DNA of 49,789 nucleotides from Armatimonadota bacterium (GCA_036504955.1 DASXUI010000430.1:1-49789); one strand, 5' to 3'; counted from the stretch's first letter, positions 1 to 49,789 are shown. Notes: generated by a model from the sequence alone, not told the origin. Made by a program: numbers and translations.

Positions 1-1
1 C

Positions 2-175
<174 letters not shown>

Positions 176-256
176 CCTACCCCCACCTGAGCCACGGAGC
201 GCGAGGACCCACGTCCCCGCCTCCGTGGCTTAGCTTTCCCTACTCCGGCACTCCCC

Positions 257-1690
257 ATGACCTCCTTAGCAAGCTGGCGGCGGCGCACCAAGATCGTGTG
301 TACGCTCGGGCCCGCCACCTCCACCCCGGCCGCGCTGCGTGGCCTTCGCCAAGCCGGCATGAACATCGCCCGCCTCAACTTCTCCCACGGCGACCACGAC
401 CAGCACGCGGAACGGATCCGCCTGATCCGGCAGCTCCGCGAGGAGACGGGGCGGCCCATCGCCCTGCTTCAGGACCTCTCCGGCCCGAAAATCCGCATCG
501 GCGCCGTCGCGGTGGGCGAGGTCTGCCTGCGACGAGGCCAAACCTTCACACTGACAACCCGCCCGGTCCCCGGCGACGCGGCCTGCGTCCAGGTCAGCAT
601 GCCAGAGATTCTCCGGGCCCTGGTTCCCAAGTGCCGAGTGTTCATCGACGATGGGCTCATTGAGCTTCAGGTCCTCTCCCGCGACGAGGAGGAGGCACTG
701 ACGCGTGTGGTCACCGGCGGAGTCATCAGCTCGCACAAGGGGCTTGTGGTGCCGGGCGTTGACCTGGACTTGCCCAGCCTGACGGAGAAGGACCGACAGG
801 ACCTGCGCTTCGGGCTGGACCAGGGCGTGGACTGGGTCGCGGCGTCCTTCCTGCGAACGCCCGAGGACGTGCTGGTCGTGAAGCGGGCGATCCAGGACCT
901 GGGTCACTCAACACCAGTGATCGCCAAGATCGAGACCGGCGCCGCCGTCCGTAACATCGACGGCATCCTGGCCGCGGCCGACGGCGCCATGGTCGCTCGC
1001 GGAGACCTGGGTGTGGAGCTGCCCGTGCATCTGGTGCCCGGCATCCAGAAGTCGATTATCCGCAAGTGCAACCGGCTGGGCAAGCCCGTGATCACGGCCA
1101 CGCAGATGCTGGACTCCATGATGCGCAACCCTCGGCCCACCCGCGCGGAAGTGACCGACGTCGCGAACGCTGTTCTTGACGGCACGGACTGCGTGATGCT
1201 CTCCGGCGAGACGGCCGCCGGCCGGTACCCCCTCGACGCGGTGCGGATGATGAGCCGCATCGTTCTGGAGGCGGAGTCCAAGCTGAACCACGACGCCCTC
1301 CTGTACCAGCGCCATGGCGAAGACGCCGAGACCGTCACGGACGCCATCAGCCAGGCGGCGGCCGAGCTGGCGAGGGACCTGGGCGCGAAGGCCATCCTGG
1401 CGGCGACCAGCACCGGCTACACGGCTCGCATGGTCTCTCGATACCGGCCCAAGGTGCCCATAATCGGGGTGACCAGTTGTGAGAGGGTCTACCGTCAGCT
1501 TCAGCTTGTGTGGGGAGTGCGGCCCTGGCTCAGCCCGCCGGCCCGCGATACGGATGAGACCATCCAACGCGCGGTGGAGGTCGCCACCCAGTCCGGGCTG
1601 GTGAAGGCTGGCGACATGGTGGTGATCACGGCCGGCATCCCATCCGGCATCTCCGGCCACACGAATCTGATAAAAGTTCAGACCCTCTAG
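257..1690 (+). CDS. pyk: Pyruvate kinase
   Basis: RRTKIVCTLGPA, ARLNFSHG, DLSGPKIR, IAKIE, MVARGDLGVE, ITATQMLDSM, PTRAEVTDVANA and MLSGETA motifs. Confidence 0.98.
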   Translation: MTSLASWRRRTKIVCTLGPATSTPAALRGLRQAGMNIARLNFSHGDHDQHAERIRLIRQLREETGRPIALLQDLSGPKIRIGAVAVGEVCLRRGQTFTLTTRPVPGDAACVQVSMPEILRALVPKCRVFIDDGLIELQVLSRDEEEALTRVVTGGVISSHKGLVVPGVDLDLPSLTEKDRQDLRFGLDQGVDWVAASFLRTPEDVLVVKRAIQDLGHSTPVIAKIETGAAVRNIDGILAAADGAMVARGDLGVELPVHLVPGIQKSIIRKCNRLGKPVITATQMLDSMMRNPRPTRAEVTDVANAVLDGTDCVMLSGETAAGRYPLDAVRMMSRIVLEAESKLNHDALLYQRHGEDAETVTDAISQAAAELARDLGAKAILAATSTGYTARMVSRYRPKVPIIGVTSCERVYRQLQLVWGVRPWLSPPARDTDETIQRAVEVATQSGLVKAGDMVVITAGIPSGISGHTNLIKVQTL

Positions 1691-1821
1691 CCCCAAGGGA
1701 CCGCCCTTACGGCGTTGAACTGAGGGGTATTGGGAAGCGGCGCTCCGACCTGTGTGGGGGCCGCCGGCCGGCGCTCAGCGAGTCCCCAGCACCACACCTG
1801 CCGTTCCAAGGAGTAGCACCG

Positions 1822-2205
1822 ATGCCGAGGAAGCCACTGGAGCCCATCTTCGTTAGCGCGGACAAGCCGGTGCCGCACGTCCGCCGGCCGCCCAGGCGCC
1901 GGCGACCGAGGGCAAGTCAGTGGGCCTGGCGGATCGGTATCGCGGGGAGCCTGGCCGCGGCCTCCCTCGTAACGGCGGCCAACATGTCTGTCCCCTTCCG
2001 CGCGAACCTGCGTGCCCACGGAGAGCTTCAGGAGATGAGGCAGGCGGTCGCCCAAAAGGAGCGAGAGCAGGCCGCGCTTCAGCAGCAGCTTCAACTCCTG
2101 AAGACGGATCAGGGTCGGGAGATAGAAGCCCGAAAGCAGAACCTGATCCGGCCCGGCGAGACCCCACTCCACGTCGAGGGGGAGCGCATCCCGCCCGGCG
2201 ACTGA
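1822..2205 (+). CDS. Septum formation initiator, FtsB/DivIC family
   Basis: Basic N-terminus, one TM helix, coiled coil (ELQEMRQAVAQKEREQAALQQQLQLLK) and IEARKQNLIRPGE, matching the E..AR..L....PGE motif. AAGGAG RBS; close to eno, as is common for ftsB. Confidence 0.8.
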   Translation: MPRKPLEPIFVSADKPVPHVRRPPRRRRPRASQWAWRIGIAGSLAAASLVTAANMSVPFRANLRAHGELQEMRQAVAQKEREQAALQQQLQLLKTDQGREIEARKQNLIRPGETPLHVEGERIPPGD

Positions 2206-2209
2206 GATG

Positions 2210-2242
2210 AAAAAAGGGCCGGCATCAGTGGGATGCCGGCCC
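2210..2242 (-). terminator. Intrinsic terminator for the minus-strand PELP-CTERM/propeller genes
   Basis: 11-bp stem GGGCCGGCATC/GATGCCGGCCC with a 5-nt loop, followed on the minus strand by T6. Confidence 0.85.
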
Positions 2243-2334
2243 CATTGTCGTCGCTACAGTATGCGGGCCCCCTACCGCCCCGCTCTGGTGGTCCGCCGAG
2301 TTGGCCCCCCTCGGCGAACACCTGATGCCGCTGC

Positions 2335-2874
2335 TCAGTCCCGCTGCCGGCGTGCTCCTGTCGCGCTTCCACTAGGACTCGCGCGTCGCAAGAGGCACCC
2401 CAAGGGCAGTAGGGCACCCAGCCAAGCGACCATCGACGCGGGAAGTTCAGGAGTGGGGGTGGTAGGCTCCACCGTGACCACGAAGGGCTGTACCGCCAAG
2501 GCGTCTTGGTCGCTGAAGCCGGCCCCGCCCAAGACGGTCAGGAAGCCCACCGAGTCGCCCACGGAGGCCCCACTTCCCAGTGTCACCCGCAGGAGCTCGC
2601 CCGACCAGGTGTCGCTCTGGGCCATCAGGAATGGAGCTCCCAGCAGGAACGGGTCGAGGTCCACCGTGAGGTCCGCCGACAGGCCGCCCACGCTCGCGCC
2701 ATTCAGGTACAGGGGGTCGGGCCCCAGGTTCGTGAGCGTGCCTGAGTAGGTGAGGGTCTGACCCACCTGACCGCTCATTCCCGCCGCGTCGAAACTCAGC
2801 ACAAGCTGCGCCTGTGCTGCCCCACTCACTACGAGTAGCAGCCCCAGGACCGCCACGAACGCACGGATACGCAT
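2335..2874 (-). CDS. Secreted/surface protein with a PEP-CTERM-like C-terminal sorting signal (PELP variant)
   Basis: Signal peptide ending AAQA; beta-rich body; C-terminal TPELP + hydrophobic helix + basic tail (LLRR...RRQR). Strong GAAGGAGG RBS. Confidence 0.75.
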   Translation of the reverse strand: MRIRAFVAVLGLLLVVSGAAQAQLVLSFDAAGMSGQVGQTLTYSGTLTNLGPDPLYLNGASVGGLSADLTVDLDPFLLGAPFLMAQSDTWSGELLRVTLGSGASVGDSVGFLTVLGGAGFSDQDALAVQPFVVTVEPTTPTPELPASMVAWLGALLPLGCLLRRASPSGSATGARRQRD

Positions 2875-2914
2875 GTCTGTCCTCCTTCGCCTAGCGGCGA
2901 TTCCCGCCTATTCC

Positions 2915-4843
2915 CTAGGGGAGCAGGACGTTCCTGAAGAGGTACGTCCCATAGGACTGCACGTGGCCGGAGAGGTCCAGCACGCTGGCGCCGACACCCA
3001 GTGCCACGCTGCTCCCTGGCTGTCCGGCCGATGAGGGGAAGATGATCGTGGCGCCGACTGTCCCCAACAGGAAGGGGAAGCGGATAGGCCATCCGGATTC
3101 GAGAGCTGAAGCGGGAACTAGGGCCGCGCCCAAGCGGGCACCGGTCACATCAACGACCGGCAGCGCGGTGGAGCCGCCGTTGGTGATCTCAATGTCGACC
3201 TCGTAGGCGCCAGTGGCCGTGCGCCGGGTTGCCAGATGCCTGACCACCACCGTGGGTGACGAGGGACCAGGGGTTGAGAACGACCCACTGCCAGCGGCCA
3301 CGCCGTCTGTCCCCGCCGACCGCACTCGGTATCTGTAGGCTGTGCCTGAGATCAGCCCCGTCAGCACCATGGCATGGTCCAGCGTGAGGACCGGGGAGTA
3401 GGTCGAGCTGCCCAGCGATGCTGTGGTGCCGTAGTCCACACGGGAGTCCGAGGCGGCGGTAGTGGACCATCGGACTCGGACAGAGGTCTGGGAGAGGGTC
3501 TCCACCCGCAGCGCGGATATCCCAGCGGTCCTGAACCTAAGGCAAGACGTCATGGACGGGCCGCTGGCGGGGAAAGTAAGAGCCGCCCCCAGGAAGGCTC
3601 CAGTGCTGCCATCGAAACTCAGCACTTTCGGCGTAGCCTCCTGAACCACGTAGAGCCTTAGGTCCGGGCCGAATGCCAGGCCCAGCGGGTGGCTCAGGCC
3701 CCCGCGCCCCCTGGTTACCAGCTCGCTAACAAAGGCTCCGGTCTGGCCATCGAACCTGACCACGTTGGACGAGTTGTAGCCGGTAACGTAGAGGTCGCCG
3801 TTAGGGCCAAAGGTCAGGTCGTAGGGGTAGATCAGGTGGCCGGCAGGCGCGAAGACGGCGCCGTTGTTCCCCGGGCTCGGTAGCGGATCACCAGTTCGCC
3901 CATTGAAGCGCAGAATGTTGCTAGCGTCGCCATTTGCCACATACAGATTGCCGTCTGGCCCAAAGATCATGCCGTTGGCATTGACTATGCCACCCGAACC
4001 GGGCAGCACGAGATACCCCTTCCGGGCGCCTGTTCTGCCGTCAAACCTGAGGACACCCGATGAAACGTGGAGCGCAGCGTAGTAGTCGCCATCTGGCCCA
4101 AAGGCTGCGCCGCTCACTTGCCAGAGGTCAGGGGCCTTGGGGATGAAGAGCCCTTTGTAGGCCCCGGTTCGGCCATCGTAACGGAGGACGCCATAGGGAG
4201 TCTCGTCGACCTGTGAGCCCCGACTGACAAGGTAGAGGTCGCCGTCAGGGCCGAAGGTGATGTTCATTGGGAGGAACAGAGGGCTCCCCGGCTTTACGAA
4301 GTCCTCCATCGCCCACCCGGTGGCTGAGCTCACGTGCAGAAGGGTGTCGCCGGTGCCGAAGGCCGTCCCCACGAATAGGTCGGCTGAAGCAGGCAGGGCT
4401 GAGCCTATGGGGAGAGCACCCAGGCGGTACACGGCGACGTCAGTCCAGATGTCAGGGCTGTTGTCCCCAGGAGCCCAGTCGTGGGCGAACAAACGGATCT
4501 GACCATGGTCCAGCGTCAACTCGGTGACCGGCGCTACAACGCGGGTCGCCACGCCCGAAACGCCATCGCCCGCATACGCCACGCCGCTCACCCCGCCTTG
4601 AGGGCCGTAGCCCATCACGGTGACCCGGTATCGCCCTGTCGGGAGCGAGAGCACGAGGGGACCAGGCTGGATGACGGCCGGATAGCGGAAGGGGTTGAGG
4701 AAGTCGGGCTGGCCGTCCGGCCCGCCCGCGGCGTTGAAGCGATAGTTGATACGGTACGAATCTACGTACTCGGGGGTTGAGGCAGTACACCACGGAGCTG
4801 CCGTCCCCAGAATCACCAGCAGGGTGATCGCTTTGCGGCGCAT
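2915..4843 (-). CDS. Secreted NHL/Vgb-type beta-propeller protein with an FN3-like domain and a C-terminal beta domain
   Basis: Signal peptide; five FGP(D/N)..(L/Y)Y repeats alternating with V(L/V)R(F/Y)DG.TGA; FN3-like SVRVRWSTT...SRVDYGTT...LTGL.SGT.YRYRVRS. GGAGG RBS. Confidence 0.85.
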   Translation of the reverse strand: MRRKAITLLVILGTAAPWCTASTPEYVDSYRINYRFNAAGGPDGQPDFLNPFRYPAVIQPGPLVLSLPTGRYRVTVMGYGPQGGVSGVAYAGDGVSGVATRVVAPVTELTLDHGQIRLFAHDWAPGDNSPDIWTDVAVYRLGALPIGSALPASADLFVGTAFGTGDTLLHVSSATGWAMEDFVKPGSPLFLPMNITFGPDGDLYLVSRGSQVDETPYGVLRYDGRTGAYKGLFIPKAPDLWQVSGAAFGPDGDYYAALHVSSGVLRFDGRTGARKGYLVLPGSGGIVNANGMIFGPDGNLYVANGDASNILRFNGRTGDPLPSPGNNGAVFAPAGHLIYPYDLTFGPNGDLYVTGYNSSNVVRFDGQTGAFVSELVTRGRGGLSHPLGLAFGPDLRLYVVQEATPKVLSFDGSTGAFLGAALTFPASGPSMTSCLRFRTAGISALRVETLSQTSVRVRWSTTAASDSRVDYGTTASLGSSTYSPVLTLDHAMVLTGLISGTAYRYRVRSAGTDGVAAGSGSFSTPGPSSPTVVVRHLATRRTATGAYEVDIEITNGGSTALPVVDVTGARLGAALVPASALESGWPIRFPFLLGTVGATIIFPSSAGQPGSSVALGVGASVLDLSGHVQSYGTYLFRNVLLP

Positions 4844-5345
4844 CAGGACTCGCCTCCGTTCCTGAGGGGCATGGAACAGCTAGACCCGCGGGCCCAGAGC
4901 CTAGTGGAGCGCGCGACGCGGAGTAGGCCAGCAGGCGAGGAAGCGCCAGGGGGATAGCCTGCGCCATTGACGAGAGCTGGTGGAAGCCTGCGCCATGCAC
5001 GACGCGCAAGCGCCTCGTGCGCCAATTGGGTTAGGCCTCACCAAGATACCCCCAGCCTGTGTCAGCGCCCATGCTTGCGCTGCCTCATCTGGAGCCTACG
5101 CCCACTTCCTCGCCATGTATCCTAGTTCAGGGCCAACGGACAAGCAATCCGTAGATCCCCGCAAAAGGCAGGCGGCGGCTCGGGCGAGTGCCCTTCGGCC
5201 GGCCCCCACCATCACCGCCCGTCGAAGACCCGCGCCTATTAGCTGCTGCTTCCTGCGCGCGGGAGCCGGCAGCTTCCCACGAACGCCCACGTCGGCGATT
5301 CCGAATGTGGACTGGGGGAGGCACTGCCGGTCGAGGCGCTCTCGG

Positions 5346-7025
5346 CTAGAGCGCCTCGCCGCAGACCCACAGCCTATCGCCGTCCGCGGCAACGCTCCAC
5401 GGCCTAAGGCGGCCTCTGAGATCGAGCCACCGCTGGCCACTACCGTCCGGGTGGAGCACCAGCACGCGCTGACCATGGTGGTCCGGTATGTAGAGCTCGC
5501 CCACAGGACCCAGCGATAGACGCCCCGGGTTCGGAATGCCCGTAGGCAGGTCACGCAGAAGGGTTCCGTCCAGGGACCACTCCTCAACCGTGGGGCCGGG
5601 GGCACCCTCGCGCGCGAGGTAAGCTCTGTCCTGGGACACAGCCAAGGAGTTAAAGATGCCCCGATGGGATGCCCTGACATCCTGCGCCACCACACCCCCA
5701 TCCACTTCGCCTGATATGGTTCCCACCCAGCAGCCCGCCGCGTTCTCAGCGCTGAAGTAGAGCCGGCCTTGGGGATCGGAGGCGACCTGGCGCATGATGC
5801 CCCTGGCCAGGCGGCTCACGTGAGCGCCTCCCCGGCCAAACAGTAGCAAGCCATCGGTTAGGAGGCCGCTGGTCGCGGCCAGCCCTCCCTCCGGAGAGAA
5901 AGCAAGGGACAGGCTACCGATGAGCCGGCAGGAGATGTGTGGGGCTCCGGCGAAGGACCGGACGTAGCCGCCCTCGGGAGTGAACTCGGCTACGGCACCT
6001 CGGTTGAGCCCGTCCTGCGGCGCGTAGTCGTAGGCCGCGTAGAGATGCCCAGGCGTGAAGCCGCCAGCCGCCGCGCGCCGCGGCGCCACCACGATGCTCC
6101 GAGCGACTCCAATAGCACCCTCCCCCATGCTGCGAAGCACCCGTCCCGAAGGGGCAAGCTCCAGGATGGCCCCTCGGCGTTGCAGCGCGATCCCATCCCC
6201 CTCCAGTTGCCGTGCGGACAGGCCACACAGCAGCATCGCCAGCAGGCCGAACTCCGCCAAGGGACGCATCCCTGCTTGCTCTACGGCCTCGCGCCATCCA
6301 CCGGCCTCGCCGCACAGCATCCTCAGCCGTCCCCCCTCGCGGTCCCCTCGCTGAGAGGAAACCCGGAGCAGGTCCAGGGCCTCCGGCTGGAGGAGGCCCA
6401 GCTCGACGGCCCTCGCTACAGCCTTCAGAGGGCCGCGCACCCCCAGCTTGCGGTAGGCGCGCTGCAGATGGGTCTCAACCGTGCGCGGGGAGATCCCTAG
6501 AGAGCGTCCTATCTTGGAGTAGCTTTCGCCGTCGGCGGCTGCGCGCAGCACCTCCACCTCGCGTTTGGACACCCCCAGAGCGCTGGACTGGGAGGAGGGA
6601 ACGTGTCGCGCGTCTCCGGACAGGAGCGTATGGGCGAGAAGCTGGATCGACAGCCCATCGTCGAGGATGGAGGCTGCCGAGGCCAGCAGGTCTCCCATCG
6701 CCGGGTAGCCCTTGACGAGGTGGAGGGCTCTGTGGCAGAGCTCCGCGAGGGCATCGAGCTCTCGGCTGGAGCGCGACAGAGCCTCTGGTCTCGGGGCTGA
6801 GACCGTCGTCGCGAAGGTGGCGCGCGGTTTGGGGCTGTCCGCCGGAGCCAGTCGCGACGACAGACACTCAGCAGCCAGCAGCAGTGACGTGATCAGCCCG
6901 TCATCGGCCGCATCAGTCGGGGTGGAGCCCTCGCCGTGTTTGGGTGTCATGGCACAGGGGATAGGGCCAAGTCCAGTGGACCTCCGGGCCGGGATCAGGC
7001 GCCCGGCAGCACTCGCCTCCTCCAC
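5346..7025 (-). CDS. LuxR-type HTH regulator fused to a C-terminal NHL-like beta-propeller (start codon uncertain)
   Basis: SKREVEVLRAAADGESYSKIGRSLGISPRTVETHLQRAYRKLGV is a LuxR/GerE HTH. The C-terminal half has blade-like repeats (LAFSPEGGL, VASDPQGRLYF, LSLGPVGELYI, SVAADGDRLWV). Confidence 0.8.
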   Translation of the reverse strand: MEEASAAGRLIPARRSTGLGPIPCAMTPKHGEGSTPTDAADDGLITSLLLAAECLSSRLAPADSPKPRATFATTVSAPRPEALSRSSRELDALAELCHRALHLVKGYPAMGDLLASAASILDDGLSIQLLAHTLLSGDARHVPSSQSSALGVSKREVEVLRAAADGESYSKIGRSLGISPRTVETHLQRAYRKLGVRGPLKAVARAVELGLLQPEALDLLRVSSQRGDREGGRLRMLCGEAGGWREAVEQAGMRPLAEFGLLAMLLCGLSARQLEGDGIALQRRGAILELAPSGRVLRSMGEGAIGVARSIVVAPRRAAAGGFTPGHLYAAYDYAPQDGLNRGAVAEFTPEGGYVRSFAGAPHISCRLIGSLSLAFSPEGGLAATSGLLTDGLLLFGRGGAHVSRLARGIMRQVASDPQGRLYFSAENAAGCWVGTISGEVDGGVVAQDVRASHRGIFNSLAVSQDRAYLAREGAPGPTVEEWSLDGTLLRDLPTGIPNPGRLSLGPVGELYIPDHHGQRVLVLHPDGSGQRWLDLRGRLRPWSVAADGDRLWVCGEAL

Positions 7026-7071
7026 CCTTCCATCGGAGTGTTAGGCGGCCGAGCTTCCTATGGCTTTCCCG

Positions 7072-7101
7072 TTTGTACCAGGGCTCGGCACGGTCTGTCA
7101 A
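7072..7101 (-). promoter_or_regulatory. Possible sigma70 promoter for the LuxR-propeller gene
   Basis: Minus strand TTGACA-N18-TACAAA about 50 nt upstream of the ORF; the -10 is imperfect. Confidence 0.4.
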
Positions 7102-7322
7102 TAGGACCGGCAGCTTACTCCACACCCCAGACGGATCAGGCTGTTGCTCGGGGTGCCTCTTCCGGTAAGGAGCATCGCTCGACCCATCATGGGTCCACTG
7201 GGGGACGCTGATCTGTTGCCCAGACGCGCTCGAGGCGCCGACCGCGGGGACTGACCCCACTGCCGACGCCTCTATGTTGAACCTGGGATGCCGCTCCAAC
7301 TGGAGCAGAGGGTACCGGCTAC

Positions 7323-8402
7323 CTACAGGCCCATGGCCCTCAGCACGGCGGATTCCTCCGCAGGGACCGTGACGGGCTTGGCTACGCTGGCGATGGCGCG
7401 GTCCGGATCCTTGAGGCCGTGGCCCGTAAGCACACAGACGATGGTCGACCCCTCCGGGAAGGGCCTGGCGGCCGACAGCTTCAGCACCCCCGCGACGGAG
7501 GCGGCTGAGGCCGGCTCGCAGAAGACGCCCTCTTCCGAGGCCAGGATGCGGTAAGCCGCAACGATCTCGTCATCCGTTACGGTGCTGATGCTGCCGCCCG
7601 ACTCATCACGGGCGTCCGTGGCTCCCTTCCAGGAGGCGGGGTTGCCGATCTTGATCGCCGTGGCGAGCGTCTTCGGGTGGGCTACGGGCTCACCACGCAC
7701 GATGGGCGCCGCGCCCTCCGCCTGGAAGCCCAGCATCACGGGACGGCTGGCGGTCCGGCCCTTCTCCTGGTACTCCTTGTAGCCGGCCCAGTAGGCGGTG
7801 ATGTTCCCGGCGTTCCCCACTGGGATGGCGTGGTAGTCCGGCGCCCGACCTAGCACGTCGCAGATCTCGAAGGCTCCGGTCTTCTGGCCCTGGATGCGGT
7901 AGGGGTTGATGGAGTTGACCAGCGCGATGGGGTGCTCCGCCGTGATCTTGCGCACGAGGTTGAGGGCCTCGTCGAAGTTGCCTTCGAGGCCGATCACCGT
8001 GGCACCCTCGATGAGAGCCTGAGCCAGCTTCCCCAGCGCGATGGCCCCAGAGGCCTGCTCTAGAAGCACCACGCACTTCATGCCGCACCGAGCGGCGTAC
8101 GCGGCCGCGCTAGCGGAGGTGTTGCCCGTGGAGGCGCACATCACGGCCTCCGCTCCCTCCTCCTTAGCCTTGGAGATAGCCAGCGTCATGCCGCGGTCCT
8201 TGAAGGACCCCGTTGGGTTCAGGCCCTCGTACTTCACGAAGACCTTGCAGCCCCGGCCGACGCGCTTCGCCACGGCGGGCACCTCATTCAAAGGCGTTCC
8301 GCCCTCCAGAAGGGTGACCACCGGGGTCGCCTCGGTAACAGGCAAATGCTCCCGATACTCCTCAATAACCCCCCGCCACTTCCCTCCGGCTGACCGAGAC
8401 AT
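7323..8402 (-). CDS. thrC: Threonine synthase
   Basis: [16 protein letters not shown] (PLP lysine), [33 protein letters not shown] and LTGHGLKDP; downstream of hom. Confidence 0.97.
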
Positions 8403-8427
8403 CGCGACCTCACTTCCGCACCACCGA

Positions 8428-8556
8428 TGAGGGGGCTCAGGGGGCTGAAGGGGCTAAGGGGACTTAGGGGGAGGGCCTCAGATGGCCGCCTTGGGTCCTT
8501 CCCCTAAGCCCCTACAGTCCCCTGAGCCCCCTCAGCCCCCTAGCCCCTCAGTCCCT
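8428..8556. repeat. Modular palindromic intergenic element with ~9-nt GGGGCTNAG units
   Basis: Left arm GGGGGCTCAG-GGGGCTGAAG-GGGCTAAGG-GGACTTAGG, hinge AGGGCCTCAG, right arm of complementary CCCCTGAG/CCCCCTCAG/CCCCTAG units. Confidence 0.85.
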
Positions 8557-9846
8557 CTAGTCTTCCACCCGGATCAGGTTGCTGATTGAGTGGACCACTT
8601 CCAGGCGCGTCATCTCTTCCAGGGCCGCGCGCACGTCCATCTCGCGGGCCGGGTGTGTCACCCACACGATCTCGGCGTCCCCCTGGGTTGTCTCGCGCTG
8701 GACCACGGACGCGATGCTTACGTTGTGCTCACCGAAAACGCGTGCGGTATTGGAGAGCACCTTCGGGCGGTCAATCACCTGCATCCTCACGTAGTACTTG
8801 CTGACCACCTCACCGATGGGAATGAGCCGATGGTCTTCGAAGCAGGTGCAACTGATGCGTCCCAGTGACTGGTGGTTGATGTTGCGGCAGATGTCGATGA
8901 TGTCGCCCGCCACCGCGCTGCCCGTGGGCATCATCCCCGCGCCCCGCCCATAGAACATCACGTCGCCCACCGCGTCGCCGTGCAGGAAGACCGCGTTGTA
9001 CACGTCGTTCACGGAGGCCAGCGGGTGCCGGTCATGCACCATCGCCGGGTGCACCCTGAGCTCCATGGCGTCACCGTGCAGCTTGGCGATGGCGAGCAGC
9101 TTGATCGTGTAGCCCAGCCCCTTGGCGTACTCGATGTCAACCTTGCCAATACGTCGAATGCCCTCGTGGAACACTCCGCTGATGGGCACCCGGCTCTGGA
9201 AGGCGATTGCTGAGAGGATGGCCAGCTTGTAGGCCGCGTCGTAGCCCTCCACGTCGTCCGTGGGATCCACCTCGGCGTAGCCCAGCTTCTGAGCCTCGGC
9301 CAGGGTCTCGGCGAAGTCGCTGCCCTCCCGCGCCATCTTCGTAAGGATGTAGTTGGTCGTCCCGTTTACAATGCCGATGATGGAGTTGATGCGATTCCCG
9401 GCTAGGTCGATCTTCAAGGGGCGGATGATGGGAATGCCCCCGGCTACGGCCCCCTCGAACAGGAAATCCACCGGCTTCCTGGCGGCGGAGATCAGAAGCT
9501 CGTGCCCCTCTTTGGCCAGCAGCTCCTTGTTGGCCGTCACCACGCTCTTGCCGTTGCGAATGGCGTGAAGCATGAACTCCTTGGCCGGCTGAAGCCCGCC
9601 GATGGTCTCGGCCACGATGTCGATCTCAGGGTCATCCAGAACCTGGGCGGGATCATCGGTCAGCATGGACCGGTCCACCCACTCCGGACGCTTCTTCGTG
9701 AGATGAGCGACCGCGATTCGCTTAACCACCACCCGGGAGCCAGTGAGCTGGAGGATGCGGTCCTGGTTCTCAGTGAGTACCTTCACGGTCCCACAGCCCA
9801 CGTTGCCCATACCCAGGAATCCGACCCTGATCACCTCTTTGCCCAA
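8557..9846 (-). CDS. hom: Homoserine dehydrogenase with C-terminal ACT domain
   Basis: GFLGMGNVG NAD-binding loop, VVTANKELLA, FEGAVAGGIP, NGTTNYIL, DVEGYDAAYK, GRGAG..PTGSAV and ACT domain DRPKVL. Start placed at TTG 9846 after a GGGGGTG SD-like site. Confidence 0.96.
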   Translation of the reverse strand: MGKEVIRVGFLGMGNVGCGTVKVLTENQDRILQLTGSRVVVKRIAVAHLTKKRPEWVDRSMLTDDPAQVLDDPEIDIVAETIGGLQPAKEFMLHAIRNGKSVVTANKELLAKEGHELLISAARKPVDFLFEGAVAGGIPIIRPLKIDLAGNRINSIIGIVNGTTNYILTKMAREGSDFAETLAEAQKLGYAEVDPTDDVEGYDAAYKLAILSAIAFQSRVPISGVFHEGIRRIGKVDIEYAKGLGYTIKLLAIAKLHGDAMELRVHPAMVHDRHPLASVNDVYNAVFLHGDAVGDVMFYGRGAGMMPTGSAVAGDIIDICRNINHQSLGRISCTCFEDHRLIPIGEVVSKYYVRMQVIDRPKVLSNTARVFGEHNVSIASVVQRETTQGDAEIVWVTHPAREMDVRAALEEMTRLEVVHSISNLIRVED

Positions 9847-10026
9847 GGCTACACCCCCACATCCCGTTTCGCTCCCGCGCGATGCCGCATCGCCACCCGG
9901 CTCACTGCCCCAGGGGCCGCGCGGAACTACCCCTAGCCTGCTTTGCTCACGATGGGCCCCCGGGAGGCCCGAGCTGTGCCCCATACCGTGGCGCTCCGTG
10001 CGCGGCGCGGTTGCGCCCGCTGGTCG

Positions 10027-10542
10027 CTACACATCCTCTGTAGTGCCTCCGCTCCCCCTCGGGCCAGACGGATCCACCACAACAAGCACCTGCCCCTGGG
10101 CTACCATGTCGCCGTTCGCCACCGGAAGGGCAACTACCCGGCCCTCCACCTCGCTTGGGATCTCGCTGAAGACCTTCATCGCCTCAATCAGGCCGATGGT
10201 CTGCCCTTCCTCCACGTGATCCCCCATCTCGATGAAGGGGGGATCGCCCGGGCCAGGAGCGCGGAAGAAGCATCCGGTCATCGGTGACAGCACCGGCAGG
10301 AACCGGGGATCCTCCTCCGGGCGCAGCTTCACGGGGGTAGGTTGCGCCCCGGCAGGAGCACCGGCGGCCGCCTCAAGCGGCCCTACCGGCACCTCGCCAA
10401 GCGGGGCGGCACTGCGGGCGGTCTGGGTCCTCAGGACCACCCGAACGTCCTTCTCCCGTACCTCAAGCTCCGCCAGCCCCTCGCGTTCCACAAGGTCGAT
10501 GAGCTGTCGCAACTCCGATGCTTCAAGCCGCGTGTCGTCCAT
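10027..10542 (-). CDS. accB: Acetyl-CoA carboxylase biotin carboxyl carrier protein
   Basis: N-terminal ELRQLIDLVE...LAELEV, Pro/Ala linker, SPMTG.FFRAP and biotinylation motif EAMKV. Confidence 0.92.
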   Translation of the reverse strand: MDDTRLEASELRQLIDLVEREGLAELEVREKDVRVVLRTQTARSAAPLGEVPVGPLEAAAGAPAGAQPTPVKLRPEEDPRFLPVLSPMTGCFFRAPGPGDPPFIEMGDHVEEGQTIGLIEAMKVFSEIPSEVEGRVVALPVANGDMVAQGQVLVVVDPSGPRGSGGTTEDV

Positions 10543-11019
10543 GGTTGGGGGCTCACTCCAGAGAGCGGGCGCGGAACCGAGGTCCGCGGCGAGGCTGACG
10601 AGGGGCGGGGTACGGCGGGCGTATGGTGATGGTGAACTCTACCTGCGAGGACCGAAACGGACGACCCTCGGGCCAGGGTCCACGGCGCGGACAGGGTGCC
10701 AGACTACTCAGCGACGGCCGCCCGCCGACGCCCGCTGTAGACTGCGTCCCTTGCCCGTGCTGATCGCCCTTGGGCCTGTCGCCAGCGGCAGAGCTACGTC
10801 GTTGGAGGGGTTGACGGCAGTCGAGAGCCCAAGCCCACCGGACTCCACGTATCGCGCGGCAACTGCTGGGTGGGGAAAGGCGGGGCGGACTCAGCGCAGA
10901 CGCTCCTCCCGCGCCCCGTCCAAACCGGGCACGACGGAGCGCTGCCAGCGCCCGAGCCCTGGGAGCGCGGCCAGGCGAGGCTGCTCCTGGGCAAGTGCCC
11001 GAACTCCAAGGTCACGGAA

Positions 11020-11050
11020 AGTATACCATGGGGCGTTTGACACGGTCAAA
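11020..11050 (-). promoter_or_regulatory. Sigma70-type promoter overlapped by a TTTGAC-N3-GTCAAA palindrome
   Basis: Minus strand TTGACC-N18-TATACT. A perfect inverted repeat at 11036-11050 covers the -35 box. It points toward accB. Confidence 0.6.
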
Positions 11051-11089
11051 CCAAGCGCGGCCCCAGAGCGGGCTTCCAAGGGCTGAAAG

Positions 11090-11169
11090 CGAAGAGGCAC
11101 TCCGCACGAGTGTGCGAGAGTGCCCCTTCTTCGGATGGAATCCCATCCGGCCGTTGGCATCACGCCAAC
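11090..11169. terminator. Three consecutive hairpins; likely terminator region of the 11247-11726 gene
   Basis: GAAGAGGCACTCCGCAC/GTGCGAGAGTGCCCCTTC, CGGATGG/CCATCCG and GTTGGC/GCCAAC stems; only a weak U-tract. Confidence 0.5.
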
Positions 11170-11246
11170 TTCGGTCAAAGCGGGTCAAGCGCCTCAGCTA
11201 ACGCGCCTGCGGCGCTCCGCCGGCCCAACTGATGCGTGCTCGCCGG

Positions 11247-11726
11247 CTACGCGGGTGAGCCGGGGGGCCGCGCCGGCGGCTGATCCGACCCTAGGTTCGG
11301 CTTGACCTCGATCTCATCCTCTCGCGGAAGATAGAGATCCTCAGGGTAGGCCTTCGGGACCCCATCACCCTCGGCGGGCCCTCGGGCCACGTAGGGACGC
11401 CCGTCCGGTCCCGTAACGACGGTGCCGGTAGGATCCCCGGGTTCTGGAGGCGTGTTCCCTAGGCCGGAAACGGTGTTGTCGTTGTCGATCCGGTCCACCG
11501 CGCCCACGGCGATCCCACTGCCTCCAGCACCCACCAGGCCCCCGATAACGGCTCCGGCCACGGCACCAACGGGACCGGCCATAGCGCCCGCGGCCGCGCC
11601 CACGACCGCCCCGCCAACACCACCCAGCACCGCCGCCTTCTCGGGGTCGTTGTTGGGATCATTATCGATCCCGTGCCGGACAGCATCGGGATGCGTCACT
11701 TCAGTGCGAACTGTGTCGTCTGCCAT
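11247..11726 (-). CDS. Small acidic glycine-zipper membrane protein, general-stress-like
   Basis: GGVGGAVVGAAAGAMAGPVGAVAGAVIGGLVGAGG glycine zipper flanked by D/P-rich segments. GAGGAG RBS before ATG 11726. Confidence 0.7.
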   Translation of the reverse strand: MADDTVRTEVTHPDAVRHGIDNDPNNDPEKAAVLGGVGGAVVGAAAGAMAGPVGAVAGAVIGGLVGAGGSGIAVGAVDRIDNDNTVSGLGNTPPEPGDPTGTVVTGPDGRPYVARGPAEGDGVPKAYPEDLYLPREDEIEVKPNLGSDQPPARPPGSPA

Positions 11727-11777
11727 GGTTGAACTCTCCTCGACGGGCTCAAGTTCCACGCCCGTCTAGCGAGAGTC

Positions 11778-11803
11778 TACCCAGCCGCCGCAAGGAGCCA
11801 AAC
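11778..11803 (-). promoter_or_regulatory. Possible SigB/SigF-like stress promoter
   Basis: Minus strand GTTT-N17-GGGTA about 50 nt upstream of the glycine-zipper gene. Confidence 0.35.
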
Positions 11804-11994
11804 GGTGGTAAGATACGAGGCCAAGCCTGCGGCCTGGGGGTAACCCTGGGGTCTCCAACCTCGATCGCGCCCGAAGCGCTCAAGTGAGGCTTGCGGAAGC
11901 CCTCGCCCCACCCGGCGCGCCTGTGCCCCGTACGCTGGGCCGCCGCGGCGGGAGCGGGGCCATCCGAGAGCGGAAGCGCCGTCCGGGCGTTACC

Positions 11995-12645
11995 CTACGC
12001 GGTGAACATCGGAGAGGCAGACGAAGGAGGACCGGACTCAGACGAGCTCTCACCCGGGCCGGCTATCCCCCCCCCGCCCCCCATGGAGTCCATGGGAGGT
12101 GAGGTGGGCACCTGGCAGTAGGGGCAATACTGCCAGTCAGGCTCTAGGACGCCCTGGCAGGAGAGGCATGTCAGCCCTGCTTGAGGGCCGCAGTAGGGGC
12201 AAACGACGTACTCCTCCCTCAGCCGGAAGCCGCAGCGCATACAGGTGCGCGGGCGCTCAGGGCGCGAGATGAAGTAGCCCACCAGCCCGAACACGTTGGT
12301 GACCAGCACCATCCCAGCCCAGGCGGAGGCCCTGCCGCCACGCTCGCGCGCGTCCTGGTATACCCAGGCGGCCATGCAGAAGCCGAAGCCGGAGTAGGCA
12401 AAGAACATCCAGCTCCCGGCGTCCGCCGAGTGAGGACTCCCCAGGTTGCGCGCCAGAGCAAGAAGGAATAGGAGCGCGAAGACACACGCGAACCAGAGGA
12501 GAGCGCTGCCCTTGCGGTCCCGCTCCGGAGGTAGGAGTCGGCTGAAGTCCAGCGGCATCAGCCGGCCTGTACGCTGGTAGCTCTGCCCCAACACGAAGCA
12601 CGCGAGCCCCACTACGACCAGCAGCATCAGGCCGATCAGGTCCAT
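11995..12645 (-). CDS. Membrane protein with PLDc_N-like helices and a double zinc ribbon
   Basis: Several TM helices, WVYQDARERG..A.W...V.....GLV.Y, then CMRC..CPYC..CLSC..CPYC. GGAGG RBS before ATG 12645. Confidence 0.8.
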   Translation of the reverse strand: MDLIGLMLLVVVGLACFVLGQSYQRTGRLMPLDFSRLLPPERDRKGSALLWFACVFALLFLLALARNLGSPHSADAGSWMFFAYSGFGFCMAAWVYQDARERGGRASAWAGMVLVTNVFGLVGYFISRPERPRTCMRCGFRLREEYVVCPYCGPQAGLTCLSCQGVLEPDWQYCPYCQVPTSPPMDSMGGGGGIAGPGESSSESGPPSSASPMFTA

Positions 12646-12646
12646 C

Positions 12647-13168
12647 TCATACCCTCCTGTGCGGCCGGGCTGCGTGGGCCTGCGACTTGGCAGAGAGCGC
12701 CAGTACGGGCACCAGCGTGACCATAGCCAAAAGGCTGACGGCGAGCGGGAGTTTCTGCCACAGGGTGAGCCCCTGGAACGCTCCGGAGACCCATTGGCTG
12801 GCAGTGAAGAGGGACGCCTTCGGTCCCCCCAGGGCAACAATGAGGGCTACCGCGCCGGCGGCGGCCAGGAAGGAACCGAGCGCCCCCACAAGCTGCCGGC
12901 GATCCTCCTGCCGGCGCAGCTCTTGGTTGGCACGGGCGGGGCCCGGCGACACCTCGGTATGCAGGGCCAGTCGGGCCACCCGCTCCCCGTAGGGGCTCTC
13001 CGGCGGCTCCGGCAGCCCCTCCAGCAGGGAAAACACCGCCTCCAACTCCCGCCGGAGGGCATCACAATCCAGGCAGCGGCACAGGTGTCCCGCGATCCGG
13101 TCTCGCTCGCCCAGCGACCGCCCGGCCACATACTCAGGCAGGATCGACTGAACGGCCCGACAGGTCAT
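12647..13168 (-). CDS. Zinc-binding (ZAS/zf-HC2) membrane anti-sigma factor
   Basis: MTC...L.EY...HLCRCLDC (HxxxCxxC) followed by two TM helices. The ATG overlaps the sigma stop codon (TGATG). Confidence 0.88.
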   Translation of the reverse strand: MTCRAVQSILPEYVAGRSLGERDRIAGHLCRCLDCDALRRELEAVFSLLEGLPEPPESPYGERVARLALHTEVSPGPARANQELRRQEDRRQLVGALGSFLAAAGAVALIVALGGPKASLFTASQWVSGAFQGLTLWQKLPLAVSLLAMVTLVPVLALSAKSQAHAARPHRRV

Positions 13169-13755
13169 CACGACCGTGCTCCCCCAAGGGTGACTGCCGG
13201 CTCCGGCACCGAAGCCAGAGCAGGTAGGAGCACCCGCATCTTCGCGATACCGTGATGCATACGCGACTTCACGGTGCCCAGGGCGCAGTTGCACACCTGA
13301 GCGATGTCCTGGTAACTCATACCCTCAAAGTAGAAGAGGACAAGCGCGATACGCTGATCCGGCGAGAGCCGGTCCAGCGCCTGTCGCACCGCGCGGCCGT
13401 CAAGCCGCAGCATGGCGGTCCCCTCCACACTTCCGGGTGCCTGCATCTCACCCAGATCCTCCCAGGCGCATTCCGACCGCCGGGAGCGCTTGCTCAGCTC
13501 CGTGCGGCACAGGTTAGCGGCGATGGCGAAGAGCCAGGTTGAAAAGCGTCCATCGGCCCGGTACCGATGGGAGTATCGGTAGGCGCGCAGCAGGGTCTCC
13601 TGGGCCACGTCCTCTGCCGACTCTCGGTGGTGAAGCATCCGGTAGCAGAAGGCGTATACGCGTCTGTAATACCGCGAAACCAGTAGATCCATGGCCTGGG
13701 CGTTGCCCGAACGGCACTGAAACATCAGCTCGTCATCCGAAGGTTGCATTGGCAT
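13168..13755 (-). CDS. ECF RNA polymerase sigma factor (SigW/RpoE-like)
   Basis: SDDELM, AEDVAQETLLRAY, FSTWLFAIAANLC (region 2); LSPDQR..LVLFYFEGMSYQDIA...GTVKSRMH (region 4). Start 13755 is preferred over 13800 because of the promoter position. Confidence 0.95.
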   Translation of the reverse strand: MPMQPSDDELMFQCRSGNAQAMDLLVSRYYRRVYAFCYRMLHHRESAEDVAQETLLRAYRYSHRYRADGRFSTWLFAIAANLCRTELSKRSRRSECAWEDLGEMQAPGSVEGTAMLRLDGRAVRQALDRLSPDQRIALVLFYFEGMSYQDIAQVCNCALGTVKSRMHHGIAKMRVLLPALASVPEPAVTLGGARS

Positions 13756-13803
13756 CGTCTTGGGCGCCTCTCGCCTCCCCCCGTGGGGAGTAGCGTTCAT
13801 CGG

Positions 13804-13831
13804 TTAGACCAGCCAAACGCCTCGCGGGTTC
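13804..13831 (-). promoter_or_regulatory. ECF-type promoter, probably autoregulatory
   Basis: Minus strand GAACCC-N16-GTCTAA directly upstream of the ECF sigma gene; the same motif and spacing recur at 49669-49696. Confidence 0.7.
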
Positions 13832-14509
13832 TGCCCTGCCGAAGGCGTTTTCCCAGGGGTGTGCGGCCGCACGCCCCTCTGGCTCTTCACACGAAGACCG
13901 CGCCATCCACGCCCCTGGTATGCCTCGCGCTACCACGCCCGGCGGGGGGCGACCCGACCGCCGTCCGGGCTGGTCGCCACGCGGATCCGCGGCCAGCTTA
14001 GAGGGCTAGCAAGCAGCCCCAACTTGCTCCTTCCTCCAGAACGGCTGACAAGAAGGAGATCCCGGTCGTCCGTCCAACAGTAGCGCACAAGACCATGGCC
14101 TTGTCGGGCCGGCAGAGGGTACCCAGCCCCGTCTGGGCCGCGCACCTCCTCCCGGCCTGCATCCAGTCGCGCGCTGTGCGCGCGATGGTCGCCGCGCGTG
14201 GCGTGAGCGAGTGCCCAACCTCGGGGACCCGGGCCCAAGGGCCCGCCTTCCGGGAGACCGGCACAGGGAAGCACGCAAGTAGTGAGCTGTCCGACTACTC
14301 GCCGCATCCCCCGCAGTACGGGAGAGGGTTGGCGTCCGGCCCCAGGCCGTGAAGTGTAGTCACCCTGGGGCAGGTGAAGCCAGACGACCCAGTGGGACGC
14401 GGGCTGCAGTGCCGTTGTGAGGGGGCCGAGTGTAGAGCCGGCCCGTCTCGTCATCGCGCGAGCGGCCAGCCGGTTCTGACCGGCGGTCGCGGCATCCCTG
14501 GAGGCCACG

Positions 14510-15631
14510 ATGCTTGGGACTCTCAACCAAATGCTCGATATCATGGTCGAGCGTGACGCCTCGGATCTTCACATAACGGCCGGCGAGCCGCCCACCATCC
14601 GCTGGCATGGCCGCCTGCACCGCCTGCAGGAGTTCGGTGAGCTTCACCCGGAAGACTGCCTGGCCCTGGTCAAGACGATCACCCCGGAACGCAACCTGAA
14701 GGAGCTGGAGGAGCGTCGCGGCTCCGACTTCGGCTTCAGCTTCGGCGACAAGGCCCGGTTTCGAACCAGCGTCTTCTGGCAAAAGAACGCCGCCGGCATC
14801 AACATGCGGCTTATCCCCTACCGGCTGCTGACCTTCGAGCAGCTCGGGCTCCCCATCCACGTCCAGCGGCTTCTGCACGCTCCTCGAGGTCTGGTGCTGA
14901 TCACCGGCCCTACCGGCAGCGGAAAGACAACCACGCTGGCCACGATGATCGACTACGTGAACACCAACCGCGACTGCCACATCATCACCGTCGAGGACCC
15001 CATCGAGTACTACCACTGGCCCAAGAAGTCCATCATCACCCAGCGCGAGGTGCACGTGGATGTCCCCAGTTTCGATGAGGGGATCATCCGCGCTCTGCGC
15101 CAGGACCCGGACGTGATCCTGGTGGGTGAGATGCGAGACCTGGCCACCATTTCCGCGGCGGTTCGGGCGGCGGAAACCGGACACCTCGTTCTATCGACCC
15201 TACACACCACGGGCGCGGCCCGCACCGTGGACCGCATCACCGACGTCTTCCCCTTCGACCAGCAGGAGCAGATCCGCATGCAGCTCAGCGGAAACCTGCT
15301 GGCCGTCATCTCCCAGCTTCTGCTCCCACAGCCGGACGGCAAGGGGCGCCACGCCGCTTACGAGATCATGATCTGCACCCCGGCCATCCAGCACCACATC
15401 CGGGAGAAGAAGACCTACGCCATCACCTCGGACATCCAGACCGGCCAGCAGCTCGGCATGCAGAGCCTCGATTCCTCCCTCGTCCAGTTGTGGTCCAAGG
15501 GGACCATCTCGGCGGAAGAGGCACTGCGCAGCGCGGAGAAGCCGGAAGAGGTGAAGGAGAAGATGCAGCAGTTCACAGCCAGCACCGGGGCGGCCCAGCA
15601 GCCGCGCATGGCCGGTGCGCTGAGTCGCTAG
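14510..15631 (+). CDS. pilT: Type IV pilus retraction ATPase PilT
   Basis: [12 protein letters not shown], Walker [49 protein letters not shown] and GMQSLD. Confidence 0.95.
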
Positions 15632-15771
15632 AGCTTGTGCTCACCGGCACGGTCGGGCCCGCCTGCGGCCCGGCCGGGCCAGTGAGCGCACAATATCAAG
15701 GGCAACCGAGTGGCCGACGAGGACTCACTCCCCGCTGGGTTCCGGCTGTCCAGTCAGCAGAGAGGTGTCAC

Positions 15772-16536
15772 ATGAAAAGGATCCTTGACGCCCTCCGGTC
15801 TGAGGGGCGCCGCAGTTCAGGCTTCACGCTAATCGAGCTGCTGGTCGTGATCGCCATCATCGCGATCCTGGCCGCCATACTCTTTCCCGTCTTCGCCAAG
15901 GCGCGGGAGCGCGCTCGCATCAGCTCCTGCTCTAGCAACATGAACCAGATCGGTAAGGGCCTCTACACCTACCTCGGTGAGTGGGACGGCGCCTACCCGA
16001 TGAACCGACTGCCCGACAAGACCCACACCAATATCAGCACCGCCAGCGGTCTTGACGGGTCCACCATCAGTTGGAAGAACCAGCTCCGCAGCTACGTGAA
16101 GAGCCTTGACGTCTACAAGTGCCCGAGCAACCCAAAGGCGGACACCATGGACCACACGGGCATCTTCCCAGTCTCCTACGCCTACAACGGCGGCCGGTTC
16201 TGGGAGTACGTACAGGGCTCCGGCTATGGACCGCGCTACGAGAGCGACGTACCCGAACCCTCCGAGACCCTCTTCATCCTCGAGACGCAGGACCCATGCT
16301 GTCCCGACCAGGGACCCTGGCAGCTCAATCAGGGCGAGAACCTGAAGAACATCCTCTGGGCTCACGGCAACGTTCACAACTGGCTCTTCGCCGATACCCA
16401 CGCGAAGACGATGAAGCTGGTTCAGACGATGGTGCCGAAGGAGATGTGGAAGAACTACTCCCAGATCGGGCCTGCTCCGAACGACCAAGCGTGGTACAAC
16501 ACCTGCGCCAAGACCATCCCGATGGCCTGGCGTTAG
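15772..16536 (+). CDS. Prepilin-type N-terminal cleavage/methylation protein (DUF1559 / H-X9-DG type)
   Basis: G|[44 protein letters not shown], and C-terminal [24 protein letters not shown] before ATG 15772. Confidence 0.92.
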
Positions 16537-16546
16537 CTCTCCTCGC

Positions 16547-16577
16547 CGGGGGCCTCGCGACCCGTGCGAGGCCCCCG
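16547..16577 (+). terminator. GC-rich hairpin after the prepilin gene
   Basis: 12-bp stem CGGGGGCCTCGC/GCGAGGCCCCCG with a 7-nt loop and no U-tract. Confidence 0.5.
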
Positions 16578-16649
16578 ACTCCTGCCAGCCCAGCCACCAC
16601 GACCCAGGGCCCGCCTTTCCTGCGCCTGGCGGGCCACCGCACCAGCCCA

Positions 16650-16727
16650 GCCCTCTCCACCCCTTCACCCCGCCTCTCGTGCGCTTCACCTCTTGACCTC
16701 CCCACCCCCTCACGCCCTTGCAGGCCC
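16650..16727. repeat. Degenerate single-arm copy of the modular element (CCTCTTCA/CCCCCTCA units)
   Basis: CCCCTTCACCCC...CTTCACCTCTTGACCTCCCCACCCCCTCACGCCCTT resembles the C-rich arms at 25217-25258 and 32505-32546. Confidence 0.55.
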
Positions 16728-16810
16728 CCCGCGCGCGGAAGGGGAACCAGAGGTTGGCTGCCCCGTCCTCGTAATGGCTCGACCCAGTTTCCACGAAAGG
16801 CCCTTCACCC

Positions 16811-19800
16811 ATGCCCTGCCCTACCGCCCGTCCTCTGCCGCGCGTCTGCCTGCTGATTGCGCTTTGGCTCGCCGCCCAGGCTCTGTCGGCGGAAGCTGAC
16901 CGCCCGAGTCCCCCGTACGCTCTTGGCGCCGGCCGATTCGGGGCGGGAGCCACCGGCACGGCGCCGGAGGGCTGGCGCGTCACTGACGGGGCCGGGAAGG
17001 AAGCGTCGGGCGGCTGGGTCGTGGTCGAGGACTCAGCGGCAGGCGCTTCCGGCAGGGCAGTGGAGACACGGATGCTGGCGAAGGCGCCCACCTACCTGGA
17101 GCGCGCCTTCGAGCCGACCACCGACGACCTGACTCTGGAGCTCCGGGTGCGAACCCAGTCCTCTACCTCAAGGCGTGGGATCGGGTTTGGCGTGGCCTCG
17201 GGGGCGCCCTCCGTCCTGGCGCACAGGGCCGCCTACCTTGCCTTCCTGGGCAACGGCACCATCGCCGCGCATGACGGGCAGTTTTTCAAGCAAGTGGGCA
17301 CCTACACCGCGAACACGTGGGTCTCAGTCCGGGTCGCCGTCAGCGTGCGTCTCGGCGGAATGACGGTGTGGCTGAACGGCAGACCCGCCACCACGGACCT
17401 GATCCCGCTGACGCACGGCCAGGAGCGCGTCGACCGCGTCTTCCTCACCAACGAGGGCGCCGACCCTGAGGTGGTCCGGGTGGCGGGCCTCTCCCTAACC
17501 GGCACGGCCCTCACCTCCCCGGCGCCCCTGAGCGCGGCAAGCGTGGGCGGCAGCTCAAAGCCGGCGGTGGAGCTGTCCTGGCACGCGGTGCCAGGGGCCG
17601 AGGGTTACCGCGTCTACCGGGGCCATCAGAGAGTGGCGGAGGTTAACCCTTCACCTCGCGTGCTGCCGCACGTCACCTACCGGGATGCCGGGGTGACCCA
17701 GGACCAGGCCTGTTCCTACCGAGTCACGGCCGTAAGGGGAGATGAGGAGAGCCTGCCCTCCTGGCCCACCCCGGTGCTGGTGGGTGGCACGCCGCTGCCC
17801 GCCCCCAGTCAAACGCGTTACGATGTGGTCATCTTCGGCGGCACCCCCGGAGGCGTGGCCGCCGCGGTCGCCGCCGCGCGCCGGGGCGCCTCCGTGCTGC
17901 TGCTCTCCCACAACGGCCACGTGGGCGGCATGATCTCCGGCGGACTGGGGCAGACCGACCTCCGGCTCCGCCAGGCTGCCAGCGGCCTCTTCAAAGAGAT
18001 GATCGGCCGCATTCGCGACTACTACCTCCGGACCTACGGGGCCGACTCCCGCCAGTACCAGGAGTGCGGAGGAGGGTACTGGATCGAGCCCAGCGTGGGA
18101 GAGCTGACGCTCCGGCGCATGCTGGCGGAGGAGCCGGGGATTCACGTGGCCTTCCACCAGCGGCTGACGGCCGTGCAGACGGTGCCGCTGTACGGGAACC
18201 ACTGGGCCAGCCGCAGGGTAACCGCCGTCTCCACCTCGGGCAGAGACGGGGGTACCCCTCGCCGGTACACGGGAACCACCTTCATCGATGCCAGCTACGA
18301 GGGCGACCTGGCGGCGAAGGCAGGCGCGGAGTACCGCGTGGGCCGCGAGGGACGGGCCGAGCACGGCGAGGAGTACGCGGGGATCATCTACTGGGACTGG
18401 GAGAGCGGCAAGCTGGTCGAGGGCACCACCGGCGAGGCCGACAGCCGGATCCAGGCCTACTGCTACCGTCTCACCCTCACCAACCGCGCCGCGAACCGCG
18501 TTCCCATCGCCAGACCGGAGGGGTATGACGCCGCCCCCTACGGCTCCATCGCTCAGGACGTGGCGGCCGGCAAGATCACCGGCATCGCTCAGGTGATCTA
18601 CTTCGGCAAGCTGCCGAACGAGAAGTACGACATCAATAACATGGGCAAGTACTGGCCCTCCACCGACTACATCGAGGAAAACACGGCCTATCCCTCCGCC
18701 TCGGACTCGGAGCGGGAGTCGATGGCCCTGGCCCATCGGCGATGGGCGCTGGGGCTGCTCTACTACCTCCGGAACGACCCCGGACTGCCCGAGGAGTTCC
18801 GCCGCGACGCGCTCCAGTGGGGCCTGCCCGCCGACGAGCACCAGGAGACCGGCAACTTCCCGGAGCAGCTCTACGTTCGCGAGGCGCGCCGCATCGTGGG
18901 TCGCGCGCTCTTCACCGAAAACGATGCCCGCTCCGCCGACAAGAACGTGCGGGCGCCGCTCCATCCCGACGGCGCGGCGGTGGCCGAGTACCCGCTGGAC
19001 TCGCACGCCACCCGCAAGCGGGAGCCGGGGCACCCGAACCAGCTCGAGGGCTTCTTCTACCTGCCCTTCGTCACCCGCTCCTCCCAGATCCCCTTCGGCG
19101 TGCTCACCCCCAAAGGCCTAGACGCCCTGATGGTCTGCGTCGCCACCTCCGGCACCCACGTGGGCAACTCCACCATCCGGCTTGAGCCGATCTACATGGC
19201 ACTCGGCGAGGTGTGCGGCACAACGGCCGCCCGCGCAGCCCGTCTCGGCGTGCCCCCCAACTTCGCCGCCCCCCGCCCCCTTCAGGATGACCTCCTGTCG
19301 CGGCGGGCGCAGCTCACCTTCTTCAATGGGCTGAAAGATGACGACCCCGCCTGGGCTGCCTGCCAGTACTGGGGCACGCAGGGGCTCTTCCCCAGCTACG
19401 ACGCTGCCACCAGCGGCCCCATCAGAGTTGACGACGCCACGGAGTGGCTCTTCCGCTTCCTGGCCCGAGAGAAACCGGAGCTGTGGGAGATGCCGGGGCT
19501 AGACCCAAAGATGCGCGACCCCAACAGCCCCGAGAGCCGTGCGGCCGAGGGCAGGAACGGGGCCGGCACCCGCGAGAGCCCCTACGTAGCGGCTCTCAGG
19601 GACCTCAAGGTACTGGAAGACGGAGCGGCAGCCACTTCCGATGCCTCGGTGAGCTTGGGTGAGGCCGCGCTGTGGATTGTGAAGGGGAAGCAGGCCATCG
19701 GCCGATGGAGGGGCGAGCCCTGTGCCACCGCCGTCGACGCCGCCTCAACTCTCCTCTCACGCGGAGTGCTGGTCGGCACTGAGAACCGCACCGAAGGGGA

Positions 19801-19861
19801 GCTGGGCAGGCCGGTCACGCGGGGTGAGTTGGCGCTCCTCCTCTTTCGCGCTCGGAACTGA
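16811..19861 (+). CDS. Secreted modular FAD-dependent oxidoreductase (beta-sandwich + FN3 + FAD_oxidored + SLH-like repeats)
   Basis: Signal peptide; LamG/ConA-like region; FN3 (VELSWHAVPGAEGYRVYRG...YRVTAV...ES); YDVVIFGGTPGGVAAAVAAARRG, FIDASYEGDL, YVREARRI and IRLEP of the PF12831-type family; C-terminal PVTRGELALLLFR is SLH-like. Confidence 0.85.
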   Translation: MPCPTARPLPRVCLLIALWLAAQALSAEADRPSPPYALGAGRFGAGATGTAPEGWRVTDGAGKEASGGWVVVEDSAAGASGRAVETRMLAKAPTYLERAFEPTTDDLTLELRVRTQSSTSRRGIGFGVASGAPSVLAHRAAYLAFLGNGTIAAHDGQFFKQVGTYTANTWVSVRVAVSVRLGGMTVWLNGRPATTDLIPLTHGQERVDRVFLTNEGADPEVVRVAGLSLTGTALTSPAPLSAASVGGSSKPAVELSWHAVPGAEGYRVYRGHQRVAEVNPSPRVLPHVTYRDAGVTQDQACSYRVTAVRGDEESLPSWPTPVLVGGTPLPAPSQTRYDVVIFGGTPGGVAAAVAAARRGASVLLLSHNGHVGGMISGGLGQTDLRLRQAASGLFKEMIGRIRDYYLRTYGADSRQYQECGGGYWIEPSVGELTLRRMLAEEPGIHVAFHQRLTAVQTVPLYGNHWASRRVTAVSTSGRDGGTPRRYTGTTFIDASYEGDLAAKAGAEYRVGREGRAEHGEEYAGIIYWDWESGKLVEGTTGEADSRIQAYCYRLTLTNRAANRVPIARPEGYDAAPYGSIAQDVAAGKITGIAQVIYFGKLPNEKYDINNMGKYWPSTDYIEENTAYPSASDSERESMALAHRRWALGLLYYLRNDPGLPEEFRRDALQWGLPADEHQETGNFPEQLYVREARRIVGRALFTENDARSADKNVRAPLHPDGAAVAEYPLDSHATRKREPGHPNQLEGFFYLPFVTRSSQIPFGVLTPKGLDALMVCVATSGTHVGNSTIRLEPIYMALGEVCGTTAARAARLGVPPNFAAPRPLQDDLLSRRAQLTFFNGLKDDDPAWAACQYWGTQGLFPSYDAATSGPIRVDDATEWLFRFLAREKPELWEMPGLDPKMRDPNSPESRAAEGRNGAGTRESPYVAALRDLKVLEDGAAATSDASVSLGEAALWIVKGKQAIGRWRGEPCATAVDAASTLLSRGVLVGTENRTEGELGRPVTRGELALLLFRARN

Positions 19862-19883
19862 GTCAGCGGCCGGAACTACTTGG

Positions 19884-20006
19884 CCACCAAGGCACAAGGG
19901 CACCAGGAAGCGCAGGGAAAGCTCTACCAAAAGCACTCAGTGAGCACAGAGGCTCACAGGCTGAAGGACCGATTCGGCTCCCTTGGTGTCTTGGTGTCTT
20001 GGTGGT
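19884..20006. repeat. Palindromic element with CACCAAGA-type 8-nt units
   Basis: CCACCAAGGCACAAGGGCACCAGG ... CCTTGGTGTCTTGGTGTCTTGGTGG, between convergent genes and overlapping the 3' end of the minus-strand ORF. Confidence 0.8.
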
Positions 20007-22494
20007 GAGGCAGTTCCTGGCCGCAGACTGAGGCCTCCCAGGCGACAAGGCCCACGGGTGCATACAGTAGGCCGGTCGCGGCCGCCAGAACCCCGGCGTC
20101 GTTCACCAGGAAGGCGACGAGCCCGGCGAGCAGGATCGAGGTGAGGCCGATGCCCACCGCGCCCGGGGGCCAGCCCTCCCCGGCAGGGGGACGGGTCCAC
20201 GCCGGCAGGCGCGTCCGGAGCGCTCCTCTCCAGTAGTACAGGGCGCAGGGGAGCAGCGCGAGCTGCATCAGGCGGCTCCAGGGGCTGTACATCAGCAGGC
20301 GCAGGTTGATGGCCCACTTGCGCTGGAAGACCATCAGCAGCTCCCCTACCCCCAGCTCCTGAACCGAGCGCACGAGGCGGCCCACGTGGGTGCTCTGCCC
20401 ACCCCGCGCCAAGTCGGCAAGAACCACCAGCGTCACCACTGCCACCAGGCTGAAGAAGCACCCCAGGATCAGGCGCCGGGTGATGGGCCGGTTCCAGAAG
20501 CGCAGCAGCGCGAAGGAGAAGGCGAGGGAGGCCGTGATCGCGCCGCCGAACTTGGCGCCCCAGGAGGGGCCGGCCAGCACCAGCGCGGTGAGTCCGAACA
20601 GCGCCGCGGCGACCCATCGCCAGGGCGTGGGCCTTACCTCGGGCCCTCCACGTCGAGAGCCCCGTGCCACCAGCACTGACGCCGCCAGCAGCGCGGCCGC
20701 GATCAGGCAGCCCATGAACTCGTTGCCAATTCCGTAGTACCGAGCGCCCTCCATCACGGAGTAGCTGAGGATGGTGTAAGGCATCGCCTGGAAGCCGCGC
20801 AATCCATCGGCGATCGTTCCAACCACCAAGAGTGACGCCAGCACCAGCACTCCCGCAAGGGGCACGCGCGTCCACCTCTCCAGCACTCCCGCTAGAGCGG
20901 CGAGCCCTATCGCTCCCGTGACAAGGAGGGCGGAGTAGCCTGCCACGCTCAGCGCCGGCAGGCCGCCCCCTGCGAGCACGACCACCGGCAGGGCCAGTAG
21001 CACGAGCCCCAGTGCGCGCCCGGCACGGGTCACCCATCGGTATCCACCGAAGAGCGCCCACAGCGCCAGCAGAACCATCCCCCAGCGCCACGTCTCCAGT
21101 ACCCAGCGTAGAGCCCGCCGCCGTTGGACCTCTACCGCCACCAGCCGGCCGTGGAGGCCCTGCGCCGCCGGGACCGCCCCTTTCACGGGCTGAGCCACCA
21201 TGGGCCGCCCCACGATGGTTGGGTCCTCCCCAAGCCCCAGCACAGAGGCGATGGTGGGCGCCACGTCGGTGTTGGCGACGATACCCCGCCGCCGCGTCGT
21301 TGGCGATGTCAGCAGCGCGCCCCCTCCCACGGGACCCGCGACGGCCGCGACTGGAGGTCCCGCGAGTGAAGGGCGGGCACCCTGCAAGGGCGGGGGCAGA
21401 GGCGCTCCCCCGCGGGCCCCGGGCCCACTGGCGGCTCTCTGGAGTAATGAGGCTGGTGACGCCACGACCGGGGCAAGGAGGTCGAATCCCGTGCGTGACT
21501 CCCTGCCCGGATGCGGGGAGACCAGCAGCAGCAGGTCGGATTCAGGACGCAACACCCGACGAAGCTGGCCCAGCAGCCGGTCTAGGTCGGTCAGCATGCG
21601 TGCCCGAGCGTCCAGATACCGGGTGTCCGTCATCCATCGGCGGTAGTCGTCCAACCTCGCGGCATCGCCCCAATCAATGACGATGAGCCCCACCTTCGGG
21701 CCTGCCGCCCGGCGGACAGACTCGGCGAGAGCCCGCACGGAGGTCTCGCGCCCGAAGGGGGCGGCGGCGCGATACCGCGTGGCGAAGGACGGCGCCGGCA
21801 ACTCCTGCCCCACTCCAGGGGCCGCGCCCACGATCCCAAGACGATCCATGGCAACCATGGCCGCCTCGCGGTGGGGCTCCTCGGGCCGGTCGGCGTCCCC
21901 CAGCACCACCGCCTGCAGCCCTGCTGCCCGCAGAAGCTGCCCAAGAGCTCCTGGGTGGGCGGTGTAGCCGATCCCGGTGTTGGCCTCCTCCAGGTGCAGG
22001 GGGTTGAGCTGCAGGACCTGGCAGGCCTCCGGCGAGAGCAGGTTCCGCCGCAGATACACCTCGGAAGCGGGGCCGCTCTCCCACTGCTCGTCGGGCGAGA
22101 AGGCACCGCCGCTCACCAGCCCGGCCACGCACCGCGTCCCGGCGCCCAGAGTCAGGTAGGCGCTGGCACGCTGAGGGTCAGCGGTAAGGCGCTCGGCCTC
22201 TTGAGGCGTGTAGCGGGAGGGGATGGCGCGGGTGTTCATCAGCCCCAGCGCCCCTCGGTCCCGCCACCACCGCAGGTTGGGCAGCCCCTTGGCCTCCACC
22301 ACTTCCGTGAAGGTGAGGGTCGGCACCAGCAGGAGAAAGCACCGTGTCCTGAGCGGGGCCGGCTTCGGCGATTGGGCGCGGCACTCGGGCGCGCTGATTG
22401 CACCGAGACACAGAAGCGGCAGGGCGAGCCATCGAGCCCAGACGGCTCGTGCTCCGTACACCCATGGAAGCCCCCCAGACCCTACCCTACACAT
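19954..22494 (-). CDS. Large membrane protein: extracytoplasmic alkaline-phosphatase-fold-like domain plus a multi-TM domain
   Basis: Signal/TM, soluble domain ending LLTSPTTRRRGIVANTDVAPTI, then about 10 TM helices with GARYYGIGNE, GAKFGG, THVGR, RKWAIN and LVNDAGV motifs. Start (ATG 22494 or 22515) overlaps the GT4 stop. Confidence 0.7.
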   Translation of the reverse strand: MCRVGSGGLPWVYGARAVWARWLALPLLCLGAISAPECRAQSPKPAPLRTRCFLLLVPTLTFTEVVEAKGLPNLRWWRDRGALGLMNTRAIPSRYTPQEAERLTADPQRASAYLTLGAGTRCVAGLVSGGAFSPDEQWESGPASEVYLRRNLLSPEACQVLQLNPLHLEEANTGIGYTAHPGALGQLLRAAGLQAVVLGDADRPEEPHREAAMVAMDRLGIVGAAPGVGQELPAPSFATRYRAAAPFGRETSVRALAESVRRAAGPKVGLIVIDWGDAARLDDYRRWMTDTRYLDARARMLTDLDRLLGQLRRVLRPESDLLLLVSPHPGRESRTGFDLLAPVVASPASLLQRAASGPGARGGAPLPPPLQGARPSLAGPPVAAVAGPVGGGALLTSPTTRRRGIVANTDVAPTIASVLGLGEDPTIVGRPMVAQPVKGAVPAAQGLHGRLVAVEVQRRRALRWVLETWRWGMVLLALWALFGGYRWVTRAGRALGLVLLALPVVVLAGGGLPALSVAGYSALLVTGAIGLAALAGVLERWTRVPLAGVLVLASLLVVGTIADGLRGFQAMPYTILSYSVMEGARYYGIGNEFMGCLIAAALLAASVLVARGSRRGGPEVRPTPWRWVAAALFGLTALVLAGPSWGAKFGGAITASLAFSFALLRFWNRPITRRLILGCFFSLVAVVTLVVLADLARGGQSTHVGRLVRSVQELGVGELLMVFQRKWAINLRLLMYSPWSRLMQLALLPCALYYWRGALRTRLPAWTRPPAGEGWPPGAVGIGLTSILLAGLVAFLVNDAGVLAAATGLLYAPVGLVAWEASVCGQELPHHQDTKTPREPNRSFSL

Positions 22495-23662
22495 TGGCCG
22501 CTCCCAGCACCTCATGGTAGAGCGCCAGCGTCGCGTCCACCATTCCCGACTCCGTACGCTCCTCCAGCACGAACCTCCGTGCGGCCTCCGCGAGCCCTGA
22601 CCGTCGGTCGGGGTCCACCAGAAGCGCCATCACCGCTTCCGCGAGGGCCGAGGGGTCCTCTGGCGGCACGAGCACCCCGGTCTCGCCGTCTCGGATGCTC
22701 TCGACGATCCCGCCAACCGCCGATGCCACCACCGGCAGCCCGGCGGCCATCGCTTCAAGAATCACCAGGGACTGGCCCTCGGCCCGCGAGGGGGCCAGCA
22801 TCAGGTCCGCCGCCGCCAGCAGGGGACGTAGCTCCTTCTCCCACCCAACGAACGACACCCGACTCTGGACTGCAAGGGACTGAGACAACTCCTCCAGCAT
22901 CGCGCGGTCGGGACCGTCACCGGCTATCATGAGGCGCGGCCGAGGGTGGGGCCAGCCGGCCAGCGCGCGCAGGGCGACATCGACCCCCTTGTTCGCCATG
23001 AGGCGCCCCACCAGGAGCAGCACGGGCTCGTCGGCCCCAAGGCCAAGCCGCGTCCGAGCGTCCACACGGGCGGGCAGGCCCTCGGGAGGCTGGATCCCGT
23101 TCGGGATCACCCTCCACCGGTAGGGCAGCGCCGGGAGGTCCCCAGCAGGTCGCCCGACCCTCGGCGGAGCCAGGGAGAGCGCGACGCTATCCAGCGTGGC
23201 CCGTGAGATACCGATGACGCCGGAGCTCTGCCGTACGATGCGCCGAACCGCCGCGCTCGCCAGCCGGCCCGGGCTCCTGGGAAAGAGGTTGTGAAGCGTC
23301 ACGATGAGTGGGCGCCCCTGGCGGTTCGCCAGGCTGGCGATCCAGGCCGCCCGGTACCCGTGGGCATGCACTAGAGAGGGAGCGGCTTTGGCGATCAACC
23401 CCGAGAGTCGGTGTGCGGCCGCGAGATCCGCCAGGGGGCTAGGGCGATCGCGGATCTCCAGGACATCCCCAGCGACACCCAGGTCCTCCACGAGCGTCTG
23501 GGGCCCGGCCAGGCGGCAGTCGCAGCCCAGCCCAGGAAGGCCTCCAAACAGGGAGCGTAGGTGGACCACCATGCCGCCGCCCGCAGGCCGCGCGACGTGC
23601 AGCACGGACATCCGTGGGGTATCAAGAGGGGGAGCCAGAGTGGGGCGAGAGGGCGAAGTCAT
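22487..23662 (-). CDS. Glycosyltransferase family 4
   Basis: VLHVARPAGGGM, VHAHG, VTLHN, VIPNGI, VGRL..NKG, IAGDGP, PSRAEGQSLVILEAMAAGLPVVAS.VGG. Start at 23662 or 23611. Confidence 0.93.
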   Translation of the reverse strand: MTSPSRPTLAPPLDTPRMSVLHVARPAGGGMVVHLRSLFGGLPGLGCDCRLAGPQTLVEDLGVAGDVLEIRDRPSPLADLAAAHRLSGLIAKAAPSLVHAHGYRAAWIASLANRQGRPLIVTLHNLFPRSPGRLASAAVRRIVRQSSGVIGISRATLDSVALSLAPPRVGRPAGDLPALPYRWRVIPNGIQPPEGLPARVDARTRLGLGADEPVLLLVGRLMANKGVDVALRALAGWPHPRPRLMIAGDGPDRAMLEELSQSLAVQSRVSFVGWEKELRPLLAAADLMLAPSRAEGQSLVILEAMAAGLPVVASAVGGIVESIRDGETGVLVPPEDPSALAEAVMALLVDPDRRSGLAEAARRFVLEERTESGMVDATLALYHEVLGAANV

Positions 23663-23746
23663 CCGAAGGTGACATTTCGCCGCGCAACGCCGCCCCCCTG
23701 CCAGTCGCGTGGGTGCATGGGCCCTTGTCAGCGGGCTAAGCACCAT

Positions 23747-23893
23747 CACCACCAAGACACCAAGAAGGGCCTGAGGAGGTGAAGAGGTGAGGGGGTGAAA
23801 GAGCCTCAGCGCGCGGAGTGATCCACTGACCCGGGGGTCTGGGGCCCTTGCACCCCCTCATGCTCTTCTCTGTGCTCTCTGTGCCTCTGTGGT
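23747..23893. repeat. Composite modular element carrying three different repeat units
   Basis: CACCACCAAGACACCAAG + AAGGGCCTGAG + GAGGTGAA/GGGGGTGA units + AAGAGCCTCAG ... GGCCCTT-CCCCCTCA + CTCTGTGCTCTCTGTGCCTCTGTGGT. Confidence 0.85.
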
Positions 23894-23912
23894 AGGGTCT
23901 TCCTGCCCGTCC

Positions 23913-23942
23913 TTGTCCGGCGGCGTCGGCGGGTGGTAGAAT
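23913..23942 (+). promoter_or_regulatory. Sigma70-type promoter for maf-mpg
   Basis: TTGTCC-N18-TAGAAT with an extended -10 TG, 17 nt before the maf ATG. Confidence 0.6.
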
Positions 23943-23959
23943 TCGGTCTCGGAGGGCGC

Positions 23960-24559
23960 ATGGACACGAGCACGAAGCAACTGGTACTGGCATCCGCGTC
24001 GCCACGCCGCAGGGACCTGCTGGGAATTCTGGGCATCCCCTTCGACGTGGTCCCCAGCGACGTGAACGAGGACGTCTCGGAAGCCGCCGCGACCCCAGGT
24101 GCCTTCGTCCGCGCCGCCGCCATGCTCAAGGCGGAGGAAGTCGCCCGCACGACCCGCACCGGAGTGGTGCTCGGGGCCGATACCATCGTCCACGTGGACG
24201 GTGAGATACTGGGGAAGCCAACCAGCCTCGCCGACGCCGCCCGGATGCTCCGGCGCCTATCCGGCCGGACCCATCAGGTGCTTACTGGCGTTGCCGTCAT
24301 CGAGATGCTCGGGGGCAGGCCCATCGGCCGCTTCGAGGACCACGTGGAGACCGACGTCCGCTTCCGCAAGCTCTCACCCGAGATCATTGCCGCCTACCTG
24401 GACACCGGCGAGCCGATGGACAAGGCCGGCGCCTACGGCATCCAGGAGAAGGGCTCCCTGCTGGTCGACGGCATCGTGGGCTGCTTCTACAACGTGGTCG
24501 GCCTGCCCCTGTCCCGCGTCGCCGAGATGCTGGAGGTCGTGGGGCTGAAAGCCCTGTGA
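23960..24559 (+). CDS. maf: Maf family dTTP/UTP pyrophosphatase
   Basis: LVLASASPRRRDLL, GADTIV, ILGKP, LSGRTHQV.TGV, DKAGAYGIQ and NVVGLP. GGAGG RBS before ATG 23960. Confidence 0.96.
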   Translation: MDTSTKQLVLASASPRRRDLLGILGIPFDVVPSDVNEDVSEAAATPGAFVRAAAMLKAEEVARTTRTGVVLGADTIVHVDGEILGKPTSLADAARMLRRLSGRTHQVLTGVAVIEMLGGRPIGRFEDHVETDVRFRKLSPEIIAAYLDTGEPMDKAGAYGIQEKGSLLVDGIVGCFYNVVGLPLSRVAEMLEVVGLKAL

Positions 24560-25161
24560 CGTCCCGTACCCCTCTTCCGCCGGCCTTCTACCTTCGCCCC
24601 ACCCTCGCGGTCGCTACCGACCTGCTCGGGAAGGTGCTCCTGCACGAGACGGAGTCAGGCTTGCTTGCCGGTCGCATCGTCGAGACTGAAGCCTACCTCT
24701 CCGACGACCCCGCCTGCCACGCCTTTCGAGGATGCACCAGGCGGAACGCCACCATGTTCGGCCCCCACGGCCGCGCCTACGTCTACAAGGTCCACATGCA
24801 GGCGTGTTTCAACGCGGTCACCGGACCGGAGGGCCTGGGGGAGGCTGTGCTGGTGCGCGCGCTGGAGCCACTGGAAGGGCTGGAGGAGATGCTGCGTCGC
24901 CGGGGCGTGGAGTCGCCCCTGCAGGCGGCCAGCGGCCCTGGAAAGCTGACTCAGGCGCTCGGAATCGCCCTGTCGGACAACGGCCTGGACCTGACCGCCA
25001 GCGCCCTACGCATCGAGGACTGGGGCTTCCCGGTCCCTCCCTACGGTCGCTCCCCCCGCATCGGCATCAGCCAAGCCGTGGATGAGCTCTACCGCTTCTA
25101 CGAGCGAGACAGCCCCTTCCTGAGCCGGAGGAGGGTGAAGGGTGAAGAGGTGAGGAGGTGA
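24556..25161 (+). CDS. mpg: DNA-3-methyladenine glycosylase (MPG/Aag family)
   Basis: LLGK.L, GRIVETEAY...DPACH, MFGP.G.AYVY, AVLVRALEP, GPGKLTQALGI and PRIGIS. GTGA overlap with maf. Confidence 0.95.
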   Translation: MTSRTPLPPAFYLRPTLAVATDLLGKVLLHETESGLLAGRIVETEAYLSDDPACHAFRGCTRRNATMFGPHGRAYVYKVHMQACFNAVTGPEGLGEAVLVRALEPLEGLEEMLRRRGVESPLQAASGPGKLTQALGIALSDNGLDLTASALRIEDWGFPVPPYGRSPRIGISQAVDELYRFYERDSPFLSRRRVKGEEVRR

Positions 25162-25258
25162 AGAGGTGAGTGGGCCTCAGCATAGGGATCCGAGCGTGCA
25201 CAGGCCTGCTTCTGAGGCCCTTTCGCCTCTTCACCTCCTCACCTCTTCAGTCACCTCA
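25128..25258. repeat. Modular palindromic element with GAGGTGAA 8-nt units
   Basis: GAGGTGA(A/G) units + GGGCCTCAG + 36-nt core + GCCCTT + CCTCTTCA/CCTCCTCA units, between convergent mpg and purA. Confidence 0.88.
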
Positions 25259-25263
25259 TTCCC

Positions 25264-26580
25264 TTAGGCTGCCGCCTGTATGGGCTCCTCGGTGCCGGTC
25301 ATCGGGTCCCGCAGCACGAGGGTCTGCTCGCGGTCGGGGCCGATGGAGATGAGGTCAAGGGACACGCCCACTAGCTCGGAGACGCGCTTCACGTAGGAGC
25401 GCGCGTTGTGTGGCAGGTCACGCCATTGCCGAGCACCGGTGATGTCCTGGGTCCAGCCGGGGAACTCCTCGTAGATGGGCTCTGCTCGCGCCAGCAGCGA
25501 GTGGTCGGAAGGCATGTTGGTGGTCTTGCGGCCGTCCAGCATGTAGGCCACGGCGACCTTCACCGTGGGCAGCCCCGTCAGCACGTCCAGCGACATCACC
25601 GAGAGACCGTCCAGGCTGTTGGCCTTGGCGGAGAACCGCAGAAGCACGGTGTCCAGCCAGCCGCAGCGCCTGGGACGTCCGGTGGTGGTGCCGTACTCGT
25701 TGCCCTGCTTGCGGATTCGGTCGCCCGTCTCGCACAGCAGCTCGGTGGGGAAGGGTCCGTCACCTACCCGGGTGGTGTAAGCCTTGACCACGCCCACCAC
25801 GCGGCTGATGGAGCGCGGGCCGATGCCGGTGCCCAGGCAGGCGCCGCCGGCAACCGGGTGGCTGGACGTGACGAACGGGTAGGTCCCGTAGTCGATGTCC
25901 AGCAGCATTCCCTGGGCGCCCTCGAAGACCACCCTCTGGTTGGTCTCCACCGCGCGGATGACGATCTCCCGGGTGTCGGCGACGAAGGACCGCAGGCGCT
26001 CGCCGGCGGCCAGGTACTGCTGAAGCAGACCCTCCACGTCTAGCGGCTCCGCGCCGAAGACCTTGGTCAGAAGCTCGTTCTTCTCAGCCATGAAGTGGCG
26101 GAAGCGGTCGGTGAAGCGCTCGGGGTCCACCAGGTCGCCCACGCGAAGGCCGGTTCGGGCCGCCTTGTCCGCGTAAGCGGGGCCGACGCCCCGGCCGGTG
26201 GTGCCGATCTTGAAGGCGCCGCGTCGGGCCTCCTCAAGGCGGTCCTGCTGCCTGTGGCACTCCAGCACCAGATGGGCGTTGGGGCTCAGCTTGAGGTTGC
26301 TGACGTCGATGCCGCGAGAGGCAAGGCCGTCGATCTCTCCGATGAGCTCCAGGGGCTCGATGACCACCCCATCAGCGATCACGCAGACGGCGCGGGGGTT
26401 GAAGATGCCGGAGGGTACCAGGTGCTGCGCGAAGACCTGGCCCCCAAAGAGGACTCGGTGCCCCGCGTTGGGCCCGCCGTTGAAGCGAACGGCGACATCC
26501 GCGCGCTGGGAGAGCAGGTCCACCACCTTACCCTTGGCTTCATCGCCCCACTGGGCGCCCACCACCACTACCGCTGGCAT
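25264..26580 (-). CDS. purA: Adenylosuccinate synthetase
   Basis: GAQWGDEAKGK, GGPNAGH, IGTTGRGVGPAYADK, FEGAQG.LLDIDYGTYPFVTSS and EYGTTTGRPRRCGWLD. Confidence 0.98.
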   Translation of the reverse strand: MPAVVVVGAQWGDEAKGKVVDLLSQRADVAVRFNGGPNAGHRVLFGGQVFAQHLVPSGIFNPRAVCVIADGVVIEPLELIGEIDGLASRGIDVSNLKLSPNAHLVLECHRQQDRLEEARRGAFKIGTTGRGVGPAYADKAARTGLRVGDLVDPERFTDRFRHFMAEKNELLTKVFGAEPLDVEGLLQQYLAAGERLRSFVADTREIVIRAVETNQRVVFEGAQGMLLDIDYGTYPFVTSSHPVAGGACLGTGIGPRSISRVVGVVKAYTTRVGDGPFPTELLCETGDRIRKQGNEYGTTTGRPRRCGWLDTVLLRFSAKANSLDGLSVMSLDVLTGLPTVKVAVAYMLDGRKTTNMPSDHSLLARAEPIYEEFPGWTQDITGARQWRDLPHNARSYVKRVSELVGVSLDLISIGPDREQTLVLRDPMTGTEEPIQAAA

Positions 26581-26789
26581 TGTTGTTCCTCCGACCGATG
26601 GGTCCTATCACGGTCGCTGCCGCGTCACCACACCGGCCCGACTGGCACCACCCTCCGCCAGGCATGGCTTGGCGAGGGACGGGCGTCATCCCCCTCCCCT
26701 CGGGTCCCACGCCAGGGCAGTGCTTGCCGCCCCCAGAGGGGCAGGCTCGCACCATCACCCTAGCAGGGAAGGGAGCGATTGGGTCACAC

Positions 26790-26824
26790 AAAAAAAGAGG
26801 ATGGAGGGCGAGAGCCTTCCAACC
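26790..26824 (-). terminator. Terminator-like hairpin + T7 in the purA upstream region
   Basis: Minus strand GGTTGGAAGGC-TCTC-GCCCTCCATCC-TC-TTTTTTT. Confidence 0.65.
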
Positions 26825-26830
26825 TGATCC

Positions 26831-26859
26831 ACTCTACCACAAGCGAGCGTTCGGGTCAA
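26831..26859 (-). promoter_or_regulatory. Sigma70-type promoter pointing toward purA
   Basis: Minus strand TTGACC-N17-TAGAGT with an extended -10 TG. Confidence 0.55.
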
Positions 26860-27443
26860 GCTCCGGGTAGGCCCTTTGCCGCTGCGGAACCACCGCCGGT
26901 AGCCTCCAGTTGGGTGAGGCGCGCTAGTGAACCTCTCCCGCGCCGAGCACCAGCAGCCTGTGGGATGCCCCATGGTGCGCAGGCCGCATGCCGCTACTGC
27001 TCCCACGCTGCGTAGACGGCAGCGCTGCCCTCCGCGCCAGAACAGCCTCATACATGGGTGCCCCCGCCCCCCACAGCCTGCGACCTCGGCAGCAACGATC
27101 CGGCTGCTCCACCTCCAGACACCCCAGGGCTAAGCTGCGATCATCGGCTCGCATATCCTCGACTGCTACTCCCTGCGGGCAGCCCCTCTCCTCTACTACG
27201 CAATCTACTGGGCTCCCCAGCGCAACGGGAGCCTGGTGCTCCCCGACCATGTAGCTTGAACCACAGCCGGGTGAACCACAGGCTCGTGATTCCTTGCTCG
27301 GCACCACCTTCGCAGACTGGCTGCTGGCCTGGAGACCGCCTCCAGCACCCGTCGGTCCCAGGGCTACCAGCCCCGGACCGGGGCCCTCGGAGCCCCCTGC
27401 GGAAGGCCGCCCTGGCCACCTCTGTGCCGCTGGCCCCCACCCT

Positions 27444-27488
27444 CTGAGGCCCCTTAACGACCCAACGACCTCACGACCCAACGACCCA
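27444..27488. repeat. Single-arm modular element with GGGTCGTT 8-nt units (minus strand)
   Basis: CTGAGGCCCCTT + (A/C)ACGACC(C/T) x4; the reverse complement matches 49706-49750. Confidence 0.8.
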
Positions 27489-27492
27489 TCCC

Positions 27493-29364
27493 CTACCATC
27501 CGCCCCCGCCGCCGCCCCCGAATCCGCCGCCGCTGAAGCCGCCGCCGCCTGAACCGCCGCCGGAGCTGCTGGGGGAGGAGATGAAGGTGGAGGCCATGGC
27601 GTGCATGCCGCTGCCCAGATCCCCCACGAAGGTGTCGGGGTGGAAGCTGCCGGGGCCGTAGACGGGCGAGACGTACCAGCTTGGCGGCTCCGTGAGCAGG
27701 TCGCGGAAGTGTTCGGCCCACCGGTCGGCTACACCCAGCACCACCGCGAAGGGGAGGAGGCGCTCGAAGACGAGGGGATCCTCCTGCGCCATCCGTTCGA
27801 TCCGGGGCCTCTCCACCCGCTCCACGAACTCCTTGAAGCCCAGAGCCTGGCGGGCCGCCTTCGAGCCGGCCGCTGTCTTAGCGGGCATCACCATGGCGAA
27901 GCCGCCCACGATCAACACGGTGAGCACGACGGACGCGAAGGTGGTGAGCGCCTGAGCGGCCGGCGTGATGCCCTCGGAAAGCTCGGCGGGCCCCAGCCTC
28001 AGGGCGAGCTGCACCAACACGAAGGGGACCGCGGCAGCCAGGAGAGCGATCCCCGTGTACCGATTCCGTACCTTCTGGGGGCTTTCGGGGAAGCAGCCGT
28101 GCTCGACGAGCTGGTTGTACAGGGCGCTGCTGATCAGCGGGACCTTCTTGTAGAACTTGTCTCGCAGTTCTGAGAGCTTCGTGGTGGAGCCGTTCTCGAA
28201 GAGCCCCTCCATGAAGATCCGCTCGTGCTCACAGAGCTTTGCGTCCGGCTCCCGCAGCTTGTCGAAGACGTAGTCCTTGGTGGAAAAGAACAGAAGTGTG
28301 GTCGTCCTGACCTCGGTGATCCTCAGGTATCCACGGACGGCCAGGTCCAGCACGGTGCAGACGATATCGCTGTTGTCGGCACGTTCGTCCACCAGCGTGC
28401 CCACCTCGGCGGGGGTCAGGCCGGGCGGGGGCTCATACTGCACGGTGACCGGAGAGCCGCTCTGCGGGTCCCGGCCGTACCGCAGGAAGGTCCTTAGCAT
28501 CGCTCCGAAGGCGATCAGCGGGAACAGCAGCACGCCGATCCAGAGCGAGTTGTCCAGGAGGAACCAGAGGGCCTGAGTGCCGGATGCGGGCATACTCAGC
28601 GTGCCCTTGGGGACGCCCAGCGCCACTGTCAGCCCCTCCCCCGGCGCCAGTGAGGCCACTTCGGCGATGAGCTGGTCACCCTGAACCGTGGCCTTCGCGC
28701 GTGTGCCGGTGGCTCCGTACTCCCCACTGTAGGTGGCATAGCGAAGGTGCGCGTGGTCGTCGGTGTGAGGGAAGGTCACGGTGCAGCGGGCGTGCTGAAT
28801 GGGCCACTCCCACTCGCAGCCCGTCACGTTCCAGTAGAGTTCGTCAACGTCTCCGCGGTCCAGTACGGCCCGACTCACCGAGTACGCGACGCGGTACTGG
28901 CGCGTTCCGGAGACCAGGCGGTCGGGGTCGCCGATGCGGATCATCAGGCAGGGGCCGTCTCGGGAGACCTTGCAGTCGTAGGCGTCCCCCCGCTCGTCCT
29001 GAACGCCCAGGAGGTGGACGCGCAGGCCGTAGGTGGTGCCCAGCTTGCCCAGTCCCAGGCTGCTGGCGCTGTAGGTGACAGGGATCCTGCGGTAGACGCC
29101 GTGCCGCTGCTGGGTACCAAAGTCGACGGTGATCGCCTCCACGACCTGCACCGTCGCGTCGCGCTGTAGGCCCATCGTCACGTCGTAGTCGCGGATGGTG
29201 ATGGGGCTGGCGCTGGAGTCCGCCGTCGGCGGGTTGAGAGCCCACGCTCCACTCGCGGCGGCCCAGAGCAGCACAAGCCACACGGCGAGGAGCTGGCGCG
29301 GCCTCAGCCGGGCCGGACAGCGGGACTGGGAGCCGGTTGAGCAGCTTGGCGCGGAGGACCCCAT
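27493..29364 (-). CDS. DUF2207 family membrane protein
   Basis: Signal peptide, V.EAITVDF...HGVYRRIP, DELYWNVTG.EW.WPI, QYEPPPGLTPAEVG, LDLAVRGYL, ERLLPFAVVLGV..W and a Gly-rich C-terminus SGGGFGGGGGGGW. Directly follows lemA. Confidence 0.9.
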   Translation of the reverse strand: MGSSAPSCSTGSQSRCPARLRPRQLLAVWLVLLWAAASGAWALNPPTADSSASPITIRDYDVTMGLQRDATVQVVEAITVDFGTQQRHGVYRRIPVTYSASSLGLGKLGTTYGLRVHLLGVQDERGDAYDCKVSRDGPCLMIRIGDPDRLVSGTRQYRVAYSVSRAVLDRGDVDELYWNVTGCEWEWPIQHARCTVTFPHTDDHAHLRYATYSGEYGATGTRAKATVQGDQLIAEVASLAPGEGLTVALGVPKGTLSMPASGTQALWFLLDNSLWIGVLLFPLIAFGAMLRTFLRYGRDPQSGSPVTVQYEPPPGLTPAEVGTLVDERADNSDIVCTVLDLAVRGYLRITEVRTTTLLFFSTKDYVFDKLREPDAKLCEHERIFMEGLFENGSTTKLSELRDKFYKKVPLISSALYNQLVEHGCFPESPQKVRNRYTGIALLAAAVPFVLVQLALRLGPAELSEGITPAAQALTTFASVVLTVLIVGGFAMVMPAKTAAGSKAARQALGFKEFVERVERPRIERMAQEDPLVFERLLPFAVVLGVADRWAEHFRDLLTEPPSWYVSPVYGPGSFHPDTFVGDLGSGMHAMASTFISSPSSSGGGSGGGGFSGGGFGGGGGGGW

Positions 29365-29366
29365 CG

Positions 29367-29912
29367 CTAGAAGCTCACCTTCACAGGCTCACGCTCCGAC
29401 TCCGGAGCCTCAAAGAAGGGCTTGGGCCTGAAGCCCAGGTCATCGGCAACCAGGCTGGCGGGGAAGACCTGCTGGCGCGTGTTGTAGTCCCGCACAACGG
29501 CGTTGTAGTATCGACGGGCGTTGGCCAGGTCGCCCTCGATCCGCGACAGCTCGCCCTGGAGCTGCAGGAAGTTGGCGCTAGCCTTCAGGTCGGGGTAGGA
29601 CTCTGCCAGGGCGAAGAGCTGCCGCAGCGCGCCGGTGAGTACGTTTTCGGCCTCAACCTTCTCCCCAGGCGAGGCGGCTGAGAGGGCGGAGTTGCGTGCC
29701 CGGACCACGCGCTCGAGGGTCTCCTTCTCGTGCCCGGCGTAGCCCTTCACCGTCTCCACCAGGTTGGGTACCAGGTCGTGACGTCGCTTGAGCTGGACGT
29801 CGATGTCGGACCAAGCGTTGTCGCTGAGCACCCTGAGCCGAACGAGCCCGTTGTAGAGCAGGACCAGGAAGAGCACCAGCACAACTGGGATTGACACAAA
29901 CCAGCCTATCAC
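29367..29912 (-). CDS. lemA: LemA family protein
   Basis: TM then YNGLVRLR...NAWSDIDVQLKRRHDLVPNLVETVKGYA.HE, AESYPDLKAS.NF and ARRYYN. GTG start 8 nt after AAGGAG. Confidence 0.96.
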   Translation of the reverse strand: MIGWFVSIPVVLVLFLVLLYNGLVRLRVLSDNAWSDIDVQLKRRHDLVPNLVETVKGYAGHEKETLERVVRARNSALSAASPGEKVEAENVLTGALRQLFALAESYPDLKASANFLQLQGELSRIEGDLANARRYYNAVVRDYNTRQQVFPASLVADDLGFRPKPFFEAPESEREPVKVSF

Positions 29913-30100
29913 ACCCAAGGCTCCTTTCCGGTTGGCCACCGCCATGCGGGTGCCCTTACCAAGGGGCAATACCGCACTCAACGCTTCGTCAGGGGCCGCC
30001 CTGTCTCCCGCATCGAGGTATTGCGCTTGCGCCCGGCTGCGCGAGCAGTGTCTCCGCCCTTGTGCCACCCGTAGAACTACCACGGCGGGCCGGTTGGGGT

Positions 30101-31318
30101 TCAAGCAGGGCGGCGCATAGTCTCCGGGGGATGAAGGAGCAGCAGCAGCGAGGCCGCCAGAGCCAGGCAGGCGCCGAAGGTGAAGGCAAGCGAAGGACCA
30201 CGCCACCGCCACAGCAGGCCGAAGAGGGCACTGGCGGGGAAGGCCGCTAGCCCCAGAGACGCGTTGTACCACCCATAGGCCACACCTCTGGAGCTGGCCG
30301 GCACCAGGTCAGCCACCAGGGCCTTCTCCGTGCCCTCGGTCAGCCCAAAGAAGATGCCGTAGGCCGCGAACAGGGCCCAGACGTGCCAGGCCGCCGACGC
30401 GTGCCCGAAACCCAGGTACACCAGGGCGTACGCCAGCCATCCACCGGCGATCAGGTACCGGCGGGGCACGCGGTCGGAGAGCGCCCCAGCCGGAGTGGAG
30501 AGCGTCGCCTTCACCAGGTGGAGCAGCGCCCAGAGAAGGTAGAGGTCCTTCGGCGTCAGTCCCAGGCCCCGAGCCCTAAGGAGCAGGAAGGCATCGCTGG
30601 AGTTCCCCAGGGTGAAGATCACGACCAGCGCCATCAGGTACCAGAAGCCTCCGCCCAGTGCGCGCGAGCCGCCCGGCTCGCTCCCCTCGGCGGGCGTCTG
30701 TCGGGGCGGCTCCTTCACCAGGAAGCCGAGCACCAACAGGGAGGCCAGGGCCGGCACCGCCGCGACCGCGAAGAGGATGCGGTACTCGTGCGGGTGGAGG
30801 TCGCCGGGCCCGAAGAAGAGCGGAATGATAGCGAGGGCCGTCAGCGGACCGGCGATGGCCCCCAGGTGGTCCATGGCGCGGTGGAAGCCGAAGCCGCGGC
30901 CGCGGTTTTCCTTCTGAAGGCTGTCGGCCAGCAGCGCGTCCCTGGGCGCGGTGCGTAGGCCCTTCCCCACGCGGTCGAACACGCGAAGGGCGATCACCTG
31001 CCAGGGGGCCGTCGCCACGGCGATGAAAGGCCGGCTGACCGAGGCCAGCGAGTACCCGCCCACCACGATGGGCTTCCGGCGCGGCAGGCGGTCGGCCAGA
31101 TGCCCCGACCACAGCTTCAGAAGGCTGGAGACGGACTCAACCAGCCCCTCCATGGCTCCCAGGGCCGCCGGGCCCGCGCCCAGCACCGAGGTGAAGAAGA
31201 GAGGGAGCAGCGGGAAGATCATCTCGCTGCTGAAATCGTTGAGGAAGCTCACAACCCCCAGCCAGAACACACTGGCGGGGACCTTCACGCGCTTTGCCGC
31301 CCACTCCCCAAAGCCCAT
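30101..31318 (-). CDS. MFS transporter
   Basis: About 12 TM helices; SFLND.SSEMI.PLLP, GHLADR..RRKP, DRVGKGLRTAPRDALLAD, RGRGFGFHRAMD and GALSDRV.RR. Confidence 0.93.
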   Translation of the reverse strand: MGFGEWAAKRVKVPASVFWLGVVSFLNDFSSEMIFPLLPLFFTSVLGAGPAALGAMEGLVESVSSLLKLWSGHLADRLPRRKPIVVGGYSLASVSRPFIAVATAPWQVIALRVFDRVGKGLRTAPRDALLADSLQKENRGRGFGFHRAMDHLGAIAGPLTALAIIPLFFGPGDLHPHEYRILFAVAAVPALASLLVLGFLVKEPPRQTPAEGSEPGGSRALGGGFWYLMALVVIFTLGNSSDAFLLLRARGLGLTPKDLYLLWALLHLVKATLSTPAGALSDRVPRRYLIAGGWLAYALVYLGFGHASAAWHVWALFAAYGIFFGLTEGTEKALVADLVPASSRGVAYGWYNASLGLAAFPASALFGLLWRWRGPSLAFTFGACLALAASLLLLLHPPETMRRPA

Positions 31319-31639
31319 GGCGCCGTACCTCCTGTCAAGAGTTCCCAGGGGGAGCCCCGGATCCCTGTCCCAACCGTACCCAGGGCGGCCGGCATCTACG
31401 GTCCATGGCCAGGGCCCACGGAAGCCGCGCGACCGCCCGACGCCACCGCCCTCGCTCAGGCCCAGCGTGAGAGGGGCCAGCACTAGCCAGGCAGAAGCCA
31501 AGTCTGAACCAAACCCCGTAAGCGGGGTGACCCCGGCGGCGCGTGTGAACAGGCGCCCTGTCGTGGACGCGGGCCGGTCCAGTAGGGCCGCGCCGGCACG
31601 TGCAGCCGCGGGAATACGGATCTGTGCTAGGGAGACGGG

Positions 31640-32383
31640 ATGAGTCTGAAGGGGAAAGTGGCTCTTGTAACGGGCGGCAGCGGCGGAATCGGCCGAGCGG
31701 TTGTGAAGGCGTTGGCGGAAGCGGGAGCCGACGTCGCGGTGAACTACTCGCGAAACCAGCAGGCGGGAGAGGCGGCGGCAGAGGAGGCCCGGCAGGGTGG
31801 CGTGAAGGCCGTCGCTCTGGCCGCCGACATCAGCGACGCCGCCCAGGTGGAGGCCCTGGTCGCGGGCACCCTGGAGCAGCTCGGGGGCGTGGATATCCTT
31901 GTGAACAACTCCGGCGTCACCCGTGATGCCCTGCTCATGCGGATGAAAGAGGAGGACTGGGATACGGTCCTGGACACCAACCTTAAGGGAGCCTTCCTCT
32001 GCAGCCGCGCGGTGGTGAAGCACCTGCTCAAACAGCGCGGTGGAAGGATTATCAACGTCTCATCGGTTGTGGGCGTCATCGGCAACCCCGGGCAGGCGAA
32101 CTACTGCGCCTCCAAGGCCGGCCTGATCGGACTCACTAAGTCTCTGGCTAAGGAGGTCGCCTCCCGGGGCGTGACGGTGAACGCGGTGGCTCCAGGCTTC
32201 ATTGCGACCGCCATGACAGCCGCCATGACCGATGACCAGAGGGATCAGATCCTCAAGGCCGTCCCCCTGGGCACCTACGGCACACCAGAGGACGTGGCCG
32301 CCGCGGTCCTCTTCCTAGCCTCCGACGCCGCCCGCTACGTCACCGGCACCGTGCTGCAAGTCGACGGCGGCTTGGGTATGTAG
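31640..32383 (+). CDS. fabG: 3-oxoacyl-ACP reductase
   Basis: TGGSGGIG, VNNSGVTRD.LLMRMKEEDW, SSVVG..GN.GQANYCASKAG (YxxxK), VAPGFI.T.MT and VDGG. Confidence 0.94.
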   Translation: MSLKGKVALVTGGSGGIGRAVVKALAEAGADVAVNYSRNQQAGEAAAEEARQGGVKAVALAADISDAAQVEALVAGTLEQLGGVDILVNNSGVTRDALLMRMKEEDWDTVLDTNLKGAFLCSRAVVKHLLKQRGGRIINVSSVVGVIGNPGQANYCASKAGLIGLTKSLAKEVASRGVTVNAVAPGFIATAMTAAMTDDQRDQILKAVPLGTYGTPEDVAAAVLFLASDAARYVTGTVLQVDGGLGM

Positions 32384-32398
32384 AGCGCCGACTCCTCT

Positions 32399-32546
32399 AC
32401 CGCAGAGGCACAGAGAAGGGCCTGAGGGGGTGTGTGGGTGAGGGCGTGAGGGGGTGTAAGGGCCTCAGCCTAGTGACTCTGACGAGCACAGGCCAGGTCC
32501 TAGAGCCCTTACACCCCCTCACCCCCTCACCCACACACCCCCTCAG
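32399..32546. repeat. Modular palindromic element with 42-bp arms plus an outer CACAGAG module
   Basis: ACCGCAGAGGCACAGAG + AAGGGC, then arms 32422-32463 and 32505-32546, complementary with one mismatch. The core is homologous to the 25181-25216 core. Confidence 0.9.
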
Positions 32547-32549
32547 TTG

Positions 32550-34007
32550 TCAGGCTGGCTGGAGGGGCAGGCGCTTGAGGGCGGCAGAGAGGATGAGCAT
32601 CACGTCGGCGATGTTCAGCTTACCGTCCTTGTTCGCGTCCGCGGTCACCTTCTGGTCATCGGTTGGCTTGGCGAGGTTCAGAGCGAACCGGAGCGACAGC
32701 ATCACGTCCGCGATGGTGACGCTGTTGTCCAGGTTGGCGTCCCCCTTGTAGAGCACCTTGCCAGGCTCCAGCACCGCGGCGGTCCAGGCGTAGGGGTCGC
32801 GCCACCCGCGCGGAATGCCGCTTAGGGAGAAGGTGTTCTCCTGGGTGGATGTGCTGTCCCCGTCGTTCACGTGGACGTCGAAGCCGATGGTTGTCCCCAA
32901 GCTCGGCGGCGTGACGGTGACGCCGGCGGCCTGTGACAGCACGGCCCACGGAATCCGAGCCTCCAGCACGTAGCCCGAGTCCGTCCGCTTCCGCGCGGCG
33001 TTGGCGCCTACCGGGCCGGGGTCCACCGATGGCACGCCCAGGGCGCCCCCCATGTCCACCTGCCACTCTGGGTCGTCTTTGGCGGCCAGGGTGATCTGGA
33101 AGTCACTCCCAACCAGATACCCGGTGCGGCCGGGGTTGGAGTTGTCCAGGCCGAGGTAGACCTCGATGCTGTCGCCCTCGAAGAGGCTGGGGAACTGAGA
33201 GGTGTTGTTGGCGGTATCGTCAACCACCGTCGCGCCGACGTAGAAGTAGTCCTTGTCGAACGAGAAGCGCGCGTCCCCGCTGAGGTCGGAGGGTCCGGTC
33301 CAGTTGCTCCGGGAGTCAGGCAGGTATAGGTCCTGCGAAAGGCGGTTGAAGGTGAAGACACCGCCGTCCCTGTCCTTCCACGTCGCCTCGGTCAAGTTGC
33401 CGTCGATAGTGATGGCGTCAGCGGCCGACTTGATGCGGAAGGGCGAGGGAACGGTCTTGCTCACGTAGACGAGGTGCAGGGCTTCGCGGCCATCACCGTT
33501 GTCGCTTATTCGGAGGTCCGCGCCTCCGTCCTCCCTATGCGTGAAGGCCGGGTCCAGAAGGTGGAAGGATCGAGTTAGCCACTGCTTCGAGTCGGTCTTC
33601 ACCACGGTCTGCTGGCCGGCGACCCCAGCGAAGTAGATGCTATCTGTACCGCTTCCCAGACGGTCATACTCTAGGTCGAAGGTATCAGTACCCTTATCGT
33701 AGTACTCAACCGTCACCCACACGTCCGCCGGTGGTGGGGCCGGAGGGGTGCTCAGGCTGCCTACCAGCGCCAGCGATAGGTAGCCGGCGGCGCTGGGGTC
33801 GCCTGGTGCCTGTGTTGATATGGCGGGCCTCCCGCCCAAGTCGGGGACGGGCGTGGTTGTCGCTGGTAAGATCTGCGTGAGCCCCACCTCTTGGTTGATG
33901 GGGCCCAAGGTGATGGACAGATCCCCTGACTTCTGCGCGCTGGCCCCGGAGGCGACCGACACCAGCACTCCCAGGGGTATGCACAGACGCAGGCATCGCG
34001 TCAGCAT
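32550..34007 (-). CDS. Secreted protein with a CBM9/DOMON-like sugar-binding domain and a C-terminal type I dockerin
   Basis: Signal peptide (ASA|Q); ITIDGNLTE.TW...DSIEVY...GYVLEARIPW...IGFDVHVNDGD; GDANLDNSVTIADV...ADANKDGKLNIADV duplicated Ca-binding loops. GAAGGAG RBS before ATG 34007. Confidence 0.85.
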   Translation of the reverse strand: MLTRCLRLCIPLGVLVSVASGASAQKSGDLSITLGPINQEVGLTQILPATTTPVPDLGGRPAISTQAPGDPSAAGYLSLALVGSLSTPPAPPPADVWVTVEYYDKGTDTFDLEYDRLGSGTDSIYFAGVAGQQTVVKTDSKQWLTRSFHLLDPAFTHREDGGADLRISDNGDGREALHLVYVSKTVPSPFRIKSAADAITIDGNLTEATWKDRDGGVFTFNRLSQDLYLPDSRSNWTGPSDLSGDARFSFDKDYFYVGATVVDDTANNTSQFPSLFEGDSIEVYLGLDNSNPGRTGYLVGSDFQITLAAKDDPEWQVDMGGALGVPSVDPGPVGANAARKRTDSGYVLEARIPWAVLSQAAGVTVTPPSLGTTIGFDVHVNDGDSTSTQENTFSLSGIPRGWRDPYAWTAAVLEPGKVLYKGDANLDNSVTIADVMLSLRFALNLAKPTDDQKVTADANKDGKLNIADVMLILSAALKRLPLQPA

Positions 34008-34314
34008 ATGTTTCTCCTTCCGAGCCGGCGGCATGCGGCGTCCGGCCCAAGGCATTATCGTCCGTGGCAAGCGCGGGCTATAGAAGCCCCAACTGCCGTA
34101 TGGATCTTCCATGAAGGGGCCGAACTCATCGCGCGGGCAGGCCCGCCGTCGAGGCCCGGAGGGCCCGTAGGGCAGCCCCCTCAGCTTCTCGCATCCCTCG
34201 GCCGAAAAGGGAAACGGAGTAGCTTCTTTCGACCCGCGCGCTCGCCTGGGAAAGGCCGCGTGGTCGCGGCGCGGTTGGCACTGCCGGCCTTGGCTGGCTG
34301 GAAGGTGGGGCATC

Positions 34315-35910
34315 ATGAGACTGGGGGCTTGGGCTGTTCTGGGCGCCGTAGGCGTGGGGCTGGGAGCAGGGATAGCCGGACCCGCACTGGGCCAAGCCAC
34401 GGCTACCACCGTGAGCCTGCGCTTCCGCCCCAAACCAAGGGACCTCTACATCACCCGGCTGACTCTCGTCGGCCGCGGACAAGGCCTGGCAACCGGGCAG
34501 AAGTCAGTGCCCCTCGACTTCAGGTTCACGCTGGAGCATGAGCGGTGGGTGGAGCGTCTCCTACCCAACGGCAACGCCGTGGTTCAGGACCGGATCCGGT
34601 CCGGTTCGCTGACCTTCCAGGGCAAGACCGAGAGCCTTCCCGCCACGGATCGAGTATCGATGGAGGTGTCGCCGCTGGGCAAGATCGCCCGCCTGGACAA
34701 CCTTGACCTAAGGCTGGCACAGACAAGGGTCGGCACCAACCTCTCCCCGGCAGCCCTAGCGCAGTTCACCCTCTATCCCCTGAAGCCCCTTACGGTCGGC
34801 AAGGCCTGGCGGGCAGTGCTCCCTATCCGGATCCCCAAACTGGGCTCCGCCAAGGCCAGCCTGAAGGCGACCCTCGTAGGCCTCAGGCAGGCCAAGGGGT
34901 TCCGCTGTGCCGAGCTTGCTTCCAGCATAGGCCTGCCCTTCAGCCTGAACCTTGCCGAGGGGCCCCTTCGGCTGCAGGTGAAGGGACAACTCCAGGGGCA
35001 GTCGCGGCTGTTGGCAGCCGTAGACAACGGGATGCCCGTAAGCGGCGCCGGGACGGTGAAGCTGAGTGTGAACGGCTTCTCCTCGGGGCGACGGGACCCC
35101 AAGATCCCCGCCTCCGGCATGCTGGGCCTGCGCATCGACTTCAACCTGGACCTTGTCAGCTACGTGCCCGGCAGCCCCGGTGTGGACCGACGCCTGGCGT
35201 CGGCGCCAACCCCGCTTCCCCTGACTCCCGCGGGCTCACAGTCCGCGGCCAGGAAGCCCGGCTACACCGGCCCCCTCGGCGGCCTGTTCGGCGTCAAGGA
35301 CCTGGCTCGCCAAACCAAGGACCTGGTGGAGGCCAGACAGCGCCAGATGGGCTCCTTGGCCGGCGGCGCCCAGCCCGGCCCGTTGCCACCGATGCCACCA
35401 GCCCTGGGTTCGCCCCCTCAGGACACGCCGGAGACAGGTGTGGGACCCTCAGCCGGCTCAGGCGCAGGGGCCGTCACGCCTGCGGGCGAGGGCACGAGCG
35501 GCTCTCAGCCGCCCGCCGAGGTGCCCCAGGAATCCGCGCCCCCTCCCCCGCCGCCTGACCCGGTGCGCCTGATGTCCGTGGAACCCGGCGAACTGCTGGC
35601 GGGCGTCAAAGCACTACGGGCCGAGGTCGCCAGCGCGGAAGAAGTCGTCTTCGTTGCCTTCGTGGTCGATGGACGAAAGCTCTTGCTCACCAACCGGATG
35701 CCTTACTGCTTCACCTGGGACACGCGGGGCATCGGCGACGGCAAGCATGAGGTCTCGGCGTGGCTGCTGGGAAGCGGCGGCAAGGTGCTCTTCCGCTCGC
35801 CGGCCACCAGCGTCGAGGTTGGGAACGAGGTCTTGGGTCCCCCCAGCCCCTCCGCCCTTGAGCCCGAGGAGCCCTCGACCCCACCCGTACGCCAGGGCCC
35901 CATCGTGTGA
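34315..35910 (+). CDS. Secreted protein: beta-rich N-terminal domain, Pro-rich linker, C-terminal bacterial Ig-like domain
   Basis: Signal peptide; LRFRPKP...YPLKPL.VG..W beta-strand pattern; P/G/S-rich linker; V.F.VDG......PY.FTWDT....DG.HEV (Big_7-like). Confidence 0.7.
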   Translation: MRLGAWAVLGAVGVGLGAGIAGPALGQATATTVSLRFRPKPRDLYITRLTLVGRGQGLATGQKSVPLDFRFTLEHERWVERLLPNGNAVVQDRIRSGSLTFQGKTESLPATDRVSMEVSPLGKIARLDNLDLRLAQTRVGTNLSPAALAQFTLYPLKPLTVGKAWRAVLPIRIPKLGSAKASLKATLVGLRQAKGFRCAELASSIGLPFSLNLAEGPLRLQVKGQLQGQSRLLAAVDNGMPVSGAGTVKLSVNGFSSGRRDPKIPASGMLGLRIDFNLDLVSYVPGSPGVDRRLASAPTPLPLTPAGSQSAARKPGYTGPLGGLFGVKDLARQTKDLVEARQRQMGSLAGGAQPGPLPPMPPALGSPPQDTPETGVGPSAGSGAGAVTPAGEGTSGSQPPAEVPQESAPPPPPPDPVRLMSVEPGELLAGVKALRAEVASAEEVVFVAFVVDGRKLLLTNRMPYCFTWDTRGIGDGKHEVSAWLLGSGGKVLFRSPATSVEVGNEVLGPPSPSALEPEEPSTPPVRQGPIV

Positions 35911-35965
35911 CCTCAACCCCTTCGGGCAGAGACTGAGCCCTCGCCCTCAGCGATCACTGGTTGAT

Positions 35966-36011
35966 AAGGAAGAGGCCGCCGACTCCCAGTAGAGTCGGCG
36001 GCCTCTTCCTT
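35966..36011. terminator. Bidirectional terminator-like hairpin
   Basis: Perfect 20-bp inverted repeat AAGGAAGAGGCCGCCGACTC/GAGTCGGCGGCCTCTTCCTT with a 6-nt loop, between convergent ORFs. Confidence 0.8.
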
Positions 36012-36033
36012 CGCGGGAGCGAACCCAAAGCGG

Positions 36034-36378
36034 CTACCGGCGAGTGAGGTGAACGGAGGAGGGACGGCTCAAGGGCGCCCCAAGCGCTTGTGCTGATACA
36101 TAGCGGTCCGTGCCCCAGTAGCCCGCGCCACAGCAGAGCACGAACAGAAGCAGCAGGAACGCCAGGCCAAGTCGATTGGCGGCGCCCCGCCTGCGATTGG
36201 CGCTCCGGCGCAGGACGCGGGAGGTCGGTCGGCGAACACTTGTAGGATGGAAAGCGCTGCCTCGGTTGTCGGCACGGCGTGCCAGCGGCACAAGGGGGGC
36301 CGGTTCCAGGCGGCCTCCCGAGGGGCGTTGCGATCCGCTGCCCCTGGCGGCGCGCGGCGTACTGTATGGATTAGGCAT
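36034..36378 (-). CDS. Hypothetical small basic single-TM protein
   Basis: Arg-rich N-terminus, then TM LGLAFLLLLFVLCCGAGYW; ends just before the bidirectional hairpin. No family recognised. Confidence 0.45.
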   Translation of the reverse strand: MPNPYSTPRAARGSGSQRPSGGRLEPAPLVPLARRADNRGSAFHPTSVRRPTSRVLRRSANRRRGAANRLGLAFLLLLFVLCCGAGYWGTDRYVSAQALGAPLSRPSSVHLTRR

Positions 36379-36528
36379 ATCTGGATCTCATTATCGGGAG
36401 TTGGCGGCCGGTCCCGCAGAGGTGAGTTGGGGCCATCGGGCTCTCGCTGCCTCGAGCAGAGGGCTCCACTGCTGGGCCCTCGGTCTGGCCGCTCGCTAGT
36501 GGTTCTTGAGACGAAACTGAGGAAGTGA

Positions 36529-38025
36529 ATGACCTGGGAACGGCCCTGTGGGCTTTGGAGGACTTGGTGCGCCGCTGAAGGAGTCACGAGACTGGGCGCT
36601 TCGCCACCACACCCGACCGCGCCACCAGCCCCGTCTCTGCTTCTCGCCGTGGCTGCCCTAGCCCTGCCCATGCTTCTGGCTGGGGTACGTCCCGCCGAGG
36701 CCGTCTCCTGGATTACCATGGACGGGCACCCGGAACCAGCGGTACTCACCGTCGGGCAGAATGTCACGGTGCAGGCCGACGTCTCCAGCATCGGCGCCAA
36801 ACTGAACGTGAAGCTCGTGCTGGATGCCAACCGCAACCACGCGGCGGACGTCGGTGAGACCGTCTATGCCCAGGTGACCATGGTGGACGGCGGCTTCGAC
36901 TTCGACCCAGTGCCCAAACAGGTGATCTTCACCTTTACTCCGGAGGACTTCTATCCGGCCGGGCCCTACGTAGTGGTGGCCAAGGACAGCGACGGCAGCG
37001 TCATCACTGCCCAGGCAACCATCCTGCCACGCCCCCAGACGCTAACCCTCAGCGGCAAGGTGGTGGATGCCGCCGGGCAGCCCACCGAGGGAATCGTCTG
37101 GGCTGTGATCCCCGACGTCCCCTCGCACAAGGAGACAGGTACCCTCACACAGCCGGACGGCACCTTCCAGCTCCCTCTCGAGGGGTCCCGCGACTTCGGC
37201 GTGTTCGCGGAATTCGCAGATAAGGTAGACTCAGAGCTCCGGTGGGTCCACACGTCGGACGCCGATGTCCCAGGGCTGAGGCTACAGCTCCGCGACGGCC
37301 TCCCAGTCGCCGGCCAGGTCACGAACCGTAACCTGATTCCCCTGCCGGGAGCCTTGGTAGGCCTCTTCCTGCGAAACGGCCTGCTCCACAGCGTCACCCG
37401 GACCTGGGCCGACGGCAGCTACGTCGCGGCGGGCCCTCCGGGCCAGGTGACAGTACGGCCTCTCCTCCTGATTCCCGATCCCCCGTCCCGAGAGACGGAG
37501 TTGGTGATCCTGGGCGCGCAGAACATGGACTTCCAGGTTAGCTCCTGGGGGCGCCTGCATGGGGCTATCAGCTGCGAGGGCGGGGCCCCGCTGTTCGCCG
37601 CTCCCCGCGTGGTGGTCTCGGCGGCCGGCCAAGACGTCTCCTTCATGGCCGACGATCTGGGTGGGCTATTCGACCTGGCGCTCTCACCGGGGTCCTATGC
37701 GTTCGCCGCCTCGCTGGGTGGCTATGCCTCGGACCCCGCCCAGGAAACCGCGACCGTCGTGGCCGCATCGGACGTGCAGGTTGCGCTCCACCTGAAGCCC
37801 TCCAGTGCCCTGCTGGGCGACGCCAACGGCAATGGCCGCGTGGAGGTCAGCGATGTCATCCTGCTGATGGGGATCCTGCTCGGCCTCTCGCCACTGACCT
37901 ACCAAGCCCTCGAGGCAGGCGACCTGGCGCCCAAGGTCGGCACCGCCGGCAAGCCCCAGGGCGACGGCCGCATCAGCATCGCGGATGTCACTCTACTCCT
38001 ACGCCAGGTCGCCGGCCTGCCGTAG
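36529..38025 (+). CDS. Secreted protein with carboxypeptidase-regulatory-like (prealbumin-fold) repeats and a C-terminal dockerin-like domain (start uncertain)
   Basis: Hydrophobic signal LLLAVAALALPMLLAGVRPAEA; LSGKVVDAAGQP...TQPDGTFQL and VAGQVT...PLPGA.V...T.ADGSY; GDANGNGRVEVSDV...GD...GDGRISIADVTLLLR. Confidence 0.8.
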   Translation: MTWERPCGLWRTWCAAEGVTRLGASPPHPTAPPAPSLLLAVAALALPMLLAGVRPAEAVSWITMDGHPEPAVLTVGQNVTVQADVSSIGAKLNVKLVLDANRNHAADVGETVYAQVTMVDGGFDFDPVPKQVIFTFTPEDFYPAGPYVVVAKDSDGSVITAQATILPRPQTLTLSGKVVDAAGQPTEGIVWAVIPDVPSHKETGTLTQPDGTFQLPLEGSRDFGVFAEFADKVDSELRWVHTSDADVPGLRLQLRDGLPVAGQVTNRNLIPLPGALVGLFLRNGLLHSVTRTWADGSYVAAGPPGQVTVRPLLLIPDPPSRETELVILGAQNMDFQVSSWGRLHGAISCEGGAPLFAAPRVVVSAAGQDVSFMADDLGGLFDLALSPGSYAFAASLGGYASDPAQETATVVAASDVQVALHLKPSSALLGDANGNGRVEVSDVILLMGILLGLSPLTYQALEAGDLAPKVGTAGKPQGDGRISIADVTLLLRQVAGLP

Positions 38026-38225
38026 CCTTGGCGCCAGGGATGCCATCCCTGGCTGACGCAGAGGCGCCCCTTCGGGGCTCAAACCAGCTTGCGGCGCTCC
38101 CGGATCTGGGCCGTCCACGGCCCGCATCAACCCCGGAGGGGCGCCTCTACGTCAGCCGTGGGTGACACCCACGGCGCCGGGCGCCGGGCGCCGCCCCGTC
38201 CGCTCTCAGGCACCCCCATATCACC

Positions 38226-38294
38226 CTGGAGGCCCCGCCCCTCTCACCCCCTCGCCACTTCGCCTCTTCACCCCCTCATCGCCCCTCAGGCTCC
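38226..38294. repeat. Single-arm modular element overlapping the nth 3' end
   Basis: Reverse complement GGGAGCCTGAG-GGGCGATGA-GGGGGTGA-AGAGGCGA-AGTGGCGA-GGGGGTGA-GAGGGGC-GGGGCCTCCAG matches the 23765-23809 pattern. Confidence 0.7.
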
Positions 38295-39028
38295 CGCATG
38301 CCCAGAAGCCCCTGCCCGTGGGGGCAGACCTGTAGCAGCGGGCACTGGGGGCACTCCGGTCGCTGGGCGTGACAGACCTGGCGGCCATGACGGATGAGGT
38401 TGATGTGGAAGGGGTAGAGATCCTCCGCCGGCAGCAGTTCATTGAGCACCACGTGGGCGTCATCGGCGGAGGTGGTGGGGCCGATCAGCCCAAGCCGCTT
38501 GCTGATCCGGTGCACATGTGTGTCCACCGGCATGTAGGGGCGCCCAAGGGAGAACATCAGCACGCAGGCAGCAGTCTTGGGCCCCACACCGTGCATAGAG
38601 GTAAGATAAGCCAGCACCTCGTCGGTCGGGAGTTGCGCCATCCGGTCCAGGGAGAGCCGCCCCTCCCTGGCCTCGATCTCCGCCAGCGCCGCCTGGATTC
38701 GGGGCCCCTTCTGGTTTGCCAGGCCGCAGGACCGCACCGCGTCGATAACGTCGGCGGCCGGCGCCTCAAGCACCTGCTCCCAGGTCGGGAACCGCTCACG
38801 AAGCGTATCGAAGGCCTTGCCGCTGTTCACATCCGAGGTGTGTTGGGATAGAATGGTCAGCACCAACTCCTCCAGAGCAAGAAGGCGCTGGTGCCAGACC
38901 GGGCGGCCATAGGCCTCGTCCAGCAGCTCCATCACGCGGCGCGCCTGCTGCTCCGGGTCCACCTCCGACCGGCGAGCGGCTTCATCCACGCCAGAGGCTG
39001 CACCCCCCTTGGTCGGGGACCGCCTCAA
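38276..39028 (-). CDS. nth: Endonuclease III family HhH-GPD DNA glycosylase (start uncertain)
   Basis: ELV.TILSQHTSD, HhH MHGVGPKTAACVL, PVDTHV.R...RLG and the 4Fe-4S motif CHAQRPECPQCPLLQVC. Confidence 0.92.
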   Translation of the reverse strand: MRRSPTKGGAASGVDEAARRSEVDPEQQARRVMELLDEAYGRPVWHQRLLALEELVLTILSQHTSDVNSGKAFDTLRERFPTWEQVLEAPAADVIDAVRSCGLANQKGPRIQAALAEIEAREGRLSLDRMAQLPTDEVLAYLTSMHGVGPKTAACVLMFSLGRPYMPVDTHVHRISKRLGLIGPTTSADDAHVVLNELLPAEDLYPFHINLIRHGRQVCHAQRPECPQCPLLQVCPHGQGLLGMREPEGR

Positions 39029-39534
39029 GCGTTGCGTCCCTGCTCGACGAAGTTGATCTGCAGGTCAGCCAGCCGGTGTCGAAGCTCCCTTCGGACGGTC
39101 TCGTCCAGCAGCGGCGCCACGCGATCGACCATAAACTGGACGCAGTCGATCGCCAGCTTCGCCTTGGGCATCTCCTTCTCGATCCTGCCGGTTCGCGGGT
39201 TGGCGGTCAGACCCATCAGCCACCAGGCCTGACTGGCGAGCATCTGCACCATGGAGACGATTAGCACCGGAAGGTCAGGCGCCAGAAGCTCCGGCGGAAT
39301 CTGGAAGTTGCCTTCGCCAGCCTCCTTGTCTGCGGCCTCCGGCGGCTCGGCGGGCTCCTCGTCGGGCTGCGACGAGACTTCCGCCTCGCCGGCAGACTGA
39401 GTCGGCTCTGCGGCGGGCTCCGGAACGTCGCCGGCGGGCCGCGACACCTCTTCAGCAGGCTGACCGGCTTCGCCCGGAGTAGTGCTTACCTTACGCTTGT
39501 CGATGACTTCGTAGCTATCTTCTGCCAAGGCCAT
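39025..39534 (-). CDS. DUF1844-like protein with an acidic N-terminal extension
   Basis: VIDKRK N-terminus; LASQAW..MG...NP.TG......AKLAID....L..L.DLQ.NFV pattern. Confidence 0.75.
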   Translation of the reverse strand: MALAEDSYEVIDKRKVSTTPGEAGQPAEEVSRPAGDVPEPAAEPTQSAGEAEVSSQPDEEPAEPPEAADKEAGEGNFQIPPELLAPDLPVLIVSMVQMLASQAWWLMGLTANPRTGRIEKEMPKAKLAIDCVQFMVDRVAPLLDETVRRELRHRLADLQINFVEQGRNA

Positions 39535-39548
39535 TACCTCCGGCGTCC

Positions 39549-39577
39549 ATTATAGGGCTCGCCAGAAGGCACAGCAA
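39549..39577 (-). promoter_or_regulatory. Sigma70 promoter for the DUF1844-nth pair
   Basis: Minus strand TTGCTG-N17-TATAAT immediately upstream of the GGAGG RBS. Confidence 0.7.
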
Positions 39578-39691
39578 CACCATCACACCGCAGGAGTCCC
39601 TCCCCCGCGCGTCTCGCGGAAGAAGCGGCGGGGCCAACCGTGTTACATACTGCGAAGGGCCCCAACGGGCGTCCGAAGGAGGAACAGCAGA

Positions 39692-40330
39692 TTGCAGGAA
39701 TGGGACGCGAAGTACGAGAAGTGCCCGGGGTTCTTTGGCGAGGACCCCAACCCCCTGACCGAGGAGTTCGCCCGACTGGTCCGTGTCCGGATGACCCTCA
39801 ACATGGTACTGGACCTTGGCTGCGGACCCGGCCGAGACAGCCTCTACCTGGCGGCGCAGGGACTGGAGGTCACGGCGATGGACGCCTCGGAGAGGGCCAT
39901 CGAGCTGCTTCAGGCCAAGCTGGAGGACTCTGACCTCCTGACCCTATGCCAACCGGTCAGAGCCGACGCCACCGAGGGGCTGCCCTTCTCCGACGACTTC
40001 TTCCAGGGCATCTTCGCATACCTGTTCCTCAACACCGAGATGAGCGAGGCCGACCTGGGGTACGTGCTGCGTGAGATCCACCGCAGTCTGGAGCCAGGCG
40101 GCTTGTTCGTCGGCTCCGTGCGCTCCGCCACGGACTCCGAATGCGGCCAGGGCGAACAGCTCGGGCCAGACATGTACCGCCCGGGCAGCATCGCCGTCCG
40201 CTTCTTCACGGAGGAGAGCCTCCGTGACTGGCTCCAAGACTTCGAGATTGAGCGCCTCGAACCCAAGCAAGTCCCCATTGGCGGCCACACCTTCGACGTC
40301 CTGGAGTTCATCGCGACGAAGGCGGAGTGA
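39692..40330 (+). CDS. Class I SAM-dependent methyltransferase
   Basis: VLDLGCGPGRDSLYLA..G..VTAMDAS, LPFSDD.F and EIHRSLEPGG. AAGGAGG RBS before a TTG start. Confidence 0.9.
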   Translation: MQEWDAKYEKCPGFFGEDPNPLTEEFARLVRVRMTLNMVLDLGCGPGRDSLYLAAQGLEVTAMDASERAIELLQAKLEDSDLLTLCQPVRADATEGLPFSDDFFQGIFAYLFLNTEMSEADLGYVLREIHRSLEPGGLFVGSVRSATDSECGQGEQLGPDMYRPGSIAVRFFTEESLRDWLQDFEIERLEPKQVPIGGHTFDVLEFIATKAE

Positions 40331-40337
40331 ACTGCCC

Positions 40338-40563
40338 CACCACAGAGGCACAGAGGACACAGAGAAGGGCATGGGGACACGTGGCTCCACAGCCCCTCAC
40401 GCCCCTACCCCCTCTCCCGCGCGACGGGCGAGGGGGCTCGCATGGAGGTTGGTGGCTTCTTTGCAGCCTAGAGCACCCTGTCGTCGCGGGCAGCGGAGTT
40501 GTACCTGAGCCCCCTCGCCCGCCGCGCGGGAGAGGGGGTAGGGGCGTGAGGGGCTGTGGAGCC
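40338..40563. repeat. CACAGAGG module followed by a 57-bp inverted repeat (REP/MITE-like)
   Basis: CACCACAGAGGCACAGAGGACACAGAGAAGGGC, then arms 40383-40439 and 40507-40563, complementary with one mismatch around a 67-nt loop. Confidence 0.9.
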
Positions 40564-40574
40564 CAACCACCCTC

Positions 40575-42128
40575 CTACTGCCCCGCCATGGCCTTGGAGC
40601 GCAAGTAGAGGTCCCTGGCGGAAGCGGTGTTGGCGCGGCCGAGGGAGCGGAGGGCCTCCTGGGACAGGGCGTACGCACGCTGGTAGTCCCCACGACGCAG
40701 GGCGTCCCAGCCGGCCTCCTGGCAGGCCAGGCCGTAGTCCACGCGCGCCCGGGTGACGGCGTCCGGGAGCGACTGACCCCGGTGCTGCTCGAGGATGGCC
40801 TGTGCCTGCTCGCGGGCCTCTTGGGCCACCGAGACCTGGCCCTGGCGCGCCCAGACTCCCGCCTGCCGGTAGCGTGCCGCCGCCTGCGACTGCCATCCGG
40901 GACGCAGGTACGTCCATCCCACTAGGAAGCCCAGAGCAGCCGTGACCAGCACGGCGACCGCGCGGCTGGGCAGCTTCACCGTGGGCATCTGGCGCTGGCG
41001 GGTGAGGGCCTTCAGCACCTGCGCGTCCGTGGCGAACCGGTCGTCCGGATCAGGGGATCTGAGGCGGTCGATGGCGTCGCAGAGCCCCTTGGGGAGGTCG
41101 CGCCGAAAGAAGCGGACACCCAACTGGGGGTCGGGCCGCCCCTGCGCGAGGGCATCCATGCGCGCGGGCGCCTCCAGGAAGGCCTCAAGCCCATTCGGGA
41201 GGCGTGTCCGGGGCTGTACCCCCCACGCGGCGCAGTGCAGCAGAGCTCCCAGGTAGTACTGGTCTATTCGCGCGTCCCTGGGCAGGTTCGCGAAGCGGCG
41301 GTAGAGCTCCGGTGGGGCGTAGCGAGGCGTGAAGGTCGCGGGATCCTCGGCCACTTGCGACAGCGGCAGCGACGACTCCAGATCGACGACCACGGGGTAC
41401 AGGCCCGGCTTCGCGCTTCCGCGTCCTCGGCGCTCCCCCGGCTCCTCGCAGATGATGACGTTAGAGGGCGACAGGTCACGGTGTACGAGGCCGTTCTCAT
41501 GCAGGTAGGCGGCGGCGTCCGCCAACGCCCGCCCAAGGAACACGAGATCCCGAGCATCGACGCCCTGCCCCGGTCTGTCCCCGGCGGCCAGCATGGACTC
41601 CAGAGTCTTGCCCTCCACGTAGTCGCGAAGCACGTAGTGCCGGGGGCCATCCGTCCAGTAGCCGTAGGTGCGCGCCAGATGCGGATGGTCCAGCGCCCGT
41701 AGCCGCTCACTCATCTCCGCCAGCCGCGCGATGCGAGCGTGGGAGGTCTGGCCGCTGCGGTCCCGGCACCCCTCCACCGCCTCCTTGAGCGTCAGCCATT
41801 CCGGCGCGGGCGTCTTGTAGAGGTCGCGGAACTCCTTTCGGGCCAGCAGCTCCACCTTGTAGACGGTTGTTGCCTCGTTGGGCTGACCCAGGCAGCCCTC
41901 CACTCTGAGGGTGAGGGGGCCGAGGTGGATGGGCTGGTTTCGGCGGTGGACAGCGTAGGTGTGGCCACCGTCATGCTGCAGGTAGCTCAGGCGGGTGCCG
42001 CAGCCGGGGTTGGGACAGAACTCCAGAGCCGGCCCCTCCAGCGACCGGCCGCAGCCGGGGCATAGCAGAGGGCCATCGCCCGGCCCACCGGGAACCGTAT
42101 CCCCCAGCTTGGGCAGAAACCAGCTCAC
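40575..42128 (-). CDS. Membrane Hanks-type Ser/Thr kinase with an N-terminal zinc ribbon and a C-terminal TPR-like ectodomain
   Basis: CPGC...CPNPGC; LKE, LDHPHL, DYVEG.TL, YLH...VHRDLSPSN, DLE, FTP.YAPPE and D.Y.LG; one TM, then helical repeats. GTGA overlap with the phosphatase gene. Confidence 0.9.
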   Translation of the reverse strand: MSWFLPKLGDTVPGGPGDGPLLCPGCGRSLEGPALEFCPNPGCGTRLSYLQHDGGHTYAVHRRNQPIHLGPLTLRVEGCLGQPNEATTVYKVELLARKEFRDLYKTPAPEWLTLKEAVEGCRDRSGQTSHARIARLAEMSERLRALDHPHLARTYGYWTDGPRHYVLRDYVEGKTLESMLAAGDRPGQGVDARDLVFLGRALADAAAYLHENGLVHRDLSPSNVIICEEPGERRGRGSAKPGLYPVVVDLESSLPLSQVAEDPATFTPRYAPPELYRRFANLPRDARIDQYYLGALLHCAAWGVQPRTRLPNGLEAFLEAPARMDALAQGRPDPQLGVRFFRRDLPKGLCDAIDRLRSPDPDDRFATDAQVLKALTRQRQMPTVKLPSRAVAVLVTAALGFLVGWTYLRPGWQSQAAARYRQAGVWARQGQVSVAQEAREQAQAILEQHRGQSLPDAVTRARVDYGLACQEAGWDALRRGDYQRAYALSQEALRSLGRANTASARDLYLRSKAMAGQ

Positions 42129-43594
42129 TGCGCTGAGCTCCTGCCGCGGGTTCCTCGGCGGGCAGGCGCGTCAGTGGAAGGTGGAGCTGGCAGGGAGGTG
42201 ACGATGGCGTAGGGCTTGCCGTCGCCGTCCATCTTGTAGACGGCGACACGCCGCCTCGGCTCGCCACCCTCCTCACCCGGGCGAGCGACGTAGGTCACGA
42301 CGTACTGGTCACCCTGGACCTGCTGCTCGATCAGCCGGACGAAGTCGCCGGGGTACCTTGGCTGGAGGCGGAAGGTCGCCTTCGCCTTCTTCTCCTCGGC
42401 GGGAGGGGCGGTGCCAAGCCAGGTATGTCCCGCCCAGCCCAGCAGCCCGGCGGCCACGCCAACCGCAACGATGAGGATCACGACGTTCTCCAGCGGCATC
42501 CCTCGGCGGCGTCGCCTGGGGCTGAGGGCCCGCACATCCTCCTCCCTGACCTCGCCGCCCTCCAGCCGGGTGACGAGGTAGTCCACCAGCGCCCGGTGGG
42601 CCTCGCGGTCCGGAGACTCGCCTCGCCCGTTCTTGTCCGCGAAGAGCAGCAGCCGGGCATCGGCGAGCTGGCGGGTGAGGCGGTCCACCCGGTCGGCCAG
42701 GTCGCGGAGGGCGGTGTCGGAGCTGGGCGTGTCTGGGACCTGCATCACTGGCATCTCTCCACGGCCGCTAGTCACCTGCGGCTTGGTCCTAGCGGGCCGG
42801 CTCTCGATGGGCTTCCGGGGCGCCTTGGCATCGCCCGACCAGAAGGGCTGGCCCAGGCGACCCACGCGAACCACGAGTAGCGAGGTGTCGTCTCTGGGCG
42901 GCGGGGCCACCCCGTCCCACAGTGCGCGGAGGCGTCCGGCAAGCTCTTCCGCGCCCAACTGACTGAAGCGCGCCACCGCCTGTTCCAACTGCTGGGGGTT
43001 CAGCGGCTCGTAGAAGCCGTCGGAGCAGAGCAGGATGGTGTCGCCCTCCTGGAGTGCCATCGACACCAGCTTGGGGTCGCTAGGGCTGCCCGAGCCCCCC
43101 AGAAGCGCGGTCACGCCACGCGCCCCCCGATGGTCCTCCGAGAGCTGTTTGAGGGCGCCCCCGCGCGAGAGGTAGATGCGCGTATCACCCACGTTGCCGG
43201 CCAGCAGGCGGTCGCCCTGAACGCAGACCGCGGCCAACACCGCCTTGCCGTTGGGAGCTTCCTGGCGCACCCGCGAGTGTGCGGTGTGGAACGCCTTGAT
43301 CAGCAGATCCTCGAAGCCCACGTACCCGTCGCCGTCCTGCTGGATCCGCGCCGCCTTGGCCTCCCACTGCTCCAGGAGCCCATCGGCCACCGCGCGCGCC
43401 GCCGATTGGGCGGCCGCCTGCCCCCCGTCACTCTGAGACACGCCGTCCGCCACCACGCCGATGAGGTCGAAGAGCGTCAGGCCGTTGGGCCTTGGCTCGC
43501 CCTCCACGGATAGAATGCTGTCCTGGTTGCCGGGGCTGGCGGTATGGCGGGCGCCCTCGAGCGACCAGCAGGCTACGTCAAGGATGGCGTTCAC
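42125..43594 (-). CDS. PP2C/PPM-family Ser/Thr phosphatase with a TM helix (PstP-like)
   Basis: NQDS, VVADGV, NVGDTR.Y, QLSEDH, LLCSDG and RDDTS motifs, followed by a linker, TM helix and small outer domain. Confidence 0.9.
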   Translation of the reverse strand: MNAILDVACWSLEGARHTASPGNQDSILSVEGEPRPNGLTLFDLIGVVADGVSQSDGGQAAAQSAARAVADGLLEQWEAKAARIQQDGDGYVGFEDLLIKAFHTAHSRVRQEAPNGKAVLAAVCVQGDRLLAGNVGDTRIYLSRGGALKQLSEDHRGARGVTALLGGSGSPSDPKLVSMALQEGDTILLCSDGFYEPLNPQQLEQAVARFSQLGAEELAGRLRALWDGVAPPPRDDTSLLVVRVGRLGQPFWSGDAKAPRKPIESRPARTKPQVTSGRGEMPVMQVPDTPSSDTALRDLADRVDRLTRQLADARLLLFADKNGRGESPDREAHRALVDYLVTRLEGGEVREEDVRALSPRRRRRGMPLENVVILIVAVGVAAGLLGWAGHTWLGTAPPAEEKKAKATFRLQPRYPGDFVRLIEQQVQGDQYVVTYVARPGEEGGEPRRRVAVYKMDGDGKPYAIVTSLPAPPSTDAPARRGTRGRSSAQ

Positions 43595-44202
43595 GCCTCG
43601 CTCCCTTCGGACGACGCGGCGCGCTGGGCCGCGCGCGCCGCTGAGGATGCGTCATCGCCCGCATACACTGGAGCTACCGGCGTTGCGCCTGACCGGTGAG
43701 CCCTCCAGGACAGGGCGCAGCCTCCAAGCTCCAGCACCCCTTCGGAGAGCCAGGGAATCCACTGCCGAGGCGCCACGGGCCTCTCCTGCCCGGAGACGAG
43801 GTACCTGGGCGGTCCCGTCGAGTCCAGCGCGCGGAACCACGGCTGCCCCTGCTGCCACCGAACGGCCAGACTGCGGAAGGCGACGTCTCCTTCCAGCACG
43901 GGGTCCTCGGCGGCGCCAAGCGTGATCTCCGACGATCCGTAGAGCGACCGGGCGTGGACAGCCTCGCCGTCTCGCGTGAAGATGACCTCGGCGACCGGAG
44001 GCGCGAGGTCCGCCGCCAAGGAGGCAGCCAACCCGGCAGCCTGGTCTCGCGTGACCGCCGGCTGGGCCTCCTCCGACCAGTCCTCCAGCGCCTCCGCGCG
44101 GGGGGCGTCACGCACCCCCAACAGGTCCAGCGCCATCGCGACAAGCGCCGCCGCCAGCAGTAGAATCAGGAGTATCGATACCGCGATGTTCAGGAAGGCC
44201 AT
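43591..44202 (-). CDS. FhaB-like membrane protein with a degenerate FHA domain
   Basis: N-terminal TM ending ..DL, linker, then EITLG...W....DST...G.LELGG..L, which follows FHA strand spacing. Sits between an FHA gene and PP2C. Confidence 0.6.
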   Translation of the reverse strand: MAFLNIAVSILLILLLAAALVAMALDLLGVRDAPRAEALEDWSEEAQPAVTRDQAAGLAASLAADLAPPVAEVIFTRDGEAVHARSLYGSSEITLGAAEDPVLEGDVAFRSLAVRWQQGQPWFRALDSTGPPRYLVSGQERPVAPRQWIPWLSEGVLELGGCALSWRAHRSGATPVAPVYAGDDASSAARAAQRAASSEGSEA

Positions 44203-44220
44203 AGGTGGGTGCCGGATAAC

Positions 44221-44263
44221 GGGTGTTGGGTCTAGGGTGCTGGGTGCTGTCTGCCGGGCAGAC
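44221..44263. repeat. Four 7-nt GGGT(G/C)NN units plus a small hairpin
   Basis: GGGTGTT-GGGTCTA-GGGTGCT-GGGTGCT then TGTCTGCC-G-GGCAGACA, between the two FHA genes. Confidence 0.6.
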
Positions 44264-44278
44264 AACGAGGTGAGCGAG

Positions 44279-45613
44279 CTATAGGCCCCGGTGGGCGGAC
44301 ACGGGCTCCCAGCGGAAACGGATGTGGCCGCGAGGGACACCCTCTCCCTCCACCTGAAGGGAGTCTTCGGGCTCGAGGTCGATCTCGCGGCCAACCTCGA
44401 GCGGCGCGCCCTGGAAAGTGGCCTGGACCTCCCGATCCAGCCATTCCAGAGAGACCGTGCCCCAGTTGCGGATCAGCGCGACGGCCTGCTGACGGCGGAA
44501 GCGGGAGTAGTTCGGGTTGTGAGCCACGTAGATGTCGTCACCCGCCGCGTTCAGGCCCAGGTACACGTCGCCGTTGTAGACGATGACCCTTGACGAGGCC
44601 GGGTCGGCTAGCCCATCCGGCCGGTGGAGCGCCTGCACGGGAGTGCTGTAGCCCCATCTCAGTCCCTGGAGGCTGCCGTTCCACCCGAAGGGCGGTACGG
44701 GCTCGCTCACCTGACCATCGCCCGGGCTGAAGAGCATCACCACCGGCTCCCGGCGTCCGGAAGCATCCCCGCTGTTCACGGCGATCAGGTCGCCGGCCTT
44801 AAGCCACAGCTCCCGGTAGTAGTCCTGCTCCTGGGCGCCCCCGCGCTTCTTCAGGTGTATGGCGCGGTCGCCCCTTCGTATCAGGGTGCCATTGGTGCTG
44901 TGATCCACAAGCACGAAGCCGTCCACTCCCGGCTTGTTCTCGAAGTGGATGGAGAAGTGCTGCTTGCTGATCAGGCGCTCGAGGGCGGGGTCCCGCACCG
45001 GCACCACGTTTCCCGAGGCGCCATCAACCCGGAGGCCGAAGGTGAAGCTCGTTTTGAGAGAGTAGGGCTGGACGCCGGCCCCATCGCGCACGAAGAGCTG
45101 GAAGTGCTGGGCGAAGGGCTCCTCGACGGTCCCAAGCAGCTCCGTGGCGCTCAGCCCGCCGGCCAGGTGATCCATGGCCCCTCGGTCCACGCGCCATCGC
45201 ACCTCCAGGCGCTCCAGCGTCGGGTTCGGGCTGCGCTTGACGACCATCTCCTCGACCTGCACCACTCGACCGGGCACTACCAGCCCCCGCTCCTCCGCCC
45301 ACTGGGTAAGGCCTCGCGATAGGTCGTCCCCAATGGCGTCCTTCTCCTCCTCCACCTGAAGGCCGCGCGCCGGGGTGGCAAGGTAGAGCGCGAAGGAGAG
45401 GAGGTTCGCGGTCTCACCCTCCGAGCCGCGCGAGCGGGACCTCGAGGAGCGCTTCAGGGCCTCCTCCGCCAAGTCCTCCAGCCAGGAGTAGAGCGACTCC
45501 GTGTTCAGGTCCTGGGCGGCGAACTGGTAGGTGCCGCTGGAATGCGTCCAGGACCGGGTGGGCTGCACGAAGCGGCGCCGCAACCCCTCCAGGAGCTTGT
45601 TCCTCTGCGCCAT
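44279..45613 (-). CDS. FhaA-like protein (DUF3662-like N-terminus + FHA domain + second beta domain)
   Basis: FHA motifs FGLR, ISKQH, LVDHSTNGT and L.AGDLI. N-terminal ...DDLSRGLTQWAEERG....G.V.V resembles FhaA DUF3662. AAGGAG RBS. Confidence 0.82.
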   Translation of the reverse strand: MAQRNKLLEGLRRRFVQPTRSWTHSSGTYQFAAQDLNTESLYSWLEDLAEEALKRSSRSRSRGSEGETANLLSFALYLATPARGLQVEEEKDAIGDDLSRGLTQWAEERGLVVPGRVVQVEEMVVKRSPNPTLERLEVRWRVDRGAMDHLAGGLSATELLGTVEEPFAQHFQLFVRDGAGVQPYSLKTSFTFGLRVDGASGNVVPVRDPALERLISKQHFSIHFENKPGVDGFVLVDHSTNGTLIRRGDRAIHLKKRGGAQEQDYYRELWLKAGDLIAVNSGDASGRREPVVMLFSPGDGQVSEPVPPFGWNGSLQGLRWGYSTPVQALHRPDGLADPASSRVIVYNGDVYLGLNAAGDDIYVAHNPNYSRFRRQQAVALIRNWGTVSLEWLDREVQATFQGAPLEVGREIDLEPEDSLQVEGEGVPRGHIRFRWEPVSAHRGL

Positions 45614-45733
45614 CTGCACCCACTCCTTCCTGGCCCACACCATGCACGACGCGCCTGCGCCCCGGGCATGGCGCGGGCCCACACACGCTCACGTGAATCG
45701 GCAGGCTAGGCCTGCGGCCCCCACCCCACGGCC

Positions 45734-45762
45734 ATTGTAGGCCCCACCCCCCACACAAGCAA
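45734..45762 (-). promoter_or_regulatory. Sigma70 promoter for the fhaA-fhaB-PP2C-kinase operon
   Basis: Minus strand TTGCTT-N17-TACAAT about 120 nt upstream of the fhaA-like ATG. Confidence 0.7.
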
Positions 45763-45796
45763 CTGAACCGTGGGCCCCAGGGCGTACAGCCGGTTT

Positions 45797-45841
45797 GTCT
45801 TATATCCCTTACGTCCCTTTGGCCTCTTTGGTCCCTTCAGC
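45797..45841. repeat. 9-nt CCCTTNGGT-type tandem units
   Basis: GTCTTATAT-CCCTTACGT-CCCTTTGGC-CTCTTTGGT-CCCTTCAGC; the same unit type occurs at 49757-49789. Confidence 0.7.
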
Positions 45842-45878
45842 AGAGCGACCACAGGGGCCCAATGTCATCCCACAGCAT

Positions 45879-45921
45879 CCCTGTGGAGAGGACCGAGGGT
45901 GTGCCGGTCCTCTCCACAGGG
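45879..45921 (-). terminator. Strong hairpin downstream of the SEDS-PBP fusion gene
   Basis: Perfect 17-bp stem CCCTGTGGAGAGGACCG/CGGTCCTCTCCACAGGG with a 9-nt loop and no clear U-tract. Confidence 0.6.
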
Positions 45922-45960
45922 CCGCCGTGTTTCTGCACCAAACAGCCAAATGTGAACCCT

Positions 45961-48900
45961 CTACGGTCCGCCAGTCCCCAGTGCCGACAGTGCGCGGTCC
46001 AGGATCAGCGGCACGCCCACTTCGGCGGCGGTCATGCCCCCGGTGCCCACCGGCCGGCTGCCGATGCGGGTCTCCGCGCCCTGCACCCAAAGCGCGAGGG
46101 CAACCTTCGGCTTGGCCCCTTGGGGGCCGTCCCAGGGCCCGAAGGTGACGAACCACGCATCGTTCTCCCACTGCCCGGTGCGCGACCGGCCGGCCTCCGC
46201 GGTGCCCGTCTTGGAGGGGAACCGCTTGGAGCCCTTCCAGACAGGGAAGGCGGTGCCTCCCCGCTCATCGGCGGCGGCCATCATCGAGGCCACTGACGAC
46301 GCCACCTGCGGTCGCCATACGTCCCGGCTCCAGGCGTTGCTGGTGGTGCGCCAGTGAGGGCTAACGAGGTGCCCACCGTTGGCGATGGCGCAGACGCTCC
46401 GGATCACCTCATCCACGCTCATCGAGAGGGTCTGCCCGTAGGCGACCCACGGAAGATAGCGCTTGAAACGCTCCTGCACCTTGAGGTTGGGCTTGCTCGG
46501 ATCCCCAACGCTTTGCACGCCCAGGCGCTGGTAGGCCCCCAGAAGGGCGGCCGACCCAGCGGCAACGGCCGCCTGCGCGGCACCCTCGTTGCAGCTCAGT
46601 TTGATGATGTCACGGGGGGCCACGTAACCGTGCCGCGCCGGCCGGCCGCCCTTCACCATACACGCTACAGGCAGGCCCTGAACCCTCCTGCCTCCGACGC
46701 ACCACCACCGGTGCCCTGCCCAGGACCGGTCCTGCTGAAGCAGCGAGGCGATGGTGGTGATCTTGGCCACCGACCCGGGCGCCCGTGCGGAGTAGTGAAG
46801 GTTGTCGGTCAGCGGGCTGGGGTTGCTGTTGAGCAGTGAGTCGAGGGAGGCGAAGCTTTCGGACACCTGAGCCGGGGAGTAGCTGGGTACCTGAGCCACC
46901 GCAAGGTACTCGCCGTTCCGTGGGTCCACCACAGCCATCACCGCCTGCCTGGGAACACCGCCCGCCAGGGGGCGGGTCTGGTCCATCCGGTCGACCACAC
47001 GCTTCAGGCGGGAGTAGCACAGGCTCTGGAGGTCGCGAATCACGGTCAGCCGCTCCGGCTGGGGCGTGATGAGCAGCGGCTCTCTGCCCCAGGGGCTATG
47101 CAGCCCGCGCCACGCCCTGAGAAGGGCGGTGCCCTGGCGCCGGTGCCGCTCCTCCGCGGGCAGGGCCTCCTGGCTCACGGAACCGATCCCGGTCAGAAGC
47201 TCCATCAGTGACCGCTCGTTCCCGTATGCCTCGCCCCACACCGTCCGTATGCCGGTCAGTGGTGCGAGGGCCTCCCCCTCCAGTCCGTCCAGGTACCGGC
47301 GCTGCTTCAGGCGATGGCCGCTGGGCTGCTCCTGAGCAGCTTCCTCGGGCTCCAGGCCCGCCGACTCGTCTTCAGGAGACGTCGACCAGGCGGCCCTGAC
47401 CAGGTTGGTGGGGGCCCAACTGCCGGAGGAGCGGCGCACCAGCAGGTCGCCCGGGTCTAGACCTTGCAGAACGGATCCAAGCCGGACGTTCCCGTGCCCG
47501 CCGCCTCGTCCGGCGTAGGTCCGCAGGGCCAGCGATTCCCCGGCATTCCAGAGGCGCAGGTACTGACACAGACACAGCACCGCCACAACCCCGAAGGCGG
47601 CGTAGCTCCATGTCAGCATCCGTCGCAGGCTGCGGCCCGGCAGAGCTTGGCGGGGGGACTGCGAGAAGGCCAGCGCCACGGCGACCAGCACGCCGAAAGC
47701 GGCCGCGCTCCAGGCGCCGGAGGCCGCGGGAGCCAGCGTAAGCCCCGTCAGTGGCAGCAGGAAGCTGTTGGCGCCGAGCATGTACACCGTCTGGATGCCC
47801 AGTACCGCGGCGCTGGTGAGTGCCACCCAGCGCGCGAAGGGGTCAGGATGGGTCATTCCGATTCGGCAGAGCCGCCAGAGGACCAGGCTAAACAGGAGCA
47901 CCACCGCCAGCACCCCAGCCAGGCCGAGCTGCTCGAAGTAGAAGGGGAGCGCGACATCGTTCAGGTCCGAGGCGGCCTCGCCGCGGGATCCGTTCCCCAA
48001 GCCCGTACCCAGCAGAACGCTGGGGGCCGACGACACGCGGTAGAGGGCGTTCGCCATCTGGTCGGAGGGGGCGTCGAAGGGCTGACGCAGCATCTGCCAG
48101 CGCTCGGGGAAGGCGATGCGCCACTCCAGCCTCTCCGTCAGCACCGGCGAGAGCGCGACCACCAGAGTGCAGCCCAGGACCAGCAGCCCTGCGGCGGCCA
48201 GGAACGGCCCCTGACGCCGCAGGGCTAGCGAGGCAACCAGGCCCGCCGGCAGCCAGAGCAGGAGCAAGAAGCCCAGGTCGCCGGTGGAGAGCACCAGCGC
48301 GAGGCACCCAAGGTACCACAGACCGGCCGCCATCAGGTCCTGAGCGGGAATGAGGGTGAAGCGCCGCTCCAGCCGGTCCTCGTGGCGCGCGCAGAAGCTG
48401 GCCATGAAGAGGATGAGCGCGAGCTTCGACCCCTCGATGTACAGGAAGCTGAAGCCGCTCTCCTGGGTGCGTGCGAGGAAGAAGGCGGCCGTAGCGAGCA
48501 TGAGCGCGAGCAGGGCAGGCCGGGCCGTGAGGGTTCGGTACCCGAAGGCGAGCGTGGCGGCAAGGCCGGCCAGCCCCAGGAAGCCCAGAAGAGGAGCCCG
48601 AGCCATCGCGTTCGCCGCCAGCAGGCTGAAGGCCAGCCCGACCCACACGAAGGCGCCGGCGGACCCGCGCTCCAAAGCTTCGGCGAAGCCCCCCTTGCGG
48701 CCCCGCCCGGAGCCTCGGGCAGCCACCACGGCCAGCAGGGGCATCAGCGCCAGTGCCCCAAGCACGGCCCACCCCTGCCGCAGATAAGCTGGGCCCTGAA
48801 GCAGATGGCCGAACACGGGGGCCTCGGGGTCGGTCAGAGGGGAGGACACACCGAAGAGCACCAGTACGGACAGGCACCCCAGCCCACCATATGCGGGCAG

Positions 48901-49662
48901 AAGGTAGCCGTCGGACCTCGGCGCCATCCATCGAAGGACGAGATGAGCTAGAAGCAGGGCCCCTAGCAGCAGCTCCACCAGTAGCTGAAGGTCGCGCTTC
49001 GTGTCCTCCAAGTCGCGCAAGCTAAGGCCTTCGCGCGAGACCGCGCTGATACCGGCCAGGGAAAGGTCCTGATCCTCGGGGGGCGGCACCATCCGGCGGC
49101 GCTGGAGAATGCGCTCCACGGAGACCGGATCGCCCAGCGCCTTCAGCAGCTTCGGCGCGGGGCTCCGGGCGAGGGTAAGCTTGGGGTCGGCGGCCCTTGC
49201 GCGTGCCCAGCGGGGGACCAAGGCCGGGTTCAGCCCGCCCACTCGCGGCTCCGGCTTGCGAGTCGCGTCGGTCTTGAGCAGCGCTTCCAGCCGCTTCGTG
49301 TCCCGTGCCTTGACCGCCTCCTCGATGTCGCGCGTCTCCGCGCGGGGGCGGCGGGACAGCGAGGGGATCTGCGCCAGGTTGCTGAACCGGCCGGAGCGCT
49401 GCTCATCGCGTGCCGCGACCACCCCCTCGGCAAGCCGTAGGGGGGAGCCGGTGAACTCGGAGAGCTGCTTGGCGGTGCTGGTGTTCACGTTGAGCCAGAC
49501 ACGCCCGGCAACGCTGGCCTCGCGAGCCTGGTACGCGGTCACGGCGCCCAACGCGACCAGTGGAAGCAGAACCGACAGCAGCAGCCCCTCGCGACGACGG
49601 GGCGGGCGGGCCAACAGGAACGCCAGAAGGGGGCAGGCGAGAAGAGCTCCGAGGGCGATCAT
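45961..49662 (-). CDS. Fusion of a ComEA-like helix-hairpin-helix domain, a SEDS (RodA/FtsW) glycosyltransferase and a class B PBP transpeptidase
   Basis: LNVNTSTAKQL......LAEGVVAAR...GRFSNL (HhH_3-like); SEDS motifs DGYLLP, EGSK, GDLG, GTGLG.G, LND.....EQLG and LLPLTGLTL; transpeptidase SVAK (SxxK), SCN (SxN) and KTG. Start ATG 49662 or GTG 49665. Confidence 0.9.
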   Translation of the reverse strand: MIALGALLACPLLAFLLARPPRRREGLLLSVLLPLVALGAVTAYQAREASVAGRVWLNVNTSTAKQLSEFTGSPLRLAEGVVAARDEQRSGRFSNLAQIPSLSRRPRAETRDIEEAVKARDTKRLEALLKTDATRKPEPRVGGLNPALVPRWARARAADPKLTLARSPAPKLLKALGDPVSVERILQRRRMVPPPEDQDLSLAGISAVSREGLSLRDLEDTKRDLQLLVELLLGALLLAHLVLRWMAPRSDGYLLPAYGGLGCLSVLVLFGVSSPLTDPEAPVFGHLLQGPAYLRQGWAVLGALALMPLLAVVAARGSGRGRKGGFAEALERGSAGAFVWVGLAFSLLAANAMARAPLLGFLGLAGLAATLAFGYRTLTARPALLALMLATAAFFLARTQESGFSFLYIEGSKLALILFMASFCARHEDRLERRFTLIPAQDLMAAGLWYLGCLALVLSTGDLGFLLLLWLPAGLVASLALRRQGPFLAAAGLLVLGCTLVVALSPVLTERLEWRIAFPERWQMLRQPFDAPSDQMANALYRVSSAPSVLLGTGLGNGSRGEAASDLNDVALPFYFEQLGLAGVLAVVLLFSLVLWRLCRIGMTHPDPFARWVALTSAAVLGIQTVYMLGANSFLLPLTGLTLAPAASGAWSAAAFGVLVAVALAFSQSPRQALPGRSLRRMLTWSYAAFGVVAVLCLCQYLRLWNAGESLALRTYAGRGGGHGNVRLGSVLQGLDPGDLLVRRSSGSWAPTNLVRAAWSTSPEDESAGLEPEEAAQEQPSGHRLKQRRYLDGLEGEALAPLTGIRTVWGEAYGNERSLMELLTGIGSVSQEALPAEERHRRQGTALLRAWRGLHSPWGREPLLITPQPERLTVIRDLQSLCYSRLKRVVDRMDQTRPLAGGVPRQAVMAVVDPRNGEYLAVAQVPSYSPAQVSESFASLDSLLNSNPSPLTDNLHYSARAPGSVAKITTIASLLQQDRSWAGHRWWCVGGRRVQGLPVACMVKGGRPARHGYVAPRDIIKLSCNEGAAQAAVAAGSAALLGAYQRLGVQSVGDPSKPNLKVQERFKRYLPWVAYGQTLSMSVDEVIRSVCAIANGGHLVSPHWRTTSNAWSRDVWRPQVASSVASMMAAADERGGTAFPVWKGSKRFPSKTGTAEAGRSRTGQWENDAWFVTFGPWDGPQGAKPKVALALWVQGAETRIGSRPVGTGGMTAAEVGVPLILDRALSALGTGGP

Positions 49663-49668
49663 CACCCG

Positions 49669-49696
49669 TTAGACTGGAAGGAAGCAGGTATGGTTC
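49669..49696 (-). promoter_or_regulatory. ECF-type promoter for the HhH-SEDS-PBP gene, probably giving a leaderless mRNA
   Basis: Minus strand GAACCA-N16-GTCTAA, then 6 nt to the ATG; no SD. Same motif and spacing as at 13804-13831. Confidence 0.7.
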
Positions 49697-49700
49697 ATTG

Positions 49701-49789
49701 GGAAGGGGTCGTAGGGTCGTAGGGTCGTTGGGTCGTTGGGAAGGGCCTCATAGGGTGTCCTTTGGCCCCTTGCGTCCCTTCGGTCCCTT
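49701..49789. repeat. Composite modular element (GGGTCGT(A/T) x4 + hinge + 9-nt units), truncated by the window edge
   Basis: GGGTCGTA-GGGTCGTA-GGGTCGTT-GGGTCGTT-GGG-AAGGGCCTCA...TCCTTTGGC-CCCTTGCGT-CCCTTCGGT-CCCTT. Confidence 0.85.

Follow-up and report, generated by a model that had tools for sequence, protein, structure and literature searches.

The systems described so far that come closest to the elements reported here are the REP and REPIN repeats with their RAYT genes. In the outline given by Nunvar 2010 (PMC2817692), Bertels & Rainey 2011 (PMC3116915) and Ton-Hoang 2012 (PMC3333891), the repeats are short palindromes that occur hundreds of times between genes, for the most part at their 3' ends, with gene-less doublets of inverted repeats and a stand-alone Y1/HUH gene that has its own repeats inverted around it. 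The same traits are found in the genome studied here, the doublets for one repeat module only, called X, and the gene arrangement for X and three further repeat types. The elements in the window, by which we mean the whole stretch of 49,789 nt that was analysed, differ in that their arms consist of tandem 8-9 nt units of several exchangeable types with a common hinge. Furthermore, the gene-bearing versions carry four-helix-bundle or GxxExxY genes and no Y1, and the Y1 proteins scanned score with the IS200/IS605 model above its cut-off and with the curated RAYT model, where they match it, far below the cut-off.

MITEs are similar in being short, non-autonomous and present in many copies, with inverted ends and a kinship to rarer gene-bearing elements, but no DDE-type parent element was identified here, and the whole element is a palindrome as compared to a unique core with short terminal repeats. 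In the BIMEs of enterobacteria the REP orientations alternate, with linker motifs. Their mosaic, modular build from a few motifs in regular orders, as sketched in PMC2817692, resembles our elements, but here the modules form layers around a common centre, within a single long palindrome, and their order from the outside to the inside is strict. The intervening sequences (IVSs) of 23S rRNA, e.g. in Coxiella burnetii, contain an S23p/four-helix-bundle ORF and are excised by RNase III at the terminal stem, according to the relevant passages of PMC4990558. These also describe a small gene of the four-helix-bundle family within terminal inverted repeats that form a long stem, a scattered distribution suggesting horizontal spread, and a mobility that is suspected but unexplained, all of which is reminiscent of what we see. 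Contrary to IVSs, the elements studied here lie between protein-coding genes and not in rRNA (there is no 23S rRNA gene in the assembly), their arms are tandem arrays, and the gene-less copies are nested and outnumber the gene-bearing ones by more than 100:1. Some insertion sequences have REP palindromes as their target (Tobes & Pareja 2006, PMC1525189); they are mobile DNA landing in existing palindromic repeats, which would yield nesting. Here the inserted units would instead be hairpin elements or REP doublets, and the landing place would be the hinge or the tip. Literature searches did not turn up an account of arms built from tandem units, nor of such cassettes other than in rRNA. The name GxxExxY was found in few papers, one of which gives it as a domain name only.

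About 1000 imperfect palindromes (hairpins) are spread across the 6.3 Mb genome of this soil bacterium. Their arms are tandem arrays of 8-9 nt units, and the stem is closed by a conserved neck, the hinge. The order from the outside to the inside is K (CACCAAGA) or R (CACAGAGG) arrays, then C (GGGGCTCAG), V or T (GGGTCGTW) arrays, the hinge, and finally the inner modules. The unit length is also reflected in the output of Tandem Repeats Finder for the whole genome, 1456 rows with period 8 and 1449 with period 9, as compared to 202 with period 7 and 384 with period 10. As in MITEs, the ends are inverted repeats, and the polarity is always the same: all 242 inverted pairs of one type, 10-400 nt apart, show the unit first and then its complement, and the reverse order was never found. 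Relative to C, V or T arrays, K or R arrays form the outer layer in 75 cases and the inner layer in none. Single arms are common.

In the window, the about 12 loci with short tandem units listed by the earlier note turned out to be five complete hairpins, five single arms (at 16650, 27444, 38226, 40341 and 45797), one element at 49701 cut by the contig end, and a weak candidate at 44221 (Table 1). It was also right that five of them, at 19884, 25128, 32399, 38226 and 40338, lie between convergent ORFs. The run at 44221 is a doubtful family member; the GGGTGCT doublet has 3 occurrences genome-wide. The p array at 45797 is of a kind typically seen as an inner module in T-hinge elements. The window contains no gene of the Y1, four-helix-bundle or GxxExxY kind and, at gathering scores, no Rfam family. 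When four genomic elements were compared with Rfam, only miRNA-precursor models appeared, below threshold, and these models are generic long hairpins.

Table 1. Repeat features and exact hinge copies in the window (ORF strands in brackets; z, DNA fold against shuffles)
Feature	Position	Strand	Composition	Surroundings and fold
Complete C-type hairpin	8428..8556	.	four GGGGCTNAG units, hinge AGGGCCTCAG (8472-8481), short loop; far side: degenerate hinge copy, then four to five complementary units	fills gap between hom stop (8557) and thrC start (8402), both genes on - strand; -46.3 kcal/mol, z -5.7
Degenerate single C-rich arm	16650..16720	-	V-like units CACCCC/TCACC; no partner arm	upstream of ORF 16811-19861; fold not above shuffles, z -0.2
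K-type hairpin (complete)	19884..20006	.	decayed left arm CCACCAAGGCACAAGGGCACCAGG; right arm three CTTGGTGT units (19981-20004)	between convergent ORFs; includes final codons and stop of ORF 19954-22515 (-); weak fold, z -1.8
Composite (complete hairpin)	23747..23893	.	two K units, hinge AGGGCCTGAG (23766), three V units, hinge-like AGAGCCTCAG, loop, complementary V remnant, three R-type units (CTCTGTG) as outer right arm	outer arms unlike (K left, R right); between divergent ORFs; z -3.4
Complete V-type hairpin	25131..25250	.	GAGGTGAA/GGGTGAA units, hinge TGGGCCTCAG, conserved 31-nt loop, exact hinge copy 25212-25221 (-), complementary units	ORF 24556-25161 (+) ends inside left arm, purA 25264-26580 (-) on other side; -44.2 kcal/mol, z -8.4
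Right half of T element, single	27444..27488	-	CACCCTCTGAGGCCCC (one-mismatch hinge), then four AACGACCC units	ends 5 nt ahead of stop of ORF 27493-29364 (-)
R/V element (complete hairpin 32422-32546)	32399..32546	.	hinge AGGGCCTGAG (32417) behind two R units; hinge AGGGCCTCAG (32459) behind four V units; then the 31-nt loop, a hinge copy and four complementary V units; right R arm absent	between convergent ORFs 31640-32383 (+) and 32550-34433 (-); -60.9 kcal/mol, z -10.3
Degenerate single C-rich arm	38226..38290	-	CCCCTCA/CACCCCCTC units	between convergent ORFs; no fold, z +0.6
Single R arm	40341..40365	+	three CACAGAGG units and hinge-like AAGGGCATGGGG	begins 11 nt past stop of ORF 39692-40330 (+)
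V-like arms in reversed order (C-rich first)	40392..40554	.	around separate long palindrome 40410-40537	z -6.2
GGGTGYT run (doubtful member)	44221..44249	+	four units	no fold, z 0.0
Array of (G)GTCCCTT-like units	45797..45845	+	about four units; inner p module without T arms or hinge	
Left half of T element	49701..49789	+	four GGGTCGTW units, GGGAAGGGCCTCAT (one-mismatch hinge), AGGGTGTCCTT, three GTCCCTT-type units	interrupted by contig end
Exact hinges	8472, 23766, 32417, 32459	+	exact match	
Exact hinge	25212	-	exact match	
Exact hinge	28568	+	exact match	inside ORF, away from arrays; looks like chance

The hinge has the sequence (A)AGGGCCTSAG, with AAGRGCC as a short core. There are 6 exact copies of AGGGCCTSAG in the window, where 0.94 are expected and 0 of 100 shuffles reach 6, and the hinges at 25172, 27444 (reverse complement) and 49741 are copies with one mismatch. 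In the genome there are 350 exact copies as compared to about 54 expected from the base composition. The genome-wide hinge search, put forward by the earlier note as a check of its claim, showed that 210 of these 350 are preceded, within 14 nt and without exception on their own strand, by a tandem 8-9 nt array, where about 2.3 are expected. The arrays are of type T in 150 cases, V in 29, C in 27, R in 2, and S and K in 1 each, which agrees with the claim that different unit types adjoin one and the same hinge. Viewed from the arrays of at least 3 units, the hinge 11-mer with up to 2 mismatches is present on the inner side of 82% of the T, 70% of the V and 52% of the C arrays (background 1.2%), and the core on the inner side of 44-83% of the K, R, C, S, V and T arrays (background 8.8%).

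A few copies contain a gene. The only GxxExxY gene of the genome (C343:5499-5846) is situated between R(+) 5458-5481 and R(-) 5874-5897. One of three four-helix-bundle matches (C489:3022-3318; 67.9 bits with TIGR02436, the 23S rRNA IVP family, cut-off 24) lies between T(+) 2931-2962 and T(-) 3407-3438, with four T units per side and a degenerate hinge on both sides; of the other two, one has an in-frame stop and one is partial. The link to GxxExxY and four-helix-bundle genes that the earlier note had mentioned was thus found in this genome itself. The hairpins as a whole number more than 1000, and the copies with a gene that share these arms contain no known transposase. Most other ORFs between widely spaced arms were either spurious, being high-GC reading frames that run through repeats, or normal host genes that happen to have a separate element on each side, e.g. 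prs and a glycosyltransferase. For a 183-aa ORF between arms the sole match was to the N-terminal part of cyanophycin synthetase, with a score far under the cut-off.

On balance we are inclined to regard the elements as gene-less, MITE- or REP-like derivatives of hairpin-armed cassettes, nested at their tips and forming one genome-wide population, which is also in line with the non-autonomous REP/MITE-like family proposed earlier. The K and R arms would belong to cassettes with a GxxExxY gene and the T arms, probably together with the related C and V arms, to cassettes with a four-helix-bundle gene. Both kinds, which are found in many bacteria, may have multiplied in this lineage and become nested at the hairpin tip, and the hinge would for that reason recur at the layer boundaries. 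REPIN-like doublets of Y1 (RAYT-like) transposases occupy the same spot, just inside the hinge. The gene-less copies would be moved in trans, with the tip or the hinge as the preferred landing site, and the movement would act on folded single-stranded or cruciform DNA. The descriptive part, which comprises anatomy, abundance, polarity, layer order, full copies, the arm types seen in other genomes and one orthologous site without insert in a relative, is very likely correct; for the insertion at tips the chances seem about even.

The genome has 8 Y1 transposase genes, so the absence of a transposase or RAYT stated earlier applies to the window but not to the genome. Inverted REP-like repeats are found on both sides of five of these genes: X repeats surround Y1_a and Y1_b (inverted words of 40 and 27 nt), and Y1_c, Y1_e and Y1_g have their own repeats of 35-40 nt. 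Since TnpB is absent, the genes are stand-alone, and with inverted flanks and no TnpB their context is RAYT-like. The four proteins scanned reach 64-81 bits with IS200/IS605 TnpA (NCBIfam, cut-off 55), and the two that match the curated RAYT model reach 19-21 bits (cut-off 80). Repeats of this kind (X, c- and g-type or similar) recur directly inside T-hinge, V-hinge and R arms; behind the hinges are modules identical to the g-type repeat, others like the c-type, and others again that share only the loop motif CGATGAAC with the e-type. The X module is present as 120 exact 18-mers, and 43 of 53 X(+)/X(-) pairs are spaced 100-199 nt (median 101), the layout of a gene-less doublet. One Y1 gene (C462:965-1303) is found between inverted 40-nt X repeats which are themselves inside T-hinge arms. 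From this it could be argued that all classes, the tandem-arm hairpins too, are of the REP/BIME type and made and spread by Y1 (RAYT-like) transposases, with the four-helix-bundle and GxxExxY genes as passengers; the preference for the 3' ends of genes is REP-like, and the mosaic build recalls BIMEs in the form outlined above. We find this unlikely, since tandem arrays of type T, V, C, K or R do not directly enclose any of the 8 Y1 genes. The sole case within such arms is a nested X unit, and a second copy of that Y1 gene has the X repeats alone, without T-hinge arms. The K, R and T arms, in turn, bracket GxxExxY or four-helix-bundle genes both here and elsewhere, in cassettes without Y1.

The layers also bear on how the palindromes were built. 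Simple nesting predicts mirror-symmetric layers, and the counts speak against it: the patterns KRk (24), RKr (11), KRkr (9) and Kr (15) are each more frequent than the symmetric KRrk (4). In T-hinge-X elements the two halves are often mismatched, with an identity in the variable segment of 0.665 within elements as compared to 0.55 between them, and the private covariation of the arm arrays is slight (0.87 vs 0.84). An abutting direct repeat of at least 3 nt, a candidate target-site duplication, was present in 4% of the R elements (n=25) as compared to 1.5% (sd 2.3) in shuffles, and in 0% of only 7 T elements; the outer ends are poorly defined in both, in the R elements because the flanks remain complementary. 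A different possibility is that the arrays were built in place, by slippage or templated synthesis adding units beside the hinge, a growth zone, so that the layers are a record of unit turnover. This would explain the strict order from the outside to the inside, and it fits with the hinge GGGCCTCAG being one base from the C unit GGGGCTCAG and C one base from V, with each cassette lineage in other genomes having its own unit, and with K units occurring on one arm only in elements with R-type outer termini. It nevertheless appears improbable to us. The sequence GAACTGCCYCACCAC, a complete outer terminus, recurs between K and R arrays at layer boundaries, which looks more like whole element halves than added units, and bona fide separate units, the X repeats with their Y1 gene, hold the same inner position. 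Re-synthesis at the hinge, one of two routes suggested before, lacks support because no reverse transcriptase (RVT_1) was found in the 98%-complete assembly. As to the other, recombination at the hinge, the chimeras and the strict layer order are compatible with it, but nested insertion fits equally well.

Are the elements instead RNA structures, such as 3' stabilisers, RNase III sites or terminators, selected by the host and kept for their function rather than being mobile DNA? Many form strong hairpins, they are enriched past stop codons and between convergent genes, and rRNA IVSs with an S23p ORF are cut out by RNase III at the terminal stem, as stated in the passages of PMC4990558 mentioned above. 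Among 539 elements with both neighbours within 400 nt, 151 lie between convergent genes (28% vs 16% of all gene pairs) and 47 between divergent ones (8.7% vs 16%), counts that are approximate because the genes were called with a crude codon-usage caller covering 80% of the genome. Against such a function, none of the window hairpins is followed by the T-run of an intrinsic terminator, wobble mismatches do not favour the transcribed strand (158 vs 126, p=0.066), and the orientation of the asymmetric C-type tip does not follow that of transcription (6 vs 12, p=0.24). One hairpin sits within the hom-thrC gene pair, and many copies are single arms that are unable to fold. The same-order relatives differ at this junction: after the hom stop our genome has the C-type hairpin, G002 a 15-nt gap without insert, and G004 a hairpin with different units. 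We therefore consider selection as RNA elements very improbable. The comparison of filled and empty sites suggested by the earlier note thus gave one empty and one differently filled site, and it rests on this single junction. The purA neighbourhood has no syntenic neighbours in the relatives, and gene 44279-45682 has no orthologue at E<=1e-60 in 7 relatives. Two public runs, both of DNA, and no RNA run were listed as carrying this sequence; in the contigs of the two no empty allele was present, the joints being only other copies of the repeat family.

It might also be suspected that the elements are an assembly artefact of a fragmented metagenome bin, as the assembly is split into 663 contigs, with 251 of 1024 composite elements at the edge of one. 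We regard this as extremely unlikely. Elements within contigs, with unique flanks, number in the hundreds. Run X1, which may be the source sample, has a contig that covers 24909-27485 together with the element and shows 0 differences, and related arrays exist in other genomes. Of 200 genomes sampled from the phylum, 23 have R arrays; a reversed control gave 0 in 18 of these 23 and 1-2 in the other five (2 vs 6 in G010, 2 vs 5 in G151).

One R pair in the sampled genomes of the phylum encloses a GxxExxY gene, and tandem arrays of other units, in inverted orientation, are present at 10 of 13 four-helix-bundle loci of the phylum. Of 80 GxxExxY loci from many phyla, 40 have a word of 12 nt or more on one side of the gene that recurs inverted on the other. 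Among the GxxExxY loci, the closest relatives have ACCACCAAGACACCAAG arms, and arms of K-type, CACCAAG or related sequence occur around such genes in many phyla, as the earlier note had mentioned. In none of these cassettes is a Y1 gene a part. The T-hinge junction was found in this genome only; there were 0 exact matches and no close relative in metagenome contigs, where the Y1 protein relatives have at most 48% identity, and a blastn search of a plasmid collection gave no match to the T-hinge-X element or to window element 32399-32546. A more far-reaching alternative is that the tandem-unit hairpins constitute a distinct and widespread class of mobile element, with the tiny four-helix-bundle and GxxExxY cassettes as autonomous forms that move as folded single strands or cruciforms. 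The cassettes would then be the same kind of unit as the rRNA intervening sequences, and would land with preference in the tip (hinge) of copies already present or immediately past a stop codon. Palindromes like Russian dolls, with a fixed layer order, would have been built in this way in this genome. We judge this to be doubtful.

The elements tie intergenic hairpin repeats to rRNA intervening sequences and to two very large protein families of unknown role, the four-helix-bundle/23S rRNA IVS protein and GxxExxY. This genome is an extreme case, in which there are about 1000 copies with several types of arm, both with and without a gene, next to Y1/REP units. It is thereby a natural resource from which to learn where the elements end, what they target and in which order the events took place. 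The repeats also have practical consequences, as they break short-read assemblies and provide host genes with stop codons and C-terminal tails, which affects annotation. If the tandem-unit hairpins are indeed a distinct class of mobile element, the GxxExxY nuclease (PD-(D/E)XK-like) and the Avd-like four-helix bundle would be parts of a new type of transposition or homing machinery.

The hinge AGGGCCTSAG, the constant neck at the inner end of the element arms, has 6 exact matches in the window as compared to 0.94 expected, a number reached in none of 100 shuffles. In the whole assembly (6.32 Mb in 663 contigs, 67% G+C, the window being contig C430) there are 350 matches where base composition predicts about 54, and 210 of these have a tandem array at most 14 nt to their 5' side, on the same strand every time, as compared to about 2.3 expected. 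The units at these 210 hinges are nearly all of the families T (GGGTCGTW, 150), V (GGGGGTGA/GAGGTGAA, 29) or C (GGGGCTNAG, 27). The earlier note had claimed that tandem units adjoin the hinge and that different unit types share it, and both claims hold genome-wide. Its twelve loci in the window comprise five complete hairpins, five single arms and one element cut at the contig end, and the one at 44221 is doubtful.

Tandem Repeats Finder gave a strong excess of periods 8 (1456 rows) and 9 (1449 rows), and these arrays make up a few unit families. With a stricter definition, at least three units, we counted 390 T, 383 R (CACAGAGG), 148 K (CACCAAGA), 132 C, 128 P (AAGGGACC), 98 V and 74 S (GGTCGGAC) arrays. 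Clustering of the arrays resulted in 1024 composite elements, 93 kb in all, and 251 of them are found at contig edges, which implies that the repeats break the assembly.

A complete element is an imperfect palindrome with the hinge at the inner end of its arms. The polarity is the same in all 242 inverted same-type pairs of K, R, C, V, T and S arrays situated 10–400 nt apart, with the unit as written first and its complement second. The 11-mer hinge, allowing two mismatches, accompanies 82% of the T, 70% of the V and 52% of the C arrays (background 1.2%), and its shorter core AAGRGCC is present at 83% of the T, 74% of the V, 68% of the S, 66% of the C, 55% of the R and 44% of the K arrays (background 8.8%). 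The hinge (GGGCCTCAG) is one base apart from the C unit (GGGGCTCAG), and so is the C unit from the V unit. Behind the hinge follows an inner module: a conserved 31-nt loop mostly with V arms, a short asymmetric tip with C arms, and GGTCCCTT/AAGGGACC arrays, GGTCGGAC arrays or several REP-like palindromes mostly with T arms, preferences that are clear but not exclusive. The order of the layers is strict, K/R arrays being located outside C/V/T arrays 75 times and never inside, and K comes before R 99 times as compared to 36 times for the opposite. The outer termini GAACTGCCYCACCAC are common to K and R elements, and the T arm starts with a half-conserved T(G/A)(A/G)GGGC. Throughout the genome, T-hinge elements have their GGTCCCTT/AAGGGACC arrays unevenly distributed round the loop, as 3+1, 1+3 or 2+2 units, and yet the inner part as a whole keeps a length of about 92–104 nt.

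Some copies carry genes. The only GxxExxY gene of the genome (TIGR04256, 134–137 bits) is exactly bracketed by three R units per side, and one of the three four-helix-bundle genes (TIGR02436) is exactly bracketed by four T units per side, with a degenerate hinge beside each arm. Relatives of the GxxExxY protein, 53–73% identical, were found at 80 loci in Acidobacteriota, Verrucomicrobiota, Planctomycetota, Chloroflexota, Bacteroidota, Proteobacteria, Gemmatimonadota and others, and at 40 of the loci the two 200-nt flanks have an inverted word, 12 nt or longer, in common. Eighteen of the 80, picked from those with such a word, were inspected in sequence, and all of these selected loci had tandem arrays; the unit was CACCAAG, the K unit of our genome, at seven, and a variant such as CACAAAG, CGCCAAG, CGCAGAG or CGCAACG at the other eleven. 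Inverted tandem arrays of 7–9 nt units also flank 10 of 13 four-helix-bundle loci in other genomes of the phylum, and the unit differs per locus. The tie between arms and these two cassettes, put forward in the earlier note, is borne out by the bracketed genes here and the arrays elsewhere.

The genome also has eight Y1 (PF01797) genes. Two near-identical ones sit between inverted copies of the REP-like repeat X, and T-hinge arms enclose one of these two units, not the other. The distance between X(+) and X(-) is 100–199 nt in 43 of 53 pairs (median 101), which matches the arrangement of REPIN-like doublets without a gene. Inverted repeats of their own, 35–40 nt long, flank three further Y1 genes, and with X included no fewer than four distinct types of REP-like inverted repeat (on contigs C462, C219, C151 and C611) each enclose a Y1 transposase gene of their own. 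For the remaining three, no inverted repeat of 14 nt or longer flanks the gene (Y1_d has a 13-mer only), and one of them is an ORF of 491 aa when read from its first start codon. Among the inner modules behind hinges are some identical to one of the repeats found at Y1 genes (g-type) and some like another (c-type), and the CCGATGAACGA module has the loop motif alone in common with a third (e-type). The Y1 genes are similar to RAYTs in their context of inverted flanking repeats, but the four proteins scanned are named IS200/IS605 transposases, not RAYTs, by NCBIfam. TnpB was looked for in the genome and not found.

The elements avoid promoters. According to our own crude gene calls, 539 elements have both neighbours within 400 nt, and these neighbours are co-directional in 341 cases, convergent in 151 (28%, the share among all gene pairs being 16%) and divergent in 47 (8.7%, again with 16% among all pairs). 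In 53 of the 207 T arms that face the 3' end of a gene, the stop codon precedes the first unit by exactly 4 nt. The T(G/A)(A/G) triplet has a similar frequency on T arms facing no called gene, and therefore it appears to be part of the element end. Two ORFs of the window terminate inside arms, so that the element supplies their final codons and stop codons. At the conserved hom|thrC junction our genome has a C-type hairpin straight after the hom stop codon, a relative of the same order (L150, G004:C598) has at the identical junction a hairpin of GGGGATCG/GGGGGTCG-type units that encloses about 130 nt of unrelated sequence, and G002 has a 15-nt gap. The comparison of filled and empty sites proposed in the earlier note gave this single site, empty in G002 and differently filled in G004; two further sites were without synteny or orthologues. 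No target duplication was seen at the element ends, the outer ones being poorly defined, and a search for RNA-level selection in the elements gave no sign of it. None of the window hairpins is followed by a T-run.

The window has some features beside the elements (see table). The V-like arms around the separate long palindrome are reversed, the C-rich one coming first, which is opposite to the polarity of all other pairs.

Coordinates of features in the window and of two example elements on other contigs
Position	Strand	Feature	Relation
19954-22515	-	ORF	Runs into an element arm and stops there; overlap 19954-20012
24556-25161	+	ORF	Runs into an element arm and stops there; overlap 25131-25161
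27444-27488		Single T arm	Directly adjoined by the CCG/15-nt repeats
27500-27562		CCG triplet and 15-nt (GCCGCCGCCGCCTGAA) repeats	Within the 3' end of ORF 27493-29364
40410-40537		Separate long palindrome (CCCTCTCCCGCGCGACGGGCGAGGGGGCTC ... and complement), fold z -6.2	V-like arms around it
45878-45925		Perfect 17-bp hairpin (CCCTGTGGAGAGGACCG ... CGGTCCTCTCCACAGGG)	Downstream of large gene 45961-49665
45961-49665	-	1234-aa ORF, FtsW/RodA-like part (residues ~405-667) and PBP2-like transpeptidase part (residues ~877-1194) in one frame
C84:4850-5005		T-hinge element	Unevenly split inner arrays
C158:6364-6487		T-hinge element	Unevenly split inner arrays

Taken together, the elements fit a non-autonomous hairpin family that comes from two kinds of small gene cassette, with the Y1/REP units as a third party. 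The GxxExxY and four-helix-bundle cassettes would be the sources of the gene-less hairpins, and later arrivals would settle in the tip of earlier elements. Such tip insertion would explain the return of the hinge at each layer boundary, and also that a genuinely separate unit, X repeats with their own Y1 gene, is found just inside T-hinge arms. Insertion sequences are known to land in palindromic repeats (PMC1525189). The cassette design resembles rRNA intervening sequences, in which terminal stems surround a four-helix-bundle ORF and mobility is suspected but unexplained (PMC4990558). Simple nesting does not explain the half-elements, which are frequent (KRk 24, RKr 11, KRkr 9 and Kr 15, with four of the mirror-symmetric KRrk), nor the mismatched halves of T-hinge-X elements. 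A live alternative is that the layers are arrays growing next to the hinge, but the layer boundaries carry complete termini, and no RVT_1 reverse transcriptase was found when looked for in the genome, which also leaves the earlier suggestion of re-synthesis at the hinge unsupported.

Neither the genus nor the family of our genome has another representative among the species genomes compared, and its nearest kin belong to the same order. R arrays, counted as three CACAGAG units, were found in 23 of the 200 other genomes sampled from the phylum, in at least ten of its families, with a maximum of 66 as compared to 262 here; the reversed-unit control gave no match in 18 of the 23 and 1–2 matches in five (2 as compared to 6 in G010, 2 as compared to 5 in G151). 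One of the 23 has a GxxExxY gene enclosed by an R-array pair, and another has a decayed GxxExxY gene beside R arrays. T arrays were found in the same-order G004 (21 matches) and the more distant G009 (7 matches), in both cases without the AAGGGCCTCAG hinge. The T-hinge junction, with 221 occurrences here, was found neither in 40 relatives nor in the metagenome contigs searched, and the five R-array genomes tested had no hinge enrichment.

The REP/RAYT part of the genome is an instance of an already known type of system. A literature search, supplementary files aside, gave no description of tandem arms or comparable cassettes outside rRNA, and one paper with the term 'GxxExxY' uses it as a domain name only. 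To our knowledge, there is no description of hairpins of tandem units that share a hinge, follow a fixed layer order and are linked to GxxExxY and four-helix-bundle cassettes. As far as the search extends, the arm types are old or widely travelling, whereas the AAGGGCCTCAG hinge and the nesting are features of this lineage.
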